Made by a program: the position numbers and the translations under genes
Notes under the pieces: generated by a model
What the model was told of the DNA's origin: nothing
Database searches by the model: none
What the model saw: only the letters and a program-made list of their open reading frames with translations
Source of the DNA: a virus
Lineage: Duplodnaviria > Caudoviricetes
Direction: 5' to 3' (one strand)
Virus record (IMG/VR): IMGVR_UViG_3300033076_001139
Span: 32,001 to 96,000 of that record
DNA: 64,000 nucleotides
Part shown: piece by piece, positions 1-64,000 of the stretch
Position numbering within the stretch: the first letter of the stretch is position 1
Layout: each line of letters begins with the position of its first letter

Positions 1-4
1 TGGT

Positions 5-304
5 TTACCGTCCCGTCTCAGATGACTTCTTGGCCCAGCCGACGTGCTCGCCGCGCTCGATAGCGTCAGAAACGTCGAACAATGCCGCCTCTGCTGCCCA
101 CGTTGCGTCCTTGGCCTCACAGCGCATGTACGCCACCACGTCAGCCCGCTCGTCCTCGATGGAGCGTGGCGGGACATACTTGTCGCCGTCAAGGCACGCC
201 TCGCAGACGTGTTCGTAGAGTTCTGCGCCGTAGTGGGCGACGCGGTATCCCAAGTCGTCGCGGCAGCACTTCCCCTTACAGGTAGGGCAGGGTTCGGGGG
301 TCAT
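5..304 (-). CDS. Cys-rich hypothetical protein (PCPTCKGKCC...HVCEAC)
   Basis: ATG at 304 overlaps the stop of the upstream ORF; paralogous N-terminus with 726..1055. Confidence 0.7.
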   Translation of the reverse strand: MTPEPCPTCKGKCCRDDLGYRVAHYGAELYEHVCEACLDGDKYVPPRSIEDERADVVAYMRCEAKDATWAAEAALFDVSDAIERGEHVGWAKKSSETGR

Positions 305-729
305 GACTTCTCCACTTCGGGCGAAGGGGGTGGGGCAAGGGGCATCCACACCCAGCGCGGAGGTGGTAGTACGGGCTTCCCGTCGCGTTCGGCCTGTGCG
401 GCAAGGGAGAGGCTTATCGAGTGAAGCGTAGTCTCCAACCCTTCCCCCGAGTGGGGGCGTGCCTCGGCCCCGCCGCGCTTCCACGGGTAGTAGATGGCGA
501 CCCACACGAACTCGGGGAAGTCGTCGGGAATGATGGGGGCGCGTCCGTCCCACCCGCCCTCGATCCACTTCGACGGTTCGGGGTACTCGACAACCTCCCC
601 GTCACCGATGTTCTCCACCGCCCGCTCGGCCTCGGCGCGGGTGTCGTACACCGTCGCCTCCGAGATTCGGACGGGCCAACCGAGGTCGGCGTCGTACATG
701 CCGTCGTCGTACCGGATGACGTACCTCAC
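301..729 (-). CDS. hypothetical phage protein
   Basis: 142 aa ORF, coupled start/stop with both neighbours. Confidence 0.7.
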   Translation of the reverse strand: MRYVIRYDDGMYDADLGWPVRISEATVYDTRAEAERAVENIGDGEVVEYPEPSKWIEGGWDGRAPIIPDDFPEFVWVAIYYPWKRGGAEARPHSGEGLETTLHSISLSLAAQAERDGKPVLPPPRWVWMPLAPPPSPEVEKS

Positions 730-1055
730 AGGTGCCCCCGTGCGGGCACGAAGGCCAACCCGCCGAACGAACTAACTTCCCCCGAGTCGGTGTAGTGGAC
801 GATGCGGTAGAGGTAGCCTCCCGGCACGGGGACGCGCTGCGTCTCGGCAAACCCCGGCATCATGCCCTGTTCGCAGTCCACCGTCATCCACTTGAACGGA
901 GGCGGTGCCTTGCCCACGGCGCAATCGGGGCAGATGTGTGCGTACTCTCGATCCGAGTACGAATCATCCTCCGCGTACTCGACGTGTGGTACTCGCTCGT
1001 CGGAGTAGCAGTTCAAGCAGCAGTTGCCCTTGCACGTCGGGCATGGTTCACTCAT
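726..1055 (-). CDS. Cys-rich hypothetical protein (PCPTCKGNCC...HICPDC)
   Basis: GGAGG RBS before ATG 1055; paralog of 5..304. Confidence 0.7.
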   Translation of the reverse strand: MSEPCPTCKGNCCLNCYSDERVPHVEYAEDDSYSDREYAHICPDCAVGKAPPPFKWMTVDCEQGMMPGFAETQRVPVPGGYLYRIVHYTDSGEVSSFGGLAFVPARGHL

Positions 1056-1344
1056 TAAAGCCTCCACAGTTGCGGATGATTGGCCACAGCCAGGCCAGGC
1101 ACGCCAGCACGAACACCACGTTCATGCTGACCATCGCAATACGGTGCGCCCTTTTCATCTCTGCGCCCCGCTGTTCAAGTTCCCTCATCCGCCTTGCACG
1201 GCCGGCTTCCCACGCAGCTCGGCGGGCGGGTTCCCCAGCATCCCATGCTTCGTGCGTGTAGTTAGGTATCCACTGGCGTATGTAGTCGCCCTCCGGGTCT
1301 ACACAGCGGTGCAGGCCCGGAGGGTCACTCTCGTTGGAACTCAT
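1048..1344 (-). CDS. hypothetical membrane protein
   Basis: C-terminal hydrophobic helix; coupled ORF chain. Confidence 0.65.
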   Translation of the reverse strand: MSSNESDPPGLHRCVDPEGDYIRQWIPNYTHEAWDAGEPARRAAWEAGRARRMRELEQRGAEMKRAHRIAMVSMNVVFVLACLAWLWPIIRNCGGFNE

Positions 1345-1640
1345 GCGGGACTCCAGTAGCCGAAGTCCATCTCAAACCCCCGAGGCCTTTTAGTAGACTT
1401 CCGGTAGCAGCACATGGTGATGCGTGCGGCTGTGCGGTCGGGCATCTTCAGGGCAATCCGCATCGCTTGCTTCTTCGTAAGGGCGTGCGCATGAGAGGAG
1501 AATCTCTTACCGGCACTCACTGCTTCATGGAGAGGCATCCATTTGCGAAGGCCGGGAACCCACCAGTACCTTGGCTGTCCCGAGTGTGTCTCGTAGTTCA
1601 TCGTGACGTACCAGCGTACGTTTCGTGTCCTTCGGCTCAC
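1341..1640 (-). CDS. basic hypothetical protein
   Basis: GGAGG RBS then GTG 1640; coupled chain. Confidence 0.6.
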   Translation of the reverse strand: MSRRTRNVRWYVTMNYETHSGQPRYWWVPGLRKWMPLHEAVSAGKRFSSHAHALTKKQAMRIALKMPDRTAARITMCCYRKSTKRPRGFEMDFGYWSPA

Positions 1641-1882
1641 GTCCCCTCCTTCTCGCGTTGCCGCATCTCCCAAGAGGAGATCATTTCTCCCTCTGCGGTA
1701 ATGGTGAGGTCAGGGACCTCGTCCTGGTCGCAGTCTTCACGCCAAGGAGGGTCGTAGGACTCCACTCTGTCCTCCTGCCACTCGTCGTGCAGGAGCATGA
1801 AGTCGTCTGCGATGTCCATGTTCGGTGCTTCAACAACCACGACGTAGCGGACTACGCGCGTCTGGGCATACTTGAACTTCAC
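1637..1882 (-). CDS. acidic hypothetical protein
   Basis: coupled ORF chain. Confidence 0.65.
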   Translation of the reverse strand: MKFKYAQTRVVRYVVVVEAPNMDIADDFMLLHDEWQEDRVESYDPPWREDCDQDEVPDLTITAEGEMISSWEMRQREKEGT

Positions 1883-2175
1883 AAAACATCCCGCTCAGGG
1901 AACTGCGGCAGGCATTCGCCGACGACAAAGCACGTGCCGTTGTTGTCCTGCTTGAAGATGAAGTACGGCCGGTCGCTGAACACGTTGTAGGCAACATGTG
2001 GCTGCATGCGCAGCTCAAAGTCTGCGTGCCTGTGCGCCGCGTACGCCGCACAGGCACGGGTGTACAGCTCGTACCGGTCAAGCTGGCCTTCAGAGAGCCA
2101 CTTGCTCAGGGGCACCGTACAGTCCTCAAAGAAGTCCAAAGCATTGAGCGCAACGCAGGTCATGCGCCGCGTCAC
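1879..2175 (-). CDS. hypothetical protein
   Basis: coupled ORF chain. Confidence 0.65.
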   Translation of the reverse strand: MTRRMTCVALNALDFFEDCTVPLSKWLSEGQLDRYELYTRACAAYAAHRHADFELRMQPHVAYNVFSDRPYFIFKQDNNGTCFVVGECLPQFPERDVL

Positions 2176-2477
2176 GCGTTCACCACAACTTCTTCCGTCT
2201 CGACGTCGGGCTCGAATTCCGACGGGTCGATGTAGCAGACTTCCAGATCCTGCTCTCCGTCGAAGTCGACTTCCGTCAGGATGTAGCCAAGGCGGTTCAC
2301 GAAGTGAAAGTCGTTCGTGACATAGACGCCGCCGTCATCACCCTCAATCACCGTCCACAGGTTCTTCTCGGTACGCCGAGCATGGCTCAGCTCGGCGTAG
2401 TCGAACGTGAACAACTCGCCCTCAGTGATGGTGATGGGCTTGTACTTCTCTTCCCACTCTTCGAACGTCATAGGCAC
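2172..2477 (-). CDS. conserved-type acidic phage protein (LWTVIEGDDG...HFVNRLGYILTE)
   Basis: first gene after class-A promoter at 2507-2514, AGGAG RBS. Confidence 0.8.
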   Translation of the reverse strand: MPMTFEEWEEKYKPITITEGELFTFDYAELSHARRTEKNLWTVIEGDDGGVYVTNDFHFVNRLGYILTEVDFDGEQDLEVCYIDPSEFEPDVETEEVVVNA

Positions 2478-2507
2478 TCCTAGATAGCGGTGAATTCCGC
2501 TATCTAC

Positions 2508-2741
2508 TTATGCCGATTTAGCCCCGTTTTCTTTGAGCATCTCGTGGATGTCCTCTGCGAGTATCTCTACCGTCGTAACGGCATGGCCGTTCTCGCATAC
2601 ACGACGACGCGCCACGTAGTCCTGCGTGTACCAACCCACTGCCTCTTCTGCTTCGCGCATGAGGCTCCCGCTCCCGTTGGGCGCGTCAGGGGTTCGAGAG
2701 TTCACGACCTTGGTGTCCTTACCGCACTGCTGGCAGATCAT
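2508..2741 (-). CDS. NrdR-N-terminal-like zinc ribbon protein
   Basis: MxCxxCG-DTKVVNSR...RRRVC-xGH-xTTVE pattern, no ATP cone. Confidence 0.75.
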   Translation of the reverse strand: MICQQCGKDTKVVNSRTPDAPNGSGSLMREAEEAVGWYTQDYVARRRVCENGHAVTTVEILAEDIHEMLKENGAKSA

Positions 2742-2755
2742 CGTTCCTCTTCTAG

Positions 2756-2831
2756 TGGTCGGGGTACGAGGAATTGAACCTCTTTGGGCGAGATATAAGC
2801 TCGCTCCGGACGACCAGTCCGGCCTACCCCG
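2756..2831 (-). tRNA. tRNA-Ile(UAU)
   Basis: CGGGGTA/TACCCCG-A-CCA acceptor; GCGAG-CT TAT AT-CTCGC anticodon arm; GGTTCAATTCC T arm. Confidence 0.88.
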
Positions 2832-3330
2832 CTAGTACTACTAACTCTTCTATAACGTTGCCTGTAATCCTGCGCTCTATTTCCTCTCGCGAATTGCTAT
2901 CTGCAAGTTTACGTAGGATATCGGCGCGGCATGGACGAGAACACGAGGTAAAGTTTCCGCCTTTGGAGAGATGCGTCGCATTCTTTCGTTTTTGGAATTG
3001 TCTACCGCAACCGGGGCAGCAGAGCACTACCTCTTTTCTCGTTACTTTCCGTTCCTTCAAGGACTTAGCTCTGTTTTCCTCGCCTGAAACAATCTGAAGG
3101 TTTTCCAGGCGGTCATCCGTTCGGTCGCCGTTGATGTGGTCCACCTCTTCGTGCGATTCAAGTACTCTTCCGAGGCTGACGCTCATTAAGAAGCGCGCAA
3201 ACGATATTGAGGAGTGCCCCGATGTGTGGTTCCGCAGGGCGATGATGTACCTTCCACCTGCGGTATCGAGGTAGGGCCCGTAGGCTTTATAATCCACAAA
3301 AGGGCTTACGATTTGTCCTGTGTATCGCAT
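2824..3330 (-). CDS. HNH homing endonuclease with C-terminal Zn-finger
   Basis: EEVDHINGDRTDDRLENLQIVSGEEN; CPGC...CSRPC; ATG 6 nt after a TATATT -10. Confidence 0.9.
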   Translation of the reverse strand: MRYTGQIVSPFVDYKAYGPYLDTAGGRYIIALRNHTSGHSSISFARFLMSVSLGRVLESHEEVDHINGDRTDDRLENLQIVSGEENRAKSLKERKVTRKEVVLCCPGCGRQFQKRKNATHLSKGGNFTSCSRPCRADILRKLADSNSREEIERRITGNVIEELVVLAG

Positions 3331-3336
3331 GGACGT

Positions 3337-3365
3337 AATATACAACGCAGCGCTCTAACCGTCAA
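3337..3365 (-). promoter_or_regulatory. sigma70-type promoter, leaderless HNH transcript
   Basis: TTGACG-N17-TATATT-N6-ATG. Confidence 0.75.
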
Positions 3366-3390
3366 GCTCTGACCCCTGAGCTATGGGCCC
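3366..3390 (-). pseudogene. tRNA 5' remnant
   Basis: GGGCCCA-TAGCTCAG-GGGTC-AGAGC (acceptor 5' strand plus D arm) with no anticodon or T arm. Confidence 0.55.
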
Positions 3391-3469
3391 ATTCGTGCTT
3401 CGTAACATGAAGGGGGTAAAAGTGCTAAAGAAAGGGGTAACAGTCTGAGACCATTACCCCCTTCCGTGG

Positions 3470-4147
3470 TTACTCCCCGACTTCCTTGGAGAACTCGGCT
3501 GCTCCGAAGACGACGGCGACACCGTCGTTGCCGAGGTTGTTGAGCAGGAACTCGACCGCGTCGTACGTGGTCATGCCCGAGAGCATCTGCTCCTGGATTT
3601 CCTGCACGCGGCCCTTCAGGACTTCGAGGAAGGTGTCGTCCTCTCCGTTCATGATCTCGCCATACTTCTCACGAAGGCGCGCGAGCGTGTCGGTGTAGCG
3701 CATGTCTACCGGGGTCATCTTGCGGTTAACCGCATCACGGGCGTTGAGGAACTCGCGCATCCCCTCCAACTCGCGGTTGGCGAAGTCTCCCAGCTCCGCG
3801 AGGGATCCCGGATCGGGGAACGTGAAGTTGCCCCACTCGTCGATCTCGATCTCCGTCCACTTGCCGTCGAGACAAACGAACTTGGCGCGCTCCTCGACGA
3901 ACTTCGAGGCAACCGCGGGGACCTCGTATCGACCGAAGCAGTCCGCGTTCTTGATCGCGTTTCCGAGGAAGGCGACGACCGTGTTGCTGTTCAGGTACTC
4001 GCTGTCCACGAGCAGGTTGCCCTCGACGCTGACCGCATCGCAGCCCTCTTCGGCGGTCTCTACGCCGACCACCTCCATGGAGCTGAAGAGTGGAATGAGG
4101 TCCTTGATGCGGCCCTCGATGCTGATCTTGACTTTGATCATCTGCAT
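3470..4147 (-). CDS. hypothetical protein
   Basis: 225 aa, AGGA RBS, terminator downstream at about 3424-3460. Confidence 0.8.
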   Translation of the reverse strand: MQMIKVKISIEGRIKDLIPLFSSMEVVGVETAEEGCDAVSVEGNLLVDSEYLNSNTVVAFLGNAIKNADCFGRYEVPAVASKFVEERAKFVCLDGKWTEIEIDEWGNFTFPDPGSLAELGDFANRELEGMREFLNARDAVNRKMTPVDMRYTDTLARLREKYGEIMNGEDDTFLEVLKGRVQEIQEQMLSGMTTYDAVEFLLNNLGNDGVAVVFGAAEFSKEVGE

Positions 4148-4152
4148 GTGTC

Positions 4153-4359
4153 CTACCAGATGGCGCGTTCGCGCCAGTGACGTTCGTTGAACCTCAACTG
4201 CGCGTTCTCTACGCGCAGTTCTTCCATCAATGCGAGCATCTCCCTTCTCGCGTCTTCATCCGTCACGTGCTTCCGCACCAAAGACTTCATCTTGTCAATC
4301 GCAGGGCAAGTATGCCCTACCGGCTTCCAACAATCAGGCTCTTTCCACGGCATACTCAC
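4153..4359 (-). CDS. small protein with HTCPAID motif and coiled coil
   Basis: follows class-A promoter 4381-4408 and AAGGAG. Confidence 0.75.
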   Translation of the reverse strand: MSMPWKEPDCWKPVGHTCPAIDKMKSLVRKHVTDEDARREMLALMEELRVENAQLRFNERHWRERAIW

Positions 4360-4571
4360 TCCTTAAGTGCTTGCCAACTACTTATGACGCCTACTTGACG
4401 GGCATTTGATTGCGGAAAGACCGGAAATACGTGCTTCCAACGGAAGCATCTTTTTCCGGCTCGTGCACCAAATCGTGACGCGCAGACTATCTACTAGTTT
4501 CTACGTCCCGTAGCAAAACAGGCACTAAAAAAGCCGACACGAGTGCCGGCTTTCGGGAAATTACTTCGCTG

Positions 4572-5036
4572 TCAGCACGAGTCCGGGCCAAAGAAGAAGT
4601 GTCGGAACTCTTCCGTGTGCCCGTAGACGTCCAAGTAGTCGCCTACCTGCGAGAGAACCTCGCTTGTCCCTTCCGAAACGACGAGATGCGCGAGGATCTC
4701 GTCCGTAGACATGGGACGGTGGGCATATCCGAGGCTTCCGTCATCAAGAAGCGTCATCGCCACACGCCAGCCTGGTCGAGTGAGCGACGAAACCACACCA
4801 AGAAGCGTCTGAAAGTCGAGAACGACTCGCCCTGCCTCGTCGTACCAGCCGGAAGCCAGCCCGCGAGACATGCGGCGCAGTACGCCCTCGATTGCCTCGC
4901 GCTCTTTTCCTTCTTTGTAGTTGTCCGTTAGAGCAACGCCCTCGTCATCTTCGGCAGAAAGCAGGTCAATCAGCTCGCGAAGCCCTTCTTTTGTGTTCGG
5001 CTCCGACAAAAGTTCCCAACCCTTCTCGAGGTACAC
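4572..5036 (-). CDS. hypothetical protein
   Basis: GAGGT RBS, GTG start. Confidence 0.7.
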   Translation of the reverse strand: MYLEKGWELLSEPNTKEGLRELIDLLSAEDDEGVALTDNYKEGKEREAIEGVLRRMSRGLASGWYDEAGRVVLDFQTLLGVVSSLTRPGWRVAMTLLDDGSLGYAHRPMSTDEILAHLVVSEGTSEVLSQVGDYLDVYGHTEEFRHFFFGPDSC

Positions 5037-5043
5037 GACTACC

Positions 5044-5238
5044 TCAGTAGGAATGAGTGCGAAAAAACTCCTCCGAGCGGAGAAGAACCTCCTTCAGCCG
5101 GCTGTACGCCTGCGTGCGAAGAAGATCGCGCGTCCTGTCCGTGAACTTCTCTTTGTTTTCCTCGAAGTCTACGAGTTCGTTCATTGCCTCGACGGTTTCT
5201 TTGTGCAGTTCTCGGAGGATTTCAAGCTGAGTTTTCAC
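5044..5238 (-). CDS. small coiled-coil protein
   Basis: ORF in operon chain. Confidence 0.65.
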   Translation of the reverse strand: MKTQLEILRELHKETVEAMNELVDFEENKEKFTDRTRDLLRTQAYSRLKEVLLRSEEFFRTHSY

Positions 5239-5752
5239 GTGCTAGCCCCATGACGAAGATGTTTGCCTCGATCCACTCATCGGAATCCCTCCCACACATG
5301 GTGATGCGCAGAGGTCCGACCCTTCCCGCGCAGGTAAGTTCCATCGTGCGGGCGGAAGATACGAGTTCAGAAAGAACCCGACTGATCACCGTCCAATAAT
5401 ACGTAGAAAGATAGATGTCTACGTCGTCAGTTGCGTTCGCCATCATGCGTTCGAGGTGATCTCGTACGCTTTCCGGGTAGTCGGCGGGAGCCTCCAGGCT
5501 CAAGTACGTCTCAATCGTCTTCGGGTTCCGCATCCCTTGCTCAGAAACCCAGGCAACTCCGCCCCAGTCTACGAACTCTGGATTGCTGAACGCAACGGTG
5601 AGGGCCATCACGCTGTCTGTTGCTTCGAACACGAACAGGTCCGAGCCGGGATCAGACTCAATCTTCGCAAAGTAGGACCACTCGGGGCGGCCCTTCGTGC
5701 CCATGGCACGTAAAACGGTGTGAATGGCTGTCGCTACGCTGGTAGGTATCAT
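5222..5752 (-). CDS. hypothetical protein
   Basis: GGAGG RBS after class-A promoter 5767-5774. Confidence 0.75.
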   Translation of the reverse strand: MIPTSVATAIHTVLRAMGTKGRPEWSYFAKIESDPGSDLFVFEATDSVMALTVAFSNPEFVDWGGVAWVSEQGMRNPKTIETYLSLEAPADYPESVRDHLERMMANATDDVDIYLSTYYWTVISRVLSELVSSARTMELTCAGRVGPLRITMCGRDSDEWIEANIFVMGLARENSA

Positions 5753-5825
5753 TGAGCCTCCACGCGCTTATGCCCACTTCCTTGAAGTTTTGAGCTAAGA
5801 GAAAGGCCCCGAAGGGCCGGGCTCT

Positions 5826-6059
5826 CTACGCTTCGCCCACTGGGCGAAGTGCGCGCAGCCTTGACGGCGAGAGCTTGATGAGTGCTCCCGCCTCCTCATT
5901 CATGATCATCTGATCGACCGAGAGTTGGTGCTCTCGGAGCAACTGGTTGTACCTCGCCACGAGGTCAGGCTGCCGCCCATCCTCCCTCATACGCTCCTCG
6001 ACGTCGTAAATGTCCAGGATGATGCTATCGACGTGACGAACGTAGTTCCCACTAGCCAT
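5826..6059 (-). CDS. hypothetical protein
   Basis: AAGGAGG RBS after class-A promoter 6087-6114. Confidence 0.75.
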   Translation of the reverse strand: MASGNYVRHVDSIILDIYDVEERMREDGRQPDLVARYNQLLREHQLSVDQMIMNEEAGALIKLSPSRLRALRPVGEA

Positions 6060-6263
6060 CGTGAAGCAGCCTCCTTGCTGCATTTACTTATGGCAGGAGT
6101 TGCGGGAAAGTTTAGGCTAAAGAAAAACCCCACTGGTTGCCCAGTGGGGTGTGGCTTTTAGTAACCCCTCAGAGCCACGAACTGCGCCGAGCTATACGAC
6201 TCGGGGAACCCTTGATCACCCGTGCACAGGTGTGTTCCGTCTACGACTCCCACGTCTGGGAGG

Positions 6264-6344
6264 TGGTCGGGGATGCCAGATTCGAACTGGCGAAAAACCT
6301 CTTGCGCCCAAGGCAAGCGCTCTACCCGGCTGAGCTAATCCCCG
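6264..6344 (-). tRNA. tRNA-Pro(UGG)
   Basis: cloverleaf, CT TGG GC loop, CCA. Confidence 0.92.
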
Positions 6345-6353
6345 AAAAATGAG

Positions 6354-6439
6354 TGGTCCCCCCAGCTGGATTTGAACCAGCGATGGCTTGCGCTTCGGGT
6401 TAAAAGCCCGCTCCCTTCGGCCTCTCGGGACATGGGGGG
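6354..6439 (-). tRNA. tRNA-Lys(UUU), long variable arm
   Basis: CT TTT AA loop; about 14-nt variable region; CCA. Confidence 0.85.
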
Positions 6440-6451
6440 ATGAATTGTGAG

Positions 6452-6526
6452 TGGTTGGGGCGGAAGGATTCGAACCTTCGAATGCGGGAGTCAAAGTCCC
6501 GTGTCTTACCGCTTGACGACGCCCCA
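6452..6526 (-). tRNA. tRNA-Gln(UUG)
   Basis: CT TTG AC loop, CCA. Confidence 0.95.
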
Positions 6527-6541
6527 ACAAGACTTCTCAAG

Positions 6542-6627
6542 TGGTGCTTCGGGCGGGACTCGAACCCGCAAGCTCGTTAGAGCGGAGAATTTTAAGTTCC
6601 CAGTGGATACCATTTCACCACCGAAGC
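6542..6627 (-). tRNA. tRNA-Leu(UAA)
   Basis: CT TAA AA loop, long variable arm, CCA. Confidence 0.95.
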
Positions 6628-6631
6628 AATG

Positions 6632-6715
6632 TGGTGCGCGGAGAGGGAATTGAACCCTCACGCCTTTCGGCACGGGCTCCTAAGGCCCGCGTGTCTACGA
6701 TTCCACCATCCGCGC
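6632..6715 (-). tRNA. tRNA-Leu(UAG)
   Basis: CT TAG GA loop, long variable arm, CCA. Confidence 0.95.
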
Positions 6716-6719
6716 AAAA

Positions 6720-6795
6720 TGGAGCTAGTGGCCGGACTTGAACCCGCAACCTGCTGCTTACAAAGCAGCTGCTCTACCAGTTGAGCTACACTAGC
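6720..6795 (-). tRNA. tRNA-Thr(UGU)
   Basis: TT TGT AA loop, CCA. Confidence 0.95.
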
Positions 6796-6798
6796 ATG

Positions 6799-6875
6799 TG
6801 GCCTCTCAGGCAGGAGTCGAACCTGCGACCAGCAGCTTAGAAGGCTGCTGCTCTATCCTGCTGAGCTACTGAGAG
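6799..6875 (-). tRNA. tRNA-Arg(UCU)
   Basis: CT TCT AA loop, CCA. Confidence 0.95.
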
Positions 6876-6876
6876 A

Positions 6877-6951
6877 TGGTAGTCGAGGTGGGGCTCGAAC
6901 CCACAACCCCCGCCTTGTAAGGGCGATGCTCTGCCATTGAGCTACTCGACT
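6877..6951 (-). tRNA. tRNA-Val(UAC)
   Basis: CT TAC AA loop, CCA. Confidence 0.95.
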
Positions 6952-6987
6952 GCGTTAAGGATTTATACCGTTTTTGACGAACTTTTA

Positions 6988-7064
6988 TGGCTCCCGCTCC
7001 CTGACTCGAACAGGGGACCCACGGATTAACAGTCCGTTGCTCTAACCAACTGAGCTAAGCGGGA
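6988..7064 (-). tRNA. tRNA-Asn(GUU)
   Basis: CT GTT AA loop, CCA. Confidence 0.95.
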
Positions 7065-7065
7065 A

Positions 7066-7141
7066 TGGAGCAGAAGACGAGACTCGAACTCGCGACCAAC
7101 AGCTTGGAAGGCTGTGACTCTACCGACTGAGTTACTTCTGC
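7066..7141 (-). tRNA. tRNA-Gly(UCC)
   Basis: CT TCC AA loop, U73-CCA. Confidence 0.95.
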
Positions 7142-7146
7142 AAAAG

Positions 7147-7222
7147 TGGTGGAGGCGAGGGGGTTCGAACCCCTGACCCCCGGCTTGCAAAGCCGGTGCT
7201 CTCCCAACTGAGCTACGCCCCC
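7147..7222 (-). tRNA. tRNA-Ala(UGC)
   Basis: TT TGC AA loop, G3:U70, CCA. Confidence 0.95.
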
Positions 7223-7332
7223 AGCTCTCTCTGCATAACCAGGGCTAAAAGAAAGCGTCAAATCCTTTTCAGGAAAAGACGCGCTCTTTTTACGCCCGAC
7301 GCCCCTTTTCACGACGGGGCAGGGCCAAGTCT

Positions 7333-7782
7333 TCAGCGGATGTTGAAGAACTCCAACAGTCCGAGCGTGTGAGACTCTCCGATGGTCTCGTACGCAAATC
7401 CATCCGGGCTATCGCCCCACGACATGTCGCCGCAGAAGAAGAGCAGCTGCGTGTCGTCGTCTGGGTCAATGCGGCAGTAGAGATCTCGCGCGTTGCTCCC
7501 GTTCCACACCGCGTAGAGATCGGTGACGAGGTTCTCGGCGCGGCCCTGGATTGCTCCCGGCCTCTCGTCCTCGAAGTCTTCAAGCTCGTAGTCAATATCC
7601 ATCAGAGAGCGGTCAACAATCTTCTGCGCCTCAGGCGAGATGCCTCGCCCTTCGCGATGATCAATCGCAGCCTGGTTCAAGAGGTTGAGTGCATTCACGA
7701 CGCACTCAACCGCAGCTGCACGCTTCTCTTCCGGCAAATCACGCGGGCCCTTCAAAAGGTACCCGATGAGGTCAGCTCCCAT
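7333..7782 (-). CDS. hypothetical phage protein (MGADL...GDMSWGDSP)
   Basis: 149 aa, AGGAG RBS. Confidence 0.8.
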   Translation of the reverse strand: MGADLIGYLLKGPRDLPEEKRAAAVECVVNALNLLNQAAIDHREGRGISPEAQKIVDRSLMDIDYELEDFEDERPGAIQGRAENLVTDLYAVWNGSNARDLYCRIDPDDDTQLLFFCGDMSWGDSPDGFAYETIGESHTLGLLEFFNIR

Positions 7783-8061
7783 TTACTCAGTCTCCTTTAC
7801 GCTCTTTGCTACTGCCATGAAGTAGTCGAGCGGTACGATTTGTCGCGAGCCATCGTCCTGCATGAAATACACAAGTGGCTTGCTGTCTCCTGAGATGATG
7901 CTAACGACGTCACCAGCATGGCCCCGCAGACGCCAGTGACTTCCAATCGCAGGGCCCTCAACCTCTTCAGCGGGGGACTCCTTCAGAGAAAACAACACCT
8001 TCGCAATCGCAGCAGTGGCCAGGCCGACAATGAAAGAAACTACACAGCAGATGATCATCAT
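7783..8061 (-). CDS. membrane-anchored hypothetical protein
   Basis: N-terminal hydrophobic helix; coupled chain. Confidence 0.65.
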   Translation of the reverse strand: MMIICCVVSFIVGLATAAIAKVLFSLKESPAEEVEGPAIGSHWRLRGHAGDVVSIISGDSKPLVYFMQDDGSRQIVPLDYFMAVAKSVKETE

Positions 8062-8357
8062 GGCTCTTCCTCGGTGATGCACAGTTTAAGGGCTTCAGCA
8101 AGTGTGTACTGTTCGGTGTGGCTAGTTCGGTCGTACGGCCTCCGGTCGCCTGTAGGTACGTCATGCGTGACGAAGATGTGGTTGTCGGTGCCGTACTGGT
8201 CGATGTAAACCTCCGCGCACCAAAGGCTGGTAGCATCCGGTTCAATCAGCCCGCTCGCCTTCGCCCGCCGAAGTGTTTCATGAAGCAGTCTCCGTTCAAC
8301 AATCCGTTGGAACCACAGGAACGGATCTACGTCTGCCTTACCTACTTCTACATTCAT
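8058..8357 (-). CDS. hypothetical protein
   Basis: AGGAGGAG RBS. Confidence 0.65.
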   Translation of the reverse strand: MNVEVGKADVDPFLWFQRIVERRLLHETLRRAKASGLIEPDATSLWCAEVYIDQYGTDNHIFVTHDVPTGDRRPYDRTSHTEQYTLAEALKLCITEEEP

Positions 8358-8596
8358 GGCTCCTCCTTGCGGCGGTGCTCGCCGCCGTTATTTCCCTTCC
8401 ATCCCCACCTGCGTGCCTCCTCGCAGCGGCACTCGCCTGTGGCGTACATGATCCCCGCGCAGTGGGGGGCGTGCCCGGCGAGCGTTAGCGCGTACATCGC
8501 ATCGACTTTCGCTTCCTGTTCCTTTCGCGCCCTGCGTCGATGGATGATGTCGCGCACGACCTCTCTGTGCGTCCTCCGCCTCCAACGGCTCATCAC
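8354..8596 (-). CDS. small basic hypothetical protein
   Basis: GAGGAGGAG RBS, follows class-A site 8661. Confidence 0.65.
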   Translation of the reverse strand: MMSRWRRRTHREVVRDIIHRRRARKEQEAKVDAMYALTLAGHAPHCAGIMYATGECRCEEARRWGWKGNNGGEHRRKEEP

Positions 8597-8731
8597 TCCT
8601 CCTCGTGGCGAGCATCACCGCGTTTATGTACGCGCACGGGATTAATTCCCGGCGCAAAGGCTTATGACACATAAAAGAAAAGTCGCCTGGTCCTCCCAGC
8701 TCAGACGACTTTTCTTTGGCCCCGGGCACCA

Positions 8732-9178
8732 TCACTCTTCAGTGACGATGCCTTCCCCCCGGAGCCACTCCGCGTCCACCGCGGAGACGCCGGCGAGCCC
8801 GAGGGCCGCCTTCACCTTCCGCAGCTTCGCATAGTTTCCACCGCCCACTAGGAAGCGACGGTGGAAGGAGATCCCGTGGTGCGCGAAGATCCGCGCCCAC
8901 ACGGTACGCCGCCCGATGAACTTCCGCGCGGCGTAAAGTCCCAACCCGGGGAGGATGGGCATCCATCCCGGGAGCCATCCCCGTGCTGCGAGGTAGAGCC
9001 CTGTGCAGCACGTGACATCACTCCACTCCTCACGGATCCCCGTGAGGTTCCCTGCCCGTACTTCGGCGAGCAGCTCTTGCCACTCGCCTTTGACGTAGTC
9101 CCAAGTCATGTCCGATGCCATGACGTGGGACCTCATCCACCCGTAGGTGAGTGTCCCACACCATGTAGAAACGAGCAT
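8732..9178 (-). CDS. MazG-like nucleotide pyrophosphohydrolase domain protein
   Basis: VKGEWQELLAE...IREEWSDV resembles the EExxE...EExxD MazG motif; own class-A promoter and AAGGAGG. Confidence 0.5.
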   Translation of the reverse strand: MLVSTWCGTLTYGWMRSHVMASDMTWDYVKGEWQELLAEVRAGNLTGIREEWSDVTCCTGLYLAARGWLPGWMPILPGLGLYAARKFIGRRTVWARIFAHHGISFHRRFLVGGGNYAKLRKVKAALGLAGVSAVDAEWLRGEGIVTEE

Positions 9179-9298
9179 TATTCCTCCTTGCTCATATACT
9201 TATGACAGGATCACCCTGGAGTTCGGGGCTAAAAGAAAATCCCCGAGCAGTGCTCAAGGGGATCTACCGCCTGCTCCCTTGTGAGGAGCGGGAGGATT

Positions 9299-9871
9299 TC
9301 ACAGCCGGCGGACCGGTCCCGGCGTCACCGCCGGCGGGGGCGAGAGCCGCGTGTCTGCGGCCCAAGCCGGGCTTACGCCCAGCCCGGAGCAGGCCTTGTG
9401 GGCCTGCTCCTTTTCATGATCCCCGTACTCGCCGGGGACCAGCCCCGGCCCGTGGGTGAGCGCAGTTACACGCCCACCCTCCTTCCGAATTTCCCAGAGG
9501 AGGATCTCGGCCCCCCTCCTGAAGATCTGGAGGTGAGCGTCACCGGCAACGGTGACGCTCCAGCGGACGGTTCCCATCGTAGAGCGATGGGTCGTGGCGG
9601 GGGCGAGCCCGCGGAACTTGTACCCGTCATTATACGGGTACCGCTCAAGGTAGGCGATGCGTGCTGCATCGCCTTCTGCGTCTGCGAGGTCGCGGAGCTG
9701 TTGCTCCGCGTCGGCGGCTTGAAGACGCACCTCCCAGGCGGCGACAGCCGCCTCCACTCCGAGATTTAGAATCTCCGAGTCTGTCGGACCCAGCGGGTCC
9801 GTAGCCCAGCCGTGTCCGAAGGCACGGGCGAGGGGGCGGAGGACGGAGAGCTGGGCGGAATTGATGTTCAT
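9299..9871 (-). CDS. hypothetical protein
   Basis: own class-A promoter 9927, GGAG RBS, terminator downstream. Confidence 0.75.
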   Translation of the reverse strand: MNINSAQLSVLRPLARAFGHGWATDPLGPTDSEILNLGVEAAVAAWEVRLQAADAEQQLRDLADAEGDAARIAYLERYPYNDGYKFRGLAPATTHRSTMGTVRWSVTVAGDAHLQIFRRGAEILLWEIRKEGGRVTALTHGPGLVPGEYGDHEKEQAHKACSGLGVSPAWAADTRLSPPPAVTPGPVRRL

Positions 9872-10019
9872 GTGAACTCCAGGAAAAGAGAATTGCGCGG
9901 AGAGGTATTTCTCTTTGCTCTACTCCCTTATGACCGGAATCCAGACAGCCTTCAGGCGCGCAAAGGGCTAAAAGAAATGCAACCCGCGAGGGACAGTATT
10001 TCTTTCCTCCCTTTCGGGA

Positions 10020-10226
10020 TCAGCTGATGACCTTGCCGGTCCTCAGGCTGACGAGGGAGAAGTCGCCCTCGTCGAGGTTCTTCTTCTTCACGAGAGCAGC
10101 GACGCCCTTGTTGTCCTCTTTGAAGAGGTCTGCGATGTAGGTCGCAGCGGACACAGCCGTCGCGATACCAATCGTGGAAGGGTTGATCTCTGCGTTCTCA
10201 AGAAGAAACTTGGGAAGAATAGCCAT
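10020..10226 (-). CDS. small hypothetical protein
   Basis: own class-A promoter 10280-10307. Confidence 0.75.
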   Translation of the reverse strand: MAILPKFLLENAEINPSTIGIATAVSAATYIADLFKEDNKGVAALVKKKNLDEGDFSLVSLRTGKVIS

Positions 10227-10760
10227 TGTGGGTTCCTTTGTCGTTGTGGCGAAGGGAGTAATTTCCCCTGCTCTAAATACTTATGACAGGGTCCGGCCCG
10301 TTCTTTAGGCGCACAAGGTCATCTTCAGTGCGACACTTCCCAACCGGCGCGGAGGGCTATCACAGACACCTACTACACACCCCTACACTCTCACACCATC
10401 CTCTCACCATCCCCATCCCTATCCTCGCTTCCACGAGTCCCCGACGGGCACAGCTCGTAATTACCTCCCCACGGTAATTAATTAGCCAGCACGGAAATAC
10501 CCACGAATGGAAATTCATTCTGTGCCCTCCATTTGCATGCAGTCCCTACATAGATGTGTAAATAAATAGATCGATGTTTTGTGTACTGTCCTACCCACTG
10601 AGGGTTCCCCGAATTTCCATCCATGTACACACAGCGAGGATTACCTTTCCGCGCCCTGTACCATTCCCTGCCTCGATTAATATTCCGCAGCTAATAGAAA
10701 ATACCCCAGAGGGATATTTCCTACGCCTCCTCCCGCACCGGGGAGGAGACTCGCGCCGCA

Positions 10761-11126
10761 TTACGCAGCCTTCGCCTTGGCGGCCTTCTTGGCCTTGGCC
10801 TTGGCGGCGCCCTCCTCAACCGCCGCGAGCACGGCCGGAGCCGCGGACTCGTCGACGGTGGCGGAACCGGTGAAGGTCACGGTGCCGGCCTTGGGGTTGC
10901 GGGTCGCGGCGATCTGCACGAACTCGTTGGTGACCGTGCGGGTCTCCGAGTCGCTGTCCCAGTGGATCAAACCACGGGCGATCAGCCCACCACCGCCGGC
11001 CTTGGCGAGCGTCATCCAGGGGTTCGTCTCCTCCAGGATGAAGACATCGACCGCGGCGATGAGCATCGCCACGCCGCCGGCGGTGAGGTTGGGATTGTTG
11101 TGAATGGGATCGGGGAGAAGGGCCAT
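10761..11126 (-). CDS. putative membrane protein with Ala/Lys-rich tail
   Basis: two hydrophobic segments, AKAKAKKAAKAKAA C-terminus, GGAGG RBS, own class-A promoter. Confidence 0.75.
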   Translation of the reverse strand: MALLPDPIHNNPNLTAGGVAMLIAAVDVFILEETNPWMTLAKAGGGGLIARGLIHWDSDSETRTVTNEFVQIAATRNPKAGTVTFTGSATVDESAAPAVLAAVEEGAAKAKAKKAAKAKAA

Positions 11127-11257
11127 GTGGGCCTCCATGAGCGAGGGTCTCGTATTGGTTGTGCCAACCATCCCCGAACCTACGGGGATGGCGAGGAAAG
11201 GCTACGATTTCCTGCTCATATTATTATGACCGGTAATCCCGAATATTTTAGGCGCAA

Positions 11258-11455
11258 GGGATACCCGAGCCCGAGGATCCCGAGCCTTGTATACGTGTAT
11301 AGAGTTACGGTCTTGGAACGGCCGGGAGGGGTACCCCGGTGTTAGACAGAGGCACATATTCTGGGATACCCCGAATTAGGAAAACAGCGGCACATATTCT
11401 GGGGGTACCCGAATCAGGAAATACCCCTCCCATTAATTGTGGGTACCCGAACCCC
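11258..11455. repeat. non-coding repeat cluster (GGGATACCC/GGGTACCC units; 33-bp direct repeat)
   Basis: ggcacatattctgggataccccgaattaggaaa (11351) and ggcacatattctgggggtacccgaatcaggaaa (11389); further units at 11258, 11328, 11441. Confidence 0.8.
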
Positions 11456-11739
11456 GCACAAACCCTATTAAAAAATTGGGTTATAGAAAATGGAATAGGG
11501 GTACGGACAGCCCTTTGGATGCGCCGAAAAATTGGTTTATTCGGGGCTAAGAAAATGGCCTCCCCGTGGGCGGGAGGCCGGACATCACGGACCCTGCTCG
11601 GGTGCCGTTCTGTCGTGTACCAGCTCGGACCACTCCCGAAGCCCGAGCTGGAAAAGGACCTCGCTCAACGGGTGCGCGACCACGTTGTGCAAGGTCCATT
11701 GGAACCGGGGCGGTAGCCGCCCCAGTAGGCGGGGTAGGT

Positions 11740-12144
11740 TCATTCGGGCAGGGTGAACTGGTCACCCTTGCCGTCGAAGTACCCCCACTTGCCGGCGAGG
11801 GCGGGACCGTCCTTCTCGGTCCAGCCCCCTGTCAGCACGACGTTGCTGTGGACGGGGGAGACCCCGATATCCACAGCAACAGTCACGTGGGCAGTGTCGT
11901 TGCGGGTTTCTGCACCCTCAACAACGACCGCCTGGATACCGTCCCGATCGACGTACCCGACGACGCGGAGCGTCACGGGCTTGCCAATCGGGAGCTGGCA
12001 CACCTCCTCTGCCGTGGGCTTGAACGCCCACGTCATGTGGTGGCAGGTCTGCTTTTCGCGCAGAGGGCTGAGCGTGGCGAACCACGCTTTCAGCTCCTCG
12101 CGAGCGGTGGGGTCTAGGATGACCCCAGCGTAGATGGGTCTCAT
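11740..12144 (-). CDS. 2H phosphoesterase (RNA 2',3'-cyclic phosphodiesterase-like)
   Basis: two HxT motifs, HHMTWAF and HVTVAV. Confidence 0.75.
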   Translation of the reverse strand: MRPIYAGVILDPTAREELKAWFATLSPLREKQTCHHMTWAFKPTAEEVCQLPIGKPVTLRVVGYVDRDGIQAVVVEGAETRNDTAHVTVAVDIGVSPVHSNVVLTGGWTEKDGPALAGKWGYFDGKGDQFTLPE

Positions 12145-12407
12145 GACCCCACCTCGCGGACAAGGGCAAAGAGGACGTCGCGGCGGGCGTCCCCCTCGAC
12201 CTCTACCCCGTTGACCTGGATTTCCAGGACACACTCGTACTCGTCTGTGACGAGCAGATCAATGTGCTTGTCACCTACAAGCACCGAGGCAGACCTGCTG
12301 CCCCCGACGTCGAAGACCAGTCCGCAGACGGTCTCCTCCGCCTCGCGGAGCTTCTGGCGCTCCGCTGCCGTCTTCTGCTGCCGAAGCAACTGTTCCAAAA
12401 CCGTCAT
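12141..12407 (-). CDS. hypothetical protein
   Basis: AGGAGG RBS after class-A promoter 12449. Confidence 0.75.
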   Translation of the reverse strand: MTVLEQLLRQQKTAAERQKLREAEETVCGLVFDVGGSRSASVLVGDKHIDLLVTDEYECVLEIQVNGVEVEGDARRDVLFALVREVGS

Positions 12408-12612
12408 GAAGCCTCCTATGTGGGGAGGAAAGTCCCCTGCTTCATGTTCTTATGACCGGGTCTGGGCCTGTTTTGGCGTGGGTAAATAAGAAGGTGTTTT
12501 ATAGCTTTTTATTGGGGTGGAAAATTCGGGCCGCGTGAGTACAAGGTAAAAGAAACGACCCACCTGTGCGGTAGGGTCGTTACCTCCCCGACCCTTTCAG
12601 GCCGGGGAGGAT

Positions 12613-13077
12613 TTACGCAGCGCGCTCTTCCGCGCGCCTAGCCAGCATGGCGAGCGTTTCCTCGAACGTACCGAAACGCGCGTAGCGGTACTCAAGCTGC
12701 GTGGCGCGCAGCTTGAGTTCGTACTCGTAGGGCTCCTTGGCGTTGTTCGCCCGGAAGTGGAGGACGATCTCGTCCCCCTCCTTGAGGTTCTGGAGAACAC
12801 GCAGGGGGATGTGCTGGGGCAGCCGCCCCATCAGTTCCTTCTCCCCCAGCTCCGACCAGTCGTGGCAGTGCCAGTTCTGGCACTCCGGGCCGATGGCCCA
12901 GAATTCGACCATGAGGTCGTTGTCCTGGAACTCGATCCCGGGGAAGTTTCGGTATCGACGAGTGTACAACTCGTCGTCGAACCCGTTCTCGTTGGGGTTC
13001 TTCAGCTCCTCAAACTTGAAGAGACGGTTGGGGACGAGGAAGAAATTGCCGGTGAGAGTACGCACGATGCGACCCAA
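12613..13077 (-). CDS. hypothetical protein
   Basis: between class-A promoter 13128 and terminator at about 12545-12581; start uncertain. Confidence 0.7.
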   Translation of the reverse strand: MGRIVRTLTGNFFLVPNRLFKFEELKNPNENGFDDELYTRRYRNFPGIEFQDNDLMVEFWAIGPECQNWHCHDWSELGEKELMGRLPQHIPLRVLQNLKEGDEIVLHFRANNAKEPYEYELKLRATQLEYRYARFGTFEETLAMLARRAEERAA

Positions 13078-13194
13078 GCAGAACGGGGAATAGGGAAAGG
13101 TTGAGTTAGCCCTTTCTGCTTCATATACTTATGACCGGATTTTGGCCTATTTTGAATCCATGCAACGGGCGCGCAGGTGTGGGATACTCCTGAG

Positions 13195-13341
13195 ATGGAA
13201 GACTTCCGTATTTCGCTGCACCCAGGCCTTCGCCGGCTGGGATTTATCGTAGGCTTTGCCCTGATCGCCGCTGGTCTGATCCTGGGCTGGATACGTTCCG
13301 GCCAGCCCGTTCAGTTACCGCCTACTGGGTACAAAAAATAA
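13195..13341 (+). CDS. 48-aa single-pass membrane protein (not in ORF track)
   Basis: MEDFRISLHPGLRRLGFIVGFALIAAGLILGW...; GATACT -10 six nt before ATG. Confidence 0.6.
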   Translation: MEDFRISLHPGLRRLGFIVGFALIAAGLILGWIRSGQPVQLPPTGYKK

Positions 13342-13373
13342 ACCGCCCCTCACAAAGAGGGGCGGTAGCAAGG

Positions 13374-14147
13374 CTACGAGTCGGTTGACTTCTTTTTAAG
13401 ATGTCTGTACGCGGCGTACCCTAGCCCCAGACCTCCAACAGCCCCGGCACCCAAGAGGGCCGGAGACACACCGGAGCCCCCTCCCTCAGCGGAACCCCTA
13501 GTAGCTTTGCCCCGGCTTACTGCTGGGATGCGCGTAGGTGTCGAGGTAGGTGTTGCGGTAGGTGTCGGCGTGTGCACGAGTACTGGGCGTTCTTTATGGC
13601 GAGTAGGCCACGGAGACGTGACGTACAGGTTGTTTAGCCGCTTAGTTTCGTTCTGTATCTGTGCTTTCCCTGTTTCCATACCTCTTTTAAAGGACAGCTT
13701 ACCCTCCATGGCCTTCTTAACGGCGCGCCCAAGCCGAGAGTTCCTAATTTCGTCGACTGATTGAGCCACTTCTGTTAAAGTCTCTGGGTGAGTCGCGAAG
13801 GGTTCGACGCGGGTTAGGCTCTTTGTTGGTGTTTTTCCAAGACCTAGTGACTGGAGGTGCCGGCTGCGCGCCGCGCGCTGGGTTGTGTCGAGGCGATATC
13901 CACGAAGGGGGACTGTGCCAAATTGTCCACTGAAAAGACGTATACCTAGCGGCCCACCAAGGATCTTCGCGTGTTCTCTGATAGCCTCTGGTGTTAAGTT
14001 TTTAGGCAGCTTGTGCATTTCCTGTATAAGAGGGATACTGCCCAGAAATGCTCTATTAGAGGAAATAGCGCGGTAGCGCTCGTGCCATGGATACGTGGCC
14101 AGCTTCTCTAGTTCTGTAAAAAACGCGTGCATGGCCTGCTTGTTCAT
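13374..14147 (-). CDS. basic protein with AFFTELEKLA N-terminal motif and C-terminal GxxxG helix; putative virion internal protein
   Basis: motif shared with several ORFs in the window. Confidence 0.7.
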   Translation of the reverse strand: MNKQAMHAFFTELEKLATYPWHERYRAISSNRAFLGSIPLIQEMHKLPKNLTPEAIREHAKILGGPLGIRLFSGQFGTVPLRGYRLDTTQRAARSRHLQSLGLGKTPTKSLTRVEPFATHPETLTEVAQSVDEIRNSRLGRAVKKAMEGKLSFKRGMETGKAQIQNETKRLNNLYVTSPWPTRHKERPVLVHTPTPTATPTSTPTRIPAVSRGKATRGSAEGGGSGVSPALLGAGAVGGLGLGYAAYRHLKKKSTDS

Positions 14148-14175
14148 TGTGGACCTCTCTATTGACTCCGCTACC

Positions 14176-14427
14176 TTACTCTACCCGCACTGCACGTACC
14201 AACAAGATCTTGGCTTCCCGGGACAGCCGTTTAACACGGCACTCTTCTTTTAGCGCGACGCTCTTGGACGCACACGGAGAAAGGTAAACGAGCGTAAGCG
14301 GGGCACGGCCACGTGTGTACTTCGCGCCCTTACCTGCCTCGTGCTGGGAAAGGCGGCGGGGGAGGCTGTTCGTGATGCCCGTGTAAAGCGTGCCGTCGGC
14401 GCAGTAGAGGATGTAGAGGAAGTACAA
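14176..14427 (-). CDS. GIY-YIG nuclease (YhbQ/UPF0213-like)
   Basis: YFLYIL-C-DGTLYTGIT...RRL-QH--GKGAKYTRGR-P. Confidence 0.92.
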   Translation of the reverse strand: MYFLYILYCADGTLYTGITNSLPRRLSQHEAGKGAKYTRGRAPLTLVYLSPCASKSVALKEECRVKRLSREAKILLVRAVRVE

Positions 14428-14474
14428 AAGAAAAATCCGCAGCGGATGCTGCGGATAACTTCTTGAGGGGCGGT

Positions 14475-14720
14475 CTAGCGCATGCCTAGCAAACGACCTA
14501 TCAGTTTTCCGGGACCAAAACGACCTACTTGGGCCTTTGCCTTTAGCTGGCTAATAGCAGAGTTCATGGGCGGCATTGACTTAGCCGTTGCCATGGTTTT
14601 TGCGGCCTGTAGCTGCTCCGCCCCGGCCGCTTCCTTGTCGAGAAGCGCCAGCTCGTAGATGTCGTAGACATCGTCTACAGATGCAATCTTAGCAAACTCT
14701 TGAACGTACGATGTGCTCAT
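14475..14720 (-). CDS. small KxA-motif protein, paralog A
   Basis: EFAKIASVDDVYDIYELALLDKEA. Confidence 0.8.
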   Translation of the reverse strand: MSTSYVQEFAKIASVDDVYDIYELALLDKEAAGAEQLQAAKTMATAKSMPPMNSAISQLKAKAQVGRFGPGKLIGRLLGMR

Positions 14721-14894
14721 TTTTTACCTCTATTTTGGAAAGTATGGAGTCTTAGGACTACCCACCAATTCCGCGTCTTGCGAGGGGAATAGAAATTGCG
14801 CGGTTTGCTGTCTCTGTCAGCGCAGGAGAGGATGTAGAGGAAGTACAAAAGAAAACCCGTAGCGTTCGCTACGGGTTTTCTTAACAAGCTAGCG

Positions 14895-15260
14895 CTACCG
14901 GAAGCGTAGCTTTCCCTGTCGTGAAAGCTGAGCAGAACCATCAAGGGCGGGATTCCACGGCATGCCCTCTGGGCGAGATCCGCGCGCCATGCCTAGAGTA
15001 TCCTGAATACGATTTTTGAACTGTGCCGTTTGCGCGGGAGATGACCCGTGTATCCGCTGCATGTCGGCAAGCGAGTGCATCATTGAGTCCTTGACCGCAC
15101 GGAAATTTGGCTGCTTTCCCGCGCGACCAGCTGCGTACGCCAGCAAAGCCTGGCGACCCGTAGCTGAGGCCTCCTTGTCGAGAAGCGCCAGCTCGTAGAT
15201 GTCGTAGACATCGTCTACAGATGCGGTCTTTGCAAACTCGTGAATTGCGGAAATGCTCAT
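14895..15260 (-). CDS. small KxA-motif protein, paralog B
   Basis: EFAKTASVDDVYDIYELALLDKEA; AGGAG RBS; TTGCAG-N17-TAAGAT upstream. Confidence 0.8.
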   Translation of the reverse strand: MSISAIHEFAKTASVDDVYDIYELALLDKEASATGRQALLAYAAGRAGKQPNFRAVKDSMMHSLADMQRIHGSSPAQTAQFKNRIQDTLGMARGSRPEGMPWNPALDGSAQLSRQGKLRFR

Positions 15261-15330
15261 TTGAAAGTCTCCTGAGTAGGCGAAACAATCTTAGTACTAA
15301 AAAACGGACCCTGCAAGCGGGTCCGTAACG

Positions 15331-15540
15331 TCATTCTTCCTCTCCCGTCCTTGTAGGACGAACGAGAGAAACATCAAGCCCGACAAGCGGAAGCATACGC
15401 CGCAACCGACGCGCATTGCTTCGAGCCTCCCGACTCGAACGCCACGTCGTCTGTCGCATGTTTGCCTGCCTCCATTCGTCTAGGTCCCGCGCGTAGGACT
15501 CCCATTCCCGCGCGGCTTCTTCCAACAGTCTGTAGTCCAT
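15331..15540 (-). CDS. hypothetical protein
   Basis: GGAGG RBS. Confidence 0.65.
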   Translation of the reverse strand: MDYRLLEEAAREWESYARDLDEWRQANMRQTTWRSSREARSNARRLRRMLPLVGLDVSLVRPTRTGEEE

Positions 15541-15759
15541 TTACGCCTCCCCCATGCCGTACGCCTCGACGTAGGCGTACATCCAGGCCACTAAGATCAG
15601 CGGCCAATTTTCCATCCCAGCAGTTTCCAGCTCAGCCATAATGCACTCCTTAGCGTGCATTTTCTTATGACACCTAAACGAAAAACACCCCAGTCTCCCT
15701 TCCGGGGTGAGTTTCGTTTGCCAACCCCTTTGCGCGAGTTGGCGGGTCTGGCGTGTGGG

Positions 15760-16323
15760 CTACTTGACCGCGGCCCACTTACTCCAATACCCGACCGCGC
15801 CCATGTAGGCGTCGCGGTCAAGAGGTACCCCAGAACCACCCTCAGCCAGCGGAAGCGCGTTCCGCAGGATGGTCATCGGGTTCATTGGCGCCTCCTCCGG
15901 CGTGGGCGCCGAATTGATGGAGATGACCACCCATTCCACCCCCTCCGGGATCTGCATCCCCTCCTTCTCCACTAGGTGGGCCCTTGTGTACAGGACCACA
16001 TCGAGGAAGGAGGCCTTGCCGGCCGTGACATCCTTGGCGTCAAACCAGCGTACGAGAACCGGAAGCTCCTCCGGTCTGCGGGCTTCGTAGCCCGTCCGGA
16101 GTAGGTGCTCGTTTTCCGGCGTGACCTCCGCAACGCCGTCGAGGGCGTCGGTGAAGTTTTCGAGGAACAGGTGCTTGCAAAACGGCGCGTAGCCGTTTGC
16201 CTCGCTGACCGGGGTCAGGGCGTTGAGGGCAGACTCAAACTGCTCGGGAGAGCAGTCGAGGATCTTGGTTCCGCCGAAACCGGGGTTGAAGTGCCGCTTG
16301 GCGAAATCACAGACGAAAATCAT
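15760..16323 (-). CDS. DUF3228 family protein
   Basis: GYAPFCKHLF; YEARRPEELPVLVRWF; PMNPMTILRNAL..EGGSGVPLDR. Confidence 0.85.
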   Translation of the reverse strand: MIFVCDFAKRHFNPGFGGTKILDCSPEQFESALNALTPVSEANGYAPFCKHLFLENFTDALDGVAEVTPENEHLLRTGYEARRPEELPVLVRWFDAKDVTAGKASFLDVVLYTRAHLVEKEGMQIPEGVEWVVISINSAPTPEEAPMNPMTILRNALPLAEGGSGVPLDRDAYMGAVGYWSKWAAVK

Positions 16324-16466
16324 GGCATTTCTCCTTTTGTGCCATGTTGATGAACACGCGACCGATGGCATCGCGCGAAAGCGGTAAGAGCCCAGCTTCA
16401 ACAACTTATGGCAGAAATTAGGGCTAAATTAGAAACCCCAGAATTGCTCCTGGGGTTTCCTTCAGA

Positions 16467-17198
16467 TCAGTACCAAGCGTGCATCGAGAACCCGTGCTTG
16501 GCCCAGAAACGGAGCCAAGTTACCGCGTTCTCGCAGTCCCACGTCGAGTCCAGTAGGTCGCGCATTTCCGGGTCTTCGTACGGCCCGTCATTTACGCATC
16601 CCCCAATCTTGTCCATGTAGTAGTCGATTGCGGTTTTGTTAGCCTCTCGCCAATCTAGGACTTTCTGCTCTAGAGCATCGGCGTAGGACTTCATCTCGTC
16701 GGGGTCCATGTCCTGGTACGCCTGATCTGCAAGTTCTTGGCCGATAATCTTCTCGGCGTATCCAATGACCTTGCCTCGGAAGCTCTCGGGACCGGTCAGC
16801 ATGCCGGTGATTCGCCCAAGCCCTTCCCTGTTCTTGGCAAGGTCCGGCACGTACTTGCCGCGATTGGCCGTCAGCCAAGATTCGAGGGTTGGGTAGGCTT
16901 CAAAGAACGCAGGTCGCTCAGCCTTGCTGTACTGCTCGGTGACAAAGTCTGTGGCCTCTTGGTCAATCCCCACGCGAGGACAGTCAAGAATCGCGCAAGG
17001 ACTAATCTCCAGTGCGTTTTCTTCGTCTTCCAGGCGATCCAGCGTTTCCTTCAATTCCATCAGCACAAGCTTGTCCGCGCCGAGCGCGTCCTGCTCGTAG
17101 TACTTGTCCCGCGCCTCAAGCCGCTTCTTGCGGATCTCGGCGTGTTCTTCTTCCTTACCCTCGATGATCTTTGACTTGAGAACCCAGTCGAGTCCCAT
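16467..17198 (-). CDS. hypothetical phage protein (MGLD... family-like)
   Basis: 243 aa, AGGA RBS. Confidence 0.8.
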   Translation of the reverse strand: MGLDWVLKSKIIEGKEEEHAEIRKKRLEARDKYYEQDALGADKLVLMELKETLDRLEDEENALEISPCAILDCPRVGIDQEATDFVTEQYSKAERPAFFEAYPTLESWLTANRGKYVPDLAKNREGLGRITGMLTGPESFRGKVIGYAEKIIGQELADQAYQDMDPDEMKSYADALEQKVLDWREANKTAIDYYMDKIGGCVNDGPYEDPEMRDLLDSTWDCENAVTWLRFWAKHGFSMHAWY

Positions 17199-17365
17199 GT
17201 TCAGTTCCTGTGGGCAGCGCCCTGTTCAGTCCCGGTACAAATCCCAGTGCTTTCCAATCCTGCGGCGGCAGTAAGTTGTCCGGCCAAGACATGTGCGCCC
17301 CGTGGTGACCCACGGGGCGGCGACATGGGGCGGACTGTCCGTTGGGCAGCGTGTGCCCGCAACGC

Positions 17366-17899
17366 TCAGCCACAGAAAATCACAACCCAGGGATCAACGT
17401 GACACAGTCCCGCGCGGAACAGCATCCCGTGAATCCAACCCTCGAAGTGCCGCTGCTGTAACCCTTGCGGGATAGGTTCACGCAGTTCGATCACGTCTTT
17501 CCGCGCCTCGGGGTGAAGGGCAAGCATCTTGATGACGCCGTCCTTCGAGGTCGGATGTTGTGTTGGGTCGTGGTCTGTCCAGTGTGCGTAATCAAGGACG
17601 CGCATTGCGAGCAGGTGGATATACCTGTGTCGCTTGGGCCGGACGGCGCTTTCCTTGCGGGCGGGAGTCGTACCGTCCGTACCTTTCCCAATCTTCTTTC
17701 TCTCTGACGTAGAGATGTCTCGGATTTCCACCAGCAGCCCCTCTGTTACGATTCCCTCAAACCGTACCGTTTCCCCTCGTTCCTTCCCGCGAAACAAGTG
17801 TTTCGTTTGGTTGGTACGTTTCACAAGTTTCAGGGTGTGGTAGATCTCGTTGATCGCCCGCCCCTGCTGGCGGAGCAGGTTGTAGGCCTGCTCCGCCAT
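17366..17899 (-). CDS. hypothetical protein
   Basis: ATG 17899 directly after the upstream stop. Confidence 0.65.
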   Translation of the reverse strand: MAEQAYNLLRQQGRAINEIYHTLKLVKRTNQTKHLFRGKERGETVRFEGIVTEGLLVEIRDISTSERKKIGKGTDGTTPARKESAVRPKRHRYIHLLAMRVLDYAHWTDHDPTQHPTSKDGVIKMLALHPEARKDVIELREPIPQGLQQRHFEGWIHGMLFRAGLCHVDPWVVIFCG

Positions 17900-17903
17900 C
17901 GTC

Positions 17904-18275
17904 TCACTTCTGCGTGAGTCCATCAGGCCGGTCTCCCGCCTCAATCTTGTAGCCGTGAGCCATCCACGCTTCCCTCTTGATGTTGCGGAACCAGTCTGCG
18001 ACGGTCGGGATAATTCCGCCGCAGTCTTCCTTGATGTGCTGCTCGCAGATGTAGCGAACATGCACCTTTTTGCCGTCCGAGTTGGTAATGTCCATCCCGA
18101 ACACCCGCTCGGCCTCGTAGATGCCCTGCGAGTGATGACGAAGGGCGCGATGGCGGTAATCCGCGAACGTCTCCTTCGTCGCATCCAGCCAAGCGTGGAC
18201 GGGGATGTAGTCCTCCTCCTTACCGCCCCAAATCTTCACACTCGTCTTTGCGTGGTCGCCCGGATGCATGTCCAT
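17904..18275 (-). CDS. DUF6915-like protein
   Basis: HP-HAK-SV--WGG--EDY--H-W-D..HRALRHH--GI---ERVFG. Confidence 0.8.
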   Translation of the reverse strand: MDMHPGDHAKTSVKIWGGKEEDYIPVHAWLDATKETFADYRHRALRHHSQGIYEAERVFGMDITNSDGKKVHVRYICEQHIKEDCGGIIPTVADWFRNIKREAWMAHGYKIEAGDRPDGLTQK

Positions 18276-18385
18276 GCTTCTCCTCGTTTTGCTTTTCAAG
18301 GGCGTCAGCAATTCGTTCCAGCGCACGGACTAGGCGCGGGAGTTGGCCGTCAAAGAACTGACGACCCAAGTTTGTGAAGGGCCAG

Positions 18386-18886
18386 TCAACCGGCATCGGC
18401 CAGTTCTTCCGGTGTGAGGTTGTGGTGGAAGTCCTCGGTCGTCATCACGTATTCCGAGTGATCCACCTTGATCCCTTCGGCGGTGAAACGCACCGTACCA
18501 AACCCACCCTCGTTGTTCTCCCAGCCGGAGTGCCAGATGGAGACCGCAAAGTGGGCGGCATCCACGAACCACTCCCACATCTCGATCTCGCTCTCGGCCT
18601 CAGTCTCGTCCCACTGATCTGCGGCCGGATTGAATATCTGGCTGAAACCGATGGTCTTGACCTTCTGAGACAGGGCCTTCTCGGCGGCCTTGCCCTTCTT
18701 CTCGCGGCTACCCTTCTTGTTCAACTTGAATGCGTCAAACTCGAACTGACCATTATCACCGCCGCCGTCGTACTTGACGGTCACGTATGCAAGGTTCCCT
18801 GCCGCAAGAATGTCTTTGAGAGGAGAGAGGAACTTCTTGGCCCGCCGATCCTGACGGGCCTTGTACTCTGCGTAGTCGAACGCCAT
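18386..18886 (-). CDS. DUF6878-like protein, paralog 2
   Basis: YDGGGDNGQ and GWENNEGGFG motifs. Confidence 0.75.
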   Translation of the reverse strand: MAFDYAEYKARQDRRAKKFLSPLKDILAAGNLAYVTVKYDGGGDNGQFEFDAFKLNKKGSREKKGKAAEKALSQKVKTIGFSQIFNPAADQWDETEAESEIEMWEWFVDAAHFAVSIWHSGWENNEGGFGTVRFTAEGIKVDHSEYVMTTEDFHHNLTPEELADAG

Positions 18887-19393
18887 TTACTCTTCCCCCA
18901 GTTCGATTTCGTGGCTGTAGCAATCCACGTCAACAATTCGTTCACTGTGCTCCATTTCCATGCGCAGCCGGTCTACATGGACAACGACGTGGCCGTACGA
19001 GCCTTCGTTGATCTCCCAGCCTGGATGCCGCTGCTCCAGCCAGTGGTAGGCCAGCCAGTCAAGGCCGCGCAGGAGCGGAACCATCTGGTCCTCGGAACTT
19101 TCGATCCACTCGTGCTTGTCGTGATCAAACCGTGAGGACGTCACAGTGATCTCAATCTTGGTGTCGGAGAGAAATGCAGTGCGCTCCGCGTGAATGGCAC
19201 GCTGCTCCTCGTCTGCCAATCCCTCAAAGTAGTAGTAACAGTCGGACTGCGGGTCCTCGCCCGGCTTGTAGATGGCGATCTCCTCTACCTGCCCCGAATC
19301 CCCAGACCCTTCGTAGCGAATAACGGCGGCATCGTAGCCGCCGGACTTCAATGCGTTGATGACGTTCCGTAGAACTTTCTTCTCGTGACTCAT
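18887..19393 (-). CDS. DUF6878-like protein, paralog 1
   Basis: YEGSGDSGQ and GWEINEGSYG motifs; GGAGG RBS after class-A site 19424. Confidence 0.8.
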   Translation of the reverse strand: MSHEKKVLRNVINALKSGGYDAAVIRYEGSGDSGQVEEIAIYKPGEDPQSDCYYYFEGLADEEQRAIHAERTAFLSDTKIEITVTSSRFDHDKHEWIESSEDQMVPLLRGLDWLAYHWLEQRHPGWEINEGSYGHVVVHVDRLRMEMEHSERIVDVDCYSHEIELGEE

Positions 19394-19521
19394 GTACCTC
19401 CGCAGGAGTTGTCCCTGCGAAAACTTATGACCTAAAAATAAAATGCTAAAAAGAACGGCCCGATGCGTTGTCGCATCGGGCCGCCCCGCTGTTCCCCGGT
19501 CTCCCAACCAGGGTCAGCGAG

Positions 19522-19836
19522 TTACTCGGCGTTGTAGGCCACGCCGTTGGTGTACGGCTTCTTGGTGGCCTTCACGGACGCTTTGCGGAACTCGGCGTCC
19601 GCCGTCGCCGCTTCCGCCGCGTACTTGGCCTTTTCGGCCTCGAAGCGCGCCTTCTGCGCCTCTGCCTCGGCGACGCGCGCCTGCTGGGCCAGAATGAGGA
19701 GCTGGATGCCGTTGTTGGCCAAGCCGACCAACGCCGCGGTGTTGCTCTTCTGGATCTCGGCCTGGATCTCAGCCAGGCGGATGAGCGTATCGCCGCTGAT
19801 CTCGGTCTTTGCGGTGATGCTGATGTTGTTGAGCAT
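19522..19836 (-). CDS. Ala-rich coiled-coil protein
   Basis: own class-A promoter, AAGGAG RBS, terminator. Confidence 0.8.
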   Translation of the reverse strand: MLNNISITAKTEISGDTLIRLAEIQAEIQKSNTAALVGLANNGIQLLILAQQARVAEAEAQKARFEAEKAKYAAEAATADAEFRKASVKATKKPYTNGVAYNAE

Positions 19837-20051
19837 GGTAGTCTCTCCTTGGAAAAGAGTTTATTGCGACAGGGCTACCATTCCTGCGCTATATACTTAT
19901 GGCAGGATTTGCCTATATTTTTAGGCTAAAAGAAATCCCAGACGGCGCGCTTATACGCGCAGCACCCCGTCGGGTGCCGGTCTCATCGTTTGCAGACGGC
20001 CACGTGCGTAGGGCGCATTCTGCGAACCGATGCTGGGATTCCTGAATTGTT

Positions 20052-20324
20052 TTAGTACTCCGCGTAGCCGCGCCAGTCGCGGCGGACGGTACGCAGGTGA
20101 CCCTGCACCTCTGCCTCGCGGTAGAGGGCCTGCTGGGCGGCCCGGCGGTCACGCTTGACCCCCTGAAGGGTTCCGTACGCCATGTAGATAACCGTGGCGC
20201 CCGTCATGCCGAGGAGCCACGGCACGCCGCCGAGGCCTGACCAGTCGATCGGCGGGGCGTGCTCCGCCGCATCTTGGTAGTTATTAACGATGGCCACGGC
20301 GAGGTTGGTAACGAAGTCGAACAT
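20052..20324 (-). CDS. membrane protein
   Basis: own class-A promoter, GGAGGAG RBS, hydrophobic helix. Confidence 0.75.
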   Translation of the reverse strand: MFDFVTNLAVAIVNNYQDAAEHAPPIDWSGLGGVPWLLGMTGATVIYMAYGTLQGVKRDRRAAQQALYREAEVQGHLRTVRRDWRGYAEY

Positions 20325-20453
20325 TGGTTTCTCTCCATGAGCGGGAGACAGGTTCAGCCGAACAAAGGAAGCCAATTCTTCCTGTTCATTATATTATGAC
20401 CGATTCTTGCCCTTATTTTAGGGCCATGGTAGGCTCCTAAAACCGGAGGCAAA

Positions 20454-20558
20454 ATGTACCGAGTCATCTCCCGCACCGCGTTCGCGCTGACGTTTACCGC
20501 CGTATTTGCGGCCCTCATGGTCAAGCGATCCTACGAGGATTGGAAAGCCGTGCGGTGA
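20454..20558 (+). CDS. 34-aa hydrophobic peptide (not in ORF track)
   Basis: GGAGG RBS; MYRVISRTAFALTFTAVFAALMVK... Confidence 0.5.
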   Translation: MYRVISRTAFALTFTAVFAALMVKRSYEDWKAVR

Positions 20559-20570
20559 TATACTCGGCGC

Positions 20571-20867
20571 ATGAAAGTCGCCGACCACCCGCATGACCGC
20601 CTACAGGAACGCACCCTCATCGCGCCCAAGGAACTGGATGCGCTGATTGACCGTGTGCGCGAAATGAAGCTCGACCCCAAGAAGACCTACCACTACGAGT
20701 GGCCGGATCGTGGGTATGCGGTCATTGCCCCTGCGCGAAAGGGCTATGACAAGCACGTGGTCAAGACCGTACTTGCGCCTCGTATGAAGCCGCCTGGGGA
20801 GAAAGTGGCCGGAATGTACCGGGCGTTCTTTGACGAGCTATTTTGCATCCTTGACAGGGCGTGCTAG
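20571..20867 (+). CDS. small protein with KVA/AFFDEL motifs, possibly RelE/BECR-like fold
   Basis: H-xDRLxER N-terminal helix and VVKTV C-terminal strand; TATACT-N6-ATG leaderless start. Confidence 0.65.
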   Translation: MKVADHPHDRLQERTLIAPKELDALIDRVREMKLDPKKTYHYEWPDRGYAVIAPARKGYDKHVVKTVLAPRMKPPGEKVAGMYRAFFDELFCILDRAC

Positions 20868-20899
20868 CCTCTCCACGCCCGAGAGGGCAAGGAGAATAA

Positions 20900-21184
20900 A
20901 TGTCAGAGAATACGAAGAAGGCGCTGATCGCGCTCATCGCGTTCGTCGGCGGCCTGCTCAGTGGTCTCGTCGGCGCTCCCTACGCTGGCCTTGTCGAGGC
21001 CGGCACGAAGGCTGCCACCGAGGTAGTCGAGGCCGTCCCCACGAAGGAGGAGGCTCCTGCTGCCCCCGCCGAGTCTGCTGCTCCGGCAGAGGCCCCGGTA
21101 GCCGAGGAGGCTGCGAAGCCCGCAGAGGCTGCCCCGGTAGCTGCTCCGGTAGCGGCCCCCGCGCCCGTACCTGCGGCCAAGTAA
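20900..21184 (+). CDS. membrane-anchored Ala/Pro/Glu-rich protein (holin or spanin candidate)
   Basis: N-terminal TM helix, AAGGAG RBS, near the endolysin. Confidence 0.65.
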   Translation: MSENTKKALIALIAFVGGLLSGLVGAPYAGLVEAGTKAATEVVEAVPTKEEAPAAPAESAAPAEAPVAEEAAKPAEAAPVAAPVAAPAPVPAAK

Positions 21185-21190
21185 AACAAA

Positions 21191-21228
21191 GAAGGGCCGG
21201 GAGAATCTCTCCCGGCCCTTCGCTTTTC
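21191..21228. terminator. bidirectional intrinsic terminator
   Basis: gaagggccgggaga-atc-tctcccggcccttc between convergent genes. Confidence 0.85.
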
Positions 21229-21239
21229 TGCCTACGTCA

Positions 21240-21437
21240 CTACGCCTTGTCGCTCACAAAGACGTTCAGCTCACGGGCTGCCTTGATGACGTCCGAGACG
21301 TCAAACGCAGGCCACTCGCCCGTCTCTTTGTTGTCCTTGAGGGACGCCTGAAACTTGCCCTGAGCATTGGTGACGACGATCTGGTACGCGAGGTGCAGCA
21401 GGTCCTCGCGGATCTGATATCCGCTCTTCTCGGCCAT
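21240..21437 (-). CDS. conserved-type small phage protein (IREDLLHLA...VIKAARELNVFVS)
   Basis: AGGAG RBS. Confidence 0.75.
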   Translation of the reverse strand: MAEKSGYQIREDLLHLAYQIVVTNAQGKFQASLKDNKETGEWPAFDVSDVIKAARELNVFVSDKA

Positions 21438-21603
21438 AGTAATACTCCTGTCTGTGTGTCGCCACAGGATCTCCCGTGACGTGCAGGATGTAATAAGCCC
21501 GCCGATACGGCGCAACTCCGACTAATCCGAAATACGTCGCTCTGGGCAGAGACAGGGTTATGCTACAGTCCGTACAGCCCCGTCTCATCGTGGAGCAACG
21601 ATC

Positions 21604-22308
21604 GTGACCCCAACGTCCGCCCAAAAGCACGTCATCGACTGCGTTCTATCTATCTTTGAGACGGGGCGTATTCCTACCCCCGCTAGTTACGGCACGTGCA
21701 CAATCCTGAAGGATGGGGCCGGTATTTCGTACGGCAAGCACCAGTGCACCGACCGCGCAGGCAGCCTTGACCTCGTCGTGAAGCGGTACATCGCCAAGGG
21801 CGGCACACACTCGCAGTCGCTTAAGGACTTCCTGCCTTACCTAGCGGCAAACAAGTCCTGTGCGGAGGTGCCGGGCGGTAAGTACTCGACTGAGACGCAG
21901 ACCCTGATCAATCTTCTAAAGGCGGCTGGCCTTGACCCCGTCATGCAGGCCGCTCAGGATGAGATCTTTGATGAGGTCTATTTTACACCGGCCCTCAACC
22001 ATGCAGCCTCTGCTGGCGTCGGCAAGGCACTTAGTCTTCTCGTCATTTACGACACCTGCATCCATTCAGGGCCCGGTGGGGTGGCCCTGATTCGGAACCT
22101 ATTCCCTGAGAAGAGCCCGGCAGGCGGCGGTAACGAGGAGGCCTGGGTTCGGGCCTACCTAAACGCGCGACGGACATGGCTTGCTAAAAATAGCAATCCA
22201 CTCGTGCAAAAAACCGTGTACCGTATCGACGCCCTGCTTGCGCTGGTTAACGCAGGCAACTGGGAATTACGGACACCCGTGCGCGTGTGCGGGGTCGTGA
22301 TTCCCTGA
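21604..22308 (+). CDS. GH46 chitosanase/lysozyme-fold endolysin
   Basis: SIFETG...DGAGISYG-xQ-T...QAAQD-xFD--YF-PA...IYDT-IHSG. Confidence 0.8.
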   Translation: MTPTSAQKHVIDCVLSIFETGRIPTPASYGTCTILKDGAGISYGKHQCTDRAGSLDLVVKRYIAKGGTHSQSLKDFLPYLAANKSCAEVPGGKYSTETQTLINLLKAAGLDPVMQAAQDEIFDEVYFTPALNHAASAGVGKALSLLVIYDTCIHSGPGGVALIRNLFPEKSPAGGGNEEAWVRAYLNARRTWLAKNSNPLVQKTVYRIDALLALVNAGNWELRTPVRVCGVVIP

Positions 22309-22700
22309 TGGAGCGTCCGATGGTCTGGATTTCTGTGGCCGCACTTGCTGGCCTACTCGCGGGTGGCGGGGCTGTGTTCGGCATTATGCATCGCCAAGAG
22401 CCCCCTCTTACGGAGCCCGACACCACAGCCGAGGGTCAGGCATTTGCCGTGGCCTCTCTGACAAATCTAGATATCGTGCAAGGAGTCTGCGACCCCTCGT
22501 ACATTAAGGAACGCGGGGATGGCCTCTGCCGCGAGATGTACTGCATGGCACAGGCCAACTCCACGACGGGTGCGGCTGGCGAAAAGATGTGCGACGCGGT
22601 AAGCAACGTGAACAATTCGCTCGTCATTATTGAGGCCTGCCTCAAGCTCGACGGGCAAGCTCGGCTGGACTGCCTGACGGTATTCCGCGAGCGCAAGTAA
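22308..22700 (+). CDS. TM-anchored Cys-rich periplasmic protein (lysis accessory candidate)
   Basis: TGATG coupling to the endolysin; N-terminal TM; 6 Cys. Confidence 0.7.
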   Translation: MERPMVWISVAALAGLLAGGGAVFGIMHRQEPPLTEPDTTAEGQAFAVASLTNLDIVQGVCDPSYIKERGDGLCREMYCMAQANSTTGAAGEKMCDAVSNVNNSLVIIEACLKLDGQARLDCLTVFRERK

Positions 22701-22797
22701 GCTGCCGCCCCTGCTGTTGGACCTCCATACAACATCATTCTCGGCAGCAGGGGCGGTTTACTTGCTAAAAAGAGGGCCACAGGCGCCCTCAACCCCT

Positions 22798-23262
22798 CTA
22801 CAGACTCGCAAGCACCGCCATTTGCTTGGCGGCATACTTGCGAGCCCTAGGCCCCTTTCCGTTGTACTTGCGGAACATCTCCCGCTCGGAAGCAGAAGAG
22901 TCCCGCAGTCGCCGGAGGATAGCGGCGGAATATCTGAGGTTGGACTCGGGATCCCACATCTCCCATCCGTCGGGGGACGACCCAAGAGTCTCCGACCAGA
23001 CCCTCGGATGGATCTGGGCCAGGCCGATCTCGCCCGCAGAGCCGCGGGCGGAGGCATTACAGCCTGACTCGCGCCAGACTGTGACGGCCAACCACGCGGG
23101 CTTAATTCCGGCCTCGGCCGCGGCATCCTCGATCATGAACCCCAGCCCTTCTGGGTAGGGGTGAGTGCACCCCTGAACCCAAGGTTCAGGGGTGCACTCA
23201 CCGAGGTCGACAGAGGCGGGTTCGACGGCCGGCTCTGTGCAGGAAAGAAGAAACAGAAGCAT
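22798..23262 (-). CDS. lytic transglycosylase (SLT) with lipoprotein-like N-terminus
   Basis: RESGCN-xARG..GEIGLAQI...N...YNG; MLLFLLSC. Confidence 0.85.
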   Translation of the reverse strand: MLLFLLSCTEPAVEPASVDLGECTPEPWVQGCTHPYPEGLGFMIEDAAAEAGIKPAWLAVTVWRESGCNASARGSAGEIGLAQIHPRVWSETLGSSPDGWEMWDPESNLRYSAAILRRLRDSSASEREMFRKYNGKGPRARKYAAKQMAVLASL

Positions 23263-23316
23263 GTGTCCTCCGGGGCAGAATGGCTTTCTGCTCCAGATAC
23301 TTATGCCTTCCTTTTC

Positions 23317-24393
23317 TTACTTCTTTACGATCACCGTCTTGCCGGCCGTCTGCTCTCCCGAGCCGCGCCAGTAAGGAAGCAGCCACTTGTGGATCAAGTG
23401 CCGCTTCTTCTCACCTTCTCCCTTTGTAGCGAGAACGGGCTGCTCCTCTGGGTTCGAGACCCAGTAGGAGTGGATGTGCCCCGCCACAATGTGACGAGCC
23501 ACGTCCTTTTCTCCTCCCGAACTGCTGGCACGTTGAGAAGCGCGGGCCTTCTCGCTCAGACGCAGGATCGTGTGTGCCAGCACCGAGCGTCCCTTGGAGT
23601 TTTCTCGCTCCCGCTCACGGCGTGCCTTGCGATCATTTCCGCGCAAGTGCGGAACGTAGTCCTCTCGGACCTCCGTGATTTGCCCGCGAGTACGCTGCAA
23701 TAGGTAGAGCAGGTTCGTGACCATGTAGATCAGTTCCTGCTGTCCCAGCTGATCAACAGTGGCGTCCGTGAGCTTGAGCGGCTCACCTGGAAGCAGATGG
23801 AACGTGAACAAAGCATCATCCTGCGGCGGCAGGTTGTTCTTGTTCGCGTAGTCCGCTTTCTTGTCCTCGCCCACGGCAACGACCGTCACTGCCGGTTCCT
23901 GCGTAAGCAGCGACATGTCCACGTCATCCCGCTCGACCTTCTCCCGACGACGAGCGGGGTCCGCGTAGCACCGAACGAGATTCTTCGTGAGATAGAAGCC
24001 CTCGATTCGGTGGTTCCCGGACTGATTGTTGTGGATCTCGAAGCACGGCGGGATGGCTACATACATCCCACTGACCGGGACTTCCGGGAGGAGATCAAAG
24101 TTCTCCATCGGAGGCCGGGTGTTTACCAGTGCCCACGCCAGATCCTCATCGAGGATGTAGATGGGCTGGTTGCTCGCGACCCACGAGAAAAGGGCATGCA
24201 CCGCCAGGACCTGCGTGTGATCCGCGATGTGCCCCATGCCCTGCGCCTCGGCCAGAGTGATCAGCATGACGCCGACCTCTTCCGCCGTAACGGGCCGACC
24301 CCCATAGACTTCCTTCAGGAAATCCATGACGCGGTCGGCTCCGCGCAGGTATTTCTCAGGATGCTGCGTGCTACGCAGCTTGTGACCTGCCAT
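23317..24393 (-). CDS. hypothetical phage protein with C-terminal RHxVxGHxxxYW...WxxPYWRG motif
   Basis: about 358 aa, GGAG RBS. Confidence 0.8.
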   Translation of the reverse strand: MAGHKLRSTQHPEKYLRGADRVMDFLKEVYGGRPVTAEEVGVMLITLAEAQGMGHIADHTQVLAVHALFSWVASNQPIYILDEDLAWALVNTRPPMENFDLLPEVPVSGMYVAIPPCFEIHNNQSGNHRIEGFYLTKNLVRCYADPARRREKVERDDVDMSLLTQEPAVTVVAVGEDKKADYANKNNLPPQDDALFTFHLLPGEPLKLTDATVDQLGQQELIYMVTNLLYLLQRTRGQITEVREDYVPHLRGNDRKARRERERENSKGRSVLAHTILRLSEKARASQRASSSGGEKDVARHIVAGHIHSYWVSNPEEQPVLATKGEGEKKRHLIHKWLLPYWRGSGEQTAGKTVIVKK

Positions 24394-24580
24394 AGAAACT
24401 CCGTGCCCGCTTCTCTGCGGCGGGCTTGTTTGCGTAGTGGTACCCAAAGGCGAGGAACAGCTCCTCGTCTCCGATCAGGTAATTGCCCTTCACCGAGCGA
24501 AAGGCTTCATGCGTCGGGCCGTAGAGCAGGCCCGACTTGGTACGCCGCGCGAGGATCCACCTGCCGTCAACGCAGATCAT
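24371..24580 (-). CDS. hypothetical protein
   Basis: coupled chain. Confidence 0.6.
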   Translation of the reverse strand: MICVDGRWILARRTKSGLLYGPTHEAFRSVKGNYLIGDEELFLAFGYHYANKPAAEKRARSFYGRSQAA

Positions 24581-25008
24581 TCCTCGCCCTCCGTGAACCA
24601 GAACTGGAGGAATTCGGTGACCCAAGATTCCGTCCGGTAGCGGAGGACTTCAACCTCGTCGCTGTGCGCGGCCACCCACGGGGAGCCGTTGATGAACTCG
24701 GTGAGACCGCCGAAGCCCATGTTGGGTTCTGCGTACTCATGGAGGAGCTTCAGGGTAGGGAACCTTGCCGCGAGAGCGGGGACAAGGACCTGATCCTCTT
24801 CCCACTCGGTCTCGAACTCGTAGACGATGCGGCCGGGCTCGTCGGCGATGACGTCCAGCGACCAGGAGCTGACGGGGGCCTCGACCCCCAGCTTGGCGGC
24901 GAGGGCCGCCACGTCGAAGGCCTTCTCAGCCTGGACGAACTTGATGAACTCTTCGATATCGGACTGCGCACCGAGCGCAGTAATCTGCTGGAAGCAGTAG
25001 TTAGACAC
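24577..25008 (-). CDS. DUF1281/YubB ferredoxin-like domain protein
   Basis: MSNYC...YEFETEW...LAARFPTL---EYAEPNMGFGG. Confidence 0.7.
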   Translation of the reverse strand: MSNYCFQQITALGAQSDIEEFIKFVQAEKAFDVAALAAKLGVEAPVSSWSLDVIADEPGRIVYEFETEWEEDQVLVPALAARFPTLKLLHEYAEPNMGFGGLTEFINGSPWVAAHSDEVEVLRYRTESWVTEFLQFWFTEGEE

Positions 25009-25132
25009 AGAACCTCCCTATGAAGGCGGAATTGCCTTCATTTATTTATGACCTAAAAACAAAGACCCTGTTCGGCTGCTGAGCCTCGCACTTCCCGTCC
25101 CTCACGGGCCGAGCAGGGTCTTTGTCGTCGAA

Positions 25133-25347
25133 TGGAGGAGACAAGGGGAATTGCACCCCAACACCTTGTGTGTACAGTCCTACTGAGATACCGTGCGTAC
25201 AGCCGTAGTCGTTACAGGCCTCGTCACACCCATCCCTGGTCCGCGAGAGTTGCCCCTCTCAGCGCCCACCAGTAAGATCATTTTCGAACCGTGGCGTCCC
25301 TTGGAGTTTCTAAGGCTCCGGACGGCAACTTTGCCGTTTCTGTCTCC
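25133..25347 (-). ncRNA. 215-nt tRNA-like structured RNA with encoded CCA
   Basis: GGAGACA/TGTCTCC-T-CCA acceptor, GGGG-TGCAATT-CCCC T arm, own class-A promoter and downstream terminator, no credible ORF. Confidence 0.75.
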
Positions 25348-25377
25348 TCTTTCTTATGGCAGGAAGAACGCCGTCTT

Positions 25378-25926
25378 TTAGACGTTCTTCAGCGACAACG
25401 GAAATGACCGAGCCATCGTCCGACGCATGTCGGACTTCAGGACTTCAGCCATGACCGTGCGCTCCTTGGTCTTGCGACGAGCACCGATGATGAGCTGCGC
25501 CACGGTGTATCGATCAGTGCCCTGCGCAATACGGGCCAGCGTCGTCTGCTTGCCTGACTTGCTCTTGGAGATGATCCGCACGTACTTCGTGTCGGGTGCC
25601 TGCGCCTCCCAGGCAATGTCGTTGAGACGCCGAACGATGTCCGGATCTTCCCACGACGCCCCACCAACGGGGGTCGCCGCAACAGTCTCTTCCGCCTGGG
25701 GCTCTACCACCACTTCCACGGGCTCAGCCGGCCGCAGATCGAGGACCAGCGCGGAGAGCTTCTCGATGACCGTCTTGGTCACGTAGACGGGGTCGGTCGT
25801 GCCGTCAAAAACCCAGAAACCCTCTCCGTCCTCCAGGCTCGTGTACGCGCCGTGGTCACGGAACTTCTTCTCACCAACGGCCTTGTAGGCCGCGAACAAT
25901 TTCTTCGCTTCATTCGTATCGAGCAC
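25378..25926 (-). CDS. hypothetical protein
   Basis: GGGAG RBS, class-A site 25970. Confidence 0.75.
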   Translation of the reverse strand: MLDTNEAKKLFAAYKAVGEKKFRDHGAYTSLEDGEGFWVFDGTTDPVYVTKTVIEKLSALVLDLRPAEPVEVVVEPQAEETVAATPVGGASWEDPDIVRRLNDIAWEAQAPDTKYVRIISKSKSGKQTTLARIAQGTDRYTVAQLIIGARRKTKERTVMAEVLKSDMRRTMARSFPLSLKNV

Positions 25927-25986
25927 GAGTCTCCCTGACGGCAGGAGGTAATTCCCCTGCCGTCAGAGACTTATGCCCGAAATACT

Positions 25987-26247
25987 TCAGGCTTCCTGCC
26001 AGGTGCTGGTGGCGTGGTTGAGCGTGTAGACCTTGCCCTTACGGACGATGGTCACGACGTTATCTAGCCACGAGCTGTCCTCGGAGTGAATAGCGGTGAA
26101 GTTGCCGCCCTCGCTCTCAAGAAGGCCGTAACGGATGGCGTTGTACTTGTTGGCGCGAACGCAGACGAGCTTCTCCTGGCCAGCGACGAACGAGTCGCCG
26201 ACAACAGGGAAGTAGGTCTTGCGTGATAGTGAGCCCTTGCGTGCCAT
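25987..26247 (-). CDS. hypothetical protein
   Basis: AGGAG RBS. Confidence 0.75.
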   Translation of the reverse strand: MARKGSLSRKTYFPVVGDSFVAGQEKLVCVRANKYNAIRYGLLESEGGNFTAIHSEDSSWLDNVVTIVRKGKVYTLNHATSTWQEA

Positions 26248-26333
26248 TTGAAACTCCTGTGAAAAATGCCTTTTCGGCATTTTGCCTATAAACAGGGCTG
26301 GTCATTTTGGCGAGCGCGGATAGATAGATTTTT

Positions 26334-26633
26334 ATGGCGCACCTATCGTATACAGGTAAGGACGGGAAACGAACAACCGCCGGCTTGGCAGGAAATCGTA
26401 GCCTTTCTGCGCACTTAAAAGATCTTGGCGTACTTGGTACCGCCGCAAAACACGGCGTAGAAAAAAGGGAGAATGCCGAATGGATCACAGTTCCGCTGAC
26501 GTACGTCGTGCGTCCGTCCGACGAATTGCGGGTGCGGTCCCCAGCACAGAGCCCCCCGCCAGGCCTCGCGAAGCTCATTCAGTCGGTGCTGAGCCAAGCC
26601 GTCCCAAGGCGGAGATCAAAGTTCTCGAAGTAG
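26334..26633 (+). CDS. hypothetical protein, possibly beta-grasp/ubiquitin-like
   Basis: SL-xHLKDLG...VPLTYVVRPSDELRV pattern; no C-terminal GG. Confidence 0.45.
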   Translation: MAHLSYTGKDGKRTTAGLAGNRSLSAHLKDLGVLGTAAKHGVEKRENAEWITVPLTYVVRPSDELRVRSPAQSPPPGLAKLIQSVLSQAVPRRRSKFSK

Positions 26634-27505
26634 CCAGGCGAGGTACAGCTCTTCAGGAGTTTATTCGGGAGGGCCAGCGAGAGTCTTTGGCGGCGGATGG
26701 GGTTCGTACACTCCTGCTTGACGTGACTGCTAAGGCTCCGGGCATCCTCAATGAGATGCTCATGCGTGCGATGGAGAAGGAGTGCCCCGACGCGGTCCTC
26801 ATTCGCGGCGGAGAAGTGCTGTCCGTAATTCAACCAACGCGTTCCTTCGTGCCCTTCTTTTTCGATCACTGCACGCCCTACGAGTTCGGCGCGTCGAGCC
26901 CTCTGCGTACCAAGTTGGCACTCATGCGCTCCTGTCTCTGCTATAGCAGCGTGGCAGAGGAGGCCCTCCGCGCAGCCGGAGTGTCGCGTGTGCGCGTAGT
27001 TGCGGGGCCGCGTGTTCCGTACGTCGGGCTGCCCCTTCCTGAGAAGCTGACAGTAGGTGTCCTCAAGACCTCGGCAGATGCGGCACAGACGCTCTCCAGC
27101 ATCGTGTCGATGCGCTCCCAGCACGACCGAGATTACCGGATCGTATCTTCCATCAAGATGAAGGGAGTGGACCTGCTTCCCTCCGACATCGACGTGGCGG
27201 AAGCCTCGACAGTACTTGTCTCCCCCACGGATTTCGGAGACATCGGCCAGCCCCACGAGGGCGCGGCTCTGGCTCTCGCCTTTGGACGTACCCTGATCAC
27301 GACGCAGACCTCGGGGTTTGCGCAGATAAACTTCCCGGCGGGCACGTTCATTCAGGTTGTGAAGTACTCGGCAAATTCCTACGCTTCTGCGGTAGAGGTA
27401 TTCTTGGGCAGCAACACCCAGCGAAAGTTACTGGAATGGGTATCGGAAGACCGTACCTTCCCTGACCCGATCCCGGGTATTATTCGCAAAGGCCTGGAGA
27501 AGTAA
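26480..27505 (+). CDS. glycosyltransferase-like (GT-B) protein; true start probably near 26620
   Basis: IKVLEV strand, PDAVLI, C-terminal E-G---LALAFGRTLITT. Confidence 0.55.
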   Translation: MDHSSADVRRASVRRIAGAVPSTEPPARPREAHSVGAEPSRPKAEIKVLEVARRGTALQEFIREGQRESLAADGVRTLLLDVTAKAPGILNEMLMRAMEKECPDAVLIRGGEVLSVIQPTRSFVPFFFDHCTPYEFGASSPLRTKLALMRSCLCYSSVAEEALRAAGVSRVRVVAGPRVPYVGLPLPEKLTVGVLKTSADAAQTLSSIVSMRSQHDRDYRIVSSIKMKGVDLLPSDIDVAEASTVLVSPTDFGDIGQPHEGAALALAFGRTLITTQTSGFAQINFPAGTFIQVVKYSANSYASAVEVFLGSNTQRKLLEWVSEDRTFPDPIPGIIRKGLEK

Positions 27506-27741
27506 TGCGCGTAGAAGATGTACCACAGACGGGGCGGGATCGCCGCCGTACGCTCCGACAGGCGCGGATGGGCGTAGTAGTTCTTGAGACCCCCAAGTAC
27601 GCAGACGCGTTCAAGACGTTCTCCAGCCTAGAGTTGCTGTTTGACGCCCTTGACCGCGAAAAGACACGCACGGATAACGTCGGCAAGTTTGCAAACGCAT
27701 TGTCCTCTGCGTGGAACGGGAGGAAGTCGTGGCGGATCTGA
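27505..27741 (+). CDS. hypothetical protein
   Basis: TAATG coupling. Confidence 0.6.
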   Translation: MRVEDVPQTGRDRRRTLRQARMGVVVLETPKYADAFKTFSSLELLFDALDREKTRTDNVGKFANALSSAWNGRKSWRI

Positions 27742-27899
27742 AGGTTCTTGTTCCGGCTACCTGCCCTCACTGCTCATCCAAGAAAACAGCCCGCGGCGGC
27801 TACCTGCCCTCAGAGGGCGGTTCTGTATGGAAGTGCAGAAATCCTGAGTGCGAGAAGTCTTTCACGGTAAAGACACTAATTTTCCAGAAGGCACCTTGA
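27729..27899 (+). CDS. zinc-ribbon protein
   Basis: CPHC...WKCRNPEC-KSF. Confidence 0.65.
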   Translation: MADLKVLVPATCPHCSSKKTARGGYLPSEGGSVWKCRNPECEKSFTVKTLIFQKAP

Positions 27900-27932
27900 C
27901 GCTTGTACTGACGCGTGAGTACATGACAGGTC

Positions 27933-28316
27933 ATGGACTGGGAACCTGACGACATTGAGCCGGAGCCGGAGGAAGCGAAACCCGCTCCCGCAAAGGGGCC
28001 TCCTGGCCTTCGCTCACGCGCTGACGACGTACTTGACGCCGTGGCCGGGCGACCCATCGGCGCGCGTCATCGTCCCTGCCCTCGGTGCCAATCAGATAAA
28101 TTTACCGTGATCTCTCCTCTAGAAGGTGGGGTTGCGTTTCGACGCTGCCAGAAGTGCAAGTTGGAGATTCCCTGGGCGTCTGTCAGCTCGCGACTGATCA
28201 CAGACCAGCACCGGATCCCCTCCTCGGCACCTGGTCCGTTTGCTGGACAGCCCCCACCGCCTCCAGAATTCTCAGACCCCAATACGCCACTCTTCAAGAA
28301 GAAGTCCCGGAGCTAG
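27933..28316 (+). CDS. zinc-ribbon protein
   Basis: CPRC...CQKC; TTGACG upstream. Confidence 0.7.
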   Translation: MDWEPDDIEPEPEEAKPAPAKGPPGLRSRADDVLDAVAGRPIGARHRPCPRCQSDKFTVISPLEGGVAFRRCQKCKLEIPWASVSSRLITDQHRIPSSAPGPFAGQPPPPPEFSDPNTPLFKKKSRS

Positions 28317-28319
28317 TTC

Positions 28320-29096
28320 ATGTCGAAGACCACGACGCAGTTTTCCGACTCCCCCGCCGCACCCCCTCCGTACCGCAAGATCATTGACCAGGCGAAGGCC
28401 CGTGCCGCAGCGCAGGAGCGTCCGGGCCCAATGCAGGGGGTTCCGCGCTTTGATCAGCTCCCTGACCGCAACTCTCCGATGGAAGTGCAGCCGGTAGCAA
28501 ACACCGACAAGCCCCTTCTCTCGGACAAGACCGTTGAGGGGCTTAAGGCCATCAACGCGCAGGTCCAGCGTACGCAGAAGGCGGCAGAGCCAGAGGACGA
28601 GGTAGCTGAGGTCAAGAAGGCCGAGGAGCTTACTCCTGAGCCATTGGAGCTGAGCGAGGACGAGAAGCTCCGTCAGGCCATTGAGAAGCGCCTCACCCCT
28701 ATCGACATTGGGCAGTACCTTCTCTCTGGCGGAGAGGTCACGCAGAACATCCCCATCATCCCCGGCAAGCTTGAGGTGAAGTTCCGCACGATCACCGAGT
28801 ACGAGGAAGGCTGGGTGGACACCTACCTCGGCAAGCAGAAGGAGCTGACGAACCGTCAGGTACTCCGCGCCCTGAACGAGTGTAGCCTCGCCTGCTACAT
28901 CGAGAGCGTCAACGGCGTGAAGTGGCCCCCTGCTATTGGACGCGACGGACAGGTCATCCCACAGAATATCGACGAGCGGCTTTCGCGCGTCCGTAAGTTC
29001 CACTCCAGCATCTTTGCCCTGATGGTGCAGAACCTCGGCTGGTTTGTTGAGCGTGTCAATAAGTCGCTGACCACGGAAGCTCTGGGAAATGGCTGA
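28320..29096 (+). CDS. tail assembly chaperone (gpG-like)
   Basis: ends ...CTG GGA AAT GGC TGA with an in-frame G GGA AAT slippery heptamer. Confidence 0.75.
   Translation: MSKTTTQFSDSPAAPPPYRKIIDQAKARAAAQERPGPMQGVPRFDQLPDRNSPMEVQPVANTDKPLLSDKTVEGLKAINAQVQRTQKAAEPEDEVAEVKKAEELTPEPLELSEDEKLRQAIEKRLTPIDIGQYLLSGGEVTQNIPIIPGKLEVKFRTITEYEEGWVDTYLGKQKELTNRQVLRALNECSLACYIESVNGVKWPPAIGRDGQVIPQNIDERLSRVRKFHSSIFALMVQNLGWFVERVNKSLTTEALGNG
29084..29090 (+). promoter_or_regulatory. -1 programmed ribosomal frameshift site GGGAAAT
   Basis: X XXY YYZ in the correct frame; the -1 frame is open to 29527. Confidence 0.8.
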
Positions 29097-29527
29097 GAAC
29101 CCCAGTCGGTTGGGCACGCGCCAACGTGCTCTACGACAAGATGAGGGAGCCGCCGCGCTACGGCTCCTTGCTGGAGGTTCTCTGCCTCATCATCTGGAAG
29201 CACCGGCAGTCGCTCATGGTTGCTAGCGTACGCGCGCAGGCTCAGGCGTCTATCGGTGGCGATGCTGCCGTAGAGGCGTTCAAGGAGTTCAAGTCACAGG
29301 TGAATCGGATCGAGATCGAGGACCAAGAGAACAAGATGCGTTCCGCGCTCAAGGACTGGTCCAAGGTACCGGAAATCCGCTTCAAGCCTGTGGCTCCGTT
29401 AGGAGCGGCTCCGGCACTTCCCTCTACGATCAAGTCGTCAGAGGTAGACGCGGTAGACGAGCACAAGGATGCAATTCGCCGCGTGCTCAACAGTTCCAAG
29501 CTACGTCCCCTTCCGAGGAATAAATGA
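29090..29527 (+). CDS. frameshift extension (gpT-like) of the tail assembly chaperone
   Basis: -1 frame reads WLRTPVGWARANVLYDKMREPP..., no RBS before GTG 29126. Confidence 0.75.
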   Translation, partial: WLRTPVGWARANVLYDKMREPPRYGSLLEVLCLIIWKHRQSLMVASVRAQAQASIGGDAAVEAFKEFKSQVNRIEIEDQENKMRSALKDWSKVPEIRFKPVAPLGAAPALPSTIKSSEVDAVDEHKDAIRRVLNSSKLRPLPRNK

Positions 29528-29796
29528 CTCTCATCGCATACGGAGAAATCCGTTTCCTGACGGGCGAGGCCTCTCTGTTTGCGCGGTTTGCGCAGGCTGA
29601 CGGCGCGACCTTTGACATGCCTCTCAGCGAGGAGCAGTTCACGATTCTCCTTGCGGGGGTTGGTGCGGGCACGCAGACGCCCGCACCCCCGCAGCCACAA
29701 AAGCGTGCGTCCATAATGGAAGAGGAAGAGGACGGCGTGGACGATTCCCGCCCATTCTCCGTAGCATTCCAGGACGAGGATGATGACGAGCTATGA
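29524..29796 (+). CDS. acidic hypothetical protein
   Basis: GAGG RBS, coupled. Confidence 0.7.
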   Translation: MTLIAYGEIRFLTGEASLFARFAQADGATFDMPLSEEQFTILLAGVGAGTQTPAPPQPQKRASIMEEEEDGVDDSRPFSVAFQDEDDDEL

Positions 29797-30170
29797 GCGA
29801 CCTACTGCGACTTGAGCACAAGATCGACCTGATCATTGCTGCTCTTCAGCACAAGGGAATCCTACTGCCTACCCGTGATCTCCCACAGATGACGGAAATG
29901 GGCACGCCAGGAGATAACTGCCCCGCGTGCGGGTCGCAGGTTCGCCTGACCTTGGATTTTGCCAAAGAAGGCATCATCCGCACATGTGCGTGCGTGCCGC
30001 CAATCCGGGTTGTTCCCGGAATTTCCTCTCTTCTCAATCCCCCCGCCATAAGGAGCGACAATGCCCTCAGTAGCAAGCCCGAAGCAGACAACGCAGTTTC
30101 ACCCGACGCTACGCCGCAAGGTGGTGGCCTCGGCGGACGTACTTCTCCAGCAGGTCCAGGTAGTCGATAA
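29793..30170 (+). CDS. zinc-binding hypothetical protein
   Basis: CPAC...CAC. Confidence 0.6.
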   Translation: MSDLLRLEHKIDLIIAALQHKGILLPTRDLPQMTEMGTPGDNCPACGSQVRLTLDFAKEGIIRTCACVPPIRVVPGISSLLNPPAIRSDNALSSKPEADNAVSPDATPQGGGLGGRTSPAGPGSR

Positions 30171-30456
30171 GGACGGAGCGATCCGCAGCCTTATCGTCTG
30201 GCGTTGCGGCACGGACGGCTTTTATGCCGAGAGCATCGCGGCCCTCTCTGACCCCCAGCGTCTGCGTGTTCTTCCCGCTTGGGTCAAGGAGCAACTTGAG
30301 GGGCTCGGAGCAGACCGCGATCTTGACTGGCGTGGCAATCCTAAGACGGGTGCCAAGCCGGTGACTGCGTCGGTTCAGATGCCGCTCCCCTCTGCCGCGC
30401 CTGTTGCCCCCGTAAAGGGCGGCGATGACGACCTTCCGGACTTCAAGTCCGCCTGA
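30061..30456 (+). CDS. hypothetical protein
   Basis: AAGGAG RBS; DDDLPDF near C-terminus. Confidence 0.75.
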   Translation: MPSVASPKQTTQFHPTLRRKVVASADVLLQQVQVVDKDGAIRSLIVWRCGTDGFYAESIAALSDPQRLRVLPAWVKEQLEGLGADRDLDWRGNPKTGAKPVTASVQMPLPSAAPVAPVKGGDDDLPDFKSA

Positions 30457-30465
30457 GAGGTAGAC

Positions 30466-30624
30466 ATGGCGACCGTAAAGGATGATCGACTTCAGATCCG
30501 TATTGATGCGGATCTGAAGGCCCGTTTCAAGAACTACGCCGACAAGCGCAAGGTTGAGATGAGCCAGATCCTAGAGGACTACATTCGCCGACTTCTCAAC
30601 AAGAAGGACGACGATGCTACCTGA
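30466..30624 (+). CDS. ribbon-helix-helix DNA-binding protein, 52 aa (not in ORF track)
   Basis: MATVKDDRLQIRIDADLKARFKNYADKRKVEMSQILEDYIRRLL; GAGGT RBS. Confidence 0.85.
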   Translation: MATVKDDRLQIRIDADLKARFKNYADKRKVEMSQILEDYIRRLLNKKDDDAT

Positions 30625-31144
30625 GATCGAAGCCAAGGTTCCCGTTACAGAGGTTGTGCCGTTGGTAGGTACAACTCTGTCAAGTTTACTCGACCAACTC
30701 AAGGGCATCTTCGCGGGCACATATCGGGTTTCTCGGTTTGTGTACTCTCGCGGAGAAGCACTCAGAGTAGAGCGGCTTGTGCCTGTGTCAGTTGCTAATT
30801 CCTCGCGGGATCAGTTTGCCACGCCATTCCAATTTGCGCGGCAGCACTCCCGTATTGAGCTACAGGAACGGGACGACTTCGATTCCTCATTGAGCATGGT
30901 TTTCCGGGCGATCACACGTTGCCGTGACGAGAAGTCCCCTGCGCGGTTTCTGGTTTGTCGCCAGGAGTCGCGCGCGAATCAGTGGGTATTCGACGAGGCC
31001 AAGTTTTCGTTGTCTACGATTTTCGGTCTCACTGTTTACGAAGACCCTGACACTCCCGAGGGCTGCCTCGTTGTGTGTGGGTCTAGTGCTGGCGACCTAA
31101 TCTCTGACACGGAGTTCAGCGTCGTATGCCGCCTGAAGGAATAA
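30614..31144 (+). CDS. hypothetical protein
   Basis: operon chain. Confidence 0.7.
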   Translation: MLPEIEAKVPVTEVVPLVGTTLSSLLDQLKGIFAGTYRVSRFVYSRGEALRVERLVPVSVANSSRDQFATPFQFARQHSRIELQERDDFDSSLSMVFRAITRCRDEKSPARFLVCRQESRANQWVFDEAKFSLSTIFGLTVYEDPDTPEGCLVVCGSSAGDLISDTEFSVVCRLKE

Positions 31145-31246
31145 ACGAACCGCCGGAGCAAGATCAGCCGGAGGACTACTCCTCTTGGGATACGCCGCCG
31201 TCTGATCCTGAACTTGAAGACCCCCTACAACAGTTGTACGCGCTGA

Positions 31247-31813
31247 TTGAGCGCGATCTCAGGATGGGACATGTTCGCGAGTCAGATTGAGAAATCCTCT
31301 GTTGTCACTTTAGTCTCTGAGGAGACAAGTGAGGACGGCGGGTCACACAAGGTATTGCTGCGCGTCACGGATATGCGGCGCTGGGGCAAGATGGTGGTGT
31401 CTCTCCTAAAGGCGCCAGAGGAGGCAGCGGAGGAGCCGTCATTTGGGGTATCTGTCCGAAAGGAATACTACCTAGACGAAGGCGGCTCTCCGACGTTCTG
31501 CTGGGTTCTGCTGTTCTGGGGAGAGATTGACGATGCCGTAGAGGCGTGCGGGCCTCTGCTTGGCAAGAGCTACGCGCCTCCTCCGCCTCCCGCCGGGGCA
31601 GTTGTTGCTGCACCGGCAGCCAAGAAGCAGGCCATCCCAATGCAGAAGCGACGTGTCACATCGGAGGACGGAACCGAGCGCGTGCTTACTGTCGTCCCTC
31701 TCGGTGGCCATGGGGCCGAACGTAACGTCAAGGGAAAGTCTCCTCGGCGTGCCTTTGTGGACAATACCAACTTCGCAAATGACGGAAGCAACCCGCAGGA
31801 GTCCTCGATATGA
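31247..31813 (+). CDS. hypothetical protein
   Basis: operon chain, start uncertain. Confidence 0.7.
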   Translation: MSAISGWDMFASQIEKSSVVTLVSEETSEDGGSHKVLLRVTDMRRWGKMVVSLLKAPEEAAEEPSFGVSVRKEYYLDEGGSPTFCWVLLFWGEIDDAVEACGPLLGKSYAPPPPPAGAVVAAPAAKKQAIPMQKRRVTSEDGTERVLTVVPLGGHGAERNVKGKSPRRAFVDNTNFANDGSNPQESSI

Positions 31814-32460
31814 GCCAGGACAATAAGCAGTTTGAGGAATTCCGGGCTCGACTCTTTGAGGAGATTAAGGAAGAGAGCGAAAAGACCGCATCGGAAATGC
31901 AGAAAAAGGCGCGGTACAAGATCCAGCTTTTCTTCCAATCTGAGAGGTCGGACAAGAAGCCCATCGCCTTTACCCTCTCGGTGTGGGAGTCCGGAAAGCG
32001 ACTGCACGGTGGCGGAGACGAGTGTCTCTTTATCTGCCGTCGTCAGCGTGGCGCAGGCGGCAAGCCGTTTGACGTCATGGGCAAGGAAGTGAAGTCGCCC
32101 ATGGGCTGCGGCGGGTTCATCACAGGCGATCTGGTATCCGAGGAGGGAACCATGATTTGTCCTCACTGCCTGCTTCCCCACAAGAGCACGGAGGTTGGAG
32201 ACAGCGTGTTCTTCCGGCTCCCAGTAGATAAAGCAGCAGCCGTACTTGAGCAGTGGTGGTACAAGTTGGGCGGGGACGCGGACGTGTACATGAAGTACTC
32301 GCCGTTTGATGTACGCGTGAAGATGATGCAGGATGCCTACGGGGTGCGTAAAGCCCGAGAGCTGAAGGGCATGACGATCTACCCCCTTGAGAACATCCTC
32401 AAGGACACGGCAACTGGTGCATCTGTCCAATCTCGGTTCCGCGCGCTAATATTGGCGTGA
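31810..32460 (+). CDS. zinc-binding hypothetical protein
   Basis: AGGAG RBS; GCG...CPHC. Confidence 0.8.
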   Translation: MSQDNKQFEEFRARLFEEIKEESEKTASEMQKKARYKIQLFFQSERSDKKPIAFTLSVWESGKRLHGGGDECLFICRRQRGAGGKPFDVMGKEVKSPMGCGGFITGDLVSEEGTMICPHCLLPHKSTEVGDSVFFRLPVDKAAAVLEQWWYKLGGDADVYMKYSPFDVRVKMMQDAYGVRKARELKGMTIYPLENILKDTATGASVQSRFRALILA

Positions 32461-32472
32461 CCTGAGGCCGTC

Positions 32473-32706
32473 ATGCAGAAGATCGCGAAGCCGGGCGAGG
32501 CACCTAACTATCGCCCGGCAGAGAACTCAAACGCCAGTTGCCAGACTTGCTTCTACTTCGGCAAGTACAACAACGGATCTGGGTACTGCAACCAGTACAA
32601 GTTCTCCGCGCGTGAGGCCTTTACGTGTGATGGCTTTACTCCTTCGGCGCAAAAATCGGCGTCTGTTGCAGATAGCGGGCCGTTCCTAAAGGGGCGGTAC
32701 TCATGA
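32473..32706 (+). CDS. HiPIP-like four-Cys small protein with KIA/KSAS motifs
   Basis: NYR...CQTCFYF...GYC--Y.....FTCDGF. Confidence 0.6.
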   Translation: MQKIAKPGEAPNYRPAENSNASCQTCFYFGKYNNGSGYCNQYKFSAREAFTCDGFTPSAQKSASVADSGPFLKGRYS

Positions 32707-33128
32707 GCCCCGAGGTTCTTTCCGCGTTTGCACGCGAGATAGTCAAGGTTGCGGCGTTGTCCGGTTCCAAAGAGGACATCAGCTCGGGCCGAAAGGTCGA
32801 TGCCTTCTTCCTTTCTGCGGAACCTAAAAAGAAGTGGGACGAGTTCAAAGAGAACGTTGCACGACGCTCCTTCGTCCAGAAGGTGCTGGCGGACCCCCGC
32901 ACAGACCAGAAGCTCCTCGTACACGCGGACTCCATGAACCGCCTTGCCACTGGGCAGCGTCTTGGCATGGTTCCGGGAGCTAACGGCGAGACCTACGAGA
33001 TCAAGCGGCTACGGGGGTCCAGCGAGCTGGGCTGTACCTGCGCGGACTGGCGCTACAAGAAGTCAGTTGCCCCTGCGGGACAGCGCGAGTGCAAGCACAT
33101 CCGCATGTTCCAGGGTGGTAAAAATTGA
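32703..33128 (+). CDS. SWIM zinc-finger protein with AFAREIVKVA N-terminal motif
   Basis: CTCADW...CKHI. Confidence 0.8.
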   Translation: MSPEVLSAFAREIVKVAALSGSKEDISSGRKVDAFFLSAEPKKKWDEFKENVARRSFVQKVLADPRTDQKLLVHADSMNRLATGQRLGMVPGANGETYEIKRLRGSSELGCTCADWRYKKSVAPAGQRECKHIRMFQGGKN

Positions 33129-33285
33129 CTCCCTGCTTGGACGGTTCACCGCTTCTCCCAGGGAGGCTCCTACTTCCCTCTCGGTTCGTGGGCCAGCCAT
33201 CCTCCCTCAACACGAGGTGAGTGGTTTTCTGAGCATAGACTTTATAACTGTTTTTCGTTTCTTTTAGTCCCAAGAGGAAGGACAC

Positions 33286-33543
33286 ATGAGCAAGACTGTT
33301 GGCGAGGTTCTACAGGAGGTACGCGAGCTGAAGGAGCGGGCGACGGTGCATCAGGCACTCGCGAGCTACCTGCGGACGTACTACATGGGTCGGGACTCTG
33401 GGAAGTCGCAGAAGCAGCTCAGCTGCGAAGCGGCCCCAGTTGCCGAGCGGGTGATCGAAGAGATCGCCTGTGAACTTGAGGAGACTGCCAAGGAGGCAGT
33501 CTCTATCGCTAACAGCACACTCTCGGAGAAGTATGATGGGTAG
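33286..33543 (+). CDS. hypothetical helical protein
   Basis: AAGGA RBS. Confidence 0.7.
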   Translation: MSKTVGEVLQEVRELKERATVHQALASYLRTYYMGRDSGKSQKQLSCEAAPVAERVIEEIACELEETAKEAVSIANSTLSEKYDG

Positions 33544-33967
33544 CCCCACGCGCAGCGCACGCAACCTTGCCGCCTCTGCCACTGAAGTCGCAAATCAGGC
33601 TGTTGAGGTCACCAAGGACAACCAGTTCCTGCTGACGCAAGTACTTGATGAAATGTCCAAGCTGACCGAGGCCATCGACATCATCTGGGCGCAGCAGGAG
33701 GCTATGCGTGGGGCAATGGAGGCGATGGATACCACGCTTGCCGCCCTCAAGCAGACGGTGCTTCGCTCGGGTAACGCTGCCAGCGCGCAGTTCGATGAGG
33801 CGGAACGTTCTTTTGCAGAGAAGAAGGCTAAGCTTCGCGCCGCGCGAGAAGTTGCGCTTCAGCAGGCAGAACTTGCAAATACCCCCGCACCGGTAGAGAA
33901 TAAGCCCTCACCGGTTTCCCCTGGTAGCTCCAGCTACCCATCAGAAGCTTTTGTTTTCGGAGGCTAG
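33533..33967 (+). CDS. coiled-coil protein
   Basis: GGAG RBS, heptad pattern. Confidence 0.75.
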   Translation: MMGSPTRSARNLAASATEVANQAVEVTKDNQFLLTQVLDEMSKLTEAIDIIWAQQEAMRGAMEAMDTTLAALKQTVLRSGNAASAQFDEAERSFAEKKAKLRAAREVALQQAELANTPAPVENKPSPVSPGSSSYPSEAFVFGG

Positions 33968-33968
33968 C

Positions 33969-34517
33969 ATGCCCAACCAAGAAGCCCTCGTAGCCCACGC
34001 CGACCTGGCCCTAGACTTCCTAGGACATATGCGAATGATGCACCTCTGGTTCCACGGGGCGCATCACCTAGTTAGCGGGGTGTCTTTTTCGGGAGATCAC
34101 GTAAACCTGTTCGGAACGATCTACACAGAGATCGAGGAGCAGATCGACGGGGCCATCGAGAAGTTCGTAGGGCTGATTGGCGAGGACATGGGCGACCCGC
34201 TCGCAATCACCTCCAAGGCCCTTGAGGCCATGCAGGGGTACCAGTCTCCGGCGCACCGTAGCGCAACGGCGATTGCCCTGACTGGTCTTCAGATTGAGAA
34301 GGACTTCCTCAACCTGTGCGAAGAGATGTACGCTGTCCTCAAGCAGAACGACGCCATGACGCTGGGGCTGGACGACTTCATTATGACGACGGCCAGCGCA
34401 CACGAGACGTTCGTCTACCTGCTACAGCAGCGTGTTCGCGAGGCGATGCAGCAGCAGGCACAGACGCAGGGGATGGCCCCGCAGCCTGCTGCAATTCCGG
34501 CCATCCCCGGCCACTAG
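33969..34517 (+). CDS. Dps/ferritin-like protein
   Basis: HGAHHLVSG-SF-xDH-xLF-xIY---EEQIDGAIEK matches the Dps ferroxidase helices. Confidence 0.8.
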   Translation: MPNQEALVAHADLALDFLGHMRMMHLWFHGAHHLVSGVSFSGDHVNLFGTIYTEIEEQIDGAIEKFVGLIGEDMGDPLAITSKALEAMQGYQSPAHRSATAIALTGLQIEKDFLNLCEEMYAVLKQNDAMTLGLDDFIMTTASAHETFVYLLQQRVREAMQQQAQTQGMAPQPAAIPAIPGH

Positions 34518-34674
34518 TGGGTTATACTGACTACGGCGGGGGACTCCCTCCATGAAAGTCCTGCCGTAGTCTTTTCCCCCGCCCGCTTGGTCGTTCGCGA
34601 TGCATCATGAGAGACGCAGTAGGCTAGGCCCGCTCTGAGCCAAAATCAGCACCTGTTGGAAGGAGCTGTGCAGA

Positions 34675-34714
34675 GCTAAATAAATGCCGCCGAGGAGCAC
34701 CTCGGCGGCATTTC
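34675..34714 (-). terminator. intrinsic terminator after the ligase
   Basis: aaatgccgccgagg-agca-cctcggcggcattt. Confidence 0.85.
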
Positions 34715-34715
34715 T

Positions 34716-36065
34716 TCATAGGCGCGGGTTCACACACTCCGACACGTGCTTGTCTGTCCGCACGCAGAGGAAGCGTGGGAACCGCAGAGCATTGGTGTCT
34801 CCGCCCTCGGAGATGTACGTTCGGGAGTCGTACTCTACCACGAACACCGCAGGGTAGATGTCCTCGTTACTGAGGGCGCGCAGGTCTGCCTCAGTAAAGC
34901 CGTTACCAACTTCGCTGATGGGCACGAGCGTTCCGTTGTTGTCCAGTTGGTAGAGCTGAACGCTACCGACCAGCTTCTGGTACTTGCCCGTCCCGTAGCT
35001 GCCCTCTCCCTGCCCTGGATGCCAGACGGCGATGAAGTCGTCGCTGAACGTCGGCTTCAGCTTGCCACAAGCCGTACCTGGACGATCCACCTTGCCGCGC
35101 AGGTTGAAGGCCTTGTCGCCGTAAACCCCGTTCGGGTCTACAACGACAAACCCCTCCCACCCGTTCTCGTACGCAGTAGCCGCAACGCAGTTCCAAACAC
35201 GGCCTTTTGTTGCGTTGTACGTGGGAGACTCCTTGGGATCCTCGCACTCAAGGAAGTCGCCCGACGCAAGAACCTCAACCGGCAGGAGAGCGTTGCTGTC
35301 TAGGTTCACCAGCTCAAAGATCAGGTCGTACCGGTCTCTCACTGGACGCGTGCGGCACATGGGCTCTCCGCCAAAGAACGCAATGTCCCAGACATAGAAC
35401 TGGAGAAAGCCCTGCTCTTGCTGAAGGGCCAAGGACTTCTCAGAGAGGGACTTCACGACGCGCGAGACGTACTTGAAGTCATCCTTCTCGGAAGGCGGAA
35501 CCATCTCGCCAAGAAGGATAGTGCGCGGCGGGAGATCCATGTTGGCGATCTCCGCTGCCACTCCAGGGTACCGAACTTCCCAAGGGACGCCCGGTTCCTT
35601 GTCGTGACAACGGAGCATCGTGCGCGAGTAGGCCTGTACCTGCCCCTCGTCGTTCACGACCCAAACCATCATGTCTCCGTCGCGCTTGCGCGCTAGGAAG
35701 GCATCGCCCTTCTCAAGCAGCTTCTCCAGCTTTGCCGACAGGTCGTTGTCCGGTTTGTAGAATCGCAGGGACTCGGGGAGGATGTCCCACGTGAACTCCT
35801 CAGCCCGCTGCGCGGACGGAGGCAGGTAGCCTTCCCGCGTTTTCAGTTCGATCTGCCGTTCGACCATGTCCTGCGCCACCAGCTCGGGAGAGCGGTAGTT
35901 GGACTTGCCCACGTTGACGGCAATTGCCGTGTCCACGACGCGCTGGAACTTACCGCCCAGTTCTCCAAACTCGGTGATTACCTGATCACCGTCTGCGCCA
36001 ATCCGCCAGACGCGCACCTTGCCTGTGCGCGAAATGTTATGCAGTTCCGTCATCGGAGGGTTCAT
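34716..36065 (-). CDS. ATP-dependent DNA ligase with WGR-like N-terminal domain
   Basis: KRDG (motif I), LLGEM, YVWDI, EGFVV, KLKP, LRFPRFL. Confidence 0.92.
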   Translation of the reverse strand: MNPPMTELHNISRTGKVRVWRIGADGDQVITEFGELGGKFQRVVDTAIAVNVGKSNYRSPELVAQDMVERQIELKTREGYLPPSAQRAEEFTWDILPESLRFYKPDNDLSAKLEKLLEKGDAFLARKRDGDMMVWVVNDEGQVQAYSRTMLRCHDKEPGVPWEVRYPGVAAEIANMDLPPRTILLGEMVPPSEKDDFKYVSRVVKSLSEKSLALQQEQGFLQFYVWDIAFFGGEPMCRTRPVRDRYDLIFELVNLDSNALLPVEVLASGDFLECEDPKESPTYNATKGRVWNCVAATAYENGWEGFVVVDPNGVYGDKAFNLRGKVDRPGTACGKLKPTFSDDFIAVWHPGQGEGSYGTGKYQKLVGSVQLYQLDNNGTLVPISEVGNGFTEADLRALSNEDIYPAVFVVEYDSRTYISEGGDTNALRFPRFLCVRTDKHVSECVNPRL

Positions 36066-36276
36066 GCTGATTATCCGTGGTGTTGATGGTGCGCACAAAA
36101 ACAGTCTTCAGAAGGACATTGAGCAGGAGATCGAGGCCTTCGACGCCGCGTTTACGAAGCTTGGAAACGCGCCGTTGGTTCGATCAGAAAAGGCCTTGAT
36201 CCGGACTTTCCTGGTTGCCCGGCTGACAGGGCGCGTATCTTCTCCCCAAGAGGATTCGAAAACATCCGGTCAATGA
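36064..36276 (+). CDS. small hypothetical protein
   Basis: amphipathic helices; back-to-back with the ligase. Confidence 0.5.
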   Translation: MLIIRGVDGAHKNSLQKDIEQEIEAFDAAFTKLGNAPLVRSEKALIRTFLVARLTGRVSSPQEDSKTSGQ

Positions 36277-36646
36277 GGCTGGGCGTGTCCGGAGGCATGT
36301 CCCACTTCTCTGGGCTGAGGACGACGATGGGGAGCGGAAGATTAGGGAAGTTTTCTGGATTGTCCTCATAACCCAGCATTTCTTCCTTGAGTCCACGCAG
36401 CGCCTTTCCTTCCTCGTTTACGTGCCACGCTAGGGCAGTGACGATGTAGCCCTCTCGCTTGCTCTTGAAGCGGAAACAAAGGGCACGGATTTCGTCACCG
36501 TCTACTTCAACGTCTGCAAAACAGAAGTAGCCACGGTGGCCCTGCGTCGAGGGTCCGTAGCCGCAACGCCCGCACTGGTAGACACCAGGGGCGATCTGTG
36601 CCGTGTCGTAACGGCAGATAGGGCAGAAGAGAACGAGCTTATCCAT
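36152..36646 (-). CDS. zinc-ribbon protein
   Basis: CPIC...CGRC; GGAGG RBS; class-A promoter 36662-36689. Confidence 0.75.
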   Translation of the reverse strand: MDKLVLFCPICRYDTAQIAPGVYQCGRCGYGPSTQGHRGYFCFADVEVDGDEIRALCFRFKSKREGYIVTALAWHVNEEGKALRGLKEEMLGYEDNPENFPNLPLPIVVLSPEKWDMPPDTPSLIDRMFSNPLGEKIRALSAGQPGKSGSRPFLIEPTARFQAS

Positions 36647-36718
36647 CTGAGCCTCCGCACTCTTATGGCTAATAAAGAACAAGTCTTTGCGCGCAAGGCG
36701 CAAGACAGCGCCCGAGCC

Positions 36719-37228
36719 TTACAGCCCGAGCACCGCCTTGCGCCTATCCGTCCACTGCATGATCCTCCGCAGGACAAGCGCATACTCGCGCTTGTCCTCC
36801 TTGTTCAGGAGGGCCTGGAGAATTCTCTCCTCGCCCTCCGTGAGGATTGCGGGCTGCTCCTTGGGGAGCGGAAATGCCTCCTCGGTCCGAAGGCGGGAGG
36901 CGGGGCCTACGGGGGCCCCAGCCTTCCCACCCATCTGGGCGATCGTTAGTGGCCAGTCAACGGCGTCAAGCACGCCGTTGACAAACTCGTCCTCCTCCTC
37001 TGTGGCGGGAGTTGTGAGGATGCCGATGATTAGCGCCGCGTCGCGGCGTAGTTTCTCGGAAGCCTCCTCCTTGCGGAGGTGCTGCCGGCAGGCCTCCAGG
37101 CCCGGAGTGACGGCCGCCGCTGCGGCGCGAGGGGCGACAACCCCCGACATGAAGGCCGTGGGGATGGCAGCGCACAGGCTGCCAAAGATAGCAAGGCTGA
37201 TCGGGTCCATGAGATACTCCTTTCTCAT
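36719..37228 (-). CDS. membrane-anchored hypothetical protein
   Basis: class-A promoter 37233-37260; AAGGAG before ATG 37210 (probable true start). Confidence 0.75.
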   Translation of the reverse strand: MRKEYLMDPISLAIFGSLCAAIPTAFMSGVVAPRAAAAAVTPGLEACRQHLRKEEASEKLRRDAALIIGILTTPATEEEDEFVNGVLDAVDWPLTIAQMGGKAGAPVGPASRLRTEEAFPLPKEQPAILTEGEERILQALLNKEDKREYALVLRRIMQWTDRRKAVLGL

Positions 37229-37282
37229 GTATCTTATGACCGATTTTGCCCTTCCTTTTAGACTCTGCTATGGTGGGTGCGC

Positions 37283-40200
37283 ATGATCACGTCCCAAGAA
37301 ATCAACGCGATGATCTCCATGCAGCAGCAACAAGCGGGCTACATGGGGGGCGTCCCCATGGCTGTCCCGATGTCTGGGGCGTCACAATACCCGCCGCAGT
37401 TTAATTATGCCCCACGCCCAATGGGTGCCGCGCAGCTAGGACAGGCCGCAGCGGGCGGCCTTATGAATTCTTTTGGACCAACTGCCGGCGGCATGACCAA
37501 CATGGCCATGAACATCGGCATGGCTGCCGGTGTCGGTGGATGGGCAGCCAATAAAATGGGATTTGCGGGTGCAGGAAACGCGCTAGGTTCCTTGGCGGGT
37601 AATCGATTCCTGACAGGAGTGAGTAACCTAAATCCCATGAACGCAGCGTTCAGTGGGGCGTGGGGCGCAGGAGAGGCAGCAGTTGCTAGTGGTGGCTGGG
37701 GAAGTCTCCTTACTGGGGCAGGTGCCCGGTCTATCGCATTAGGCGCAGCCGAGGGAATTTTAGCCAGTCCGGCCGCTATGATTGGTATTGCAGCAGCACC
37801 AATTGCCATAGGGATGCACCGAGGAGCGCAGCAGTACAGCCAGACCGCCTCGATGCTGGGTGCGTACAATCAGTTTGCAAATCCGTTTGCATCGACAGGG
37901 CGTGGGTTCTCCGAGAACCAGATGTCCTCGATTGTCTCGGGAATGCGCGCGTTACAGGCAAACGACCCGTTCTTGTCTATGCGAGACATGCAGCAGGCAA
38001 TGTCCCGTTTTAACGAAATGGGCATGAATCAGGGGGAACGTGACGCAGAGCAGGTGATGAAGAAATTCACCGCCATGACCAAGAGCATGCAGGCCATGTC
38101 CAAGATGATGGGCACGACCATGGATGAGGCGTCTAAGGTATTTGCCCAGATGCGCGGAGTTGGGTTCTACAGCGGCGCAGACGTCATGCAGAACACCCTG
38201 CTGGGCGGTACGATGCGCGGCCAGGGTATCTCAGGGAATACCATGCTTGGGGCGCAGGCCGCAGGCGGCGGAATTTCGCGTGCAGGAGGTCTCGGTACTA
38301 CGCCAGGAGCCAAGTCCGTTGGTGGGGTCATGGCGATGCTCACCGGAGGTAGGGGAGTTGGTGCCCTGACAAATGAAGAGATGATGAACATCACCGGAGC
38401 TGCTACCCCGGATCAGGCTATCGCACAGCTCAGTACCACGATGGCTGGTAGCCTTACGGGGTTCTACACGCAGACGGGAGTTGGGCAGGCAATGCTCGCT
38501 GCCCTCGGGGAGACCAACGCGCGCGGAGAGTTTACAGGTGGGCTAGACAGCGAGGCGATAGAGGGGCTTCGTACCGGCCGTATCGATATCAACAATCTTG
38601 TGTCTAAGGGACGCGGTAAGGTCTCGACTCGTAATGCCGCCCTTTCCTTCAAGACGCGCGGGCAGGACGTGGCTGGTGCCCTGATCTCGGAGGGAGATCC
38701 CACGGCCGCAATTGGTGCAATTATGCAGAGCGTGGCCGGTGACAAGTTCAGGGACATGGACCCCGAGAACCTCGTCACGCTTCTCACCGAACGTATTCAG
38801 GGTCTAGGCCGCAAAGAGGCCGAGGCCATGACGAAGCTCTACCGAGAAGGGGAGAAGATCCGGCGCGAGTCCCAGCAGCAAATACGTGCCGAAATGCAAG
38901 CAGGTATATTCTCTACTGACATCAGGGAGTACCACTCTCTTGAGGGGTACAAACGTAGAGTGCTCGGCGGGCTTTCTGATCGCTTCACCCCTATATTAGA
39001 GGCCGGACAAGCCCTATCTGTGATGGGCGGCCGGATGACAGAGCGGGCTTCGGATGCCATCTTCGGAGTCACACGCGTGCGCACCGGAAATGACGTTGTG
39101 GACGCTAGACTAGAGAGACTGTCCGAGGGCAGGTTTGACGAAAGCGCAACCGGGGCCGTGGACAAGGGAATGGCCGATACCACGCTTAGTGGTTTGCTGC
39201 GGAGAAGGGACTACGTAGGCGCAACCGCAGAATTTAATAAGACAGACTCACGAGTCCGCGCAGGGAAAAACCTCAATGACCTGTTTGGGAGTCCAGACGC
39301 GGCCGGGAGACAGGTAGTTGCCGGGTCTCTGGGAATGAAGCTTATCAATTATAGTTCTGATATCCGCGCCGGTAAGAGTGCTGCGGACATTGTCCGGGGA
39401 ATGCGGCTAGAAGTTCCAGAGGCAGGAGGTATTGACCAGCTGCTCGGCAGTACAGATACGCTTTCTATTGAGGAGTACCTAGCCGGCGGCGCCGATACCC
39501 TTGGGGGTACCTCGGCGGAGCGACGACAAGCACTAGTAGACGAAGCTATGAGCCTTGGGCGCCCAGAGGTGGCCGCTCTTATTGCCGACATGGGAGTAGG
39601 CAACACAAGGTCGCTGGAGCAAATTAAGTCCTCAGGTACGGATATCCTCAATAAATATGGGTACGTAAACTCGTATACCGCTCGTTCCGGCTACGACAAA
39701 TTGATGGAGTCCGAGAGCCTCGGTGCCGCAGGACGCCTGGGCAAGGCAGGCGTAGACCTAAGTTCCTTCTACAAGATGACGCAGGAAGCTTATGGCGGTG
39801 CCGGCGTAACAAACCAGAGTCAGGGTTACGGCCGTCTGTTGGACGCACTCAGGGCCAAGGGCGTTGATGTGGCGGGTATGACAAAGACCCAACTAGACGC
39901 GCTCATGGAGGTAGCACAGGATACCGGTGCTGGACTCGGGGAAAGCCTAACTGCCGCAGACCTAATGTCGCTGGGCGAGGGGGCAAGTGCCGCGCAGTCT
40001 CAGATGGATCTGGCAAATCTGACCGCAATGGCAACCGCAGCGTCAGAAAGTGCGTACGAAGGCATATCAAACGCGGCCGGAGCAGACGAACTGGCGGCCC
40101 TTGCGGGTTCTAGTACGGAGACTGACGTAGCCAAGAACACGTCGGCCCTGCTTGATACGCTAGAGAAGGCTATTGGGTCCGGCGACCTTACGCTGGGTGA

Positions 40201-40612
40201 CATAGGAAAAGAAGGGTCACGCTACGGTGCCTTCGGAAAGACATTAGCCCAGCTTTTACAGACTCGAAAGTCTATAGCCGCTGTCGGAGCTGGGGAGGTA
40301 TCCGATGCGGATAGAAAGGCATTGCTCGGTATGGGGTTCAGCGAGAAGTACATCAGCAGCCTCGGTACCGACATAGATGGCGGGGAACTCGTAAAGCTAC
40401 AAACAGGTGCAGAGCAGCGGAGGCTCGCGGAGCTTACCGGCGGGGGCACAGCGGGAGCATTTACCGACACAACGCAGGCAGAGGCAGTCAAGTACTACGA
40501 CAGCCTTGCAAAGAGCGTCGTTGTTGTAAATGACCAAGTCCTGCGGATGCAGGACCGCGAACAGGCCTACCAAGCGCAGCGCGCAGCCGCACCCCTCAAG
40601 CCGGAGGAATAA
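37283..40612 (+). CDS. tail tape measure protein
   Basis: about 1110 aa, Ala/Gly/Met-rich helical, upstream of hub genes. Confidence 0.8.
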   Translation: MITSQEINAMISMQQQQAGYMGGVPMAVPMSGASQYPPQFNYAPRPMGAAQLGQAAAGGLMNSFGPTAGGMTNMAMNIGMAAGVGGWAANKMGFAGAGNALGSLAGNRFLTGVSNLNPMNAAFSGAWGAGEAAVASGGWGSLLTGAGARSIALGAAEGILASPAAMIGIAAAPIAIGMHRGAQQYSQTASMLGAYNQFANPFASTGRGFSENQMSSIVSGMRALQANDPFLSMRDMQQAMSRFNEMGMNQGERDAEQVMKKFTAMTKSMQAMSKMMGTTMDEASKVFAQMRGVGFYSGADVMQNTLLGGTMRGQGISGNTMLGAQAAGGGISRAGGLGTTPGAKSVGGVMAMLTGGRGVGALTNEEMMNITGAATPDQAIAQLSTTMAGSLTGFYTQTGVGQAMLAALGETNARGEFTGGLDSEAIEGLRTGRIDINNLVSKGRGKVSTRNAALSFKTRGQDVAGALISEGDPTAAIGAIMQSVAGDKFRDMDPENLVTLLTERIQGLGRKEAEAMTKLYREGEKIRRESQQQIRAEMQAGIFSTDIREYHSLEGYKRRVLGGLSDRFTPILEAGQALSVMGGRMTERASDAIFGVTRVRTGNDVVDARLERLSEGRFDESATGAVDKGMADTTLSGLLRRRDYVGATAEFNKTDSRVRAGKNLNDLFGSPDAAGRQVVAGSLGMKLINYSSDIRAGKSAADIVRGMRLEVPEAGGIDQLLGSTDTLSIEEYLAGGADTLGGTSAERRQALVDEAMSLGRPEVAALIADMGVGNTRSLEQIKSSGTDILNKYGYVNSYTARSGYDKLMESESLGAAGRLGKAGVDLSSFYKMTQEAYGGAGVTNQSQGYGRLLDALRAKGVDVAGMTKTQLDALMEVAQDTGAGLGESLTAADLMSLGEGASAAQSQMDLANLTAMATAASESAYEGISNAAGADELAALAGSSTETDVAKNTSALLDTLEKAIGSGDLTLGDIGKEGSRYGAFGKTLAQLLQTRKSIAAVGAGEVSDADRKALLGMGFSEKYISSLGTDIDGGELVKLQTGAEQRRLAELTGGGTAGAFTDTTQAEAVKYYDSLAKSVVVVNDQVLRMQDREQAYQAQRAAAPLKPEE

Positions 40613-40615
40613 TCT

Positions 40616-40816
40616 ATGAGGTCCCGCGTAGTTTCTGAGGAGGTCACGAACGTAACGGGTGTACGCGTGACTACCGCCGTAGTTACGTACCCAACGGCAG
40701 AAGACGTACTGGGTGTGTTGTCCAGAGCCGTAGCCCGCGAAAAACAAACAGCGCAGTATGCGTACGTATCCCCCTCAAAAGGCGTACGGGACTCTATATT
40801 TAGATTTTCCGAATAG
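40616..40816 (+). CDS. small hypothetical protein
   Basis: GGAGG RBS. Confidence 0.5.
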   Translation: MRSRVVSEEVTNVTGVRVTTAVVTYPTAEDVLGVLSRAVAREKQTAQYAYVSPSKGVRDSIFRFSE

Positions 40817-40825
40817 GAGGCGTGT

Positions 40826-42541
40826 ATGGCTGAGCCAGTTCCCGCAAGTCCGGCTGCGCCTGCCATGGTAGCTACCTGGCCGGAGGTTCTTCCGGGTAGT
40901 TCCGAGAATCTACCGCACTACGAGGCCGCAGAGCCGGTGCGTCGTCCTGTGCGCGGTATCCAGCTCAAGGGCGAGACCTTTGCGCGCATCTCGTTGCCGG
41001 GTCGGTCACTTTACGATTCTTCGGGCCAGCCCCTTGCAGGCCCGGAGGGCGCACAGCGTACTACTGCGGACGGAAAAACCCCTCCCGCAGATAAGTGGCA
41101 GGGTATGTCACATAAGTACGCCAACTTTCTACTCCAGAGTGTCGCAATTGACATGGAGGAGAAGTTCCAACCTGTTCCCACATTTGGCCTGACTTACGGC
41201 TTCTTCTTTGGGGAGCGACCCCATATCTACTCTTTCAACGCGGTACTGGTAGACAGTGGAGACTTCCGTTGGGTCAGCGACTGGCTTGGAAACTACGAAG
41301 ATAAGCTGCGTGGCACTAAACTGGCAATGGCAAATACGCCCGTTACTGTGGAGTTTGAGGACCACAAAATCGAGGGGTACATTATCCGCTCGGTACTAAA
41401 TAAGGATGCCTCCACACCTCTCTACATGCAGTTATCCTTTAGCCTCTGGGTAATACGCCACGAAACCCCGGAGCACGAGGCAGGAGATACGCGTTTCCCT
41501 TATAGTGCTGGCGGTACGCCGGTAGTTCACCGTCTTCCTTTCAGTACGACTGATGCGGTGCGTAGGGCCAACATTGACCTACTCAAGAAGTCACAGAACC
41601 CGGGATGGCTACGCAAGATCATTAATCAGGTATCCGAGCTAAAGAATAAATACGACAGCGTTGTCCAAGGGGTTGAGAACTTCCTGTACAATCGCAATAT
41701 TGTTCCGGCTAACCAATATGTCAACGCAGCTACAATAGCGGCGGAGCAAGGCACGTTAGCAGCAATTCTGGCAGGACAGAGCTACACTGTCACGTTCAAG
41801 AAGCCGCCTTACTACGCACACGAGCAGGGAGGATTTATCTTCCAGAACCGCGACGAGTACATGCTGGGCGGTTGGATTGACGCCTTAGAATCGTATGGTT
41901 CAGCTGACCCGACGAAACTAAAACTTGCAGACGGTAGGTCTGTAACCGCTGCGGCGCTTGTCGCTGAAGCAGAGGCCGCCTGGGCGGCGCAGGTAGAGAA
42001 GCAGCCGGTAACCCTGAGTTCTGAGTCCCTCCTTGAGAAAATTGGTAGGACGGTGCTTTCCCGTGCCGCCCTCTACGCAACTCAAGTACTGCTTCAAGAG
42101 GACGGAATTGTAGCAATCACGAGTGGTAGCGTAGAAGGGACCATGCTTGGGCAGTCGGACAAGCTTCAGTTCACGAAGGACATACTGCTCCCCTCCCTGC
42201 ACACCCTTGAAACCATCGCAGTAGACGCAGTGGGCGCGCGCACCCTGACAGACCGACTTCGTACGCAGGCGCAGAGCAGGGAACAGCTAGAGCGACAGAA
42301 CGCAGCTTCTCAAGCAGCCCGTATGGCCGCGTCCTCGGAGCTAAGCCGCACGTCCAGACTACAGGCCTTACAGAACGCGGCTAACGCCATCATCGGTACC
42401 ACGACTTCCTCGGCGGTCGCCGACGCCGCGTTACAAGAGCAGCTTACCGCAACACGGGCAGAAGAACGTAGACAGCAGCAGGACGCGGCTTCAGAAAGAG
42501 ACGCGCAGCGGCAGGCCTTGTTACGTGCCTTCGCATCATGA
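40826..42541 (+). CDS. putative tail tube initiator/baseplate protein
   Basis: NFLLQSV...EKFQ---TFG---FFFGERP-IY-F N-terminal domain; synteny. Confidence 0.6.
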   Translation: MAEPVPASPAAPAMVATWPEVLPGSSENLPHYEAAEPVRRPVRGIQLKGETFARISLPGRSLYDSSGQPLAGPEGAQRTTADGKTPPADKWQGMSHKYANFLLQSVAIDMEEKFQPVPTFGLTYGFFFGERPHIYSFNAVLVDSGDFRWVSDWLGNYEDKLRGTKLAMANTPVTVEFEDHKIEGYIIRSVLNKDASTPLYMQLSFSLWVIRHETPEHEAGDTRFPYSAGGTPVVHRLPFSTTDAVRRANIDLLKKSQNPGWLRKIINQVSELKNKYDSVVQGVENFLYNRNIVPANQYVNAATIAAEQGTLAAILAGQSYTVTFKKPPYYAHEQGGFIFQNRDEYMLGGWIDALESYGSADPTKLKLADGRSVTAAALVAEAEAAWAAQVEKQPVTLSSESLLEKIGRTVLSRAALYATQVLLQEDGIVAITSGSVEGTMLGQSDKLQFTKDILLPSLHTLETIAVDAVGARTLTDRLRTQAQSREQLERQNAASQAARMAASSELSRTSRLQALQNAANAIIGTTTSSAVADAALQEQLTATRAEERRQQQDAASERDAQRQALLRAFAS

Positions 42542-44214
42542 GTTCACGTACCCTCGGCGAAGCACAAGTTCTTGGACTCCGGCTCTTTCTAGAAGGGCTG
42601 GAAGTCCCCGTCATATCAGCGACGGTTGACATCAACGAGGGCGCAGCAGCGGTCGCACAGATCGAGATTGTCGGTCTTGACTCTGCAATGAAGTTCAAGC
42701 CTCGGACTATGGTTCACCTGTTCTTTTTTGACGGCGCAGACTACAAGTACGGACCACAAACCGTAAAGAAAACAACAGACGCTCGCAGAACGGACCCTTC
42801 GGACCCTTTTTCCCCGATGGTGCCGTCTAAGACGGAAACTACTCGCAGAACATTAGACGACCGGTACCGTCTGTTGTTCATGGGTGAGCTGTTCTCATAT
42901 ACCTATCAAAAGGCGGGAAGCGGGGCGAGATCCGTCATCCTGAACTGTATCGACTTCAGCAACTACTGGGACACCTCGTTTATCTTTCAGGTAACCGGAG
43001 AAGAGAGTCTTCTGGACGTCCCGCAGATCCAGCCGTTCATCACCGGATCTGACGCCTTCGCAAGCAATCTTGTGGAGGGAAACGTAGGCCTGCTGATTAC
43101 GCAGCTCAAGGCGCAGACACAACTCTCGCAATCGGTATTGCCGGGGGACGGCAGCGTACAATTCCTTTCCTCCCTAGTCGGCATACTAGAGATGCTCGGA
43201 GGTGTGTCAGTCCTCGATGACTCCAAGCCTCCGGACCCTAAAGACCCGAAAAGCACGTATACGCGTTATAGCGTCCACGGAGGCCTCACCCCGTGGCATA
43301 CGCTATCCGAGCGGCGGGTACGCTTGCTCGACCAAATCGCAACAGACGACGGAAAGACAGCCTCGAATATGTTCGAGCAAGAAAAGTTTGAGCAGTTCCT
43401 AAAGCGCCAGAGTGATTTGACCAGTTCTGTCCTCAGCTTTCGGGATATTCTCAACCTGTTGTTAGGACATATCTACTACGCTACTTTCCCAAACCCCTGC
43501 GGGCGTCTGTTGACCGGAGAGCCGTTTACGCCGAAACCTATGGACGCGGGACCTACAAGTAACTGGGCCGCACCTGCCTATGTGTTTCCGACCAACCTCT
43601 CTGTAGACCCTAGGTACTTGGCTCCAGGCCTTACAACCGCAGATGCGTTGCAAGCATCTAGGGAACTATATGCTACGTCTACCCCGGCTCAGGTAGCCCA
43701 AGAGCTATCCAAGAATTTCACGTTTGACGAGCTTACAAACTCCGGCAAGCACAAAAACCTTGTCGCACAAAACCGAGTAGAGGCACTACAGGTTTACAAC
43801 TTCCTGCGGGATCTTTGCCTCTACATCCTAGAGCCGCTCCTTGAGAAATTCCCCAAACTGTCTGTAACCTCAGGATTTAGGGGACCCGAACTTAACGCCG
43901 CAGTCGGGGGGTCCGACGGCTCTCAGCACAAACTAGGGCAGGCGGCAGACCTAGACTTCGGTAGCGCGCAGGCCAACTGGGAAGCGTACAAGTATCTAGC
44001 ATTCGCGCCCCATAGTATCCCTTTTGGGCAGGTTATTTTCGAGAAGCAAGGGGGGCGTCCTTGGGTGCACGTGAGCCTCGGACAGCCGTGGTTTCACCTG
44101 TCTAATGACGTGCGGAGAAGCGTACCTAACCCCAGCACAGGCAAACTCGACTGCCCGCCCGCTCCCCCAAGCTGGAACGCACAAACTCCCCTCCCGCCCG
44201 AGTATGCAGGATGA
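42538..44214 (+). CDS. baseplate hub N-terminal part fused to peptidase M15A
   Basis: LRLFLEG-EVPV hub-like start; VTSGFR-PELNAAVGG---SQH--GQAAD...WVHVS. Confidence 0.8.
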   Translation: MSSRTLGEAQVLGLRLFLEGLEVPVISATVDINEGAAAVAQIEIVGLDSAMKFKPRTMVHLFFFDGADYKYGPQTVKKTTDARRTDPSDPFSPMVPSKTETTRRTLDDRYRLLFMGELFSYTYQKAGSGARSVILNCIDFSNYWDTSFIFQVTGEESLLDVPQIQPFITGSDAFASNLVEGNVGLLITQLKAQTQLSQSVLPGDGSVQFLSSLVGILEMLGGVSVLDDSKPPDPKDPKSTYTRYSVHGGLTPWHTLSERRVRLLDQIATDDGKTASNMFEQEKFEQFLKRQSDLTSSVLSFRDILNLLLGHIYYATFPNPCGRLLTGEPFTPKPMDAGPTSNWAAPAYVFPTNLSVDPRYLAPGLTTADALQASRELYATSTPAQVAQELSKNFTFDELTNSGKHKNLVAQNRVEALQVYNFLRDLCLYILEPLLEKFPKLSVTSGFRGPELNAAVGGSDGSQHKLGQAADLDFGSAQANWEAYKYLAFAPHSIPFGQVIFEKQGGRPWVHVSLGQPWFHLSNDVRRSVPNPSTGKLDCPPAPPSWNAQTPLPPEYAG

Positions 44215-45980
44215 CCACGCGCTCTCGTCTCATCACTACGGTATTTCGACCTGACGTGTGGTTTGTAATGCCACCGGCATGCAACGTTGTGTTCCCGGAG
44301 GAGTGCACGAATGTGTCGTATTCACGTCAGATGATGCGTGAAACGACTCGCCTAGAGCTACAGACATTCACGGGCATCCTTAAGACCTCAGGATCGCAGG
44401 TAGACGAAGAACTCATTCAGCAGTACTACTTTGCCCCTGCTCTTGTAGGCGCGGACGGCAGACCCACCCTGCCGGATAAGTTGGGCAAGCCCCAAGAGGA
44501 CGAGAAGGAGGCTGCCCCGCTTACGAACATCATGTACCTCCATGAGAAGTTCACGGGCATCATCCCGAAGATCGAGAGAATCTCGGATACTGCCTTCTAC
44601 GCAGCACTGGAGGCAAACGAGGCACAGGGTGCTACCTCTGTGACACGCGAATCGGAAGTAGCGACAATTGAGCAGTACGCCCAGCGTGTGGCACTGTTTA
44701 ACTTCCTACGCAACCGATACATGGCCAGGCAGGCGAGTGTGTCAGGTAGATTTATGCCACGCCTGGTTGCTGGGTTTCCGGCACTAGTTGTAAATCGACC
44801 AAAAGAAACGGATACCGACGACCCCACGCACTTTGTGGGAATGATCACGAACATTTCGCACACTTTGAACCAAGACGGCGGTACTACTTCTTTTGCGTTG
44901 TCCTACGCGCGCCCTCACACGATTGCAAGCGAGGAGGAGTCATTTCTTCAGTTCCTGCAATCTCTAGAGGAGAACGTACCAGCGATTGATAAATTGATTA
45001 CCTACGGAACCTCTGCGGAGAACACTGCGGACATTGTGCGGATTAATAAGCAACTTCAGGCACTTTCTGCCAAGCTTATAGCAGAAGGAAAAGACCCGAT
45101 TGCTGAGCTATACATCCCGCTATCTCAGGGAGACTATTTTGGGCCTGCGGGGTACGACCCTACGTTGATTCAGGCCAACCTACATCCTACGGCATTCAGC
45201 GCGACTATCGTACTTATGCGCGGAGCCGGCGCAGACTTAGACACCCCCGCTACCGTAGAGGCCCTGTTTGCGGAAGAGCCCTCGGATGCGATGCTTCAAT
45301 TCGCCTTTAGGGCGTACCTTCAGACGGACGATACTGGGCCTGAACCAGAAACCCCAGAGGCGTACGCTAAGCGAAATAACCTGCCTTCGGTTCAGTCTCC
45401 GGTACCTTGGCTTAAGTCTGCGGACGGGAATACCTACCCAATTGTTGTAGCCGTGTACATCAAGCAAGACGCCAGTACGGTAAAGAAGTCGTTTGAGGAG
45501 ATCATGACTCCTCCATGGTTTTCAGACACGTACAAGAACTCTGCTATTGGAAACTACTACCGCAGGCTGCTGGGCTGTGACTCAATGAGTGGACAATTTG
45601 GCGGCGACAGTAGCTCCGTAGAAGCCGCCGCTATCGCTGCCGTTGAGGCATACTCTGGGCTGGATAACGTCAAGTCCAACGCCGGAGACCCGCAGTTTGT
45701 CTACCTCAACACCAAACGAGAGATTCCAACCCAAGCGCAGGTACTAGAGTTTCACCGTTTTGCCTCGGCAGACGCTGGAAAGAGTCCGCTCTACGGGCTG
45801 GATGAGTCGGGCGGTGGTGTCACCGAGGGCAATGAAGGCCATATCGCCCGGAACCGTGTATCTACCGCAGATACGCTAGAACTTGTCGGCGCGGGCTCTC
45901 TAGATCCTCGACAAGAGCGGTATACTGCCGTAAAGTCGTACCACGATCAGCTACTAGGCCGACGGGCCTTTAGAGGTTAA
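44211..45980 (+). CDS. baseplate hub C-terminal-like protein
   Basis: G-FMP-LVAGFP-LV...G-I-NISHT-NQ-GG-T pattern; ATGA coupling. Confidence 0.65.
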   Translation: MTTRSRLITTVFRPDVWFVMPPACNVVFPEECTNVSYSRQMMRETTRLELQTFTGILKTSGSQVDEELIQQYYFAPALVGADGRPTLPDKLGKPQEDEKEAAPLTNIMYLHEKFTGIIPKIERISDTAFYAALEANEAQGATSVTRESEVATIEQYAQRVALFNFLRNRYMARQASVSGRFMPRLVAGFPALVVNRPKETDTDDPTHFVGMITNISHTLNQDGGTTSFALSYARPHTIASEEESFLQFLQSLEENVPAIDKLITYGTSAENTADIVRINKQLQALSAKLIAEGKDPIAELYIPLSQGDYFGPAGYDPTLIQANLHPTAFSATIVLMRGAGADLDTPATVEALFAEEPSDAMLQFAFRAYLQTDDTGPEPETPEAYAKRNNLPSVQSPVPWLKSADGNTYPIVVAVYIKQDASTVKKSFEEIMTPPWFSDTYKNSAIGNYYRRLLGCDSMSGQFGGDSSSVEAAAIAAVEAYSGLDNVKSNAGDPQFVYLNTKREIPTQAQVLEFHRFASADAGKSPLYGLDESGGGVTEGNEGHIARNRVSTADTLELVGAGSLDPRQERYTAVKSYHDQLLGRRAFRG

Positions 45981-45982
45981 AA

Positions 45983-47242
45983 ATGGCCGAGTTTCCTCAG
46001 ATCCAGGCACCGTCCTTCAAGCTCTCTGATGAGAGCAAGGAGCGGCTGCGTAAGGTAGACACTGTGCGGCCCTACGCACACCGTGCTGCTATCTTTGGCC
46101 TGCCGGCGATGGCTTCGGCAAACTACATGCTTCCGCAGATGAAGCGCCGTGGGCTAGCTGTGGGGGCTATTGGGGCTGCGGGCGCTGGCCTGGGGCTGAT
46201 GGATCGCAAGATCGAGCAGCTTGCGGAAGAGCACGAGGAGCTGCGCCCTACTCTTAAGAACTACTCAAAAGGTACCCCCTCTTCTGGAATATCTATGTCG
46301 GCTAAAACTGCTTCCGTGTCTGATCGTGTCCGTCGTAATCAGGACGAGCTGGCGGCTGCTTTCCCGATGACAATGGCTCAACGGGTAGAGCTTCAGAAAG
46401 AGGCCCTCTTGCTGGACCCTAAGACAACGGCGAAAGCTACCGGACAGGCCTTGTCCTTTATGCGCGGTGCAAAGCCTACGCTGATTGGCGCAGGCGTGGG
46501 AGCCGTAGGGGGTGCCGCAGCTGATGGCGAGAACCGGGGCCGCGGAGCACTGACTGGCGCGCTCGTCGGCGGTGCTCTTGGCGGGGGAGCAACTGCCCTA
46601 ACGCGCGCGTACACCCCTGAGCTTCGGGCGGGCATGACTGCCGCTAACCGAGCTGCAATTAGGGGCGGTAAGCCTGTAGGCGCAGCCGACTACACCAAGA
46701 CCTTCAAAGAGGGCTTCAAGAACTACAAGCCTCCCGTTGCGCCTGAAGGCACCGCGAGCACAGCAGCGGTACAAAAACAGACAAGACGCAGTAGAAAGGC
46801 GACTTCTCCGGTTCAACAGCCGGTAACCCAGCCCGCAGTGCAGTCGACTCCTACCCAGACAGCGCAAGAACTGGGGGATATGCGGACGCGTGAGAAAACC
46901 CAATCTGCGCCTGCCTCCTCACTGCGGCATCGTCTACACCAAATGACCTCAAAGGAGGCAGGCATCAACACGATGCATGACGCACACCGCGCAATTGGGG
47001 GACGGCCTCCATACGCCCTCCTCACGATGGGCGGGGAAACCTCGAATGATGCGGTCATAAATCAAATGCTGCGCGCCCTTTTCGCGAACACTGACGCGAT
47101 GCGTAAGGCTACCGAGGATCAAGTCCTCGCAGCCTTCCCGCTATCGGCCCCGTATTCGTACGGGCGTCATCGCGCGATTGGCCGCACAGCGGACGACATT
47201 AAAGCAGAGATTGCGCTGGCTTATACACCTACGCAGAGGTAA
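45983..47242 (+). CDS. putative virion internal protein with KTAS/KEA motifs and glycine-zipper segments
   Basis: AKTAS, QKEAL, SKEAG; GAGVGAVGG / GALVGGALGG. Confidence 0.65.
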   Translation: MAEFPQIQAPSFKLSDESKERLRKVDTVRPYAHRAAIFGLPAMASANYMLPQMKRRGLAVGAIGAAGAGLGLMDRKIEQLAEEHEELRPTLKNYSKGTPSSGISMSAKTASVSDRVRRNQDELAAAFPMTMAQRVELQKEALLLDPKTTAKATGQALSFMRGAKPTLIGAGVGAVGGAAADGENRGRGALTGALVGGALGGGATALTRAYTPELRAGMTAANRAAIRGGKPVGAADYTKTFKEGFKNYKPPVAPEGTASTAAVQKQTRRSRKATSPVQQPVTQPAVQSTPTQTAQELGDMRTREKTQSAPASSLRHRLHQMTSKEAGINTMHDAHRAIGGRPPYALLTMGGETSNDAVINQMLRALFANTDAMRKATEDQVLAAFPLSAPYSYGRHRAIGRTADDIKAEIALAYTPTQR

Positions 47243-47244
47243 GC

Positions 47245-48018
47245 GTGTCACTCCGCGACGCACTCGAGCAGATGCTCGACAAAGCAGCGGCGGCAGGTCC
47301 TGAACGGGCCGGTCGCCGACAGAAGGAACTTGAGCTTTGGAAGACGTGGAAGGACTCCAACCACGATCCAGAGCACCTGGATCCTTTGCTGACTTCGTTG
47401 CAGCCGTTGATGACGCAGCACGTGAATCGGTACGCAGGGAACGTACCCATCTCACGCCCCGCATTAGAGAATGAGGTCACCCGGCTGACCGTCCGTGCGC
47501 TCAAGAGCTACAAGCCCGACCGGGGTGCCCAGCTCAGTACGTTCGTGACAGGCCAGCTCAAGGGCATCAACCGCTTCGTGACGCAGCACCAAAACGTGTC
47601 GCGCATCACGGAGGAACGGTCGCAGAAGATCGGTCGTTACCAGCGCGCGCACACCGCGCTGAACGAGTCCCTTGGTCGCCCGCCCACGGCACAGGAAGTT
47701 GCCGACGAAATGAAGGTCTCCGTGCGTATGGTCAATCGCCTCTCGCAAGAGATGCGGTCTGACCTTCTGGGCTCCGGCTCAGAGCACGACCCATTCTTGG
47801 ACGAAGAGCCCAAATCCCGCGAAGTGCTGCGGCTGATGTACCCGTACGCCTTCTCACCTGATGAGCAGAAGGTGTTTGAATACCTTCTCGGCCTTAACGG
47901 CAAGGAGAAGGAACTGAAGACGGGCAAGATTGCTCGTGCGTTGGGCTGGTCGGACTCCAAGGTCAGCCAGACTCGCGCTGCAATTGCGAACAAGGTTAAA
48001 CCGTACCTCAATGGGTAA
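47245..48018 (+). CDS. RNA polymerase sigma factor, FliA/WhiG (sigma28)-like
   Basis: region 2 ALKSYKPDRGAQLSTF; region 3 LGRPPTAQEVADEM; region 4 IARALGWSDSKVSQ. Confidence 0.9.
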   Translation: MSLRDALEQMLDKAAAAGPERAGRRQKELELWKTWKDSNHDPEHLDPLLTSLQPLMTQHVNRYAGNVPISRPALENEVTRLTVRALKSYKPDRGAQLSTFVTGQLKGINRFVTQHQNVSRITEERSQKIGRYQRAHTALNESLGRPPTAQEVADEMKVSVRMVNRLSQEMRSDLLGSGSEHDPFLDEEPKSREVLRLMYPYAFSPDEQKVFEYLLGLNGKEKELKTGKIARALGWSDSKVSQTRAAIANKVKPYLNG

Positions 48019-48235
48019 GTGGAAAAACGGTGCGCCGCTTGATGCGAACGGTTCTACGACCGGGCGCGAAGGGCTGCGCACCGCGATTCGCACCTACATC
48101 GATGATGCACGAAAGGTGTTGGAGAAGGACAGGGATTACCTTGTGGAATATTCCAAACGACTTTCAAACCGTGACATCCTTGAAAAGGACATGTCGCAAC
48201 TGACGGCCGACGAATTGGACAAGATACTGTCCTGA
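48011..48235 (+). CDS. small hypothetical protein
   Basis: overlaps the sigma stop; ends DELDKILS. Confidence 0.65.
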   Translation: MGKWKNGAPLDANGSTTGREGLRTAIRTYIDDARKVLEKDRDYLVEYSKRLSNRDILEKDMSQLTADELDKILS

Positions 48236-48314
48236 CGAAGAGCGAGGGCAGCTAGGTGCTGCCTTCCTTTTAGCTGGGTGTGCTTGTATCCTGCGAGGTG
48301 CGCAGGAGGCGCAC

Positions 48315-48539
48315 ATGTCAATCGAGTTCAAGTGTGACAACATAGCGTTCTCAGCGTTCTTGTTGTCGCGTGGGGTGCCGACTAGTTCGCACTTCCAACG
48401 CGGCCGCAAGATCGTCTGGGTTTTCAACATCAATCAGGAGGATCTAGCTCAGGCCCAGGCCGACTGGCCGCAGTCCGCGGAATGTCGGTTCTTCAACAGC
48501 TACCTCACCCTAAAATCTCATCTTCGCGAAAGGGCTTGA
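48315..48539 (+). CDS. DUF5659-like protein
   Basis: D--FSAFL---G.....GR---WVF; AGGAGG RBS. Confidence 0.7.
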   Translation: MSIEFKCDNIAFSAFLLSRGVPTSSHFQRGRKIVWVFNINQEDLAQAQADWPQSAECRFFNSYLTLKSHLRERA

Positions 48540-48563
48540 CGCTAGATGATCCGCGTGTATAGT
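48536..48563 (+). promoter_or_regulatory. sigma70-type promoter
   Basis: TTGACG-N16-TATAGT ahead of 48674. Confidence 0.7.
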
Positions 48564-48673
48564 CATCTCACTACAGCGCCCAAGGCGCCCCGCCAGAAGT
48601 AGCGGTGAATAGATCGCACCAATGAAGTGCGCGACGGGAATCTCGTCACCATTCACCATAAAGGACTACTATC

Positions 48674-50815
48674 ATGGCTACCCGCTTGTTCGAGCGCGTC
48701 GTTAAGGCTAACGACACCGCTCAGTTCCAGTTTGCCGGCAATGCTGCTGGCGAGACCTGGACCCCGCACCTCTTCGAGGTTGCGGCCGATGGAACGGTTG
48801 TTGAGCTTCAGGCTGGCCTGAACCTCGCCTCCGCCTCCGCTATCGCCAACAGCAAGTACTACAAGGTCTCCGTTGCCCCCGCGGCGATGACGGCCGGTCG
48901 TACGTACTTCGTGGAGATGATCCGCGAGGGTGACAACGCCTCGATCCGCCTGCCCGCGTACGCGTACGATGCGGCCGATGACATCGGTCTTGCTTCGGAC
49001 GGTACCGACAAGGCAACGGTCTTTGGCAAGATCGCCAAGGCGCGTACCGATATCGGCAGCGACATCTCGGCACTGTCTAACAAGATCGGCCCGATGGGCG
49101 CGAGCACTCTTACGTCGCTGTCACTCGTTCTTGGTGTTGCCGGGTTCGAGACAGCACAAAAGAGCCTGCACAGCTACCTCACGGACCCGACCTTCGGTCT
49201 CTCGCAGCTGCGCACGCAGATTGACGAGCTATCGAAGGACCTGAACAACGAGGTCGCCACCTCGTTCAACGGCGTAGCCGGAGTCACCACGACAGCTACG
49301 GCCCTCCGCAAGATCTACGATGCCGTCGACCAGGTCGAGGGCTGGGTAGACCAGGCCGAGGCTAAGAGCGACGACATTCTCGGTCGCCTTGGTGGCAGTG
49401 CGTCAGCTATGGCGTTCACTGCGCCTATCCTCTCAGGGATCACGAACGTTCAGGGTGCCCTGAACGCTCTTGGTCTGGAGATGGGCGACACGAGCGGCGG
49501 TGACTGGGGTACCAAGATCGTTAATGGCAGCCCCGTAGCGGTTACCGCTCCCGAGACGCAGGCAGCAGCACTTGCCAAGATCTACAAGGACACGATGCTT
49601 GCCTTCGGGGACATCCGTGGTCTGGTCGATCAGGTTGAGGGCTACACCGACCAGCTAGAGGGACTCGTTGGCACGTCCTCACTGACCGTCAACGGCACGG
49701 TGTTCGGCGATATCGAGAAGGTGTACAACCGTATCGGCTCCGCGTCTGGCATCTCCAACGGCAACACGGTAGCGCAGGACCTGAAGGCTCTCTACGACGT
49801 CCTGAAGACTGCAAACACCGGTATGGAGGCCGTGCTCGGGGCGGTCAAGCTTGAGCAGGGCCAGCTCGCTGGTACGGGTAAGCCGTTCCAGGGCATCATG
49901 CTGAACAACGTGCAGGTAGCCAACCAGGCTGAGGCGCTCAAGGTCATCTACGACGCAGTTGGCAATGCGAACTCCGCAGTGTCTAACAACGTGTGGCAGA
50001 CCGAGATCGTCGCAGCGTCGGCTCCCGGAGCAAACGATGCGGTTGATGCGAAGGCGGCTCTTGCCGACGTGTACACCGAGATCAACAGTGCGGCCCACGG
50101 CCTCGCTGCGATCAAGCAGGACACCTATAACCTCGGGCAGGCCGTCGGCACCAAGCCGGAGGGTAAGGACCTGTTCGGGCTTATCGGTCTTCCGGCCGAT
50201 ACCGCGGCCGCGACTACGATCTTTGGTCGTCTCGCTGCAATGCTCGACAAGGCTGATGCGACGAACAGCGGCCGTAACGCGGCGCTCACCCTGTCCCTAA
50301 TCCCGTCAATCTCGGCACCGCTCAGCGGATCGGTAGCCGTGAAGTTTGGGGTTAAGGTCACGAGCCCGTTCACGGTGCAGGGCGTTGCAGGTGCGCTTGA
50401 GGATCCGGATACGCACCTCACCGAGGGGTACACCTTCGCGCACGTCAAGGCCGAGGGGTCGGATGGCAAGTCCTGGGGCGCTCGTCTGTTCTCAGACGCT
50501 GCGATGACTCAGGCGCTTGTTGTGCGTTCGCACTCGGAAGAGCCCACTCAGTCAGCCGTAGCAGTCGACGACAAGTCGGGCACCCCCTCGGCTGTCGAGA
50601 TGTGGTACCGCCTTGCACGTACGTCTGTGGGCCTGTACCACTGCTTCGTGAAGGTCCTTGCTGCCGACGGCGGCAGCAAGGATGGCTCACGCGTCGAGCT
50701 AACTGCGCAGATCCGCGACAGCGATCCGACGCAGGTGCCGGCCGTGTTCAGCGACTCGAAGCCGCTGACCGTCCTGCCGCTCTCAGTCGGTAGCACCATC
50801 GGCTCGTTCCACTAA
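48674..50815 (+). CDS. fibre-like virion structural protein with helical repeats
   Basis: repeated AL-KIY and VDQVEG-xDQ units; strongly GC3-biased codons. Confidence 0.7.
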   Translation: MATRLFERVVKANDTAQFQFAGNAAGETWTPHLFEVAADGTVVELQAGLNLASASAIANSKYYKVSVAPAAMTAGRTYFVEMIREGDNASIRLPAYAYDAADDIGLASDGTDKATVFGKIAKARTDIGSDISALSNKIGPMGASTLTSLSLVLGVAGFETAQKSLHSYLTDPTFGLSQLRTQIDELSKDLNNEVATSFNGVAGVTTTATALRKIYDAVDQVEGWVDQAEAKSDDILGRLGGSASAMAFTAPILSGITNVQGALNALGLEMGDTSGGDWGTKIVNGSPVAVTAPETQAAALAKIYKDTMLAFGDIRGLVDQVEGYTDQLEGLVGTSSLTVNGTVFGDIEKVYNRIGSASGISNGNTVAQDLKALYDVLKTANTGMEAVLGAVKLEQGQLAGTGKPFQGIMLNNVQVANQAEALKVIYDAVGNANSAVSNNVWQTEIVAASAPGANDAVDAKAALADVYTEINSAAHGLAAIKQDTYNLGQAVGTKPEGKDLFGLIGLPADTAAATTIFGRLAAMLDKADATNSGRNAALTLSLIPSISAPLSGSVAVKFGVKVTSPFTVQGVAGALEDPDTHLTEGYTFAHVKAEGSDGKSWGARLFSDAAMTQALVVRSHSEEPTQSAVAVDDKSGTPSAVEMWYRLARTSVGLYHCFVKVLAADGGSKDGSRVELTAQIRDSDPTQVPAVFSDSKPLTVLPLSVGSTIGSFH

Positions 50816-50902
50816 TCTATAGTGGACGAACCCGAGTTGGGTGAGTAAGATGTCCGGGGAAGGCGACTTCCCCGGACATTCTTACTTAGGAGCACGGGTT
50901 CA

Positions 50903-51313
50903 ATGAAGAGAAACTGGAAGTTTGTTGGCGGCCCCAAACCGGCACGCACTAGCCTTGCGGCGGCAGTATCTGCGGTCATGGAGAAGCACGAGGGAGAGGT
51001 CGCCATCTTCGACGCGGAGACGGGTAAGCTCTACGACCTCACGGGTTCTGCGTTTCCTGAGATCTCAGCATTTCAGCAGGGACATATTGTGACGCTGCTG
51101 GGCACGCTGTTCTCGCACCTGATGCACGACATGCCGGTGGAGCGCCAGTATTTCCTGCCGCTGATGCTCCGTATCGGTGACCCGATCATGGGTGAGGTAC
51201 GTGGTTTCGCTGCGGAGTATGGGCAGGCACTCCTTGAGCTACAGAAGCTTGAGGAAGCAAAGAAGGAGGCCGAGAATGTCGACGCACGTGGACCTGAGTC
51301 TAGCGAAGTCTGA
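50903..51313 (+). CDS. hypothetical protein
   Basis: AGGAG RBS. Confidence 0.7.
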   Translation: MKRNWKFVGGPKPARTSLAAAVSAVMEKHEGEVAIFDAETGKLYDLTGSAFPEISAFQQGHIVTLLGTLFSHLMHDMPVERQYFLPLMLRIGDPIMGEVRGFAAEYGQALLELQKLEEAKKEAENVDARGPESSEV

Positions 51314-51815
51314 GGACGAAGTCCTGCTGATCTGGGCCAGATACCTGCTCGGCGAAGTAATGCGGCAGCGTGAGAACCAAGAAGAAGCCCTCACGTCCCG
51401 TATTTACGTATTCGAAAAGAATGATGACGGTGTCAGCATCCTGCCGACTATGCCGGATGCCCTCCTTGGCCTTCCATCTCGACCTGAGCCTGCACTAGCA
51501 GTTCTTGGGGAGAAAGCCGTAGGGTATCTGGTCATGTTGCCGACGGCTCCAATTCCGGAGGCGGCCTGGGCTGGTTTATCCCCCGTGTTGTCAAAGGAGC
51601 AGTCGGCCGGAATCCCACTCTCAGTACCGACTGAAATTCTTCCGTTCGACAAACCGTACACCCTGTGGCTATCGGCGGCGTTTTACTCGCAGACGATCGA
51701 GAGAACATTCTGCGCAGGGCTTCTGGACGATAAGTTCAGCGAACTGAAGGAAATCGACGGTTCATTTGGTGGGTCGCTTGCTAACCTACGAGGTATTGGA
51801 ATTCGCACCGCGTAG
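51276..51815 (+). CDS. hypothetical protein
   Basis: AAGGAGG RBS. Confidence 0.7.
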   Translation: MSTHVDLSLAKSEDEVLLIWARYLLGEVMRQRENQEEALTSRIYVFEKNDDGVSILPTMPDALLGLPSRPEPALAVLGEKAVGYLVMLPTAPIPEAAWAGLSPVLSKEQSAGIPLSVPTEILPFDKPYTLWLSAAFYSQTIERTFCAGLLDDKFSELKEIDGSFGGSLANLRGIGIRTA

Positions 51816-51849
51816 AGGGTATGTAGGTAGCTACACGCCGAGGCAACGA

Positions 51850-52503
51850 ATGCAGTACAGAGACCGCGTCCTAGTAGGAACTCCCATACCGTTGGTATTC
51901 AAGTTCCGACCTGGGGCGCAGGTCTCTTGTGCTATTCAGCACTCCGACAATCCAGCGGTGTCCGTTCAAATTGATCTAGTAGAGGTTCCGTCTCCGGCAG
52001 CAGAGACGTGCTTTTATGTAGGCTCGTATGTCCCAGCAACAGTCGGCTGGTACTACGCCACCGCGCTGCTAGTCGCGGGGGACGCGTCAGTTGGAATGGA
52101 CGCTACTAGGTTTTACTGCTACGCGCAGGAGGACGACCTGCCATCCAATATCGGGGAAGCGGTCGTCCAAGAAATACAGGTAAAGGTTGGCAGCCAGGCA
52201 TCCCTGGCGTATCGGGGCCTTCCTGACCTTACAGTAGTCGGCCGCGCAGTTTACGAGGCCGACACGGCTACCCCTGACGCCTCTGGTCTTGCGGTTCCAT
52301 TTTCGCCGCAAACTGTGCCTACGGGGTTCTCTCCCCTGTACCTTGCCTCGTTCACTCCGACTCGAGAAGGCAAGTACTACGTATACGTCAAGACGACCCC
52401 AGCGGGCGGTGAGGCGTTAATCGTAGTGAACGCGTTCAAGACGCTTCCCTACAGCCGCGCGGCTGGTACCATTAAGTCTTCCGCTACCTCTACGGTGACC
52501 TGA
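51850..52503 (+). CDS. tandem Ig-like domain virion protein
   Basis: two Y---F/Y-P---G-YY-V units. Confidence 0.65.
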   Translation: MQYRDRVLVGTPIPLVFKFRPGAQVSCAIQHSDNPAVSVQIDLVEVPSPAAETCFYVGSYVPATVGWYYATALLVAGDASVGMDATRFYCYAQEDDLPSNIGEAVVQEIQVKVGSQASLAYRGLPDLTVVGRAVYEADTATPDASGLAVPFSPQTVPTGFSPLYLASFTPTREGKYYVYVKTTPAGGEALIVVNAFKTLPYSRAAGTIKSSATSTVT

Positions 52504-53183
52504 TGGCACGAATTGTTGGACGCCCTAATGTCTTTACGCTGAGCATCGCGCTCTCTACTGGCTCGGGCGATATTCCTACGGACGCAGATGCTACACCTAC
52601 CGCCGTAATTACGACAGATACGGGCGCGTCCGTTATTTCGTTTTCCGCCTCCGACGTGTCTCATCCTGCGCTGGGTACCTACCGCGTGTCCTGGACGCCC
52701 CAGATTGCCGGTAGCTACACCATCGTCTGGGCATTTCTGGTTGACGGTTCCTCGTTTGAGAACCGGGAATCCTTCACAATTGTCCGCGTCACGTCGGACA
52801 ACACCGCTACCGAGCAGCAAGAGCCCAGTGTCGGATACGGAAATACCTGCAAAGTTACCGGCACATTTCTGAGTGCGCGCGGGGACTATCAGGTAGGGGT
52901 GCACGTCCGGTTTACCCCCGCGTTCGGCCCCACGTCGATTACGAACCTTGGCATTATCTCGCGGGAATCGACGGTCCAGACCGACACGCAAGGCCGGCTG
53001 GAGATGTACTTGCTCAAGGGCCAGCGAGGCACCATCGCGATCTCAAATCTAGGCCTCGTGCGCGAAGTCGAAATTCCGGACGCGGCTGAGATCGACATCT
53101 TCGAGCTGATGGCTACCGCCGATGACCCCCTAGCTGTGCAGGTTGCGGACACGTATCCCCTCATCCGCCGGAGCCTGCCATGA
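52503..53183 (+). CDS. Ig-like/BppU-like virion protein
   Basis: GTYRVSWTP--AGSY-IVW; TD-QG. Confidence 0.65.
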   Translation: MARIVGRPNVFTLSIALSTGSGDIPTDADATPTAVITTDTGASVISFSASDVSHPALGTYRVSWTPQIAGSYTIVWAFLVDGSSFENRESFTIVRVTSDNTATEQQEPSVGYGNTCKVTGTFLSARGDYQVGVHVRFTPAFGPTSITNLGIISRESTVQTDTQGRLEMYLLKGQRGTIAISNLGLVREVEIPDAAEIDIFELMATADDPLAVQVADTYPLIRRSLP

Positions 53184-54082
53184 TCCCCGTAACGTTTGTT
53201 GTGGTGGATGACTCCATTCCTTCTGGTCTTGCACTGGAGGGCGTTCTTGTTCGTGTTTACTCCGAAGACGGCACAACGTTTATTACGGAGGCCAGCACGG
53301 ATGCAGACGGGCGCCTAACACTGGACCTGCCGGATCTCACGACCTACTGGGTTCGCTTTTTCAAGGTCGGCTACGCGTTTAACTCCCGTTCGACGATTTC
53401 CGTGGACGGTTCACTGCTGAACTCGTTTGATGTAGTGGCGCGCAACCTGACGACGCACTCCTCCGCTACGGACCTAAACCTGTGCAGGGTCAGTGGCTAC
53501 CTGCTAAACGGCTCCGGCGTGCCTACGCCAAACGTGACCCTGTACTTCATGCTCACAGGTAAACCGCGCGTAGTCGGCGGCCGAGCCATGCTGCCCTCAA
53601 AGGTCTACGCAACCACCGATAAAAGCGGAAAGGTGTCGGTGGACCTCGTACGGAACGGCGTCTATGACGTCTGGGCAGCGGGCACGGATGACACGGTCTA
53701 CCGCGCGGTTGTACCCGACTACCCGAATGTGGACATCACAGATCTGCTATTCCCTATTGTGACAACTCTATCCCTAGAAGTGCCCTCCGTAACAATCGCC
53801 AAGGAGGACTCCGTGAGCGTAGATGTCCTCGCTGAGTTGTCCAGCCGCGTAGACATCCCGTACCAGCTAGACGGAGGGGACAGTGTCAGCCTCTCGTCCA
53901 TCCTATCGATTGTTACTACTGGCTCCGCCGCCACGGCGTACTTCAAAGACAGTAGCTTATTTGTAGTAGGGCAGGCCGCTGGCACCTCAACTGTGACGCT
54001 GAGTGTCCGCAACAATATCTTCGCGTTACGGCAGCCGGCGGCAGATACCCTAACGGCTGACCTCGCTGTCACTGTGACTTGA
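53180..54082 (+). CDS. carboxypeptidase-regulatory-like/Ig-like virion protein
   Basis: LEGV-VRVY...TDADG...KVGY; TTDKSG. Confidence 0.7.
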   Translation: MIPVTFVVVDDSIPSGLALEGVLVRVYSEDGTTFITEASTDADGRLTLDLPDLTTYWVRFFKVGYAFNSRSTISVDGSLLNSFDVVARNLTTHSSATDLNLCRVSGYLLNGSGVPTPNVTLYFMLTGKPRVVGGRAMLPSKVYATTDKSGKVSVDLVRNGVYDVWAAGTDDTVYRAVVPDYPNVDITDLLFPIVTTLSLEVPSVTIAKEDSVSVDVLAELSSRVDIPYQLDGGDSVSLSSILSIVTTGSAATAYFKDSSLFVVGQAAGTSTVTLSVRNNIFALRQPAADTLTADLAVTVT

Positions 54083-54094
54083 CCAGGAACTCCA

Positions 54095-54340
54095 GTGGCA
54101 GATCGGGAAAAGATAGACCCAGACGCAGTGCGCGCACTTTGGACAGCCGTGCTTGCGCGGGCTGTGGAGGACTATCGGTATAAGGGAACCGCCAAGGAAT
54201 CTATTTCTTATAGGAAAGACGCGCGGCAGTGGGCTGCCTGCGACGACTACAAAGGGATAGGCTCGTTTACCTACGTATGCGAGGCACTTGATCTAGAGCC
54301 AGAAGCCGTACTTGACCGCCTAAGGAGAGGGGATGGCTAG
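54095..54340 (+). CDS. conserved-type small phage protein
   Basis: LW-AVL-RAVEDY...A-QW...SF-YVCEALDLEP. Confidence 0.75.
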   Translation: MADREKIDPDAVRALWTAVLARAVEDYRYKGTAKESISYRKDARQWAACDDYKGIGSFTYVCEALDLEPEAVLDRLRRGDG

Positions 54341-55682
54341 TTTTACCGTAGAAAGAAAAGGGGCTTGGGCAACCGCAGCCTCTACTGGCGCCCTAGGTAC
54401 TCCTCGTGAGACAAAGACTGGAACCCCTTCTGTAGACGCAAAATGGAAAACCATTCGCGCACAGGTAGCCCGCGCGTTTATCGCAGACCCAGATTGCTTC
54501 TTCGCACAGATGCTACTCGCCAGCAACCGCCAATACGGCGCAGCCCTAGAGCTTAAAGACCTAGCCACATCTCTGGTGCAGTATGCCGAGGGAGCGCTCT
54601 ACCCAAGTCTCGCAACTCCCACCCTTCCTACCGCCCCTGAGTACCTTGCTGGCGCGGTATCTGTGGAGGGCGTTAACGAGACGGCGGATATTCTGGCTCA
54701 ACGGGCTACGGCAGCGGCTGCTAAAAGCAAGATAGGTCGAAGGCTCGCAGAGCGCGGAGACGAGGCGGCAGCACTTTACCTTGGGCGCATAGACAGCTTT
54801 GTGCAGAAGTATTTTAGCTTTCAAACTGCGGTATCTTGCTTGGCTGACGCCGTCCCAGACTTTGAGCCCCTAAGGCAACTCGCCCTTACTGATGTGCAGG
54901 CCTCCTCAGACGAAGCTGCTGCGGCACAGTACAAGCCCGCAAGCGCGGCGGAGTTTGCCGTACAAAATGCCGCTGCGGCGGCAGCCCTACGCACCGTAAA
55001 TAGAGTCCCGAACATCCAAACACGTTTGTCCTACACACAGGTATTTACTCCCGCCAACGTAGAAGTATCCGTAAGTGGCACAACAATTACGTTTACGACG
55101 CAAAGCCCTGCGTACTGCTACTTACGAGTAGGTGACGTGTTTTCCTGGGCGGGAGGGGAAACAACGATCACAGCCGTAGGAACCTCTACGGCTACCCTAG
55201 CAACAGACGTTGGTAGCCCCGCCACGTATGCAGTTGCGCCTAGCAGTTACTCGGCACTAACGGCCCTTCAAAAAGCCTGCGCCAGTTTCCTGGCTGCACA
55301 AGAAGTTGCAGACAAGGGCTTCCGTGCTGCTGTGGGCGACCTGTCTTCTCCGCAGCGAGTGCGCGATACGATCTTTCTGCTCGCGACCATCCAAAACGGC
55401 ATTACGGGGGTGTCCCCGGAAGTAGAAGAGACGCTGACACGCCTAGGACTGCCGGACCCTCCTACGACTTCCGCCATATCTTCAGCCCTCTACACGTATG
55501 CTCCCGCATTACCGAGTGGCACAAAAGAGACGACAAAGAGCTGCCTCGCCTTGCTCCAGCGTGAGGGTTTTCAGCTAGCGTCTCAGAGGTTTCTAGTTGG
55601 GGATCTGACATTCTTGTCTGAGGAGTCGGACAGCCAGCAGCTGTCCGGGCTCTTTACTGCGGTATCGGAGAATCGACTATGA
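54333..55682 (+). CDS. putative baseplate-associated protein
   Basis: synteny, coupled. Confidence 0.6.
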   Translation: MASFTVERKGAWATAASTGALGTPRETKTGTPSVDAKWKTIRAQVARAFIADPDCFFAQMLLASNRQYGAALELKDLATSLVQYAEGALYPSLATPTLPTAPEYLAGAVSVEGVNETADILAQRATAAAAKSKIGRRLAERGDEAAALYLGRIDSFVQKYFSFQTAVSCLADAVPDFEPLRQLALTDVQASSDEAAAAQYKPASAAEFAVQNAAAAAALRTVNRVPNIQTRLSYTQVFTPANVEVSVSGTTITFTTQSPAYCYLRVGDVFSWAGGETTITAVGTSTATLATDVGSPATYAVAPSSYSALTALQKACASFLAAQEVADKGFRAAVGDLSSPQRVRDTIFLLATIQNGITGVSPEVEETLTRLGLPDPPTTSAISSALYTYAPALPSGTKETTKSCLALLQREGFQLASQRFLVGDLTFLSEESDSQQLSGLFTAVSENRL

Positions 55683-55966
55683 GGTTCCGCCTTAACGAGA
55701 CGCAGCGGTTTACTGCGAATCTACGTCTGCTAGAGGACGTGCTTTCCTCAAGCATGGCCTACGCGCCGCCGCACACCGTTAGCCAGAGAGTCCTTGACGC
55801 CATCGCAGAAATAGACGGGCGGCCCTACAACCAGGAAACAGGCACCTTTGCCGGGGGGCTTTCCTTGAACCCGCGTGCTAAACTACAAGTTCTAGCTATG
55901 GCCGAGGCCCTCGCACTGCCCGACGGTGAGCTGCCTCCTCAATTTGCGAACTACTCCGAGGTCTGA
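55679..55966 (+). CDS. hypothetical protein
   Basis: ATGA coupling. Confidence 0.6.
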   Translation: MRFRLNETQRFTANLRLLEDVLSSSMAYAPPHTVSQRVLDAIAEIDGRPYNQETGTFAGGLSLNPRAKLQVLAMAEALALPDGELPPQFANYSEV

Positions 55967-55980
55967 GGTACACTCCGCCC

Positions 55981-56622
55981 GTGACTGACTTCCGTGCCAT
56001 CTCCTACCAAGGACTGACGTTCCCAACCTCGTACCGGCAAAGTGCCGACGCGGAGTTTTTGGATATCCGTGGCACCGGTTTTGAGGATGTCGCCAACGTC
56101 GTGATCAATGGGTACCGTTCCCCCAACTTCATCGTAGAGTCCTCACGGCGCATCTTCGCGGAAGTGCCGAGCGCTGTACGGGGAGAGCCCGTAAGCGACA
56201 TTCAGGTCCTACTTCTGTCTGCGGCGGCCGGGCAGGAGAGCGCGGTAGTTTTGGATGTAGGCGGAGGCAACGGCTACGTGTCCGGCACCGCCAAGCTGCT
56301 TCAGACAGTGATCAAGGTACTGCTGACTACGCCGGGATCGGACCTCTTCAACCCGCAGTTGGGCGGTGGTTTGCGTTCTGTACTCGGATCAAACTTCAAT
56401 GACGTAAATTCCGCAGAGTCGCGTGTAAGGCAGGCCATCTCCAATACGGAAAGCCAGCTCCAAGCCCTACATGCCGGGATGCCTCGCCTTCCACTTGCAG
56501 AGAAACTACGGAGCATTTCGGTGTTGTCCGTAAACATCTCTATTGACGATAGTGCCCTCTACGCACGAATTGCGGTGACGTCTCAGGACGGGAATCGCGT
56601 ATCCTCTGGAGTCACGCTGTAA
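55981..56622 (+). CDS. gp25-like baseplate wedge/sheath initiator with IPT-like N-terminal domain
   Basis: KL-Q--IK-LLT-PGSD-FNP-LGGGL; leaderless TACACT-N6-GTG. Confidence 0.8.
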   Translation: MTDFRAISYQGLTFPTSYRQSADAEFLDIRGTGFEDVANVVINGYRSPNFIVESSRRIFAEVPSAVRGEPVSDIQVLLLSAAAGQESAVVLDVGGGNGYVSGTAKLLQTVIKVLLTTPGSDLFNPQLGGGLRSVLGSNFNDVNSAESRVRQAISNTESQLQALHAGMPRLPLAEKLRSISVLSVNISIDDSALYARIAVTSQDGNRVSSGVTL

Positions 56623-59600
56623 TGGCTACACAAGCTGAACGTGTCCAGGAGCTGCTGATTCAGCGGCTTGAGACGTACTACTCGGGTCGCACGATTGCCC
56701 CCGGCACCTCGCTATACGACACAGTCGTCACTCCTGTCGCCAACTATCTGGGCGTTGATGCAACGGATACCGACATTGCCGAGTTCCTGAAGACGCGTCT
56801 ACGCCAGGAGTACCCCTCTGTATCTGCCGAAGATGGCGATGCTATTGTCGACCTATTGATCAACCCGCTTAGCCTGCTCCTTGAAGCACTGAAGCGGGAG
56901 ACTGCGCTCATCAAACTTGGCCAGTCGGTGCAGTCCGCTGTTTCGATGCGTGAGTCAGATGCAGACGCACTTGCGGCCAACTTCTTTGTCAGCCGCCGCG
57001 TCGGCGGCAAGGCATACGGCGTTGTGCGGGTGTACTACGCCAACCCCACCTCCGTGTTCGTCGGGGTAAATGCCCGGTGGACTACGGCAGACGGCCTTGT
57101 ATTTCAGCCTGTCACGTCACAGACGTTTCCCGCAGAGCAGCTGCTCCTACAACGAGCAGGAAACTACTACTATATTGACGTGTCTCTTGTCAGTGCCGAT
57201 ACCGGCGCGCAGTACAACATCGGGCCGAACCAGCTTACGAGTGTCACTGGCCTTTCTGGGTATGTGAAGTTCACAAACCTAGCCGCGTTTGCCGGGGCCT
57301 CAGATCGAGAAACAAACGTAGAGCTGCTTACGCGTGTCCGTTCCGCGTTGACGGAGCGCTCTCTAAATACTCGGCGCGGAATTGTGTCTCGTATTCAGGG
57401 GCAGTTCCCCTCGGTGCGTGCCGTGGAGGTCGTTGGGTACGGCGACCCGGAGATGCGGCGTGACGTGGTTACTGGAACTTCCGAGGGGCACGCGGTAGCC
57501 TCCGGCACCTGCTTTATCGTAGGTCAGTTCTGCCTGATGCTTTCGCAGTTTGAGGACCGAGGACGGGACGGCACAACAACAATAAAGGTAGGGGATACCG
57601 TTGCGCTGAACTACTGGAACCTCCTCTACTCGCTGCCGCAGGCGGCACGCAATGAGGAGTTCAAGATCGCGGATATCGTGTTTGACACCCGCGATACTTT
57701 ACCGGATATCCCGTCGATTCTGTTGTTCCGGCTTGATTCCGCCCCGTCTCCGGAAAGCAGCACGCTCGGCATGTTGCCGGGTATGCTGCCGGGTGTTTTC
57801 TGCGTAGTTCGCTCGAACACCAAGATCACGATCTCAGGAATCCCTGGAGGAATCCAGGAGCCACAGACCCCTGCCGGCGAGCTGGAGATCTTCGACAATG
57901 AAGTGCATATTGGCGGGCATTACGACGTCTGGCTTCGCCCGAGCATAGATCAGTCTGCGACCGCTACGTTCGGGCAGATGCTGTCCAATTCAAGCGTCGC
58001 GGAGGGACGCCAGCTCTCGACCTTTGGCGGCGCAGACACCGGCAGAAACGTAGTATCTATTCCCTACTCTGTGTCTTTCAGGGACGGGTTTAGCAGCTCG
58101 TCTACCATCTTCACCCCCGGCACCGCCGTAGTTGGGTCGCGTAGCGGGGCAACCGCTACAGTTGCTACGGCGTCAATTATCCGTGCGACCGGCTCTGTTA
58201 CGCTCACGGCAGTTACCGGTGCGTTTGAGGTAGGTGAGGAGATTACCAACGTTGCGGCTACGGCGGGAGGGACGATCACCTACGTATCCTCTGACCTACA
58301 GACGCTGGGCGCACGCGCGGGCATGACCATCGTCCTTCTCACCGGAGCAGACGTTGGGTCGTACCGGATTCTAGATGTCGTAGGCGAGTTGGTCTACCTA
58401 GATACGGACCTGACAGAGTCAGAAACGCAGATACACTTCCGCGTCCTATCCGAGATTACGGAGGACCTGTTCGCACCCAAGGTTGTGCTTGTGCCATTCG
58501 CGGACGCGCTTGGGGATGACCTATCTACCGTAGTAGGCTCTCAGCGTCTTCGCCTGACAACTGATCTCCAGCAGTACGGCGTCGTTCCGGGAGACTCTAT
58601 CGAGATCTTTGGCGGCAACGATGCCGGTGTCTACGCGATTCAGTCGTTCGATACGGTACTCGGCGGTACTGCGCCAATTGTTAGCAGTGCTATGAGCGCG
58701 TCTAACTCGAAGCTGGCCTACCGGGTTTACCGCGCAGGAACTGGCGTTCAGCGCCCCCTTGTGCGCATCAAGCCAGAGGGCGTGCGCCTCCTTGATTCAG
58801 CAGGCAAGGACGCCAACATTGTTGTGCCGTACGCCCTGCCTCTTGGGGCGTATGCTCTTGGAGATTTCTCTGGAGCAAAGGAAGGACTCACTGGCCGCAA
58901 CGGTTTCGTGCTACCCGACCCGGGCACTTCATGGACCCCTACGGCAGATCTTACAGCCAGCCGGGATGAGTTCTCAGAAGCACTGTCCTGTTACTCCGAC
59001 GAATGTATTCCGTGCGACGGGTACATCGCTGTCGTGACGCTAATGGCAAATGGGCAGTTCTACCTGAACTCCAACATGCCGACAGCGGTAAAAGAGTTCT
59101 TCAGGAACATGCAGAACTGGCTACTCAACGTCGTAGATCAGTTCAATATTGGGCCAGATGCCAAGGCCTTTGTGCACGGCCTCACGCCCATCACGTTTGG
59201 CTCCCCTGTCGACGCAACAGAGTTCACAAGTACCGACGGAACCCTTCGCGCGGGCGAGACGCTCACAGTCGGATCTGTGAGCGCAACAATCTCCGATATT
59301 GAGCAGGAACTCGTGGTTGCATCCACGGCGGGGTTCAAGGACGGAGAGACGGTTACGCAGGGGAGTATGACGGGCTCTATTCGAGTCACGTCACCTACGA
59401 CCCTGTCTGTCTCCTCAATCACCGGCCCGGCGGCAGATGCGTTCCGAGTTGGTACGCCCGTTACCGGGGGAGCGACAGGGACAACCCAAACTCTAACGGG
59501 TGTTCGCGGTCGCTTTGTCGTTGCGGGGATGACCGGGGGTTCTATTGCTAGCGGCGACACTGTCAGCGCCACCGCCACCGGAGTGCAGGCCACAATTACG

Positions 59601-62600
59601 ATTCTTGTCGTGCCGGTGGCTCAGTTTGAAATTTGCCTACCCGGAGAGATGTTTGACGGGTGCAACAACGTGTTTGTTGCCCTCCCGGAGTTTGATTGGG
59701 AGGCCCTCCTTGCAACGACGGATACATTCGCAGAGGCGGTCAGCAAATATACGACGGGCCAGCTTTTCGGCCCCCCTCCTGCGCTAGCAACGGCCAAGCC
59801 CGGTGACGTTGTGTCTTTGCTTGCCGGCGCAAACGAGGGCCAGTACTCGATACACTCGGTCAAGAACTATAAAGTCGGCACTGCTGGGGCAATTGTTTCT
59901 GGTACGACCGACTTTACCAAGTTCTACCCAGTTACGGCGGTCGTGATTGACGGGGAGTTCCCAGTAGCCGCGTTTGGGGACCTAGCCTCTTTCTTTGCTG
60001 ACGGGATTCCAGACCTTGCAGCACTGCCGGTTCCCAACGATTTCCCAGGCATCTCTTACGATGAGACGGGGATGATCCAGTCTCCTTGGGACTGGATTGG
60101 GCAGTTCCTTACGTGGCTGTTCCGATTCCTAGACTCGATGGGCTTTGATCTCCCAGAGACGTTTAGTATCGACCCTGCGGAGACCATCAAAACGCTCTGG
60201 CAGATGCTGTTTACGGAGTACCGAGTCGGTCGCCGTACGGCAGACCAGACTGTCCGACTCTATTTTCAGGAGCCAACTTCCATTTCAGTTTTTGGTCCTC
60301 GGCCGTGTCGTAGATTCGTTTACGACGAGCCTGTGTACGCCCCAGCATCGATAACAACGACATATACGGCTACTACTATACCAAGCACTCCGACAGGGGG
60401 CGTTATCTCTGTCGAGTACACGGCTATGTCAACCCCTGCTGCGGCAGGGTATCTGCTCACCGTTGAAGTACACACCAACGTCGTTGACGGCGGCTATACC
60501 GGTGTTTCTGGGACCTATACGGCCGCTGCGGGAGACCTCAACAAGACCGCCGAAGAACTAGCTCCACTTATTCAGGCGCAGATCGATCCCTCGGGCAGCT
60601 TTGTGCTTATCACGGGCTCTGCCGGGACAATTACGTTTGAGTCGGTTGCAAAAGGAAGTGATGTACAGACCCTGATCTCTCTCACAGACTTTACGACTGC
60701 GGGTGTCTTTCCATCGGACATGGAGACTCTTGGGACGGGGACAACTCCACCAACGGGAGTACTTACCGTTGCAGTGATGTCCACCTACGCCAACAACTCT
60801 GGCACCTTTACAGCTGTTGCAGGGGACTTAAATAAGCCCGCTGCGGAACTTGCCGCGCTGATACAAACAGCAGTGGATGCGTCGCGCCTGTTTGTACTAG
60901 TAAGTGCGAATATTGCCACAAACGAGATTACTTTTGCCTCGGCGGAGAAGGGACAAGACGTCGTGCTGCTGCTGTCGTGCGGCGACTTTGTAGATGCAGG
61001 GGTGTTCTCGATGGACACAGAGACCTCCGCTACTGGCTCTAGCACCGCAGGTACGGTGATTACTCAAATCTACGAGCCGCATGCGCCGACGCTGTTCTCG
61101 GTCCCTGTGGGGTCGGAGCAGTTGCTATTTACGGCGTCTGCGGACGTTGCCCCTGTGCGCCTGTTCCCAAGCGCACAGGAAGTAGCAGGAGAGGATCCTC
61201 CGTTGCTGCCACGGGACTGCCGTATCCCTACAGCGCATACGGATGCTACAGCGCTACGGCTGACGTTTACGGAGCAGAATGGCGAGTCCTGGTTCTACCG
61301 TGGTCTTGAGCAAGGAGATCTTTTCCAGCTCTTTGAGCAAAAAGTAATGCTCAAGCCCACGCTAGACCCTGTGCCTGGCGGGGCTCTGGAGCGGTTTCCT
61401 GCCTTGATCACCACGGCCGGCTCCGCCAGCGTGCGGCTACCTGCACTCTACTCCCCAGAGTTCACATTCCTTACCCCAGCTCGCTGGATGGATGAGGACG
61501 TATTTGACTCGTTTGACGTCGTGCAGGTGGGGGACCTCCTCTACATTGAAGAGGGTGACGACACAGGCGTTTACCGTATCAGCAGCCGAGTATCCGCAAG
61601 TGAACTAGTGCTAGATAGGCCGCTTACGACCAGCAGCGGCACTGTCTACTTTAGCGGCAACAGAAGCGAAGTAGACATTTCGGACCCGCTAATTACAAAC
61701 CGCGTTGTTGTACGAAGCGTCGGAGGGACGCTGAACTCTTCGTACGTGGGTAAGTACCTAACAATCTGGGGATCTAACTACGCAGGGGTGGACGGCAGCT
61801 ACGAAATCACCGCCATCAGCGCCGTGGATGACGGGTACCAGCTTACGTTAGCTTCCGCGGATCTACAAAACCCGGAGATGGGACTTCACTGGGCTATTGT
61901 TCGCGCACCAAACACAACCCCTGCCGATTCTGCCTTGGGAGGTAAGACCGAACTTGTAGGCGTACGCCCCTTCCGTATCTATTCTGGGCGCGCAAAAGAA
62001 TGGCCTGTTGTAGCCGTAGAGCGCACGCTCGATGCGTCTGCTTGCTCAGTGCTAATTTCCATTGCGGAGGAGATTACCTCCTCAGGCGCATCAGATCCTA
62101 CGGAGCCCACACCCCGCGCCCCGCGTTTTGGGTTCCGCCAACCTTACGGCTTTGTACGCAATAGCGCGCAGCACATCTCCTCCACCGGAATGATGACGCA
62201 GCGCGAGGGGACACTCTACTACTTTGACGTGGTAGCGCACTCCCTTGACTCTCGTGACTTGAACAACATTACCCGAGGCACGAGGCTAGAACCTGTATTC
62301 GGGACGTATGACTCTGACGGCTACTACCTGACCGTGAGCGACGCGAACTACACGTTCTCTCCGCTGGAGCAGGTGCAGATAACCCTGACTCCTCGTATGC
62401 TCCCGGCGGGCAGGGATGACACAGCAGAAAACCTGCTTCTGATTGCCGGTAGGCGTGTCACAGTTCAGTATCAGCTAGCCCCGGCAGTCGCGCAGGTTCA
62501 GGATCTTCTGCGTAGCCAGGCCGATCGTGTGCTCTGCGCAAATCCTCTTGCACGTCATTTCTTGCCGTCGTACGTCTCGTTTACGGTCGCGCCCAGCGTA

Positions 62601-62942
62601 GTAGCCGAGGATGCGCAGCTCATCGCTACCAAGATCTCGGATTACATCGACGGCCTGTCGTCTACTCAGTATGTCGAGCTATCTAAGATCGAGGGCGTGA
62701 TGCAGTCGGGCGGGATCACGGACTACTCCCACCCGATCTACATGTACGCGGTAGCCCACGACCTAGACCGACGGCTTGTGTTGACAAGGTCGGAGAGCAG
62801 GATTGGGGACGTTATAAACCACAACGGAACCAACAAGATCACCTACTACATTCCCGGCCCGTCGGGCACTAGCGCCCCGACTGGAGCAGGCGAAGCAATC
62901 ACAGTCCTCTCTACTGGGACAGCTACGGCGACTCTACAGTGA
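56622..62942 (+). CDS. giant baseplate J-like wedge protein (2106 aa)
   Basis: DALAANFFV-R--G-KA-G-V...G-QYNI...G--D-ETN-EL-xR. Confidence 0.85.
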   Translation: MATQAERVQELLIQRLETYYSGRTIAPGTSLYDTVVTPVANYLGVDATDTDIAEFLKTRLRQEYPSVSAEDGDAIVDLLINPLSLLLEALKRETALIKLGQSVQSAVSMRESDADALAANFFVSRRVGGKAYGVVRVYYANPTSVFVGVNARWTTADGLVFQPVTSQTFPAEQLLLQRAGNYYYIDVSLVSADTGAQYNIGPNQLTSVTGLSGYVKFTNLAAFAGASDRETNVELLTRVRSALTERSLNTRRGIVSRIQGQFPSVRAVEVVGYGDPEMRRDVVTGTSEGHAVASGTCFIVGQFCLMLSQFEDRGRDGTTTIKVGDTVALNYWNLLYSLPQAARNEEFKIADIVFDTRDTLPDIPSILLFRLDSAPSPESSTLGMLPGMLPGVFCVVRSNTKITISGIPGGIQEPQTPAGELEIFDNEVHIGGHYDVWLRPSIDQSATATFGQMLSNSSVAEGRQLSTFGGADTGRNVVSIPYSVSFRDGFSSSSTIFTPGTAVVGSRSGATATVATASIIRATGSVTLTAVTGAFEVGEEITNVAATAGGTITYVSSDLQTLGARAGMTIVLLTGADVGSYRILDVVGELVYLDTDLTESETQIHFRVLSEITEDLFAPKVVLVPFADALGDDLSTVVGSQRLRLTTDLQQYGVVPGDSIEIFGGNDAGVYAIQSFDTVLGGTAPIVSSAMSASNSKLAYRVYRAGTGVQRPLVRIKPEGVRLLDSAGKDANIVVPYALPLGAYALGDFSGAKEGLTGRNGFVLPDPGTSWTPTADLTASRDEFSEALSCYSDECIPCDGYIAVVTLMANGQFYLNSNMPTAVKEFFRNMQNWLLNVVDQFNIGPDAKAFVHGLTPITFGSPVDATEFTSTDGTLRAGETLTVGSVSATISDIEQELVVASTAGFKDGETVTQGSMTGSIRVTSPTTLSVSSITGPAADAFRVGTPVTGGATGTTQTLTGVRGRFVVAGMTGGSIASGDTVSATATGVQATITILVVPVAQFEICLPGEMFDGCNNVFVALPEFDWEALLATTDTFAEAVSKYTTGQLFGPPPALATAKPGDVVSLLAGANEGQYSIHSVKNYKVGTAGAIVSGTTDFTKFYPVTAVVIDGEFPVAAFGDLASFFADGIPDLAALPVPNDFPGISYDETGMIQSPWDWIGQFLTWLFRFLDSMGFDLPETFSIDPAETIKTLWQMLFTEYRVGRRTADQTVRLYFQEPTSISVFGPRPCRRFVYDEPVYAPASITTTYTATTIPSTPTGGVISVEYTAMSTPAAAGYLLTVEVHTNVVDGGYTGVSGTYTAAAGDLNKTAEELAPLIQAQIDPSGSFVLITGSAGTITFESVAKGSDVQTLISLTDFTTAGVFPSDMETLGTGTTPPTGVLTVAVMSTYANNSGTFTAVAGDLNKPAAELAALIQTAVDASRLFVLVSANIATNEITFASAEKGQDVVLLLSCGDFVDAGVFSMDTETSATGSSTAGTVITQIYEPHAPTLFSVPVGSEQLLFTASADVAPVRLFPSAQEVAGEDPPLLPRDCRIPTAHTDATALRLTFTEQNGESWFYRGLEQGDLFQLFEQKVMLKPTLDPVPGGALERFPALITTAGSASVRLPALYSPEFTFLTPARWMDEDVFDSFDVVQVGDLLYIEEGDDTGVYRISSRVSASELVLDRPLTTSSGTVYFSGNRSEVDISDPLITNRVVVRSVGGTLNSSYVGKYLTIWGSNYAGVDGSYEITAISAVDDGYQLTLASADLQNPEMGLHWAIVRAPNTTPADSALGGKTELVGVRPFRIYSGRAKEWPVVAVERTLDASACSVLISIAEEITSSGASDPTEPTPRAPRFGFRQPYGFVRNSAQHISSTGMMTQREGTLYYFDVVAHSLDSRDLNNITRGTRLEPVFGTYDSDGYYLTVSDANYTFSPLEQVQITLTPRMLPAGRDDTAENLLLIAGRRVTVQYQLAPAVAQVQDLLRSQADRVLCANPLARHFLPSYVSFTVAPSVVAEDAQLIATKISDYIDGLSSTQYVELSKIEGVMQSGGITDYSHPIYMYAVAHDLDRRLVLTRSESRIGDVINHNGTNKITYYIPGPSGTSAPTGAGEAITVLSTGTATATLQ

Positions 62943-63171
62943 CCTTCCGGCAGTACCCGCACCTCCCTTGGTACACGAGGCCTTTGCCCCGAAACAGTAC
63001 TTCGGGCTTGGGGTGCGGCACTGGTTGGAGGTAATTACCGCAGGCCGGGCACGTTACTTGGCGTATCCGAGCCTTCTCCGCGTCGTTCGCCTGAGAAACG
63101 CCTTCAATGCTGCTTTTGTGGTCCTTGAGTAAATCAAGCAGAAGATCGGCAGGAAGGGGAGTGAATTCCAC
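62923..63171 (-). CDS. zinc-ribbon small protein
   Basis: CPACG...CGYC; GGAG RBS. Confidence 0.6.
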   Translation of the reverse strand: MEFTPLPADLLLDLLKDHKSSIEGVSQANDAEKARIRQVTCPACGNYLQPVPHPKPEVLFRGKGLVYQGRCGYCRKVTVESP

Positions 63172-63207
63172 TGAAACTCCAATAGAATGCGGTGGAGAGG
63201 AGCGCAG

Positions 63208-64000
63208 ATGTCGGTCAGTATCGTACTAGCCCCAGCCGAGTTCGTTACGAGCCCGGGGGTTGCTGTCCGCCTTAACGCGTCGTCCTCGTACGATAGTGGC
63301 GGTGAAGTCATCAGTTTTACGTGGGAGTTTACGCAGATCCCCGTAGGCAGCCGCCTTACAGCAGCAGACATCGCATCTGCTGATCTTGAAAACAGCGTCG
63401 TCATCTTCACCCCAGACCAGGTGGGGACCTACGTCGTACAGCTGACGATTGAGAACGAAAGCGGCGCAACAGCCGTGGCAACCTCTACGGTAATGAGCCA
63501 GTACTCCCTTGGGTTTACCAAGGAGCCTACGACTCCCGATGCGTCGTACGTGTTCTCCCTCATTCCAGACTTCTGGAAGAGCGTCGCAAACAACGAGGTC
63601 TTCTCAGTCCTGTGGTCTGGCTATACGCAGGTGGTCGGTACGGACATTTCGCGTGCCTACCAGAACAGCGATGCTAAGTCACTAGCCACAGTCCGAGGCC
63701 TGTACGAGCGCCGGTGGCTCCCGTATCACCCGTTCTACTCGCTAGAGGGGGTAAACTACACGGCAATCGTTGGGGACGTTCAAGGCGGCCTAGGTGCGCG
63801 GACTACGGATGATTCGCAAGCCGCAACTGCCGTCGTAATCAGCCATCAAGAACTCCTGCTGTTGGGTGACGTACCGTCGGAGCGAGCCGTTGGGCAGCAA
63901 GTGGTCATCTCCTCCGGCGGAAACGCAGGAAGCTACTCCGTTCTTCGCGTGAACTCAGACAACACAGGATACGTTGTTCAGCGCAGTTCTTTGTCTCCCG
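63208..64000 (+). CDS. PKD-domain baseplate/tail protein (partial, runs off the window)
   Basis: LNASSSYD-G---SFTWEF...FTPD--GTY-V-LT. Confidence 0.8.
   Translation, partial: MSVSIVLAPAEFVTSPGVAVRLNASSSYDSGGEVISFTWEFTQIPVGSRLTAADIASADLENSVVIFTPDQVGTYVVQLTIENESGATAVATSTVMSQYSLGFTKEPTTPDASYVFSLIPDFWKSVANNEVFSVLWSGYTQVVGTDISRAYQNSDAKSLATVRGLYERRWLPYHPFYSLEGVNYTAIVGDVQGGLGARTTDDSQAATAVVISHQELLLLGDVPSERAVGQQVVISSGGNAGSYSVLRVNSDNTGYVVQRSSLSP

Follow-up and report, generated by a model that had tools for sequence, protein, structure and literature searches.

Copies of a putative promoter on the minus strand

The window, by which we mean the whole 64,000-nucleotide stretch of viral DNA analysed, holds small ORFs, a tRNA array, a DNA ligase gene and a plus-strand block of virion genes. 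It contains 22 copies of a putative promoter, all on the minus strand, cited here by extent, core and position-matrix score.

In 10 of the 22 copies (0.1 expected), exactly 16 nt separate [TC]AAA from the core downstream; in four further ones the spacer is 14, 15 or 17 nt. TAAA stands at the 16-nt distance in the copies at 6080..6115 (core GCCATAAG at 6087-6094; 33.6 bits), 10273..10308 (GTCATAAG at 10280-10287; 37.5 bits; heading ORF 10020-10226), 11216..11251 (GTCATAAT at 11223-11230; 39.4 bits; ORF 10761-11171), 19889..19924 (GCCATAAG at 19896-19903; 42.8 bits; ORF 19522-19836), 20386..20421 (GTCATAAT at 20393-20400; 39.1 bits; ORF 20052-20375) and 23293..23328 (GGCATAAG at 23300-23307; 33.7 bits; ORF 22798-23262), in the copy that heads a non-coding tRNA-like RNA (25346..25381; GCCATAAG at 25353-25360; 35.4 bits) and in the one at the divergent junction with the virion-gene block (37226..37261; GTCATAAG at 37233-37240; 29.1 bits). 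The −35 of the first of these adjoins a terminator (6150-6127) with the tail TTTTCTTTAG. CAAA takes the place of TAAA at 4374..4409 (GTCATAAG at 4381-4388; 21.9 bits) and at 36655..36690 (GCCATAAG at 36662-36669; 27.2 bits), the latter heading a 164-aa ORF and the DNA ligase gene (34716-36098) with the leader GAGGCTCAG-ATG.

Other copies depart from this pattern in spacing or in sequence. CAAA stands 17 nt upstream at 2500..2535 (GGCATAAG at 2507-2514; 19.2 bits; ORF 2172-2477), and a spacer of 15 nt goes with CCAAAA at 12442..12477 (GTCATAAG at 12449-12456; 35.7 bits; ORF 12141-12407) and with TCAAAA at 13121..13156 (GTCATAAG at 13128-13135; ORF 12613-13077), the top matrix match at 45.5 bits. 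TGAA at a spacer of 16 nt precedes the copy at 9920..9955 (GTCATAAG at 9927-9934; 32.0 bits; ORF 9299-9871), a weak −35 (CCGAA) the one at 9192..9227 (GTCATAAG at 9199-9206; 31.1 bits; ORF 8732-9178), which has a terminator upstream (9259-9241), and CTAA at −20..−17 the one at 16398..16433 (GCCATAAG at 16405-16412; 28.3 bits), which heads a DUF3228 gene (frame 15760-16404). The copy at 25963..25998 (GGCATAAG at 25970-25977; 27.9 bits) has no clear −35, heads ORF 25378-25926 and is followed by a 10-bp hairpin. Directly behind a terminator (5818-5805) lies the copy at 5760..5795 (GGCATAAG at 5767-5774; 18.7 bits), which heads ORF 5222-5752 through a very short leader, GAGGCTCA-ATG.

A −35 match is absent from 5 of the 22 copies, and four of these five are fused to terminator tails, with 7-9 T in −12..−1 right after a hairpin. 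They are the copies at 8654..8689 (GTCATAAG at 8661-8668; 21.6 bits), heading small genes, from which the tRNA array downstream (7222-6264) would be co-transcribed; at 15657..15692 (GTCATAAG at 15664-15671; 25.2 bits), fused to terminator 15709-15686; at 19417..19452 (GTCATAAG at 19424-19431; 24.4 bits), within a T-rich tail and with a start codon 24 nt past the predicted transcription start; and at 25038..25073 (GTCATAAA at 25045-25052; 24.1 bits), with TTTGTTTTTAG just before it and heading ORF 24577-25008.

A preliminary description of this DNA had listed about 22 minus-strand copies, ten with [TC]AAA exactly 16 nt upstream and four without a clear −35. The matrix returns exactly 22 in the window, at every coordinate it named, and both groups are as it described them. 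Its statement that the motif precedes nearly every minus-strand unit was too strong: about 21 of about 30 minus-strand intergenic gaps carry it, and it is missing from the gaps that precede several small genes and two GIY-YIG-like ORFs.

Across the 151,105-bp record of this uncultured phage, all 32 sites given by the matrix, which spans positions −24..+24 and was trained on these very sites, are on the minus strand (22 inside the window, ten outside), and none is on the plus strand. Reversed-sequence controls yield 0-1 matches at the same threshold. Because the matrix was trained on the same sites, the unbiased test of enrichment is the shuffled-pattern count: G[CGT]CATAA[AGT] matches the window 33 times (30 minus, 3 plus), against 8.9 ± 2.7 expected from 100 shuffles, none of which reached 33. 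A search for a promoter motif serving the plus-strand genes found none. No enrichment was seen for sigma-70-like matches to host-type promoters (4 vs 6.0 and 2 vs 5.5 expected) or for the sigma-28-type CCGATAA in the whole genome (2 and 6 copies vs ~7 expected per strand).

At most sites a start codon preceded by a Shine-Dalgarno sequence follows 8-75 nt past the predicted start. Terminator-like hairpins are enriched (34 vs 18.4), and immediately after several of them comes a copy; many copies closely follow an intrinsic terminator, the two together making up a terminator-promoter cassette. The predicted transcription start lies at motif position 13 or 14, 6-7 nt past the core's final G. In two leaders, GAGGCTCA-ATG starts at position 14, and the 5′ arm of the acceptor stem of the tRNA-like RNA, GGAGACA, begins at motif position 13.

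Register of the −35 and −10 blocks

The spacer histogram has a sharp peak at 16 nt before G-N-C-ATAA, equivalent to 19 nt from TAAA to ATAA. Aligned on ATAA, TAAA occupies −34..−31 and the 8-mer −15..−8; the −35 block reads c-C-T-A-A-A-a at −35..−30 and the −10 block n-G-(T/C/G)-C-A-T-A-A-G at −15..−7. Position −14 is G and −12 is C in all 27 seed sites, −13 is variable and −7 is G. Position counts give A at motif positions −18/−17 in 18-21 of the 27. Two further conserved stretches had been overlooked, an A/T patch at −7..−4 and a downstream element TA..TG.AG at +8..+16 (start region TAtaTG-R-AG).

As a register reference we used the P. aeruginosa fliC promoter, (−36)TCTAAAG(−30) ... (−15)GCCGATAA(−8), of sigma-28, for which the open complex structure has been solved (PMC12784957). 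Both blocks of the phage promoter fall in exact register with it. As in sigma-28 (FliA/WhiG/SigD) promoters, CTAAA is found at the same −35 positions (TAAA at ~−34..−31 within TCTAAAG), 15 nt separate TAAA from the 8-mer and 19 nt lead from TAAA to ATAA, ATAA lies at −11..−8, and −7 is not T. The sigma-28 architecture and the shifted −10 specificity that had been proposed are both supported, the second by a −10 element in which ATAA alone is shared. Where sigma-28 has GCCGATAA, with GC at −15/−14 and G at −12, the phage promoter has G not C at −14, C not G at −12, a variable −13 and a conserved G at −7. It differs also in its conserved start region and in the five copies without a −35, a contact reported as essential for sigma-28 (PMC12784957).

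Sigma factor, polymerase and relatives

The proposed reader of these promoters is a 257-aa sigma factor encoded on the plus strand at 47245..48018, the only sigma found in the phage record. Pfam reports Sigma70_r3 above cut-off, with regions 2 and 4 not detected above threshold. The best NCBIfam matches are to FliA/WhiG, at 40 bits far below the cut-offs of 190-326, and the best PDB matches are FliA/WhiG-type; hhalign of the sigma family against E. coli FliA gives 94.9% probability, aligned from region 2 to region 4. By sequence, the protein is nearest to group-3, FliA/WhiG-like factors and is very divergent. Its region 4.2 helix keeps S-x-V-S-Q, the residues that read TCT of the sigma-28 −35. 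In region 2.4, Gln occupies the position of the sigma-28 Arg that reads −12G and without which 15% of activity is left (PMC12784957), a replacement that fits the changed −10 element. Three alignments disagree on which residues correspond to FliA D81 and R91. A fused beta-beta′ RNA polymerase is encoded in one frame outside the window (genome positions 128051-134251), and the sigma and polymerase genes both lie within the plus-strand virion-gene block.

The promoter design, (T/C)AA(A), ~16 nt and G-N-(C/T)-ATAAG, recurs in all 14 relatives examined in full, including phage Arash, and is strand-biased in most of them. AAA at −18..−16, G-N-Y-ATAAG and T-(G/A) at +12..+14 are common to 15 of 15 genomes examined. 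Among related records with a clear bias, 13 of 14 carry the motif on the strand opposite the sigma gene, the exception (G027) having both on the same strand. Of 17 records, 15 encode both sigma and polymerase, as do all five with a completeness of at least 90%. In one relative (G001), all 10 copies of GGCATAAG lie on the same strand and none on the other, and they include sites syntenic with the divergent-junction copy at 37233 and with the ligase promoter. Between 25 and 74 kb of Arash, 15 of 18 copies lie 13-55 nt before a gene or tRNA start of the deposited annotation, and one copy is 13 nt before a tRNA gene.

The promoter consensus appears to co-vary with the DNA-reading residues of sigma among the relatives, a suggestive pattern, confounded with phylogeny, in which the independent evolutionary changes number perhaps two or three. 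Genomes with the sigma helix SKVSQ have T-A at −20/−19, where SKV(S/A)K or YRVSR goes with g-C, and Arash, with NQYNY, has the −35 tCCAaTAA. Gln or Asn at the FliA R74 position accompanies C at −12, with T in 0-9% in the four cleanest genomes and in 25-32% of matrix matches in two others (G003 and G005). With Tyr, His or Trp at that position T is allowed at −12, and in Arash (Trp) it is found in 36 of 36 sites.

The probable reading holoenzyme

We interpret the copies as a phage-specific, sigma-dependent promoter class, read by the phage's own FliA/WhiG-like sigma factor and likely with its own fused beta-beta′ polymerase, a reading to which we assign a probability of roughly 0.7. The phage encodes a sigma-70-family factor and carries a non-host consensus at 32 sites before minus-strand genes. 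The phage-specific regulon of the preliminary description gains support from this sigma factor, from the recurrence of the motif in sigma-carrying relatives and from the co-variation of the −35 with the recognition helix. The flagellar-type sigma of the phage, rather than that of the host, is most likely the reader: it would bind the −35 and −10 blocks and direct transcription of the minus-strand units, with the fused polymerase as its most likely partner core. The targets of the class, which share one strand, would be small early genes and tRNAs, two non-coding RNAs, the ligase and the replication module, and not flagellar genes as for sigma-28. Mass spectrometry of purified Arash virions detected beta, beta′ and the sigma factor Gp10 (PMC10585845); by analogy, sigma and polymerase may travel in the virion here, in which case these would be early promoters. 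A literature search found no paper describing this promoter class.

The same promoters and phage sigma could instead work with a redirected host core RNA polymerase, as with SPO1 gp28 and phiEco32 gp36, the fused phage enzyme using other signals. All characterised phage-encoded sigma-70-family factors work with host core (reviews PMC7824862, PMC13282480), the alignment with FliA from region 2 to 4 means that the core-binding surfaces could be generic, and the phage polymerase might serve the plus-strand genes, for which no promoter motif was found. We nonetheless consider a host core unlikely, given that sigma goes together with the fused polymerase across the clade, that Arash virions contain both in abundance, in keeping with a packaged holoenzyme (PMC10585845), and that a single promoter design is kept in genomes from 52% to 67% GC, a range that implies different hosts.

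Far less probable is reading by a host holoenzyme, whether with sigma-28 (FliA) or with sigma-70 at extended −10 promoters. The −35 and spacing are those of sigma-28, and the Arash core is often T-G-G-TATAAG, resembling an extended −10 (TGnTATAAT); however, the −12G and −15/−14 GC of sigma-28 are replaced by C and nG, −7 is G where sigma-70 needs T, this phage has C at −12, no enrichment of sigma-70-type promoters was seen, and the consensus shifts with the phage sigma sequence across relatives whereas host FliA promoters share a single common consensus (PMC12784957). That the motif is no promoter at all, and is an RNA-level processing or stability signal at cistron 5′ ends or a site for a phage repressor or activator, we find scarcely credible. 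Conservation does reach +8..+16, presumably already transcribed, and similar GCAGG...CCTGC hairpins come after about ten of the copies, but downstream hairpins are no more stable than random 40-mers (mean −8.1 vs −8.7 kcal/mol), copies follow terminators, past which transcription has to start anew, and two short blocks at a fixed 16-nt gap in exact sigma-28 register are what is expected of a sigma factor.

SPO1 gp28 and gp33/34, phiEco32/7-11 gp36 and T4 gp55 are phage sigma factors that redirect the host core; these phages are not known to encode a polymerase themselves, and the period in which their sigma acts is middle or late. Like them, the present phage encodes a sigma-70-family factor and has its own non-host consensus before phage genes; unlike them, it encodes a fused beta-beta′ polymerase, and its promoter heads what appear to be early and replication genes. 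The gp36 proteins of phiEco32 and 7-11 are phage-encoded sigma factors (PMC8948821). In its many near-identical copies heading short, putatively early units on one strand, the class resembles the early promoters of N4 vRNAP, phiKZ and AR9 (PMC7598289), and, as with those virion polymerases, the enzyme probably enters the cell along with the DNA, judging by the Arash virion proteome (PMC10585845). The N4, phiKZ and AR9 enzymes use no sigma homologue (reviews PMC7824862, PMC13282480) and recognise promoters made of one block or of a hairpin, whereas the class described here has two blocks, −35 and −10, as for a bacterial sigma.

The nearest cultured relative is the Salmonella phage Arash (OQ632216), whose published description includes no promoters (PMC10585845). 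Its sigma is a homologue (33% identity), as is its polymerase, and its promoter is of the same design, tCCAaTAA, ~14 nt and GGTATAAG, then TAAaGTGTAAaCA, in ~36-39 copies on one strand. Arash differs in having T at −12, G at −13 and another −35 sequence, and its beta and beta′ are separate genes, as against the fused frame of this phage.

Candidate promoters in the sigma-28 register

A preliminary description of this phage reported about 22 minus-strand copies, between 2507 and 37260, of a promoter with sigma-28 architecture. The window has 33 matches to the pattern G[CGT]CATAA[AGT], compared with 8.9 ± 2.7 in shuffled sequences, and 30 of the 33 are on the minus strand. A position matrix spanning motif positions −24 to +24 (the core 8-mer occupying 0 to 7) identified 32 sites in the whole record, 32/32 of them on the minus strand, with 0–1 in reversed-sequence controls; the matrix was trained on these very sites, and the shuffle-tested pattern count is therefore the unbiased statistic. 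The window contains 22 of the 32 matrix sites, among them every coordinate listed in that description. In-register conservation extends past the 8-mer, with c-C-T-A-A-A-a at −21 to −16, an A/T patch at −7 to −4, the core G-(T/C/G)-C-A-T-A-A-G at 0 to 7 and TA..TG.AG at +8 to +16. The [TC]AAA element with a 16-nt spacer is present at all ten copies for which it had been noted (4381, 6087, 10280, 11223, 19896, 20393, 23300, 25353, 36662 and 37233; 10/22 overall, 0.1 expected), and four further window copies carry it at a spacer of 14, 15 or 17. At 8661, 15664, 19424 and 25045, where the description had copies next to a terminator tail, a −35 element is indeed lacking and positions −12 to −1 contain 7–9 T. 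Five of the 22 window copies are without a −35 match, these four among them.

The Pseudomonas aeruginosa sigma-28 open complex solved by cryo-EM contains the fliC promoter elements (−36)TCTAAAG(−30) and (−15)GCCGATAA(−8), with A−11 flipped out (PMC12784957). When the sites are aligned on ATAA, the phage TAAA falls at −34 to −31 and the C before it at −35, exactly as in fliC, and the 8-mer reads n-G-(T/C/G)-C-A-T-A-A at −15 to −8, followed by G at −7. The phage motif differs from the fliC −10 element in having G not C at −14, C not G at −12 and any base at −13, so that "sigma-28 architecture with a shifted −10" is an exact description. Sigma-28 residue R97 reads −15/−14 and R80 reads the G at −12, R80A retaining 15% activity (PMC12784957). 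As the phage bases at −14 and −12 differ from those read by R97 and R80, host FliA would fit these sites poorly. Sigma-70-type promoters were not enriched (4 vs 6.0 expected and 2 vs 5.5 expected).

From the sigma-28 register, the predicted first transcribed nucleotide is motif position 13 or 14, and a purine is found there in 22 of 27 seed sites. Two GAGGCTCA-ATG leaders begin at position 14, position 13 is where a tRNA-like RNA's acceptor stem starts (5′ GGAGACA paired with 3′ TGTCTCC-T-CCA), and one copy in the cultured relative Salmonella phage Arash (OQ632216) lies 13 nt ahead of a tRNA gene; the leaders, the stem and the Arash spacing would bound the start to positions 8–14. The non-coding tRNA-like RNA (25133–25347, minus strand) lies downstream of the 25353 promoter and has the T-arm GGGG-TGCAATT-CCCC. 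A search of this region found no ORF of 35 codons or more that follows a Shine-Dalgarno sequence and starts within 190 nt.

Conservation among related phages

Megablast with 20 kb as the query found no close DNA relatives among phage records, the 18-nt consensus string had no exact match in viral contigs, and the ligase protein as query returned no relatives among viral contigs. A profile search with the phage sigma factor identified 27 further viral contigs. Arash is the nearest cultured relative by sigma (33% identity). The exact pattern of the phage under study is not enriched in Arash (11 and 12 matches vs 23 and 24 in the control). An unbiased count of Arash intergenic 7-mers ranked TTATACC first, with 37 copies on one strand vs 1 on the other; read on the minus strand the word is GGTATAA, a variant that surfaced only through this count. 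Arash sites are laid out as tCCAaTAA, about 14 nt, GGTATAAG and then TAAaGTGTAAaCA, and between 25 and 74 kb 15 of the 18 copies lie 13–55 nt ahead of a minus-strand gene or tRNA start in the deposited annotation.

In G001, a 198-kb contig with a 36% identical sigma, GGCATAAG occurs ten times on one strand and not at all on the other, including sites syntenic with window copy 37233, the ligase promoter and two late-region copies. Of 14 records in which the strand bias is clear, 13 carry G-N-Y-ATAAG on the strand that does not encode the sigma gene, as does the phage under study. All 15 per-genome logos (52–67% GC) have AAA at −18 to −16, G-N-Y-ATAAG and T-(G/A) at +12 to +14. Judged by sequence, the motif is a real, clade-wide, phage-specific class of putative sigma-type promoters that keeps the sigma-28 register with an altered −10.

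G027 (L085–L091) is the only relative with the motif on the sigma-gene strand (10 forward, 0 reverse), and its polymerase frame is shorter, at 1529 codons. Avoidance of CATAA in G001 (3 and 14 copies vs 71 expected) was considered as a specific signal and set aside, since all A/T-rich words are avoided there. The G001 contig (L005–L014; 198,259 bp; 63% GC) has zero AAAAA/TTTTT, AAATT, AATAT and ATTTA, with about 83 of each expected; being devoid of AAAAA/TTTTT, it cannot contain T-tract terminators of the kind seen in the window phage.

The phage sigma factor and its probable polymerase partner

The record encodes a single sigma gene (window 47245–48018, plus strand), which matches Pfam Sigma70_r3 above the cut-off. 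Its best NCBIfam match is FliA/WhiG at 40 bits, far below the cut-off, and its best solved relative is 6pfv_A. A profile of the phage-sigma family aligns to residues 16–236 of Escherichia coli FliA with 94.9% probability.

We compared sigma residues with per-genome logos at the position equivalent to E. coli FliA R74 (P. aeruginosa R80, sigma-70 W434) and in the region 4.2 helix, in which sigma-28 residues S224 and Q228 read −36 to −34 (PMC12784957). Residues equivalent to FliA D81/R91 were dropped, as MAFFT and hhalign conflict around an indel of 2–7 residues. The helix is S-K-V-S-Q in G000 (the phage under study), G002, G003, G005, G006 and G008, and those of these genomes whose logo resolves motif positions −20/−19 (G000, G002, G005 and G008) have T-A there. 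G001, G009, G010, G011 and G013 have S-K-V-(S/A)-K or Y-R-V-S-R as the helix, with g-C at −20/−19 in G001, G011 and G013 and the C alone in G009; the G010 logo has no resolution there. Arash has the helix N-Q-Y-N-Y and a −35 that differs from the others. Genomes with Gln or Asn at the R74 equivalent have C and little T at −12, G003 and G005 being noisy, and those with Tyr or His tolerate T; Arash, with Trp, has T in 36/36 sites. This co-variation is as expected if the phage sigma reads the motif, and is suggestive given the few independent changes and the noise in G003 and G005.

Domains of beta (PF00562, 9e-64) and of beta′ (PF00623, 2e-23) are combined in one 2074-codon frame of the record. 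A search for the T7-like polymerase family gave no match, and its controls were equally silent. Sigma and the fused polymerase co-occur in 15 of 17 records, and in 5/5 of those at least 90% complete, the frame being mostly about 2050–2130 codons. In purified Arash virions, the proteins of highest abundance include beta (Gp206), beta′ (Gp216) and sigma (Gp10) (PMC10585845). This co-occurrence and the co-packaging in Arash lead us to favor the phage polymerase, over the host core, as the partner of the sigma factor.

We give about even odds to a reading in which the motif supplies the DNA component of a bacterial-type transcription system that is self-contained and independent of the host, made up of a virion-delivered fused beta-beta′ polymerase, a sigma-28-like factor and about 30 cognate promoters per genome, with sigma and promoter specificity having co-drifted across the clade. 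Reviews from 2021 and 2026 describe multisubunit-polymerase phages without sigma homologues and sigma-bearing phages without polymerases (PMC7824862, PMC13282480); such a system would be an exception to this sigma-or-polymerase rule, and the clade would be a natural series of orthogonal sigma-promoter pairs.

The Arash paper makes no mention of promoters (PMC10585845), and we found no published description of the consensus in literature on Arash transcription, on phage polymerases with sigma factors or on the core 8-mers. The Arash-like phages, known as a single cultured phage plus dozens of contigs from metagenomes, would gain their first promoter consensus, and co-variation at named residues would tie it to the clade's own sigma. 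The clade may also serve as a naturally run experiment on −10/−35 specificity changes in a group-3 sigma, in which Arg is exchanged for Gln/Asn/Tyr/Trp at the residue reading −12, and Gln for Lys/Arg in the −35 helix. Because Salmonella Typhimurium supports the growth of Arash, the predictions are directly testable: starts 6–7 nt past GGTATAAG, early transcription that is insensitive to rifampicin, and a requirement for Gp10.

Placement relative to genes and terminators

The window spans bases 32001–96000 of a 151,105-bp IMG/VR record that is estimated to be 81% complete. Its minus strand carries small ORFs and twelve tRNA genes from the left edge of the window to about 37,260, and the large virion-type genes form a plus-strand block starting at 37,277. 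The majority of copies have a Shine-Dalgarno-preceded start codon 8–75 nt past the predicted transcription start, and several apparent "coding" hits result from over-extended ORF calls. For annotation, the copies would show where genes really begin in cases of over-extended ORF calls, and would point to two non-coding RNAs. The earlier statement that the motif precedes nearly every transcription unit was too strong, as a copy is found in about 21 of about 30 minus-strand gaps.

The genes in the window that are headed by a copy are mostly without annotation, the exceptions being DUF3228, DUF6878 and an ATP-dependent DNA ligase. The tRNA array is presumably driven by a promoter copy. One copy outside the window heads a replication module (DEAD/ResIII helicase, UDG-like protein, DnaB-like helicase, family A DNA polymerase, RecA/DnaB-like protein and PD-(D/E)XK nuclease). 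Pfam and PHROGs searches with 20 promoter-driven and plus-strand early-region genes were mostly blank.

Two plus-strand gene blocks (20571–22700 and 26480–34517) are embedded in the minus-strand early region, and several of their proteins have homologues in G001. Ten proteins from the 26480–34517 block had no family match in Pfam, and just one of them gave a marginal hit in PHROGs. A second promoter class for plus-strand genes was sought by k-mer enrichment in this phage and in 15 genomes, which gave only Shine-Dalgarno words and the motif's reverse complement; the plus-strand genes without a shared motif include the sigma and polymerase genes themselves.

Terminator-like hairpins number 34 in positions 1–20,000, compared with 18.4 expected. 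Several on the minus strand stop right upstream of a copy, and the tail TTTCTTTTAGCC often enters the −35; in the arrangement of the sequence, terminator and putative promoter form one conserved cassette. A near-fixed tail, TTT(T)CTTT(T)AGCC, leads straight into the −35 TAAA at 5800–6150, 9240–9260, 11555–11580 and 19900–19930. The TTTTAG-core junction also occurs at three sites in Arash.

A 5′ hairpin was rejected as a general feature, the 40 nt past the predicted start averaging −8.1 kcal/mol vs −8.7 kcal/mol for random genomic 40-mers (mean z −0.56). A GCAGG...CCTGC stem is common to only about 10 copies and was not counted as part of the promoter. Two minus-strand ORFs (14350–14460 and 14770–14890) share an opening of about 30 nt, TTG-TAC-TTC-CTC-TAC-ATC-CTC (M-Y-F-L-Y-I-L-x-C-A-D...), which by eye looks like the start of a GIY-YIG nuclease. 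Each starts in a T-tail behind a strong terminator hairpin, and neither has a promoter copy, which would leave read-through as the sole means of expression. The 20-nt GCAGGAAATCGTAGCCTTTC, which forms the 5′ hairpin past the 11223 promoter (11190–11215, minus strand), is found again at about 26385–26415 on the plus strand. There it lies at the head of the operon starting at 26480, with no CATAAG core upstream, possibly as a common leader served by another promoter.

Follow-up and report, generated by a model that had tools for sequence, protein, structure and literature searches.

In natural tRNAs the variable arm is a short hairpin. To our knowledge, the use of such an arm as a dock for an RNA domain had previously been met only in the topology of tmRNA and in laboratory tRNAs tagged with aptamers. 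Among phage RNAs tied to tRNA genes and to tRNA-type processing are species 1 and 2 of phage T4 (rnaC and rnaD), which are stable and whose function is not known.

The (8/4) allo-tRNAs combine an acceptor/T stack divided 8/4 with a long D-stem closed by a tetraloop, a longer anticodon stem, a long variable (V) arm and G73 or U73; their anticodons are diverse, and some copies are inactive, near toxin-antitoxin genes (PMC5389517). Class-II variable arms have been described simply as those of more than 10 nt (PMC7609411). Serine identity depends on this arm and not on the anticodon, together with G1:C72, G2:C71 and G73 (PMC9976931), and the toxin MenT3, which belongs with the abortive-infection toxin AbiEii to the DUF1814 family, uses the long variable loop to select tRNA-Ser, whose CCA end it extends (PMC11162799, PMC11541572). 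As described in PMC7590224, allo-tRNAs tagged with aptamers stay active, or are sequestered or recruited by a protein that binds the module, and a bulge near the base of the V-arm can block seryl-tRNA synthetase (SerRS).

Here we describe a 215-nt RNA gene (25133-25347, minus strand), with its own promoter-like motif and terminator, in a 64,000-nt stretch of DNA (the window) from a soil or water phage. An earlier note, made from the sequence of this stretch alone, had proposed that the RNA founds a new class of tRNA mimic. For the shell, which is of the (8/4) allo-tRNA or tRNA-Sec-like type already described (PMC5389517), that was an overstatement; the variable-arm domain is new, and it is in the size and conservation of this domain that the novelty lies.

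Results

An RNA Gene with Its Own Promoter-like Element and Terminator

The features of the locus are collected in Table 1. The promoter pointed out in the earlier note contains the motif GCCATAAG, at 25360-25353 on the minus strand, about 5 variable nt before RNA position 1. This motif occurs seven times in the window against 2.06 expected, a count reached in none of 100 shuffles. The string TCCTGCCATAAG plus CTAAA is unchanged across three homologous loci, and the whole promoter-like element is absent from relatives that lack the RNA; a phage sigma factor could drive it. The terminator that had been noticed 3' of the RNA folds at -38.1 kcal/mol (z -3.74), with none of 200 shuffles folding equally well. 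It is kept in all relatives and, in those without the RNA, comes directly after the upstream gene, whose homologues hold the same position whether the RNA is present or absent. Judged from its sequence, the locus is a separately transcribed phage RNA gene.

Most of the sequence elements that had been listed for the RNA are indeed there: GGAGACA (25347-25341), the hairpin ACGGC-AAAGTT-GCCGT, GGAG-CCTTAGAAA-CTCC, GAGAG-GGGCAA-CTCTC, the T-arm GGGG-TGCAATT-CCCC, and TGTCTCC-T-CCA ending at 25133. The helix GTGTG...CACAC was a misreading: GUGUG (RNA 119-123) pairs with CGCAC (151-155), and CACAC (176-180) lies in an unconserved bulge.

Table 1. Positions in the window of the RNA gene, its parts and its neighbours (all on the minus strand; RNA numbering runs from the 5' end)
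Feature	Position	Strand	Description
Upstream gene P0001	25378..25926	-	182 aa, no family; stop codon within promoter-like region
Promoter-like region	25353..25380	-	TAAA overlapping the upstream gene's stop codon, spacer, then GCCATAAG
Acceptor stem, 5' strand	25340..25347	-	RNA 1-8, GGAGACAG; pairs with RNA 204-211
H1, D-arm-like hairpin	25322..25337	-	RNA 11-26; 5-6 bp stem, tetraloop A-R-G-U
H2, anticodon-arm-like hairpin	25299..25321	-	RNA 27-49; upper stem GGAG/CUCC, loop CCUUAGAAA
Whole variable-arm domain	25161..25298	-	RNA 50-187, about 137 nt; P2a, bulge, P2b, three-way junction
Junction strand	25271..25285	-	RNA 63-77, GAAnnnGAUCUUACU; GAUCUUACU unchanged in 5/5 distinct sequences
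P3/H3 hairpin	25236..25272	-	RNA 76-112; base helix 76-80/108-112 conserved
H4 hairpin	25186..25235	-	RNA 113-162; lower part GGGAUGGGUGUGA-GAGG / G-ACGCACGGUAUC invariant, two internal loops
T-arm	25145..25159	-	RNA 189-203; GGGG / UGCAAUU / CCCC
Acceptor stem, 3' strand and end	25133..25144	-	RNA 204-211, discriminator U (212), encoded CCA (213-215)
Intrinsic terminator	25055..25126	-	13-bp base helix GACAAAGACCCUG/CAGGGUCUUUGUU, then U-run
Downstream gene P0002	24577..25008	-	143 aa, DUF1281_C

Homologues Support the Fold through Compensatory Changes

Syntenic loci were located through the downstream DUF1281_C gene and yielded five distinct RNA sequences, in metagenomic phage contigs that all belong to one narrow phage lineage. 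These are the window's own copy (identical in the RNA to L122), L092 (identical to L091), L086, L089 and L094. A structure of 56 pairs is 95.9% paired across them, and 16 of its pairs show compensatory changes, which none of 500 shuffles equalled; in slid controls pairing was 38-56%. RNAalifold, run on an independent MAFFT alignment, returned the same helices, including the eighth acceptor pair and the two helices P2a and P2b at the root of the variable arm. The stability of the window's own RNA folded singly is not unusual (z -1.25), so that the structural support comes from comparison and not from energy. It is very likely that this is a genuine structured RNA that derives from a tRNA and has a giant variable arm, and the earlier description of a stand-alone, tRNA-shaped RNA gene is borne out by the way the five sequences keep the fold.

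The promoter and the RNA behave as an optional cassette, present or cleanly absent among closely related phages (absent in L120/L121, L123, L125, L090, L093 and L124), and the tree requires at least two gains or losses. Between the window's copy and L122 the RNA is 100% identical in flanks that are 65-93% identical; between L092 and L091 it is identical in flanks of 62-82% identity. This pattern points to selection on the RNA. Natural phages with and without the cassette coexist, making a direct functional comparison possible.

Wider searches located no further homologue. None came from comparing the DNA of the locus with GenBank phages, and three pattern scans of IMG/VR (one for a 27-mer of T-arm and acceptor, one for the core of H4 and one for a degenerate pattern of T-arm and acceptor) gave 0 matches each. 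No RNA homologue was reached through the neighbour proteins P0001, P0002 and one of 376 aa, or through aligned P0002 homologues, in searches of IMG/VR or GenBank phages. In 33 contigs of PolA relatives, searched by BLAST, neighbour proteins and our models R1 and R2, we found only ordinary tRNAs, plus tmRNAs in three of the contigs (RF00023 at 77-126 bits, with ARAGORN tags). A pattern scan of 185,579 prokaryote genomes gave 11 matches, none confirmed by the model.

General tools gave equally little at the locus. At 25133-25347 neither ARAGORN nor Rfam 15 reported anything, so that the Rfam comparison suggested earlier found no known family, and a permissive Rfam threshold added nothing there or at four homologous loci. 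The Rfam tRNA-Sec model, RF01852, matches six ordinary tRNA genes of this phage, best of all a tRNA-Ser gene; we attribute its failure at the RNA to the 137-nt insert. When their variable arms were shortened in silico, L086 was called a tRNA by ARAGORN at default thresholds, and L092, L089 and L094 were called once the thresholds had been relaxed; the window's own sequence gave no call after any deletion. The best non-self matches of model R2 were phage tRNA-Ser genes (35.9 and 30.1 bits), followed by tRNA-Ala and tRNA-Leu. The RNA family is absent from Rfam and overlooked by tRNA finders.

A Class-II Cloverleaf Shell

In the comparative model, the five arms of the outer frame make a class-II cloverleaf of the tRNA-Sec or (8/4) allo-tRNA type. 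The pairing of the two ends proposed in the earlier note held; the length of the stem had to be corrected, being 8 bp in 4/5 sequences, and with a T-stem of 4 bp it gives a 12-bp acceptor/T stack. Acceptor pairs 1-6 (among them G1:C72 and G2:C71) are unchanged in all sequences, pair 7 is A:U in four and U:A in L086, and pair 8:204 is G:C in three sequences and G:U in another; L094 has G.A there and fits a 7/5 split better than 8/4. The third pair is A3:U70 in 5/5 sequences, and the discriminator N73 is U in the window's copy and L122 and G in L092, L086, L089 and L094. The absence of G3:U70 and A73, remarked on before, was confirmed. The 3' CCA is unchanged in all homologues.

Two linker bases, A9 and A10, separate the acceptor stem from H1, in which every cell (100%) is paired and both sides have changed in 4/6 pairs. 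The stem of H2 is long and covarying. Its loop, read in the window's copy as C.A plus CUUAGAA with an "anticodon" UAG, ranges from 6 to 9 nt across the homologues, with the triplets UAG, UCU, UCU(A), CCU and AUU. An H-type pseudoknot around H2 (CCUU/AAGG) was rejected, having connecting loops of zero length and no conservation. In the T-arm, the stem GGGG/CCCC is unchanged and the loop, U[G/U]CAAnU, keeps U54, C56, A57 and A58. At position 55, L086 has U and the other four sequences have G; L086 has also changed from A to G at D-loop position 2.

A Giant Variable Arm with an Invariant Core

The insert of roughly 140 nt that had been placed at the variable-arm position is there: it measures about 137 nt and starts from a covarying helix beside the T-stem, P2a (RNA 51-55/183-187). 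P2b (56-62/168-174) follows, and between the 3' strands of P2a and P2b lies an 8-nt bulge that ends in YCAA. Two pairs of P2a and four of P2b are changed on both sides. Beyond P2b, a three-way junction carries P3/H3 and H4. The variable arm is predicted to form a bent rod (P2a, bulge, P2b) tipped by this junction, the core of which is invariant.

In the base helix of P3, pair 78:110 is GC in three sequences and CG in two, and pair 79:109 is GC in four and AU in one; the tip of P3/H3 is variable and of two types, one in the window's copy, L092 and L086 and the other in L089 and L094. A competing helix UACU/AGUA (74-77/164-167) was dropped in favour of this covarying one. Of the ten pairs in the lower part of H4, nine are invariant and one toggles between G:U and G:C, and in its tip helix (128-131/144-147) 2/4 pairs are changed on both sides.

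Possible Functions

The reading we prefer, tentatively, is that the RNA acts in phage-host conflict as a mimic or decoy of tRNA-Ser with a conserved handle. The tRNA frame would give it tRNA-like maturation and stability and would display the marks by which tRNA-Ser is recognized, namely a long variable arm, G or U73, the first pairs of the acceptor stem and the terminal CCA. The RNA would not decode with its anticodon-like loop, and the invariant variable-arm domain would serve as a high-affinity handle. Those marks, the handle and a loop that does not decode would together make the RNA a mimic. It could titrate away or divert a host factor that recognizes tRNA-Ser through the long variable arm and works on the CCA end, for example a DUF1814-family (AbiEii/MenT) nucleotidyltransferase toxin or SerRS. 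The earlier suggestion of a decoy for anticodon nucleases finds little footing here: the anticodon-like loop is the least conserved part of the molecule.

Several features sit less easily with mimicry of tRNA-Ser. The window's own arm has its 8-nt bulge after 5-6 bp, to be compared with the SerRS-blocking bulge of PMC7590224. The same copy has U73, not G73, and L094 has a G.A mismatch at the eighth acceptor pair under the 8/4 reading. The own sequence is never an ARAGORN tRNA, even shortened, and it is not obvious why a simple decoy would require an arm of 137 nt whose core does not vary. That core may bind something outside tRNA biology.

There is some chance that the tRNA part only ensures processing and stability, like the frame of an engineered tRNA scaffold, and that the variable-arm domain alone is functional, as a riboregulator that base-pairs through its invariant single strand GAUCUUA or as an aptamer for a protein unconnected with tRNA biology. 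Sequence conservation is indeed highest in the core of the three-way junction and in H4, the D-arm, the anticodon-like arm and P2 are kept as structure only, and the anticodon loop drifts. Invariance extends, however, to the acceptor-stem sequence, the T-arm and the CCA, more than a scaffold needs, and the junction strand GAAnnnGAUCUUACU has no complementary site in the phage genome. A natural fusion of tRNA and aptamer, in which the variable arm of a serine-type tRNA has turned into an independent functional domain, is possible but doubtful; it would have the topology by which the messenger part of tmRNA is presumed to project.

An active adaptor, allo-tRNA-like and charged with serine, would read rare codons (CUA here, AGR in relatives) and carry the arm as a regulatory or recruiting tag. 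All five loops follow the pattern Y-U-NNN-R, and the triplets UAG, UCU and CCU are among those reported for (9/3) allo-tRNAs. Ser insertion by natural allo-tRNAs is seen in E. coli (PMC5389517; PMC7609411), and tags on the V-arm are tolerated (PMC7590224). We nevertheless consider an adaptor improbable. Decoding is unlikely because the anticodon-like loops vary both in size (6, 7, 8 and 9 nt) and in sequence, with different triplets in close relatives. The phage already has tRNA-Leu(UAG) and tRNA-Arg(UCU), and CUA makes up 19% of the Leu codons in late genes, so that a Ser-charged UAG decoder would make costly misinsertions and damage the phage's own proteins. The ARAGORN result for the shortened own copy points the same way.

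A rescue RNA, reduced or alternative to tmRNA and with its messenger part in the variable-arm domain, is very improbable. The topology would suit it, as the connector helix of tmRNA leaves in the class-II variable-arm direction (PMC3985003), and relatives by PolA encode tmRNAs whereas this contig has none. Aligned homologues, however, share no frame or stop: frames anchored on the invariant blocks differ in length and stops, and indels in H3 shift them, which largely refutes this reading and with it the ribosome-rescue variant of the earlier note. Its statement that the RNA is not a canonical tmRNA holds, A3:U70 being present in every copy. The D- and anticodon-like arms are also complete, and the Rfam tmRNA model and ARAGORN miss the locus yet detect the tmRNAs of the relatives. 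The contig has neither an SmpB nor a SerRS gene; one match of 13.9 bits fell under the cut-off.

That the inner 120-130 nt are spliced out, leaving an ordinary short-armed allo-tRNA, is very unlikely. Bacterial tRNA introns lie in the anticodon loop and are longer than this insert, which sits in the variable arm. Deleting RNA 56-182 does leave a variable stem of 5-6 bp, a shortening that ARAGORN accepts in the four homologues; the supposed product would still have anticodon loops of 6-9 nt. Neither Rfam, at E up to 10 (no match to group I, group II or any other ribozyme), nor inspection for a bulge-helix-bulge motif revealed an intron signature, and the spliced tRNA once proposed thus appears to lack any sequence mark of splicing. 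A decayed tRNA pseudogene or chance similarity would agree with the silence of ARAGORN and Rfam and with the ordinary folding energy, but the 16 covarying pairs, the complete identity of the RNA amid flanks of 62-93% identity and its own promoter and terminator contradict it, and we consider it extremely unlikely.

Discussion

That an arm of 137 nt is conserved, with an invariant core at its junction, indicates that in nature an entire RNA domain has been docked on the variable arm. Were the RNA charged and accepted by the translation machinery, we would have in it a living counterpart of a stage between class-II tRNA and tmRNA. If it is a tRNA-Ser mimic, it would point to host factors that target tRNA-Ser during infection, although any target named here is conjecture; and if the arm is bait for toxins of the AbiEii/MenT type that single out tRNA-Ser for its long arm, no earlier RNA counter-defence of this kind would be known.

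With the (8/4) allo-tRNAs and the phage (8/4) tRNA-Ser (Mukai et al., 2017; PMC5389517) this RNA shares the 8/4 stack, the tetraloop-capped D-stem, the lengthened anticodon stem and the long V-arm, as well as G73 or U73, anticodons that differ from copy to copy, and occurrence in soil metagenomes and phages; some allo-tRNAs, too, are believed to play no part in translation. It differs from them in its arm, which at about 137 nt exceeds by far any described and includes a three-way junction and an invariant core, in the 6-9 nt of its anticodon-like loop, and in being missed by RF01852, the tRNA-Sec model with which allo-tRNAs were found. Like a canonical tRNA it has a 12-bp acceptor/T stack, a T-loop with U54-A58 and C56, and a 3' N73-CCA; unlike one, it draws no call from RF00005 or ARAGORN and has no conserved seven-base anticodon loop.

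The tmRNAs (RF00023), which also occur in related phages, have in common with it a tRNA-like acceptor/T end with CCA and a large structured domain that exits at the class-II variable-arm position (PMC3985003). They are larger (354-422 nt in the relatives against 215 nt here), and this RNA has no G3:U70 and no conserved tag frame and keeps its D- and anticodon-like arms. Bacterial and phage YrlA Y RNAs likewise join a tRNA mimic to a second conserved module, which binds protein, and occur in phages. In YrlA, however, the tRNA mimic lies inside the molecule and the 5' and 3' ends make the Ro-binding stem (PMC4201824); here the ends are the acceptor stem and CCA, and no Rfam family matches. The 151-kb contig has no match to a TROVE/Ro60 gene, its sole VWA protein having an N-terminal part with HExxH, and the Y-RNA-like tether of the earlier note is accordingly disfavoured. 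Species 1 and 2 of T4 may be likened to it as stable phage RNAs. The engineered aptamer-tagged allo-tRNAs (Mukai, 2020; PMC7590224) likewise carry a functional RNA module on the tip of the V-arm; those constructs are synthetic, active suppressors with small hairpin aptamers, whereas the RNA described here is natural and bears a module of about 120 nt.

A tRNA-shaped RNA with a predicted promoter and terminator

The elements of a tRNA-like RNA listed in the earlier note were present when the sequence was re-read (table), as was the terminator that it had placed after the RNA, a long hairpin with a U-run (-38.1 kcal/mol, z = -3.74) whose stability was reached by none of 200 shuffled sequences. 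Upstream of the RNA lies GCCATAAG, which occurs seven times in the window, mostly on the minus strand, against 2.06 occurrences expected by chance, and probably represents the -10 element in a class of phage-specific promoters. A similar TATAAGAAAG lies upstream of clustered tRNA genes in G009, a related contig (locus L064, around position 1275). Another hairpin, TGAAGGCAATTCCGCCTTCA, which lies past the terminator and ahead of the ribosome-binding site for the downstream gene P0002, is almost unchanged in all relatives, with or without the RNA, and may be an opposite-strand terminator or a regulatory site.

The source contig is a 151-kb IMG/VR phage (57.6% G+C) with 13 tRNA genes, CCA being encoded in 13 of 13. 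Its clustered tRNA-Pro(UGG) (81 nt) and tRNA-Lys(UUU) (86 nt) are unusually long for their anticodons, which suggests extra-arm bodies on normally class I tRNAs; the phage thus has several irregular tRNAs.

Features of the RNA and its surroundings (window coordinates unless marked RNA, numbered 1-215; L numbers, loci of relatives; own, the window's copy)
Feature	Position	Strand	Description
5' end	within 25347-25133	minus	GGAGACA, then hairpin ACGGC-AAAGUU-GCCGU
Second hairpin	within 25347-25133	minus	GGAG-CCUUAGAAA-CUCC, then ~140 nt more sequence
3' part	within 25347-25133	minus	GGGG-UGCAAUU-CCCC, then UGUCUCC-U-CCA
Acceptor stem			8 pairs; pair 7 A:U, U:A in L086; pair 8 G:C (n=3), G:U (n=1), G.A (n=1)
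Linker			AA, two bases
D-arm			stem 5-6 bp, tetraloop A-R-G-U
Anticodon-like arm	directly 3' of D-arm		6-7 pairs
Variable arm	RNA 50/51 to 187/188
P2a	RNA 51-55/183-187
Bulge	between P2a and P2b		8 nt
P2b	RNA 56-62/168-174
Junction strands			GAAnnnGAUCUUA + AGUA conserved; GAUCUUA + AGUA invariant
P3/H3 branch			tip variable
H4 branch			lower half invariant in 5/5 sequences; tip covaries
T-arm			4-bp stem GGGG/CCCC; T-loop U[G/U]CAAnU
3' end			N73 U in own and L122, G in other four; CCA invariant
GCCATAAG	6087-6094, 16405-16412, 19896-19903, 25353-25360, 36662-36669, 39789-39796	minus
GCCATAAG	30045-30052	plus
Terminator	25126-25055	minus	hairpin + U-run
Hairpin TGAAGGCAATTCCGCCTTCA	25020-25041
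tRNA-Pro(UGG), tRNA-Lys(UUU)	6264-6439	minus
Gene whose orthologues match PF26125 (AcrVA2-like)	23317-24447	minus
tmRNA genes	L077:1501-1854, L078:1501-1922, L079:1501-1903		contigs G015, G005, G002; adjoin tRNA clusters

Homologues support the fold

Neither ARAGORN nor Rfam 15 gave a match at the locus, at gathering or permissive thresholds, and the sequence by itself had an ordinary folding energy (z = -1.25). Whether the RNA is real therefore had to be judged from its relatives. Searching directly with the DNA and with sequence patterns revealed no homologue. Using the phage DNA polymerase A as query we obtained 58 related viral contigs; in the 33 contigs of polymerase relatives that were searched, neither the RNA nor its neighbour genes were found. 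Syntenic metagenomic contigs were reached via the flanking proteins P0001 (upstream) and P0002 (DUF1281_C), and were searched with a covariance model built from one sequence (R1) and then with one built from five (R2). The RNA was found at the matching position in L086 (a 168-kb contig), L089, L092, L091 (5' end lost at the contig edge), L122 and L094 (obtained by metagenome pattern scan), with scores of 109-143 bits (R1) and 191-230 bits (R2). There were five distinct RNA sequences.

On a model-based alignment, covariation among these homologues bore out a 56-pair structure: it was 95.9% paired, with 16 pairs changed on both sides, values of which neither was matched in 500 column shuffles, and sliding the partners by 1-3 columns left pairing at only 38-56%. 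RNAalifold, applied to an independent MAFFT alignment, returned the same helices and an extra one (RNA 76-80/108-112) with two covarying pairs. The comparative structure gave no support to a GTGTG...CACAC helix that had been proposed earlier. The predicted fold is a five-arm cloverleaf, whose variable arm is modelled as a rod capped by a three-way junction. In L086, the base at D-loop position 2 changes together with that at position 55 of the T-loop (A with G becoming G with U), a single event that hints at a tRNA-like elbow.

The cassette is an optional gene

Promoter and RNA form a cassette of about 250 nt, which is cleanly missing from L120/L121, L123, L125, L124, L090, L093 and one JGI contig; there, the same terminator lies within a few bases of the upstream stop codon. 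P0001 of L120/L121 is 94% identical to the window's copy, with a near-identical terminator, while P0002 of L123 is almost identical to that of L086, which carries the cassette. The P0002 tree implies at least two gains or losses. The RNA is 100% identical between the window's copy and L122, against 65-93% in the flanks, and between L092 and L091, against 62-82%. Such identity would reflect purifying selection of great strength or else a recent cassette exchange, both compatible with a useful accessory gene. In L094 (4700-4790, minus) a convergent gene comes after the RNA and terminator in place of the P0002 block, so that the cassette keeps company with its upstream neighbour and not with its downstream one.

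The block holding the RNA lies beside SLT and GH46 lysis-type genes. It may hold counter-defence genes, since orthologues of the gene at 23317-24447 in L086, L089, L090 and L123 have precomputed matches, some weak, to PF26125 (AcrVA2-like); the window's own copy had no Pfam match at E 0.01.

Possible functions

The comparisons show a conserved RNA derived from a tRNA, its variable arm greatly enlarged, with predicted transcription of its own. Outside the family, R2 matched ordinary phage tRNAs, skipping the variable arm; a pair of tRNA-Ser genes scored best (35.9 and 30.1 bits), ahead of tRNA-Ala and tRNA-Leu. When the variable arm was shortened in silico, ARAGORN called a tRNA with an 8-nt loop in L086 at default thresholds and, at relaxed thresholds, Arg(tct) in L092, Asn(att) in L089 and a tRNA with a two-base 'anticodon' in L094; it never called the window's copy. 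Serine identity is set by G73, the first pairs of the acceptor stem and the variable arm, the anticodon not being involved (PMC9976931). The Rfam tRNA-Sec model found no match at the locus, which we tentatively attribute to the 137-nt insert.

We tentatively favour a tRNA-Ser mimic acting in phage-host conflict: the tRNA frame would confer tRNA-like maturation and tRNA-Ser marks, the anticodon-like loop would be idle, and the invariant arm domain would bind a putative partner. Its plausibility comes from three published results. MenT3, whose family (DUF1814) includes the abortive-infection toxin AbiEii, recognises tRNA-Ser by the long variable loop and adds to the CCA end (PMC11162799, PMC11541572); toxin-antitoxin genes occur near allo-tRNAs (PMC5389517); and an allo-tRNA with an aptamer in its variable arm can be sequestered by the aptamer's binding protein (PMC7590224). 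A riboregulator or aptamer scaffolded on a tRNA is possible, if doubtful.

An active decoder of the allo-tRNA type is improbable. The anticodon-like loops (6-9 nt) differ among close relatives. In late genes 19% of the leucine codons are CUA, and the phage already encodes tRNA-Leu(UAG), so that an RNA with anticodon UAG that carried serine would come at a cost.

The RNA is not a canonical tmRNA, as previously argued: A3:U70 is present in all copies, and the aligned homologues have no common reading frame because H3 indels shift every frame. RF00023 and ARAGORN gave no match at the locus, and no SmpB gene was found in the contig. Canonical tmRNAs (77-126 bits; tags AENQLPIAA, ANNTNAFAPVALAA and ANNNNHFAPVAAAA) were detected in three of the polymerase-related contigs, and none in the window's own contig (81% complete). 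Some other tmRNA-like RNA is very unlikely, and so is a spliced tRNA, no intron or ribozyme family of Rfam having matched. The Y-RNA-like reading failed for want of a TROVE gene in the contig. A phage VWA protein considered as a Ro60 lead was rejected, since its invariant HExxH makes it look like a metallopeptidase; this protein (616 aa; G000:C1:6015-7865, minus; L002:6015-7865), with a C-terminal VWA domain, HExxH near residue 78 and an N-terminal part without assigned family, has conserved counterparts across many large phage contigs. That the RNA is a pseudogene or a chance resemblance is barely credible.

No Rfam family matched the RNA, and the papers searched gave no description of a natural tRNA whose variable arm is this large. 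Its frame shows the features described for allo-tRNAs and phage (8/4) tRNA-Ser (PMC5389517; PMC7609411). The RNA is a known frame, that of an allo-tRNA or class-II tRNA, bearing a new conserved domain.

What the first reader, a model, noticed from the sequence alone, without database searches (positions are those of the whole stretch)
45983..48018. Phage sigma28-like factor in the virion gene block: candidate virion-delivered sigma that drives early transcription
Seen: ORF 47245-48018 has sigma70-family regions 2, 3 and 4, and its recognition helix reads GWSDSKVSQ. It starts 2 nt after a KTAS/KEA-motif protein in the tape measure/hub operon. Its N-terminus (LRDALEQMLDKAAA) resembles the F-x-x-E-L-x-K-x-A motif of other ORFs here. 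Known: FliA/WhiG sigmas carry GVSESRVSQ in region 4.2 and read TAAA-N15-GCCGATAA. Inference: this sigma reads the class-A promoters. Those promoters serve short accessory (early-type) genes, while structural genes have host sigma70-type promoters, the reverse of the usual phage order. A sigma made late, packaged, and injected to redirect host core RNA polymerase would explain this.
Basis: partly seen in the sequence, partly recalled or inferred. Interest (0 to 1): 0.9.

Follow-up and report, generated by a model that had tools for sequence, protein, structure and literature searches.

The report
Phage sigma factor for its own polymerase
A large uncultured phage encodes a real flagellar-type sigma factor inside its tail-gene operon; it most likely steers the phage's own single-chain bacterial-type RNA polymerase, not the host's, and both are probably carried in the virus particle to start infection.

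Summary
ORF 47245-48018 is a full three-domain sigma-70-family protein, closest to FliA/WhiG/SigD. It starts 2 nt after a glycine-zipper protein, near the end of a tail operon conserved in all 20 relatives examined.

The same 151-kb phage contig encodes a 2066-aa fused beta-beta' RNA polymerase, with no alpha subunit found. Sigma and beta-beta' co-occur: 17 of 20 sigma-bearing records and 17 of 22 polymerase-bearing records carry both, as do 16 of the 17 records that are at least 90% complete. The sigma therefore most likely partners the phage enzyme rather than host core polymerase.

The cAAA-N15/16-GNCATAAG motif is real. GTCATAAG is the most over-represented 8-mer in the genome (15 copies, 1.75 expected), and all copies lie on the strand opposite sigma and beta-beta'. 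Thirteen relatives show the same strand bias.

Packaging is inferred, not shown. In the distant cultured relative Salmonella phage Arash, published virion mass spectrometry found sigma, beta and beta' at about 2 spectra per residue each, but those particles were only sucrose-purified.

The claim that host sigma-70 promoters drive the structural genes is not supported statistically. This scan had already noted the sigma, the promoters and the polymerase on this genome.

The parts
47245..48018 (+). Sigma factor gene, 257 aa, divergent group-3 (FliA/WhiG/SigD-like) sigma-70-family protein
   Evidence: Pfam Sigma70_r3 above cut-off. PHROG 351 at E 3e-14. NCBIfam best hits are the FliA/WhiG models, far below cut-off. 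Best PDB sequence hit is 6pfv (S. venezuelae WhiG complex). Top Foldseek hit is the SigD model 9a7s_A. 43 metagenomic homologues found.
47245..47292 (+). N-terminal leader of sigma (residues 1-16, S-L-R-D-A-L-E-Q-M-L-D-K-A-A-A), followed by a variable linker before the sigma core
   Evidence: An L-R-x-x-L-E-K-x-A-A type motif is conserved at the N-terminus of homologues, followed by a hypervariable Pro-rich linker. Positional match to the genome's other leaders is 16/34 against 2.7 expected. The motif is absent from Arash gp10.
47317..47598 (+). Sigma domain 2 (core binding, -10 recognition), about residues 25-118
   Evidence: Helices 3-37, 42-63, 71-88, 97-115 in the model. Aligns with WhiG residues 17-115. 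Pfam Sigma70_r2 itself does not hit.
47611..47754 (+). Sigma domain 3, about residues 123-170
   Evidence: Pfam Sigma70_r3 covers residues 128-167. The strongly conserved Q-H-Q-N-x-S-R-I-x-E motif (three invariant columns) lies just before it.
47812..48012 (+). Sigma domain 4 with helix-turn-helix; recognition helix G-W-S-D-S-K-V-S-Q at 47944-47970
   Evidence: Helices 190-198, 205-215, 226-233, 237-256. Aligns with WhiG L-G-V-T-E-S-R-V-S-Q. S236, V240 and S241 are nearly invariant.
45983..47242 (+). 419-aa glycine-zipper protein with K-T-A-S and K-E-A-G sites, translationally coupled to sigma; poorly conserved
   Evidence: Pfam Gly-zipper_YMGG and Rick_17kDa_Anti hits, both below cut-off. Only L016 has a detectable homologue. 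Relatives carry other small leader-bearing genes at this position.
37277..45980 (+). Upstream genes of the same operon: 1111-aa tape-measure-like protein, 571-aa protein, 558-aa hub N-terminal part with M15 peptidase, 589-aa hub C-terminal part
   Evidence: Gene order and strand are largely conserved across the 20 related loci (p589 found upstream of sigma in all 20). Weak homology to Arash gp6 and gp8, which were detected in virions. Peptidase_M15_3 and PHROG endolysin hits. The 558- and 589-aa proteins are one protein of about 1100-1300 aa in relatives.
48011..48235 (+). 74-aa ORF overlapping the sigma stop codon (ATGGGTAA); function unknown
   Evidence: Read directly from the sequence. No homologue in the related loci.
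48244..48266 (+). Intrinsic-terminator-like hairpin followed by CTTTTAG; probable end of the operon that contains sigma
   Evidence: 9-bp stem with 6 GC pairs.
48536..48563 (+). Best sigma-70-like promoter candidate (TTGACG-16-TATAGT), upstream of the 713-aa gene at 48674
   Evidence: 10 of 12 consensus matches. The regional count of such sites is not above chance.
2507..37260 (-). Block of minus-strand genes (small ORFs, 12 tRNAs, ATP-dependent DNA ligase) headed by cAAA-N15/16-G(T/C/G)CATAAG promoters; the twelve strict sites have their low ends at 2507, 4381, 5767, 6087, 10280, 11223, 12449, 13128, 19896, 20393, 25353 and 37233
   Evidence: for the motif. tRNAs. Ligase. Sigma-70-like sites are not enriched here: 6 against 9.2 expected.

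Best explanation
The ORF encodes the promoter-specificity subunit of the phage's own transcription machine. That machine is a two-polypeptide holoenzyme: this FliA/WhiG-like sigma plus a single-chain, bacterial-type beta-beta' RNA polymerase. The polymerase is 2066 aa, lies at genome 128051-134251 (32 kb past the window end), and no alpha subunit was found.

The holoenzyme reads the cAAA-N15/16-GNCATAAG promoters that head essentially every transcription unit on the strand opposite the virion genes: small early ORFs, tRNAs, ligase and the polymerase/replication block.

Both subunit genes lie in virion-gene operons on the other strand, sigma after the tail hub and beta-beta' after the portal. 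Neither has such a promoter. The enzyme made late in one infection is therefore most likely packed into the particle and injected with the DNA to start host-independent early transcription in the next cell, as N4 and phiKZ do with their virion polymerases.

Shown here: sigma identity and fold; presence and integrity of beta-beta'; clade-wide co-occurrence and synteny; the reality and strand restriction of the motif.

Inferred: that this sigma binds the phage enzyme; that it reads this motif; that it is packaged (by homology with Arash particle proteomics); and that the conserved N-terminal leader has a role in targeting or processing.
For: Sigma identity.

Phage polymerase: Pfam Rpb2_6 at 6e-61, Rpb1_2 at 6e-27, Rpb1_5; NCBIfam rpoC at 1.5e-163 and rpoB at 8e-103. 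The catalytic NADHDGD motif is present. The beta' segment that aligns to E. coli beta' 166-516 covers the clamp-helix sigma-docking region. No alpha subunit was found.

Co-occurrence: 17 of 20 sigma-bearing IMG/VR records have one beta-beta' gene, including 4 of 4 that are at least 90% complete; the three without are 22-61% complete. Conversely, 17 of 22 long beta-beta' records have the sigma, including 12 of 13 that are at least 90% complete. Sigma and beta-beta' identities to the window copies fall together across records.

Synteny: the block tape-measure-like / p571 / hub / sigma / p226 / p300 / p2106 lies on one strand in 20 loci, with sigma identities down to 32%. Arash has the same layout.

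Motif: top 8-mer in the genome, all copies on the minus strand. GGCATAAG occurs 10 times against 0.54 expected, all on one strand, in G001. Thirteen records show strong strand bias, always opposite sigma and beta-beta'. The -35 and -10 details differ between the GWSxSKVSQ and KMDxSKVAK sigma subclades.

No alternative start-up route seen: sigma-70-like sites are not enriched in the early block or upstream of beta-beta'. There is no second sigma in the contig.

Packaging: in Arash, beta had 3516 spectra over 1525 aa, beta' 1210 over 606 aa and sigma 467 over 234 aa, i.e. 2.3, 2.0 and 2.0 per residue. Ribonucleotide reductase alpha had 0.87 and dNMP kinase 0.59. Sigma had 24 unique peptides, against 30 for the major capsid protein (PMC10585845).
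Against: There is no direct evidence for this phage. Arash shares only about 33% identity with this sigma, its polymerase is split into two genes, and its sigma lacks the leader.

Arash particles were purified only on a sucrose gradient, and 116 proteins were called 'structural'. The authors themselves allow that abundant infection proteins carried over.

The exact motif is not found in Arash or in about half of the more distant records.

It is unknown what transcribes the plus-strand virion genes, including sigma and beta-beta'.

The contig is 81% complete, so a second sigma, an alpha-like subunit or a host-type early promoter could lie in the missing part. One complete record with beta-beta' (G034) has no detectable sigma.

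Promoter-sigma covariation is modest and rests on seven genomes.
Confidence: 0.55

Rival explanations
1. The sigma and the phage polymerase work together on the GNCATAAG promoters but are not packaged. Host RNA polymerase, or an unrecognised promoter class, first transcribes the plus-strand operons. The phage holoenzyme then accumulates and switches on the minus-strand genes as a middle class. Under this reading, the Arash proteomics signal is carry-over of very abundant infection proteins.
For: Arash particles were only sucrose-purified, and clearly non-structural enzymes were also detected. One strong sigma-70-like promoter exists on the plus strand at 48536-48563, and a weaker TTGCCC-17-TATGGT lies at about 37245. 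The Arash sigma lacks the leader.
Against: Replication and nucleotide-metabolism genes would then depend on products of tail and head operons, an order not known for lytic phages. No sigma-70-like site lies upstream of beta-beta', and such sites show no enrichment anywhere. Sigma, beta and beta' are near-equimolar in Arash particles and 2-4 times higher per residue than the metabolic enzymes.
Confidence: 0.25
2. One reading: the sigma is packaged and injected, but it binds host core RNA polymerase and redirects it to the class-A promoters.
For: The sigma keeps a recognisable core-binding region 2 and is of a bacterial type. Phage sigmas that use host core are well known (T4 gp55, SPO1 gp28; my own knowledge; see also PMC7824862).
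Against: The phage has its own complete catalytic beta-beta'. It co-occurs with the sigma in 16 of 17 near-complete genomes and is the most abundant protein in Arash particles. In the survey of PMC7824862, jumbo phages carry either a sigma or a polymerase, the sigma-only ones being those thought to use host core.
Confidence: 0.1
3. The class-A promoters are read by the host's own FliA-type sigma, or by the phage polymerase with another factor. The phage sigma would then serve a different gene set, for example the plus-strand late genes.
For: The promoter architecture is close to that of sigma-28. No promoter has yet been identified for the plus-strand genes. Two relatives carry a second sigma paralogue.
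Against: The -10 box GNCATAAG differs from GCCGATAA and is conserved with the phage sigma across hosts of very different GC content (52-63%). No recurrent motif that this sigma could read was found upstream of plus-strand operons. Dependence on a host flagellar sigma would tie infection to motile hosts.
Confidence: 0.05

Closest known systems
FliA / WhiG / SigD (sigma-28, group 3 sigma-70 family) and their TAAA-N15-GCCGATAA promoters
   Same: Three-domain architecture of about 250 aa without region 1.1. It is the best-ranking family in NCBIfam (23 of 24 homologues), in the PDB sequence search (WhiG) and in the fold search (SigD). The region 4.2 helix G-W-S-D-S-K-V-S-Q resembles WhiG G-V-T-E-S-R-V-S-Q. 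The promoter has an AAA box 15-16 nt upstream of a G-rich/ATAA box.
   Different: Scores are far below every curated cut-off (39.6 vs 189.6 bits for TIGR02479). It carries an N-terminal leader and a variable linker. The -10 box is GNCATAAG, not GCCGATAA. It is encoded by a phage next to tail genes, and its likely partner is a phage polymerase lacking alpha (no omega search was run).
Virion RNA polymerases of phiKZ/AR9-type jumbo phages (multisubunit, split beta/beta') and of N4 (single-subunit)
   Same: A polymerase encoded among late/virion genes, found in particles and proposed to transcribe early genes without host polymerase (PMC7598289, PMC4666361 abstracts). In this clade, particle detection exists only for Arash.
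   Different: phiKZ-type enzymes are very divergent, split into 4-5 polypeptides, come as two sets (virion and non-virion), and no sigma-70-family factor occurs in those phages (PMC7824862). Here there is one fused, clearly bacterial-like beta-beta' (rpoC model at E 1.5e-163) plus a genuine sigma-70-family factor. N4 vRNAP is a T7-like single-subunit enzyme.
Salmonella phage Arash gp10 / gp206 / gp216 (PMC10585845)
   Same: Homologous sigma (33% identity) at the same position after the hub/cell-wall hydrolase gene. Homologous polymerase. Same two-strand genome layout.
   Different: The Arash polymerase is split into a 1525-aa and a 606-aa gene. Its sigma lacks the N-terminal leader. The exact TAAA-N15/16-GYCATAA pattern is absent. 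The paper only lists the proteins and does not analyse promoters or the sigma-polymerase pairing.
Phage sigma factors that redirect host core polymerase (T4 gp55, SPO1 gp28/gp33-34, sigma factors of T4-like jumbo phages)
   Same: A phage-encoded sigma-70-family protein that defines a phage-specific promoter class.
   Different: Those phages encode no polymerase and the sigmas are not virion components (my own knowledge; PMC7824862). Here the sigma always travels with a phage beta-beta'.
Fused beta-beta' (rpoBC) of Helicobacter and Wolbachia
   Same: A single open reading frame joining beta to beta'. The best NCBIfam models are the fused-type PRK09603 and PRK14844.
   Different: The cellular fusions are about 2850-2900 aa and work with alpha and omega. 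The phage protein is 2066 aa, and its match to the rpoB and rpoC models begins about 250 and 140 positions into them.

Membership tests
Sigma-70 family | Domain 3 (region 3) recognisable by profile | tested here: met
   Pfam PF04539 scores 30.4 bits against a cut-off of 25.3. It is the only such hit in the genome.
Sigma-70 family | Domain 2 (regions 2.1-2.4) recognisable by profile | tested here: inconclusive
   Pfam PF04542 gives no hit even at E 1. However, phmmer aligns residues 16-166 to WhiG and 61-226 to RpoS, and the model superposes on full-length sigmas.
Sigma-70 family | Domain 4 with a helix-turn-helix for the -35 box | tested here: inconclusive
   No Pfam region-4 model reaches its cut-off: the PF04545 hit of 17.9 bits (cut-off 24.1) falls on the domain-3 HTH at residues 144-166, and only generic HTH models hit 205-246. 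The model shows a helix-turn-helix at residues 226-256, and the WhiG region 4.2 alignment is.
FliA/WhiG subfamily (TIGR02479) | Score above the curated subfamily cut-off | tested here: not met
   39.6 bits against a cut-off of 189.6. It is the best-ranked family for 23 of 24 homologues, but all score far below the cut-off. So it works like sigma-28 but is not a member by the curated criterion.
FliA/WhiG subfamily (TIGR02479) | Cognate promoter TAAA-N15-GCCGATAA | tested here: inconclusive
   The associated motif is cAAA-N15/16-GNCATAAG. The architecture is the same and the -10 box differs. That this sigma reads the motif is inferred, not shown.
Virion-packaged RNA polymerase systems (N4, phiKZ type) | Polymerase subunits physically present in purified particles | not testable with these tools
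   Only indirect: the Arash homologues were detected at about 2 spectra per residue each in sucrose-purified particles (PMC10585845).
Virion-packaged RNA polymerase systems (N4, phiKZ type) | Genes embedded in late/virion operons rather than early ones | tested here: met
   Sigma lies in the tape-measure/hub operon in all 20 relatives. Beta-beta' follows the portal and precedes head genes. Neither has a class-A promoter on its own strand.
Virion-packaged RNA polymerase systems (N4, phiKZ type) | Early transcription independent of host polymerase and of new protein synthesis | not testable with these tools
   Needs infection experiments.
Capsid-targeting / processing leaders (T4 internal-protein type) | Short N-terminal peptide shared by otherwise unrelated packaged proteins | tested here: inconclusive
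   Seven ORFs share A-F-x-x-E-L-E-K-(L/I)-A ending at residues 17-23. Relatives carry such leaders on genes next to sigma. Sigma N-termini match positionally as a family (16/34 against 2.7 expected), but the window's own sigma scores poorly.
Capsid-targeting / processing leaders (T4 internal-protein type) | Cleavage by a prohead protease | not testable with these tools
   No S78 or S77 protease domain was found in the 81%-complete contig. Arash gp10 was covered 100%, but it has no leader.

The most novel reading that the evidence does not exclude
A widespread clade of 150-210-kb phages (at least 484 beta-beta'-encoding stretches in IMG/VR) packages a minimal, bacterial-type holoenzyme into the virion and injects it. 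The holoenzyme is one fused beta-beta' chain plus one sigma-70-family factor, with no alpha subunit found. All early and replication genes would then be transcribed from sigma-28-like promoters without any host polymerase. A shared N-terminal L-E-K-x-A leader would mark the sigma and other cargo for incorporation or processing. This would be the first virion-delivered sigma factor and the simplest known sigma-dependent multisubunit-type polymerase.
Probability: 0.45. Interest if true: 0.85.

Novelty: new variant of a known kind. Interest (0 to 1): 0.7.

Why it matters
Known virion RNA polymerases are either T7-like single-subunit enzymes (N4) or highly divergent split enzymes that lack a sigma factor (phiKZ, AR9). 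Known phage sigma factors hijack host core polymerase. Here a genuine sigma-70-family factor appears wedded to a phage-encoded, clearly bacterial-like, single-chain beta-beta'.

If the pair is active without alpha and omega, it is a naturally minimised sigma-dependent polymerase. That would be useful for studying holoenzyme assembly, promoter recognition by group-3 sigmas and orthogonal transcription. If the pair is packaged, it shows that a sigma factor can be a virion cargo.

The clade is large, environmental and has cultured members (Arash, Vibrio phages D69, D148 and D181), so the idea is directly testable.

Tried and rejected
- **Near-identical phage records:** a megablast of 20 kb against 50,697 phage records found nothing.
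- **Annotation of the large neighbouring proteins:** PHROGs and Pfam gave no hits for the 1111-, 571-, 589-, 713-, 449- and 2106-aa proteins.
- **A second sigma:** Pfam r2, r3 and r4_2 searches of the contig found only this ORF. They also hit a 256-aa minus-strand HTH_17/MerR-like protein (genome 145401-146171), which is not a sigma.
- **A plus-strand 'late' motif:** CTCTGCTA looked recurrent upstream of four operons but is not enriched or strand-specific genome-wide. I dropped it.
- **Host sigma-70 promoters for structural genes:** counts equal chance.
- **Leader HMM:** it retrieves only its seven training ORFs and not the window's sigma, so I do not claim that this sigma carries 'the' leader. 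I claim only that the sigma family's N-terminus resembles it.
- **Exact TAAA-N15/16-GYCATAA in relatives:** found in only 5 of 13 records. The looser GNCATAAG with strand bias was more informative.
- **Prohead protease search:** negative.
- **Literature:** four full-text searches found no paper describing a sigma-dependent virion polymerase or this fused phage beta-beta' beyond the Arash listing. Subscription journals are not covered.
- **Single-protein scan for beta-beta' relatives:** it found only one close contig. An eight-sequence alignment was needed to reach the clade.
Full report
**1. What is at the coordinates**

The window is bases 32001-96000 of a 151,105-bp IMG/VR viral contig estimated 81% complete.

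ORF 47245-48018 (+) starts at a GTG six bases after a GAGG, 2 nt after the stop of ORF 45983-47242, and encodes 257 aa.
- It reaches the Pfam gathering score for Sigma70_r3 and matches PHROG 351, 'RNA polymerase sigma factor', at E 3e-14.
- Pfam region 2 does not hit and region 4 is sub-threshold.
- phmmer aligns residues 16-166 to the S. venezuelae WhiG chain of 6pfv/6pfj and residues 61-226 to RpoS.
- An AlphaFold2 model built on 24 homologues (pLDDT 82.9) aligns over essentially its full length to sigma factors. The B. subtilis SigD model 9a7s_A ranks first; SigA, sigma-S and SigB follow, and WhiG also appears.
- NCBIfam ranks the two FliA/WhiG models first for this protein. TIGR02479 matches 23 of 24 homologues, more than any other family. 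All scores are far below the curated cut-offs.

It is therefore a genuine but divergent group-3-like sigma. It works like sigma-28 but is not a member by the curated criterion. G-W-S-D-S-K-V-S-Q is residues 234-242 in the last helix and aligns with WhiG G-V-T-E-S-R-V-S-Q.

**2. Context**

The sigma is the penultimate gene of a plus-strand operon running from 37277 to a terminator at 48244-48266. The operon holds, in order:
- a 1111-aa tape-measure-like protein;
- a 571-aa protein;
- a 558-aa protein with an M15 peptidase;
- a 589-aa protein;
- the 419-aa glycine-zipper protein;
- sigma;
- a 74-aa overlapping ORF.

In 20 related IMG/VR loci (sigma identity 32-48%) the same gene order and strand are largely kept (the 589-aa hub part in all 20). 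In relatives the 558- and 589-aa proteins are a single protein of about 1100-1300 aa.

The distant cultured relative Salmonella phage Arash has the same layout: gp4, gp6, gp8 cell-wall hydrolase, gp10 sigma, gp13.

**3. The decisive point outside the window**

The same contig encodes a 2066-aa open reading frame (genome 128051-134251) that is a fused beta-beta' RNA polymerase.
- Pfam: Rpb2_6 at 6e-61, Rpb1_2 at 6e-27, plus Rpb1_5.
- NCBIfam: rpoC at 1.5e-163 and rpoB at 8e-103. The best models are the fused Helicobacter and Wolbachia types.
- The catalytic NADHDGD motif is intact.
- The beta' part aligns with E. coli beta' 166-516, which includes the clamp helices where sigma domain 2 docks (the docking role is established knowledge).
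- No alpha subunit domain is present.

Co-occurrence across the clade:

| Starting set | Records carrying both genes | Among records at least 90% complete |
|---|---|---|
| 20 records with the sigma | 17 (one beta-beta' gene each) | 4 of 4 |
| 22 long records found through a beta-beta' alignment | 17 | 12 of 13 |

- The three sigma-bearing records without beta-beta' are 22-61% complete.
- At least 484 IMG/VR stretches encode relatives of the fused polymerase.
- Sigma and beta-beta' identities to the window copies decline together across records.

The parsimonious reading is a dedicated sigma/beta-beta' pair, not a sigma that hijacks host core polymerase.

**4. The promoters**

- GTCATAAG is the most over-represented 8-mer in the genome: 15 copies against 1.75 expected, all on the minus strand.
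- G[TGC]CATAAG gives 31 sites, 29 of them on the minus strand.
- A strict two-box pattern gives 12 minus-strand and 0 plus-strand hits, against about 1.1 per strand in shuffles.
- Aligned sites show C-A-A-A ending 15-16 nt upstream of the G of GNCATAAG. This is the architecture of sigma-28 promoters (TAAA-N15-GCCGATAA, my own knowledge), with a different -10 box.
- In the window the sites head the small ORFs, the unit that includes the DNA ligase gene, and lie around the tRNA array. Outside the window, one site (genome 122674) heads the minus-strand block that contains the DNA polymerase gene. The set is therefore wider than 'accessory' genes.
- Thirteen related records show a strong one-strand bias of GNCATAAG, always on the strand opposite sigma and beta-beta'. 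The more distant records and Arash show no such bias for this exact word.
- The sigma family splits into two subclades by region 4.2: G-W-S-x-S-K-V-S-Q and K-M-D-x-S-K-V-A-K. In the second subclade the -10 box is almost always GGCATAAG and the -35 reads aGCAAnT rather than cAAAa. This is modest covariation in seven genomes.

**5. Is it delivered by the virion?**

Arguments for:
- Both subunit genes sit in virion operons, and this is conserved throughout the clade.
- Neither gene has a class-A promoter on its own strand.
- Sigma-70-type sites are not enriched in the early block (6 against 9.2 expected) and are absent upstream of beta-beta'. No start-up route through host polymerase is visible.
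- In Arash, particle proteomics found beta as the most abundant protein, with sigma at 100% coverage (PMC10585845). Dividing by gene lengths from the record:

| Arash protein | Spectra | Length (aa) | Spectra per residue | Unique peptides |
|---|---|---|---|---|
| beta (gp206) | 3516 | 1525 | 2.3 | 128 |
| beta' (gp216) | 1210 | 606 | 2.0 | 40 |
| sigma (gp10) | 467 | 234 | 2.0 | 24 |
| major capsid protein (gp226) | 1333 | 307 | 4.3 | 30 |
| ribonucleotide reductase alpha (gp27) | 663 | 764 | 0.87 | 11 |
| dNMP kinase (gp19) | 116 | 197 | 0.59 | 5 |

Arguments against:
- The Arash particles were only sucrose-purified, 116 proteins were listed, and the authors note possible carry-over.
- Arash is distant from this phage, and nothing has been measured for the window's phage itself.

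I put packaging at roughly 55-60%.

**6. The leader**

Seven unrelated ORFs in this genome carry A-F-x-x-E-L-E-K-(L/I)-A ending at residues 17-23. In relatives, small genes immediately upstream of sigma begin the same way.

Sigma homologues conserve an N-terminal L-R-x-x-L-E-K-x-A-A type motif. It is followed by a hypervariable Pro-rich linker and, in many homologues, F-P-x-x-W before the sigma core.
- A profile of the seven leaders does not rank the window's own sigma.
- A PSSM from the same leaders puts its best site in the first 30 residues of 16 of 34 full-length sigma homologues (2.7 expected, shuffle maximum 7). These homologues are related, so this counts as one family-level observation.
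- Arash gp10 lacks the leader.
- No prohead protease domain was found.

A targeting or processing role is a hypothesis only.

**7. What remains open**

- The promoter class and the polymerase for the plus-strand virion genes are unidentified. One good sigma-70-like site lies at 48536-48563 and a weaker one near 37245, but counts equal chance.
- Two relatives have a second sigma paralogue, and one complete record has none detectable.
- 19% of this genome is missing.

**8. Literature**

Full-text searches and the jumbo-phage survey PMC7824862 describe phages with a polymerase and no sigma (phiKZ group), and phages with a sigma and no polymerase (T4-like group). Apart from the protein list in the Arash paper, I found no description of a sigma-dependent, bacterial-type phage polymerase or of a virion-borne sigma. 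Subscription journals are not covered by the library.

**9. Relation to earlier notes of this scan**

Other readers and one follow-up on this same genome had already noted the promoters, the fused polymerase, the leaders and the sigma itself. I reached the polymerase and the motif before opening those notes, and I re-tested each point independently. They agree with this report.

**10. Verdict**

It needs correction on its central mechanistic point, because the partner is the phage's own beta-beta' and not host core. The claim about sigma-70 promoters is unsupported. I class this as a new variant of known kinds (virion polymerase plus phage sigma), with interest 0.7.

Noticed in passing
genome 128020-128050 (window-equivalent 96020-96050, just past the window end); also L050, L059, L070, L114 and others: A class-A-type promoter lies divergently 20-110 nt upstream of the beta-beta' start codon in this genome and in most of 20 relatives. 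Seen on the polymerase strand, it reads CTTATGAC, CTTATGCC, CTTATACC or CTTATCCC. Holoenzyme bound there would sit on the 5' end of its own gene, so autoregulation is possible.
   Followed up: partly
IMG/VR records G039 (112487-113197) and G040 (10662-11315): Two relatives carry a second, much more divergent paralogue of the sigma (E 5e-16 and 1.5e-10 against the family profile). It may serve another promoter class.
   Followed up: no
G011, G020, Vibrio phages D181 and D148: The fused beta-beta' gene is interrupted or enlarged in some relatives. G011 has a 2469-aa frame, G020 is split with an insert, and the Vibrio phages have a homing endonuclease annotated inside the gene. This suggests intein- or intron-type insertions.
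   Followed up: no
protein P0037 (sigma homologue, 355 aa): One homologue has a glycine-zipper insert of about 75 aa between the N-terminal leader and a K-T-A-A-K-D-P site that aligns with the K-L-A-A-K-D-P of its relatives. This echoes the glycine-zipper protein encoded just upstream of sigma in the window.
   Followed up: no
window 42538-45980: The 558-aa and 589-aa proteins correspond to one protein of about 1100-1300 aa in relatives. Here the hub-like protein is split right after an M15 peptidase domain.
   Followed up: partly
window 1-37400, minus strand: Intrinsic-terminator-like hairpins are enriched (32 against 17.7 expected, and 25 against 15.6). Many end in the same tail, TTTTCTTTAG or CTTTTAG, often directly upstream of the next class-A promoter, giving compact terminator-promoter cassettes.
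   Followed up: no
genome 127039-127979 (between portal and beta-beta'), minus strand: A small minus-strand island of Cys-rich ORFs (104 aa and 194 aa, with CxxC pairs) sits inside the plus-strand head block. It is driven by the divergent class-A promoter.
   Followed up: no
window 48315-48539: A 74-aa ORF just after the operon terminator is conserved directly downstream of sigma in seven relatives (36-44% identity). Its function is unknown.
   Followed up: no
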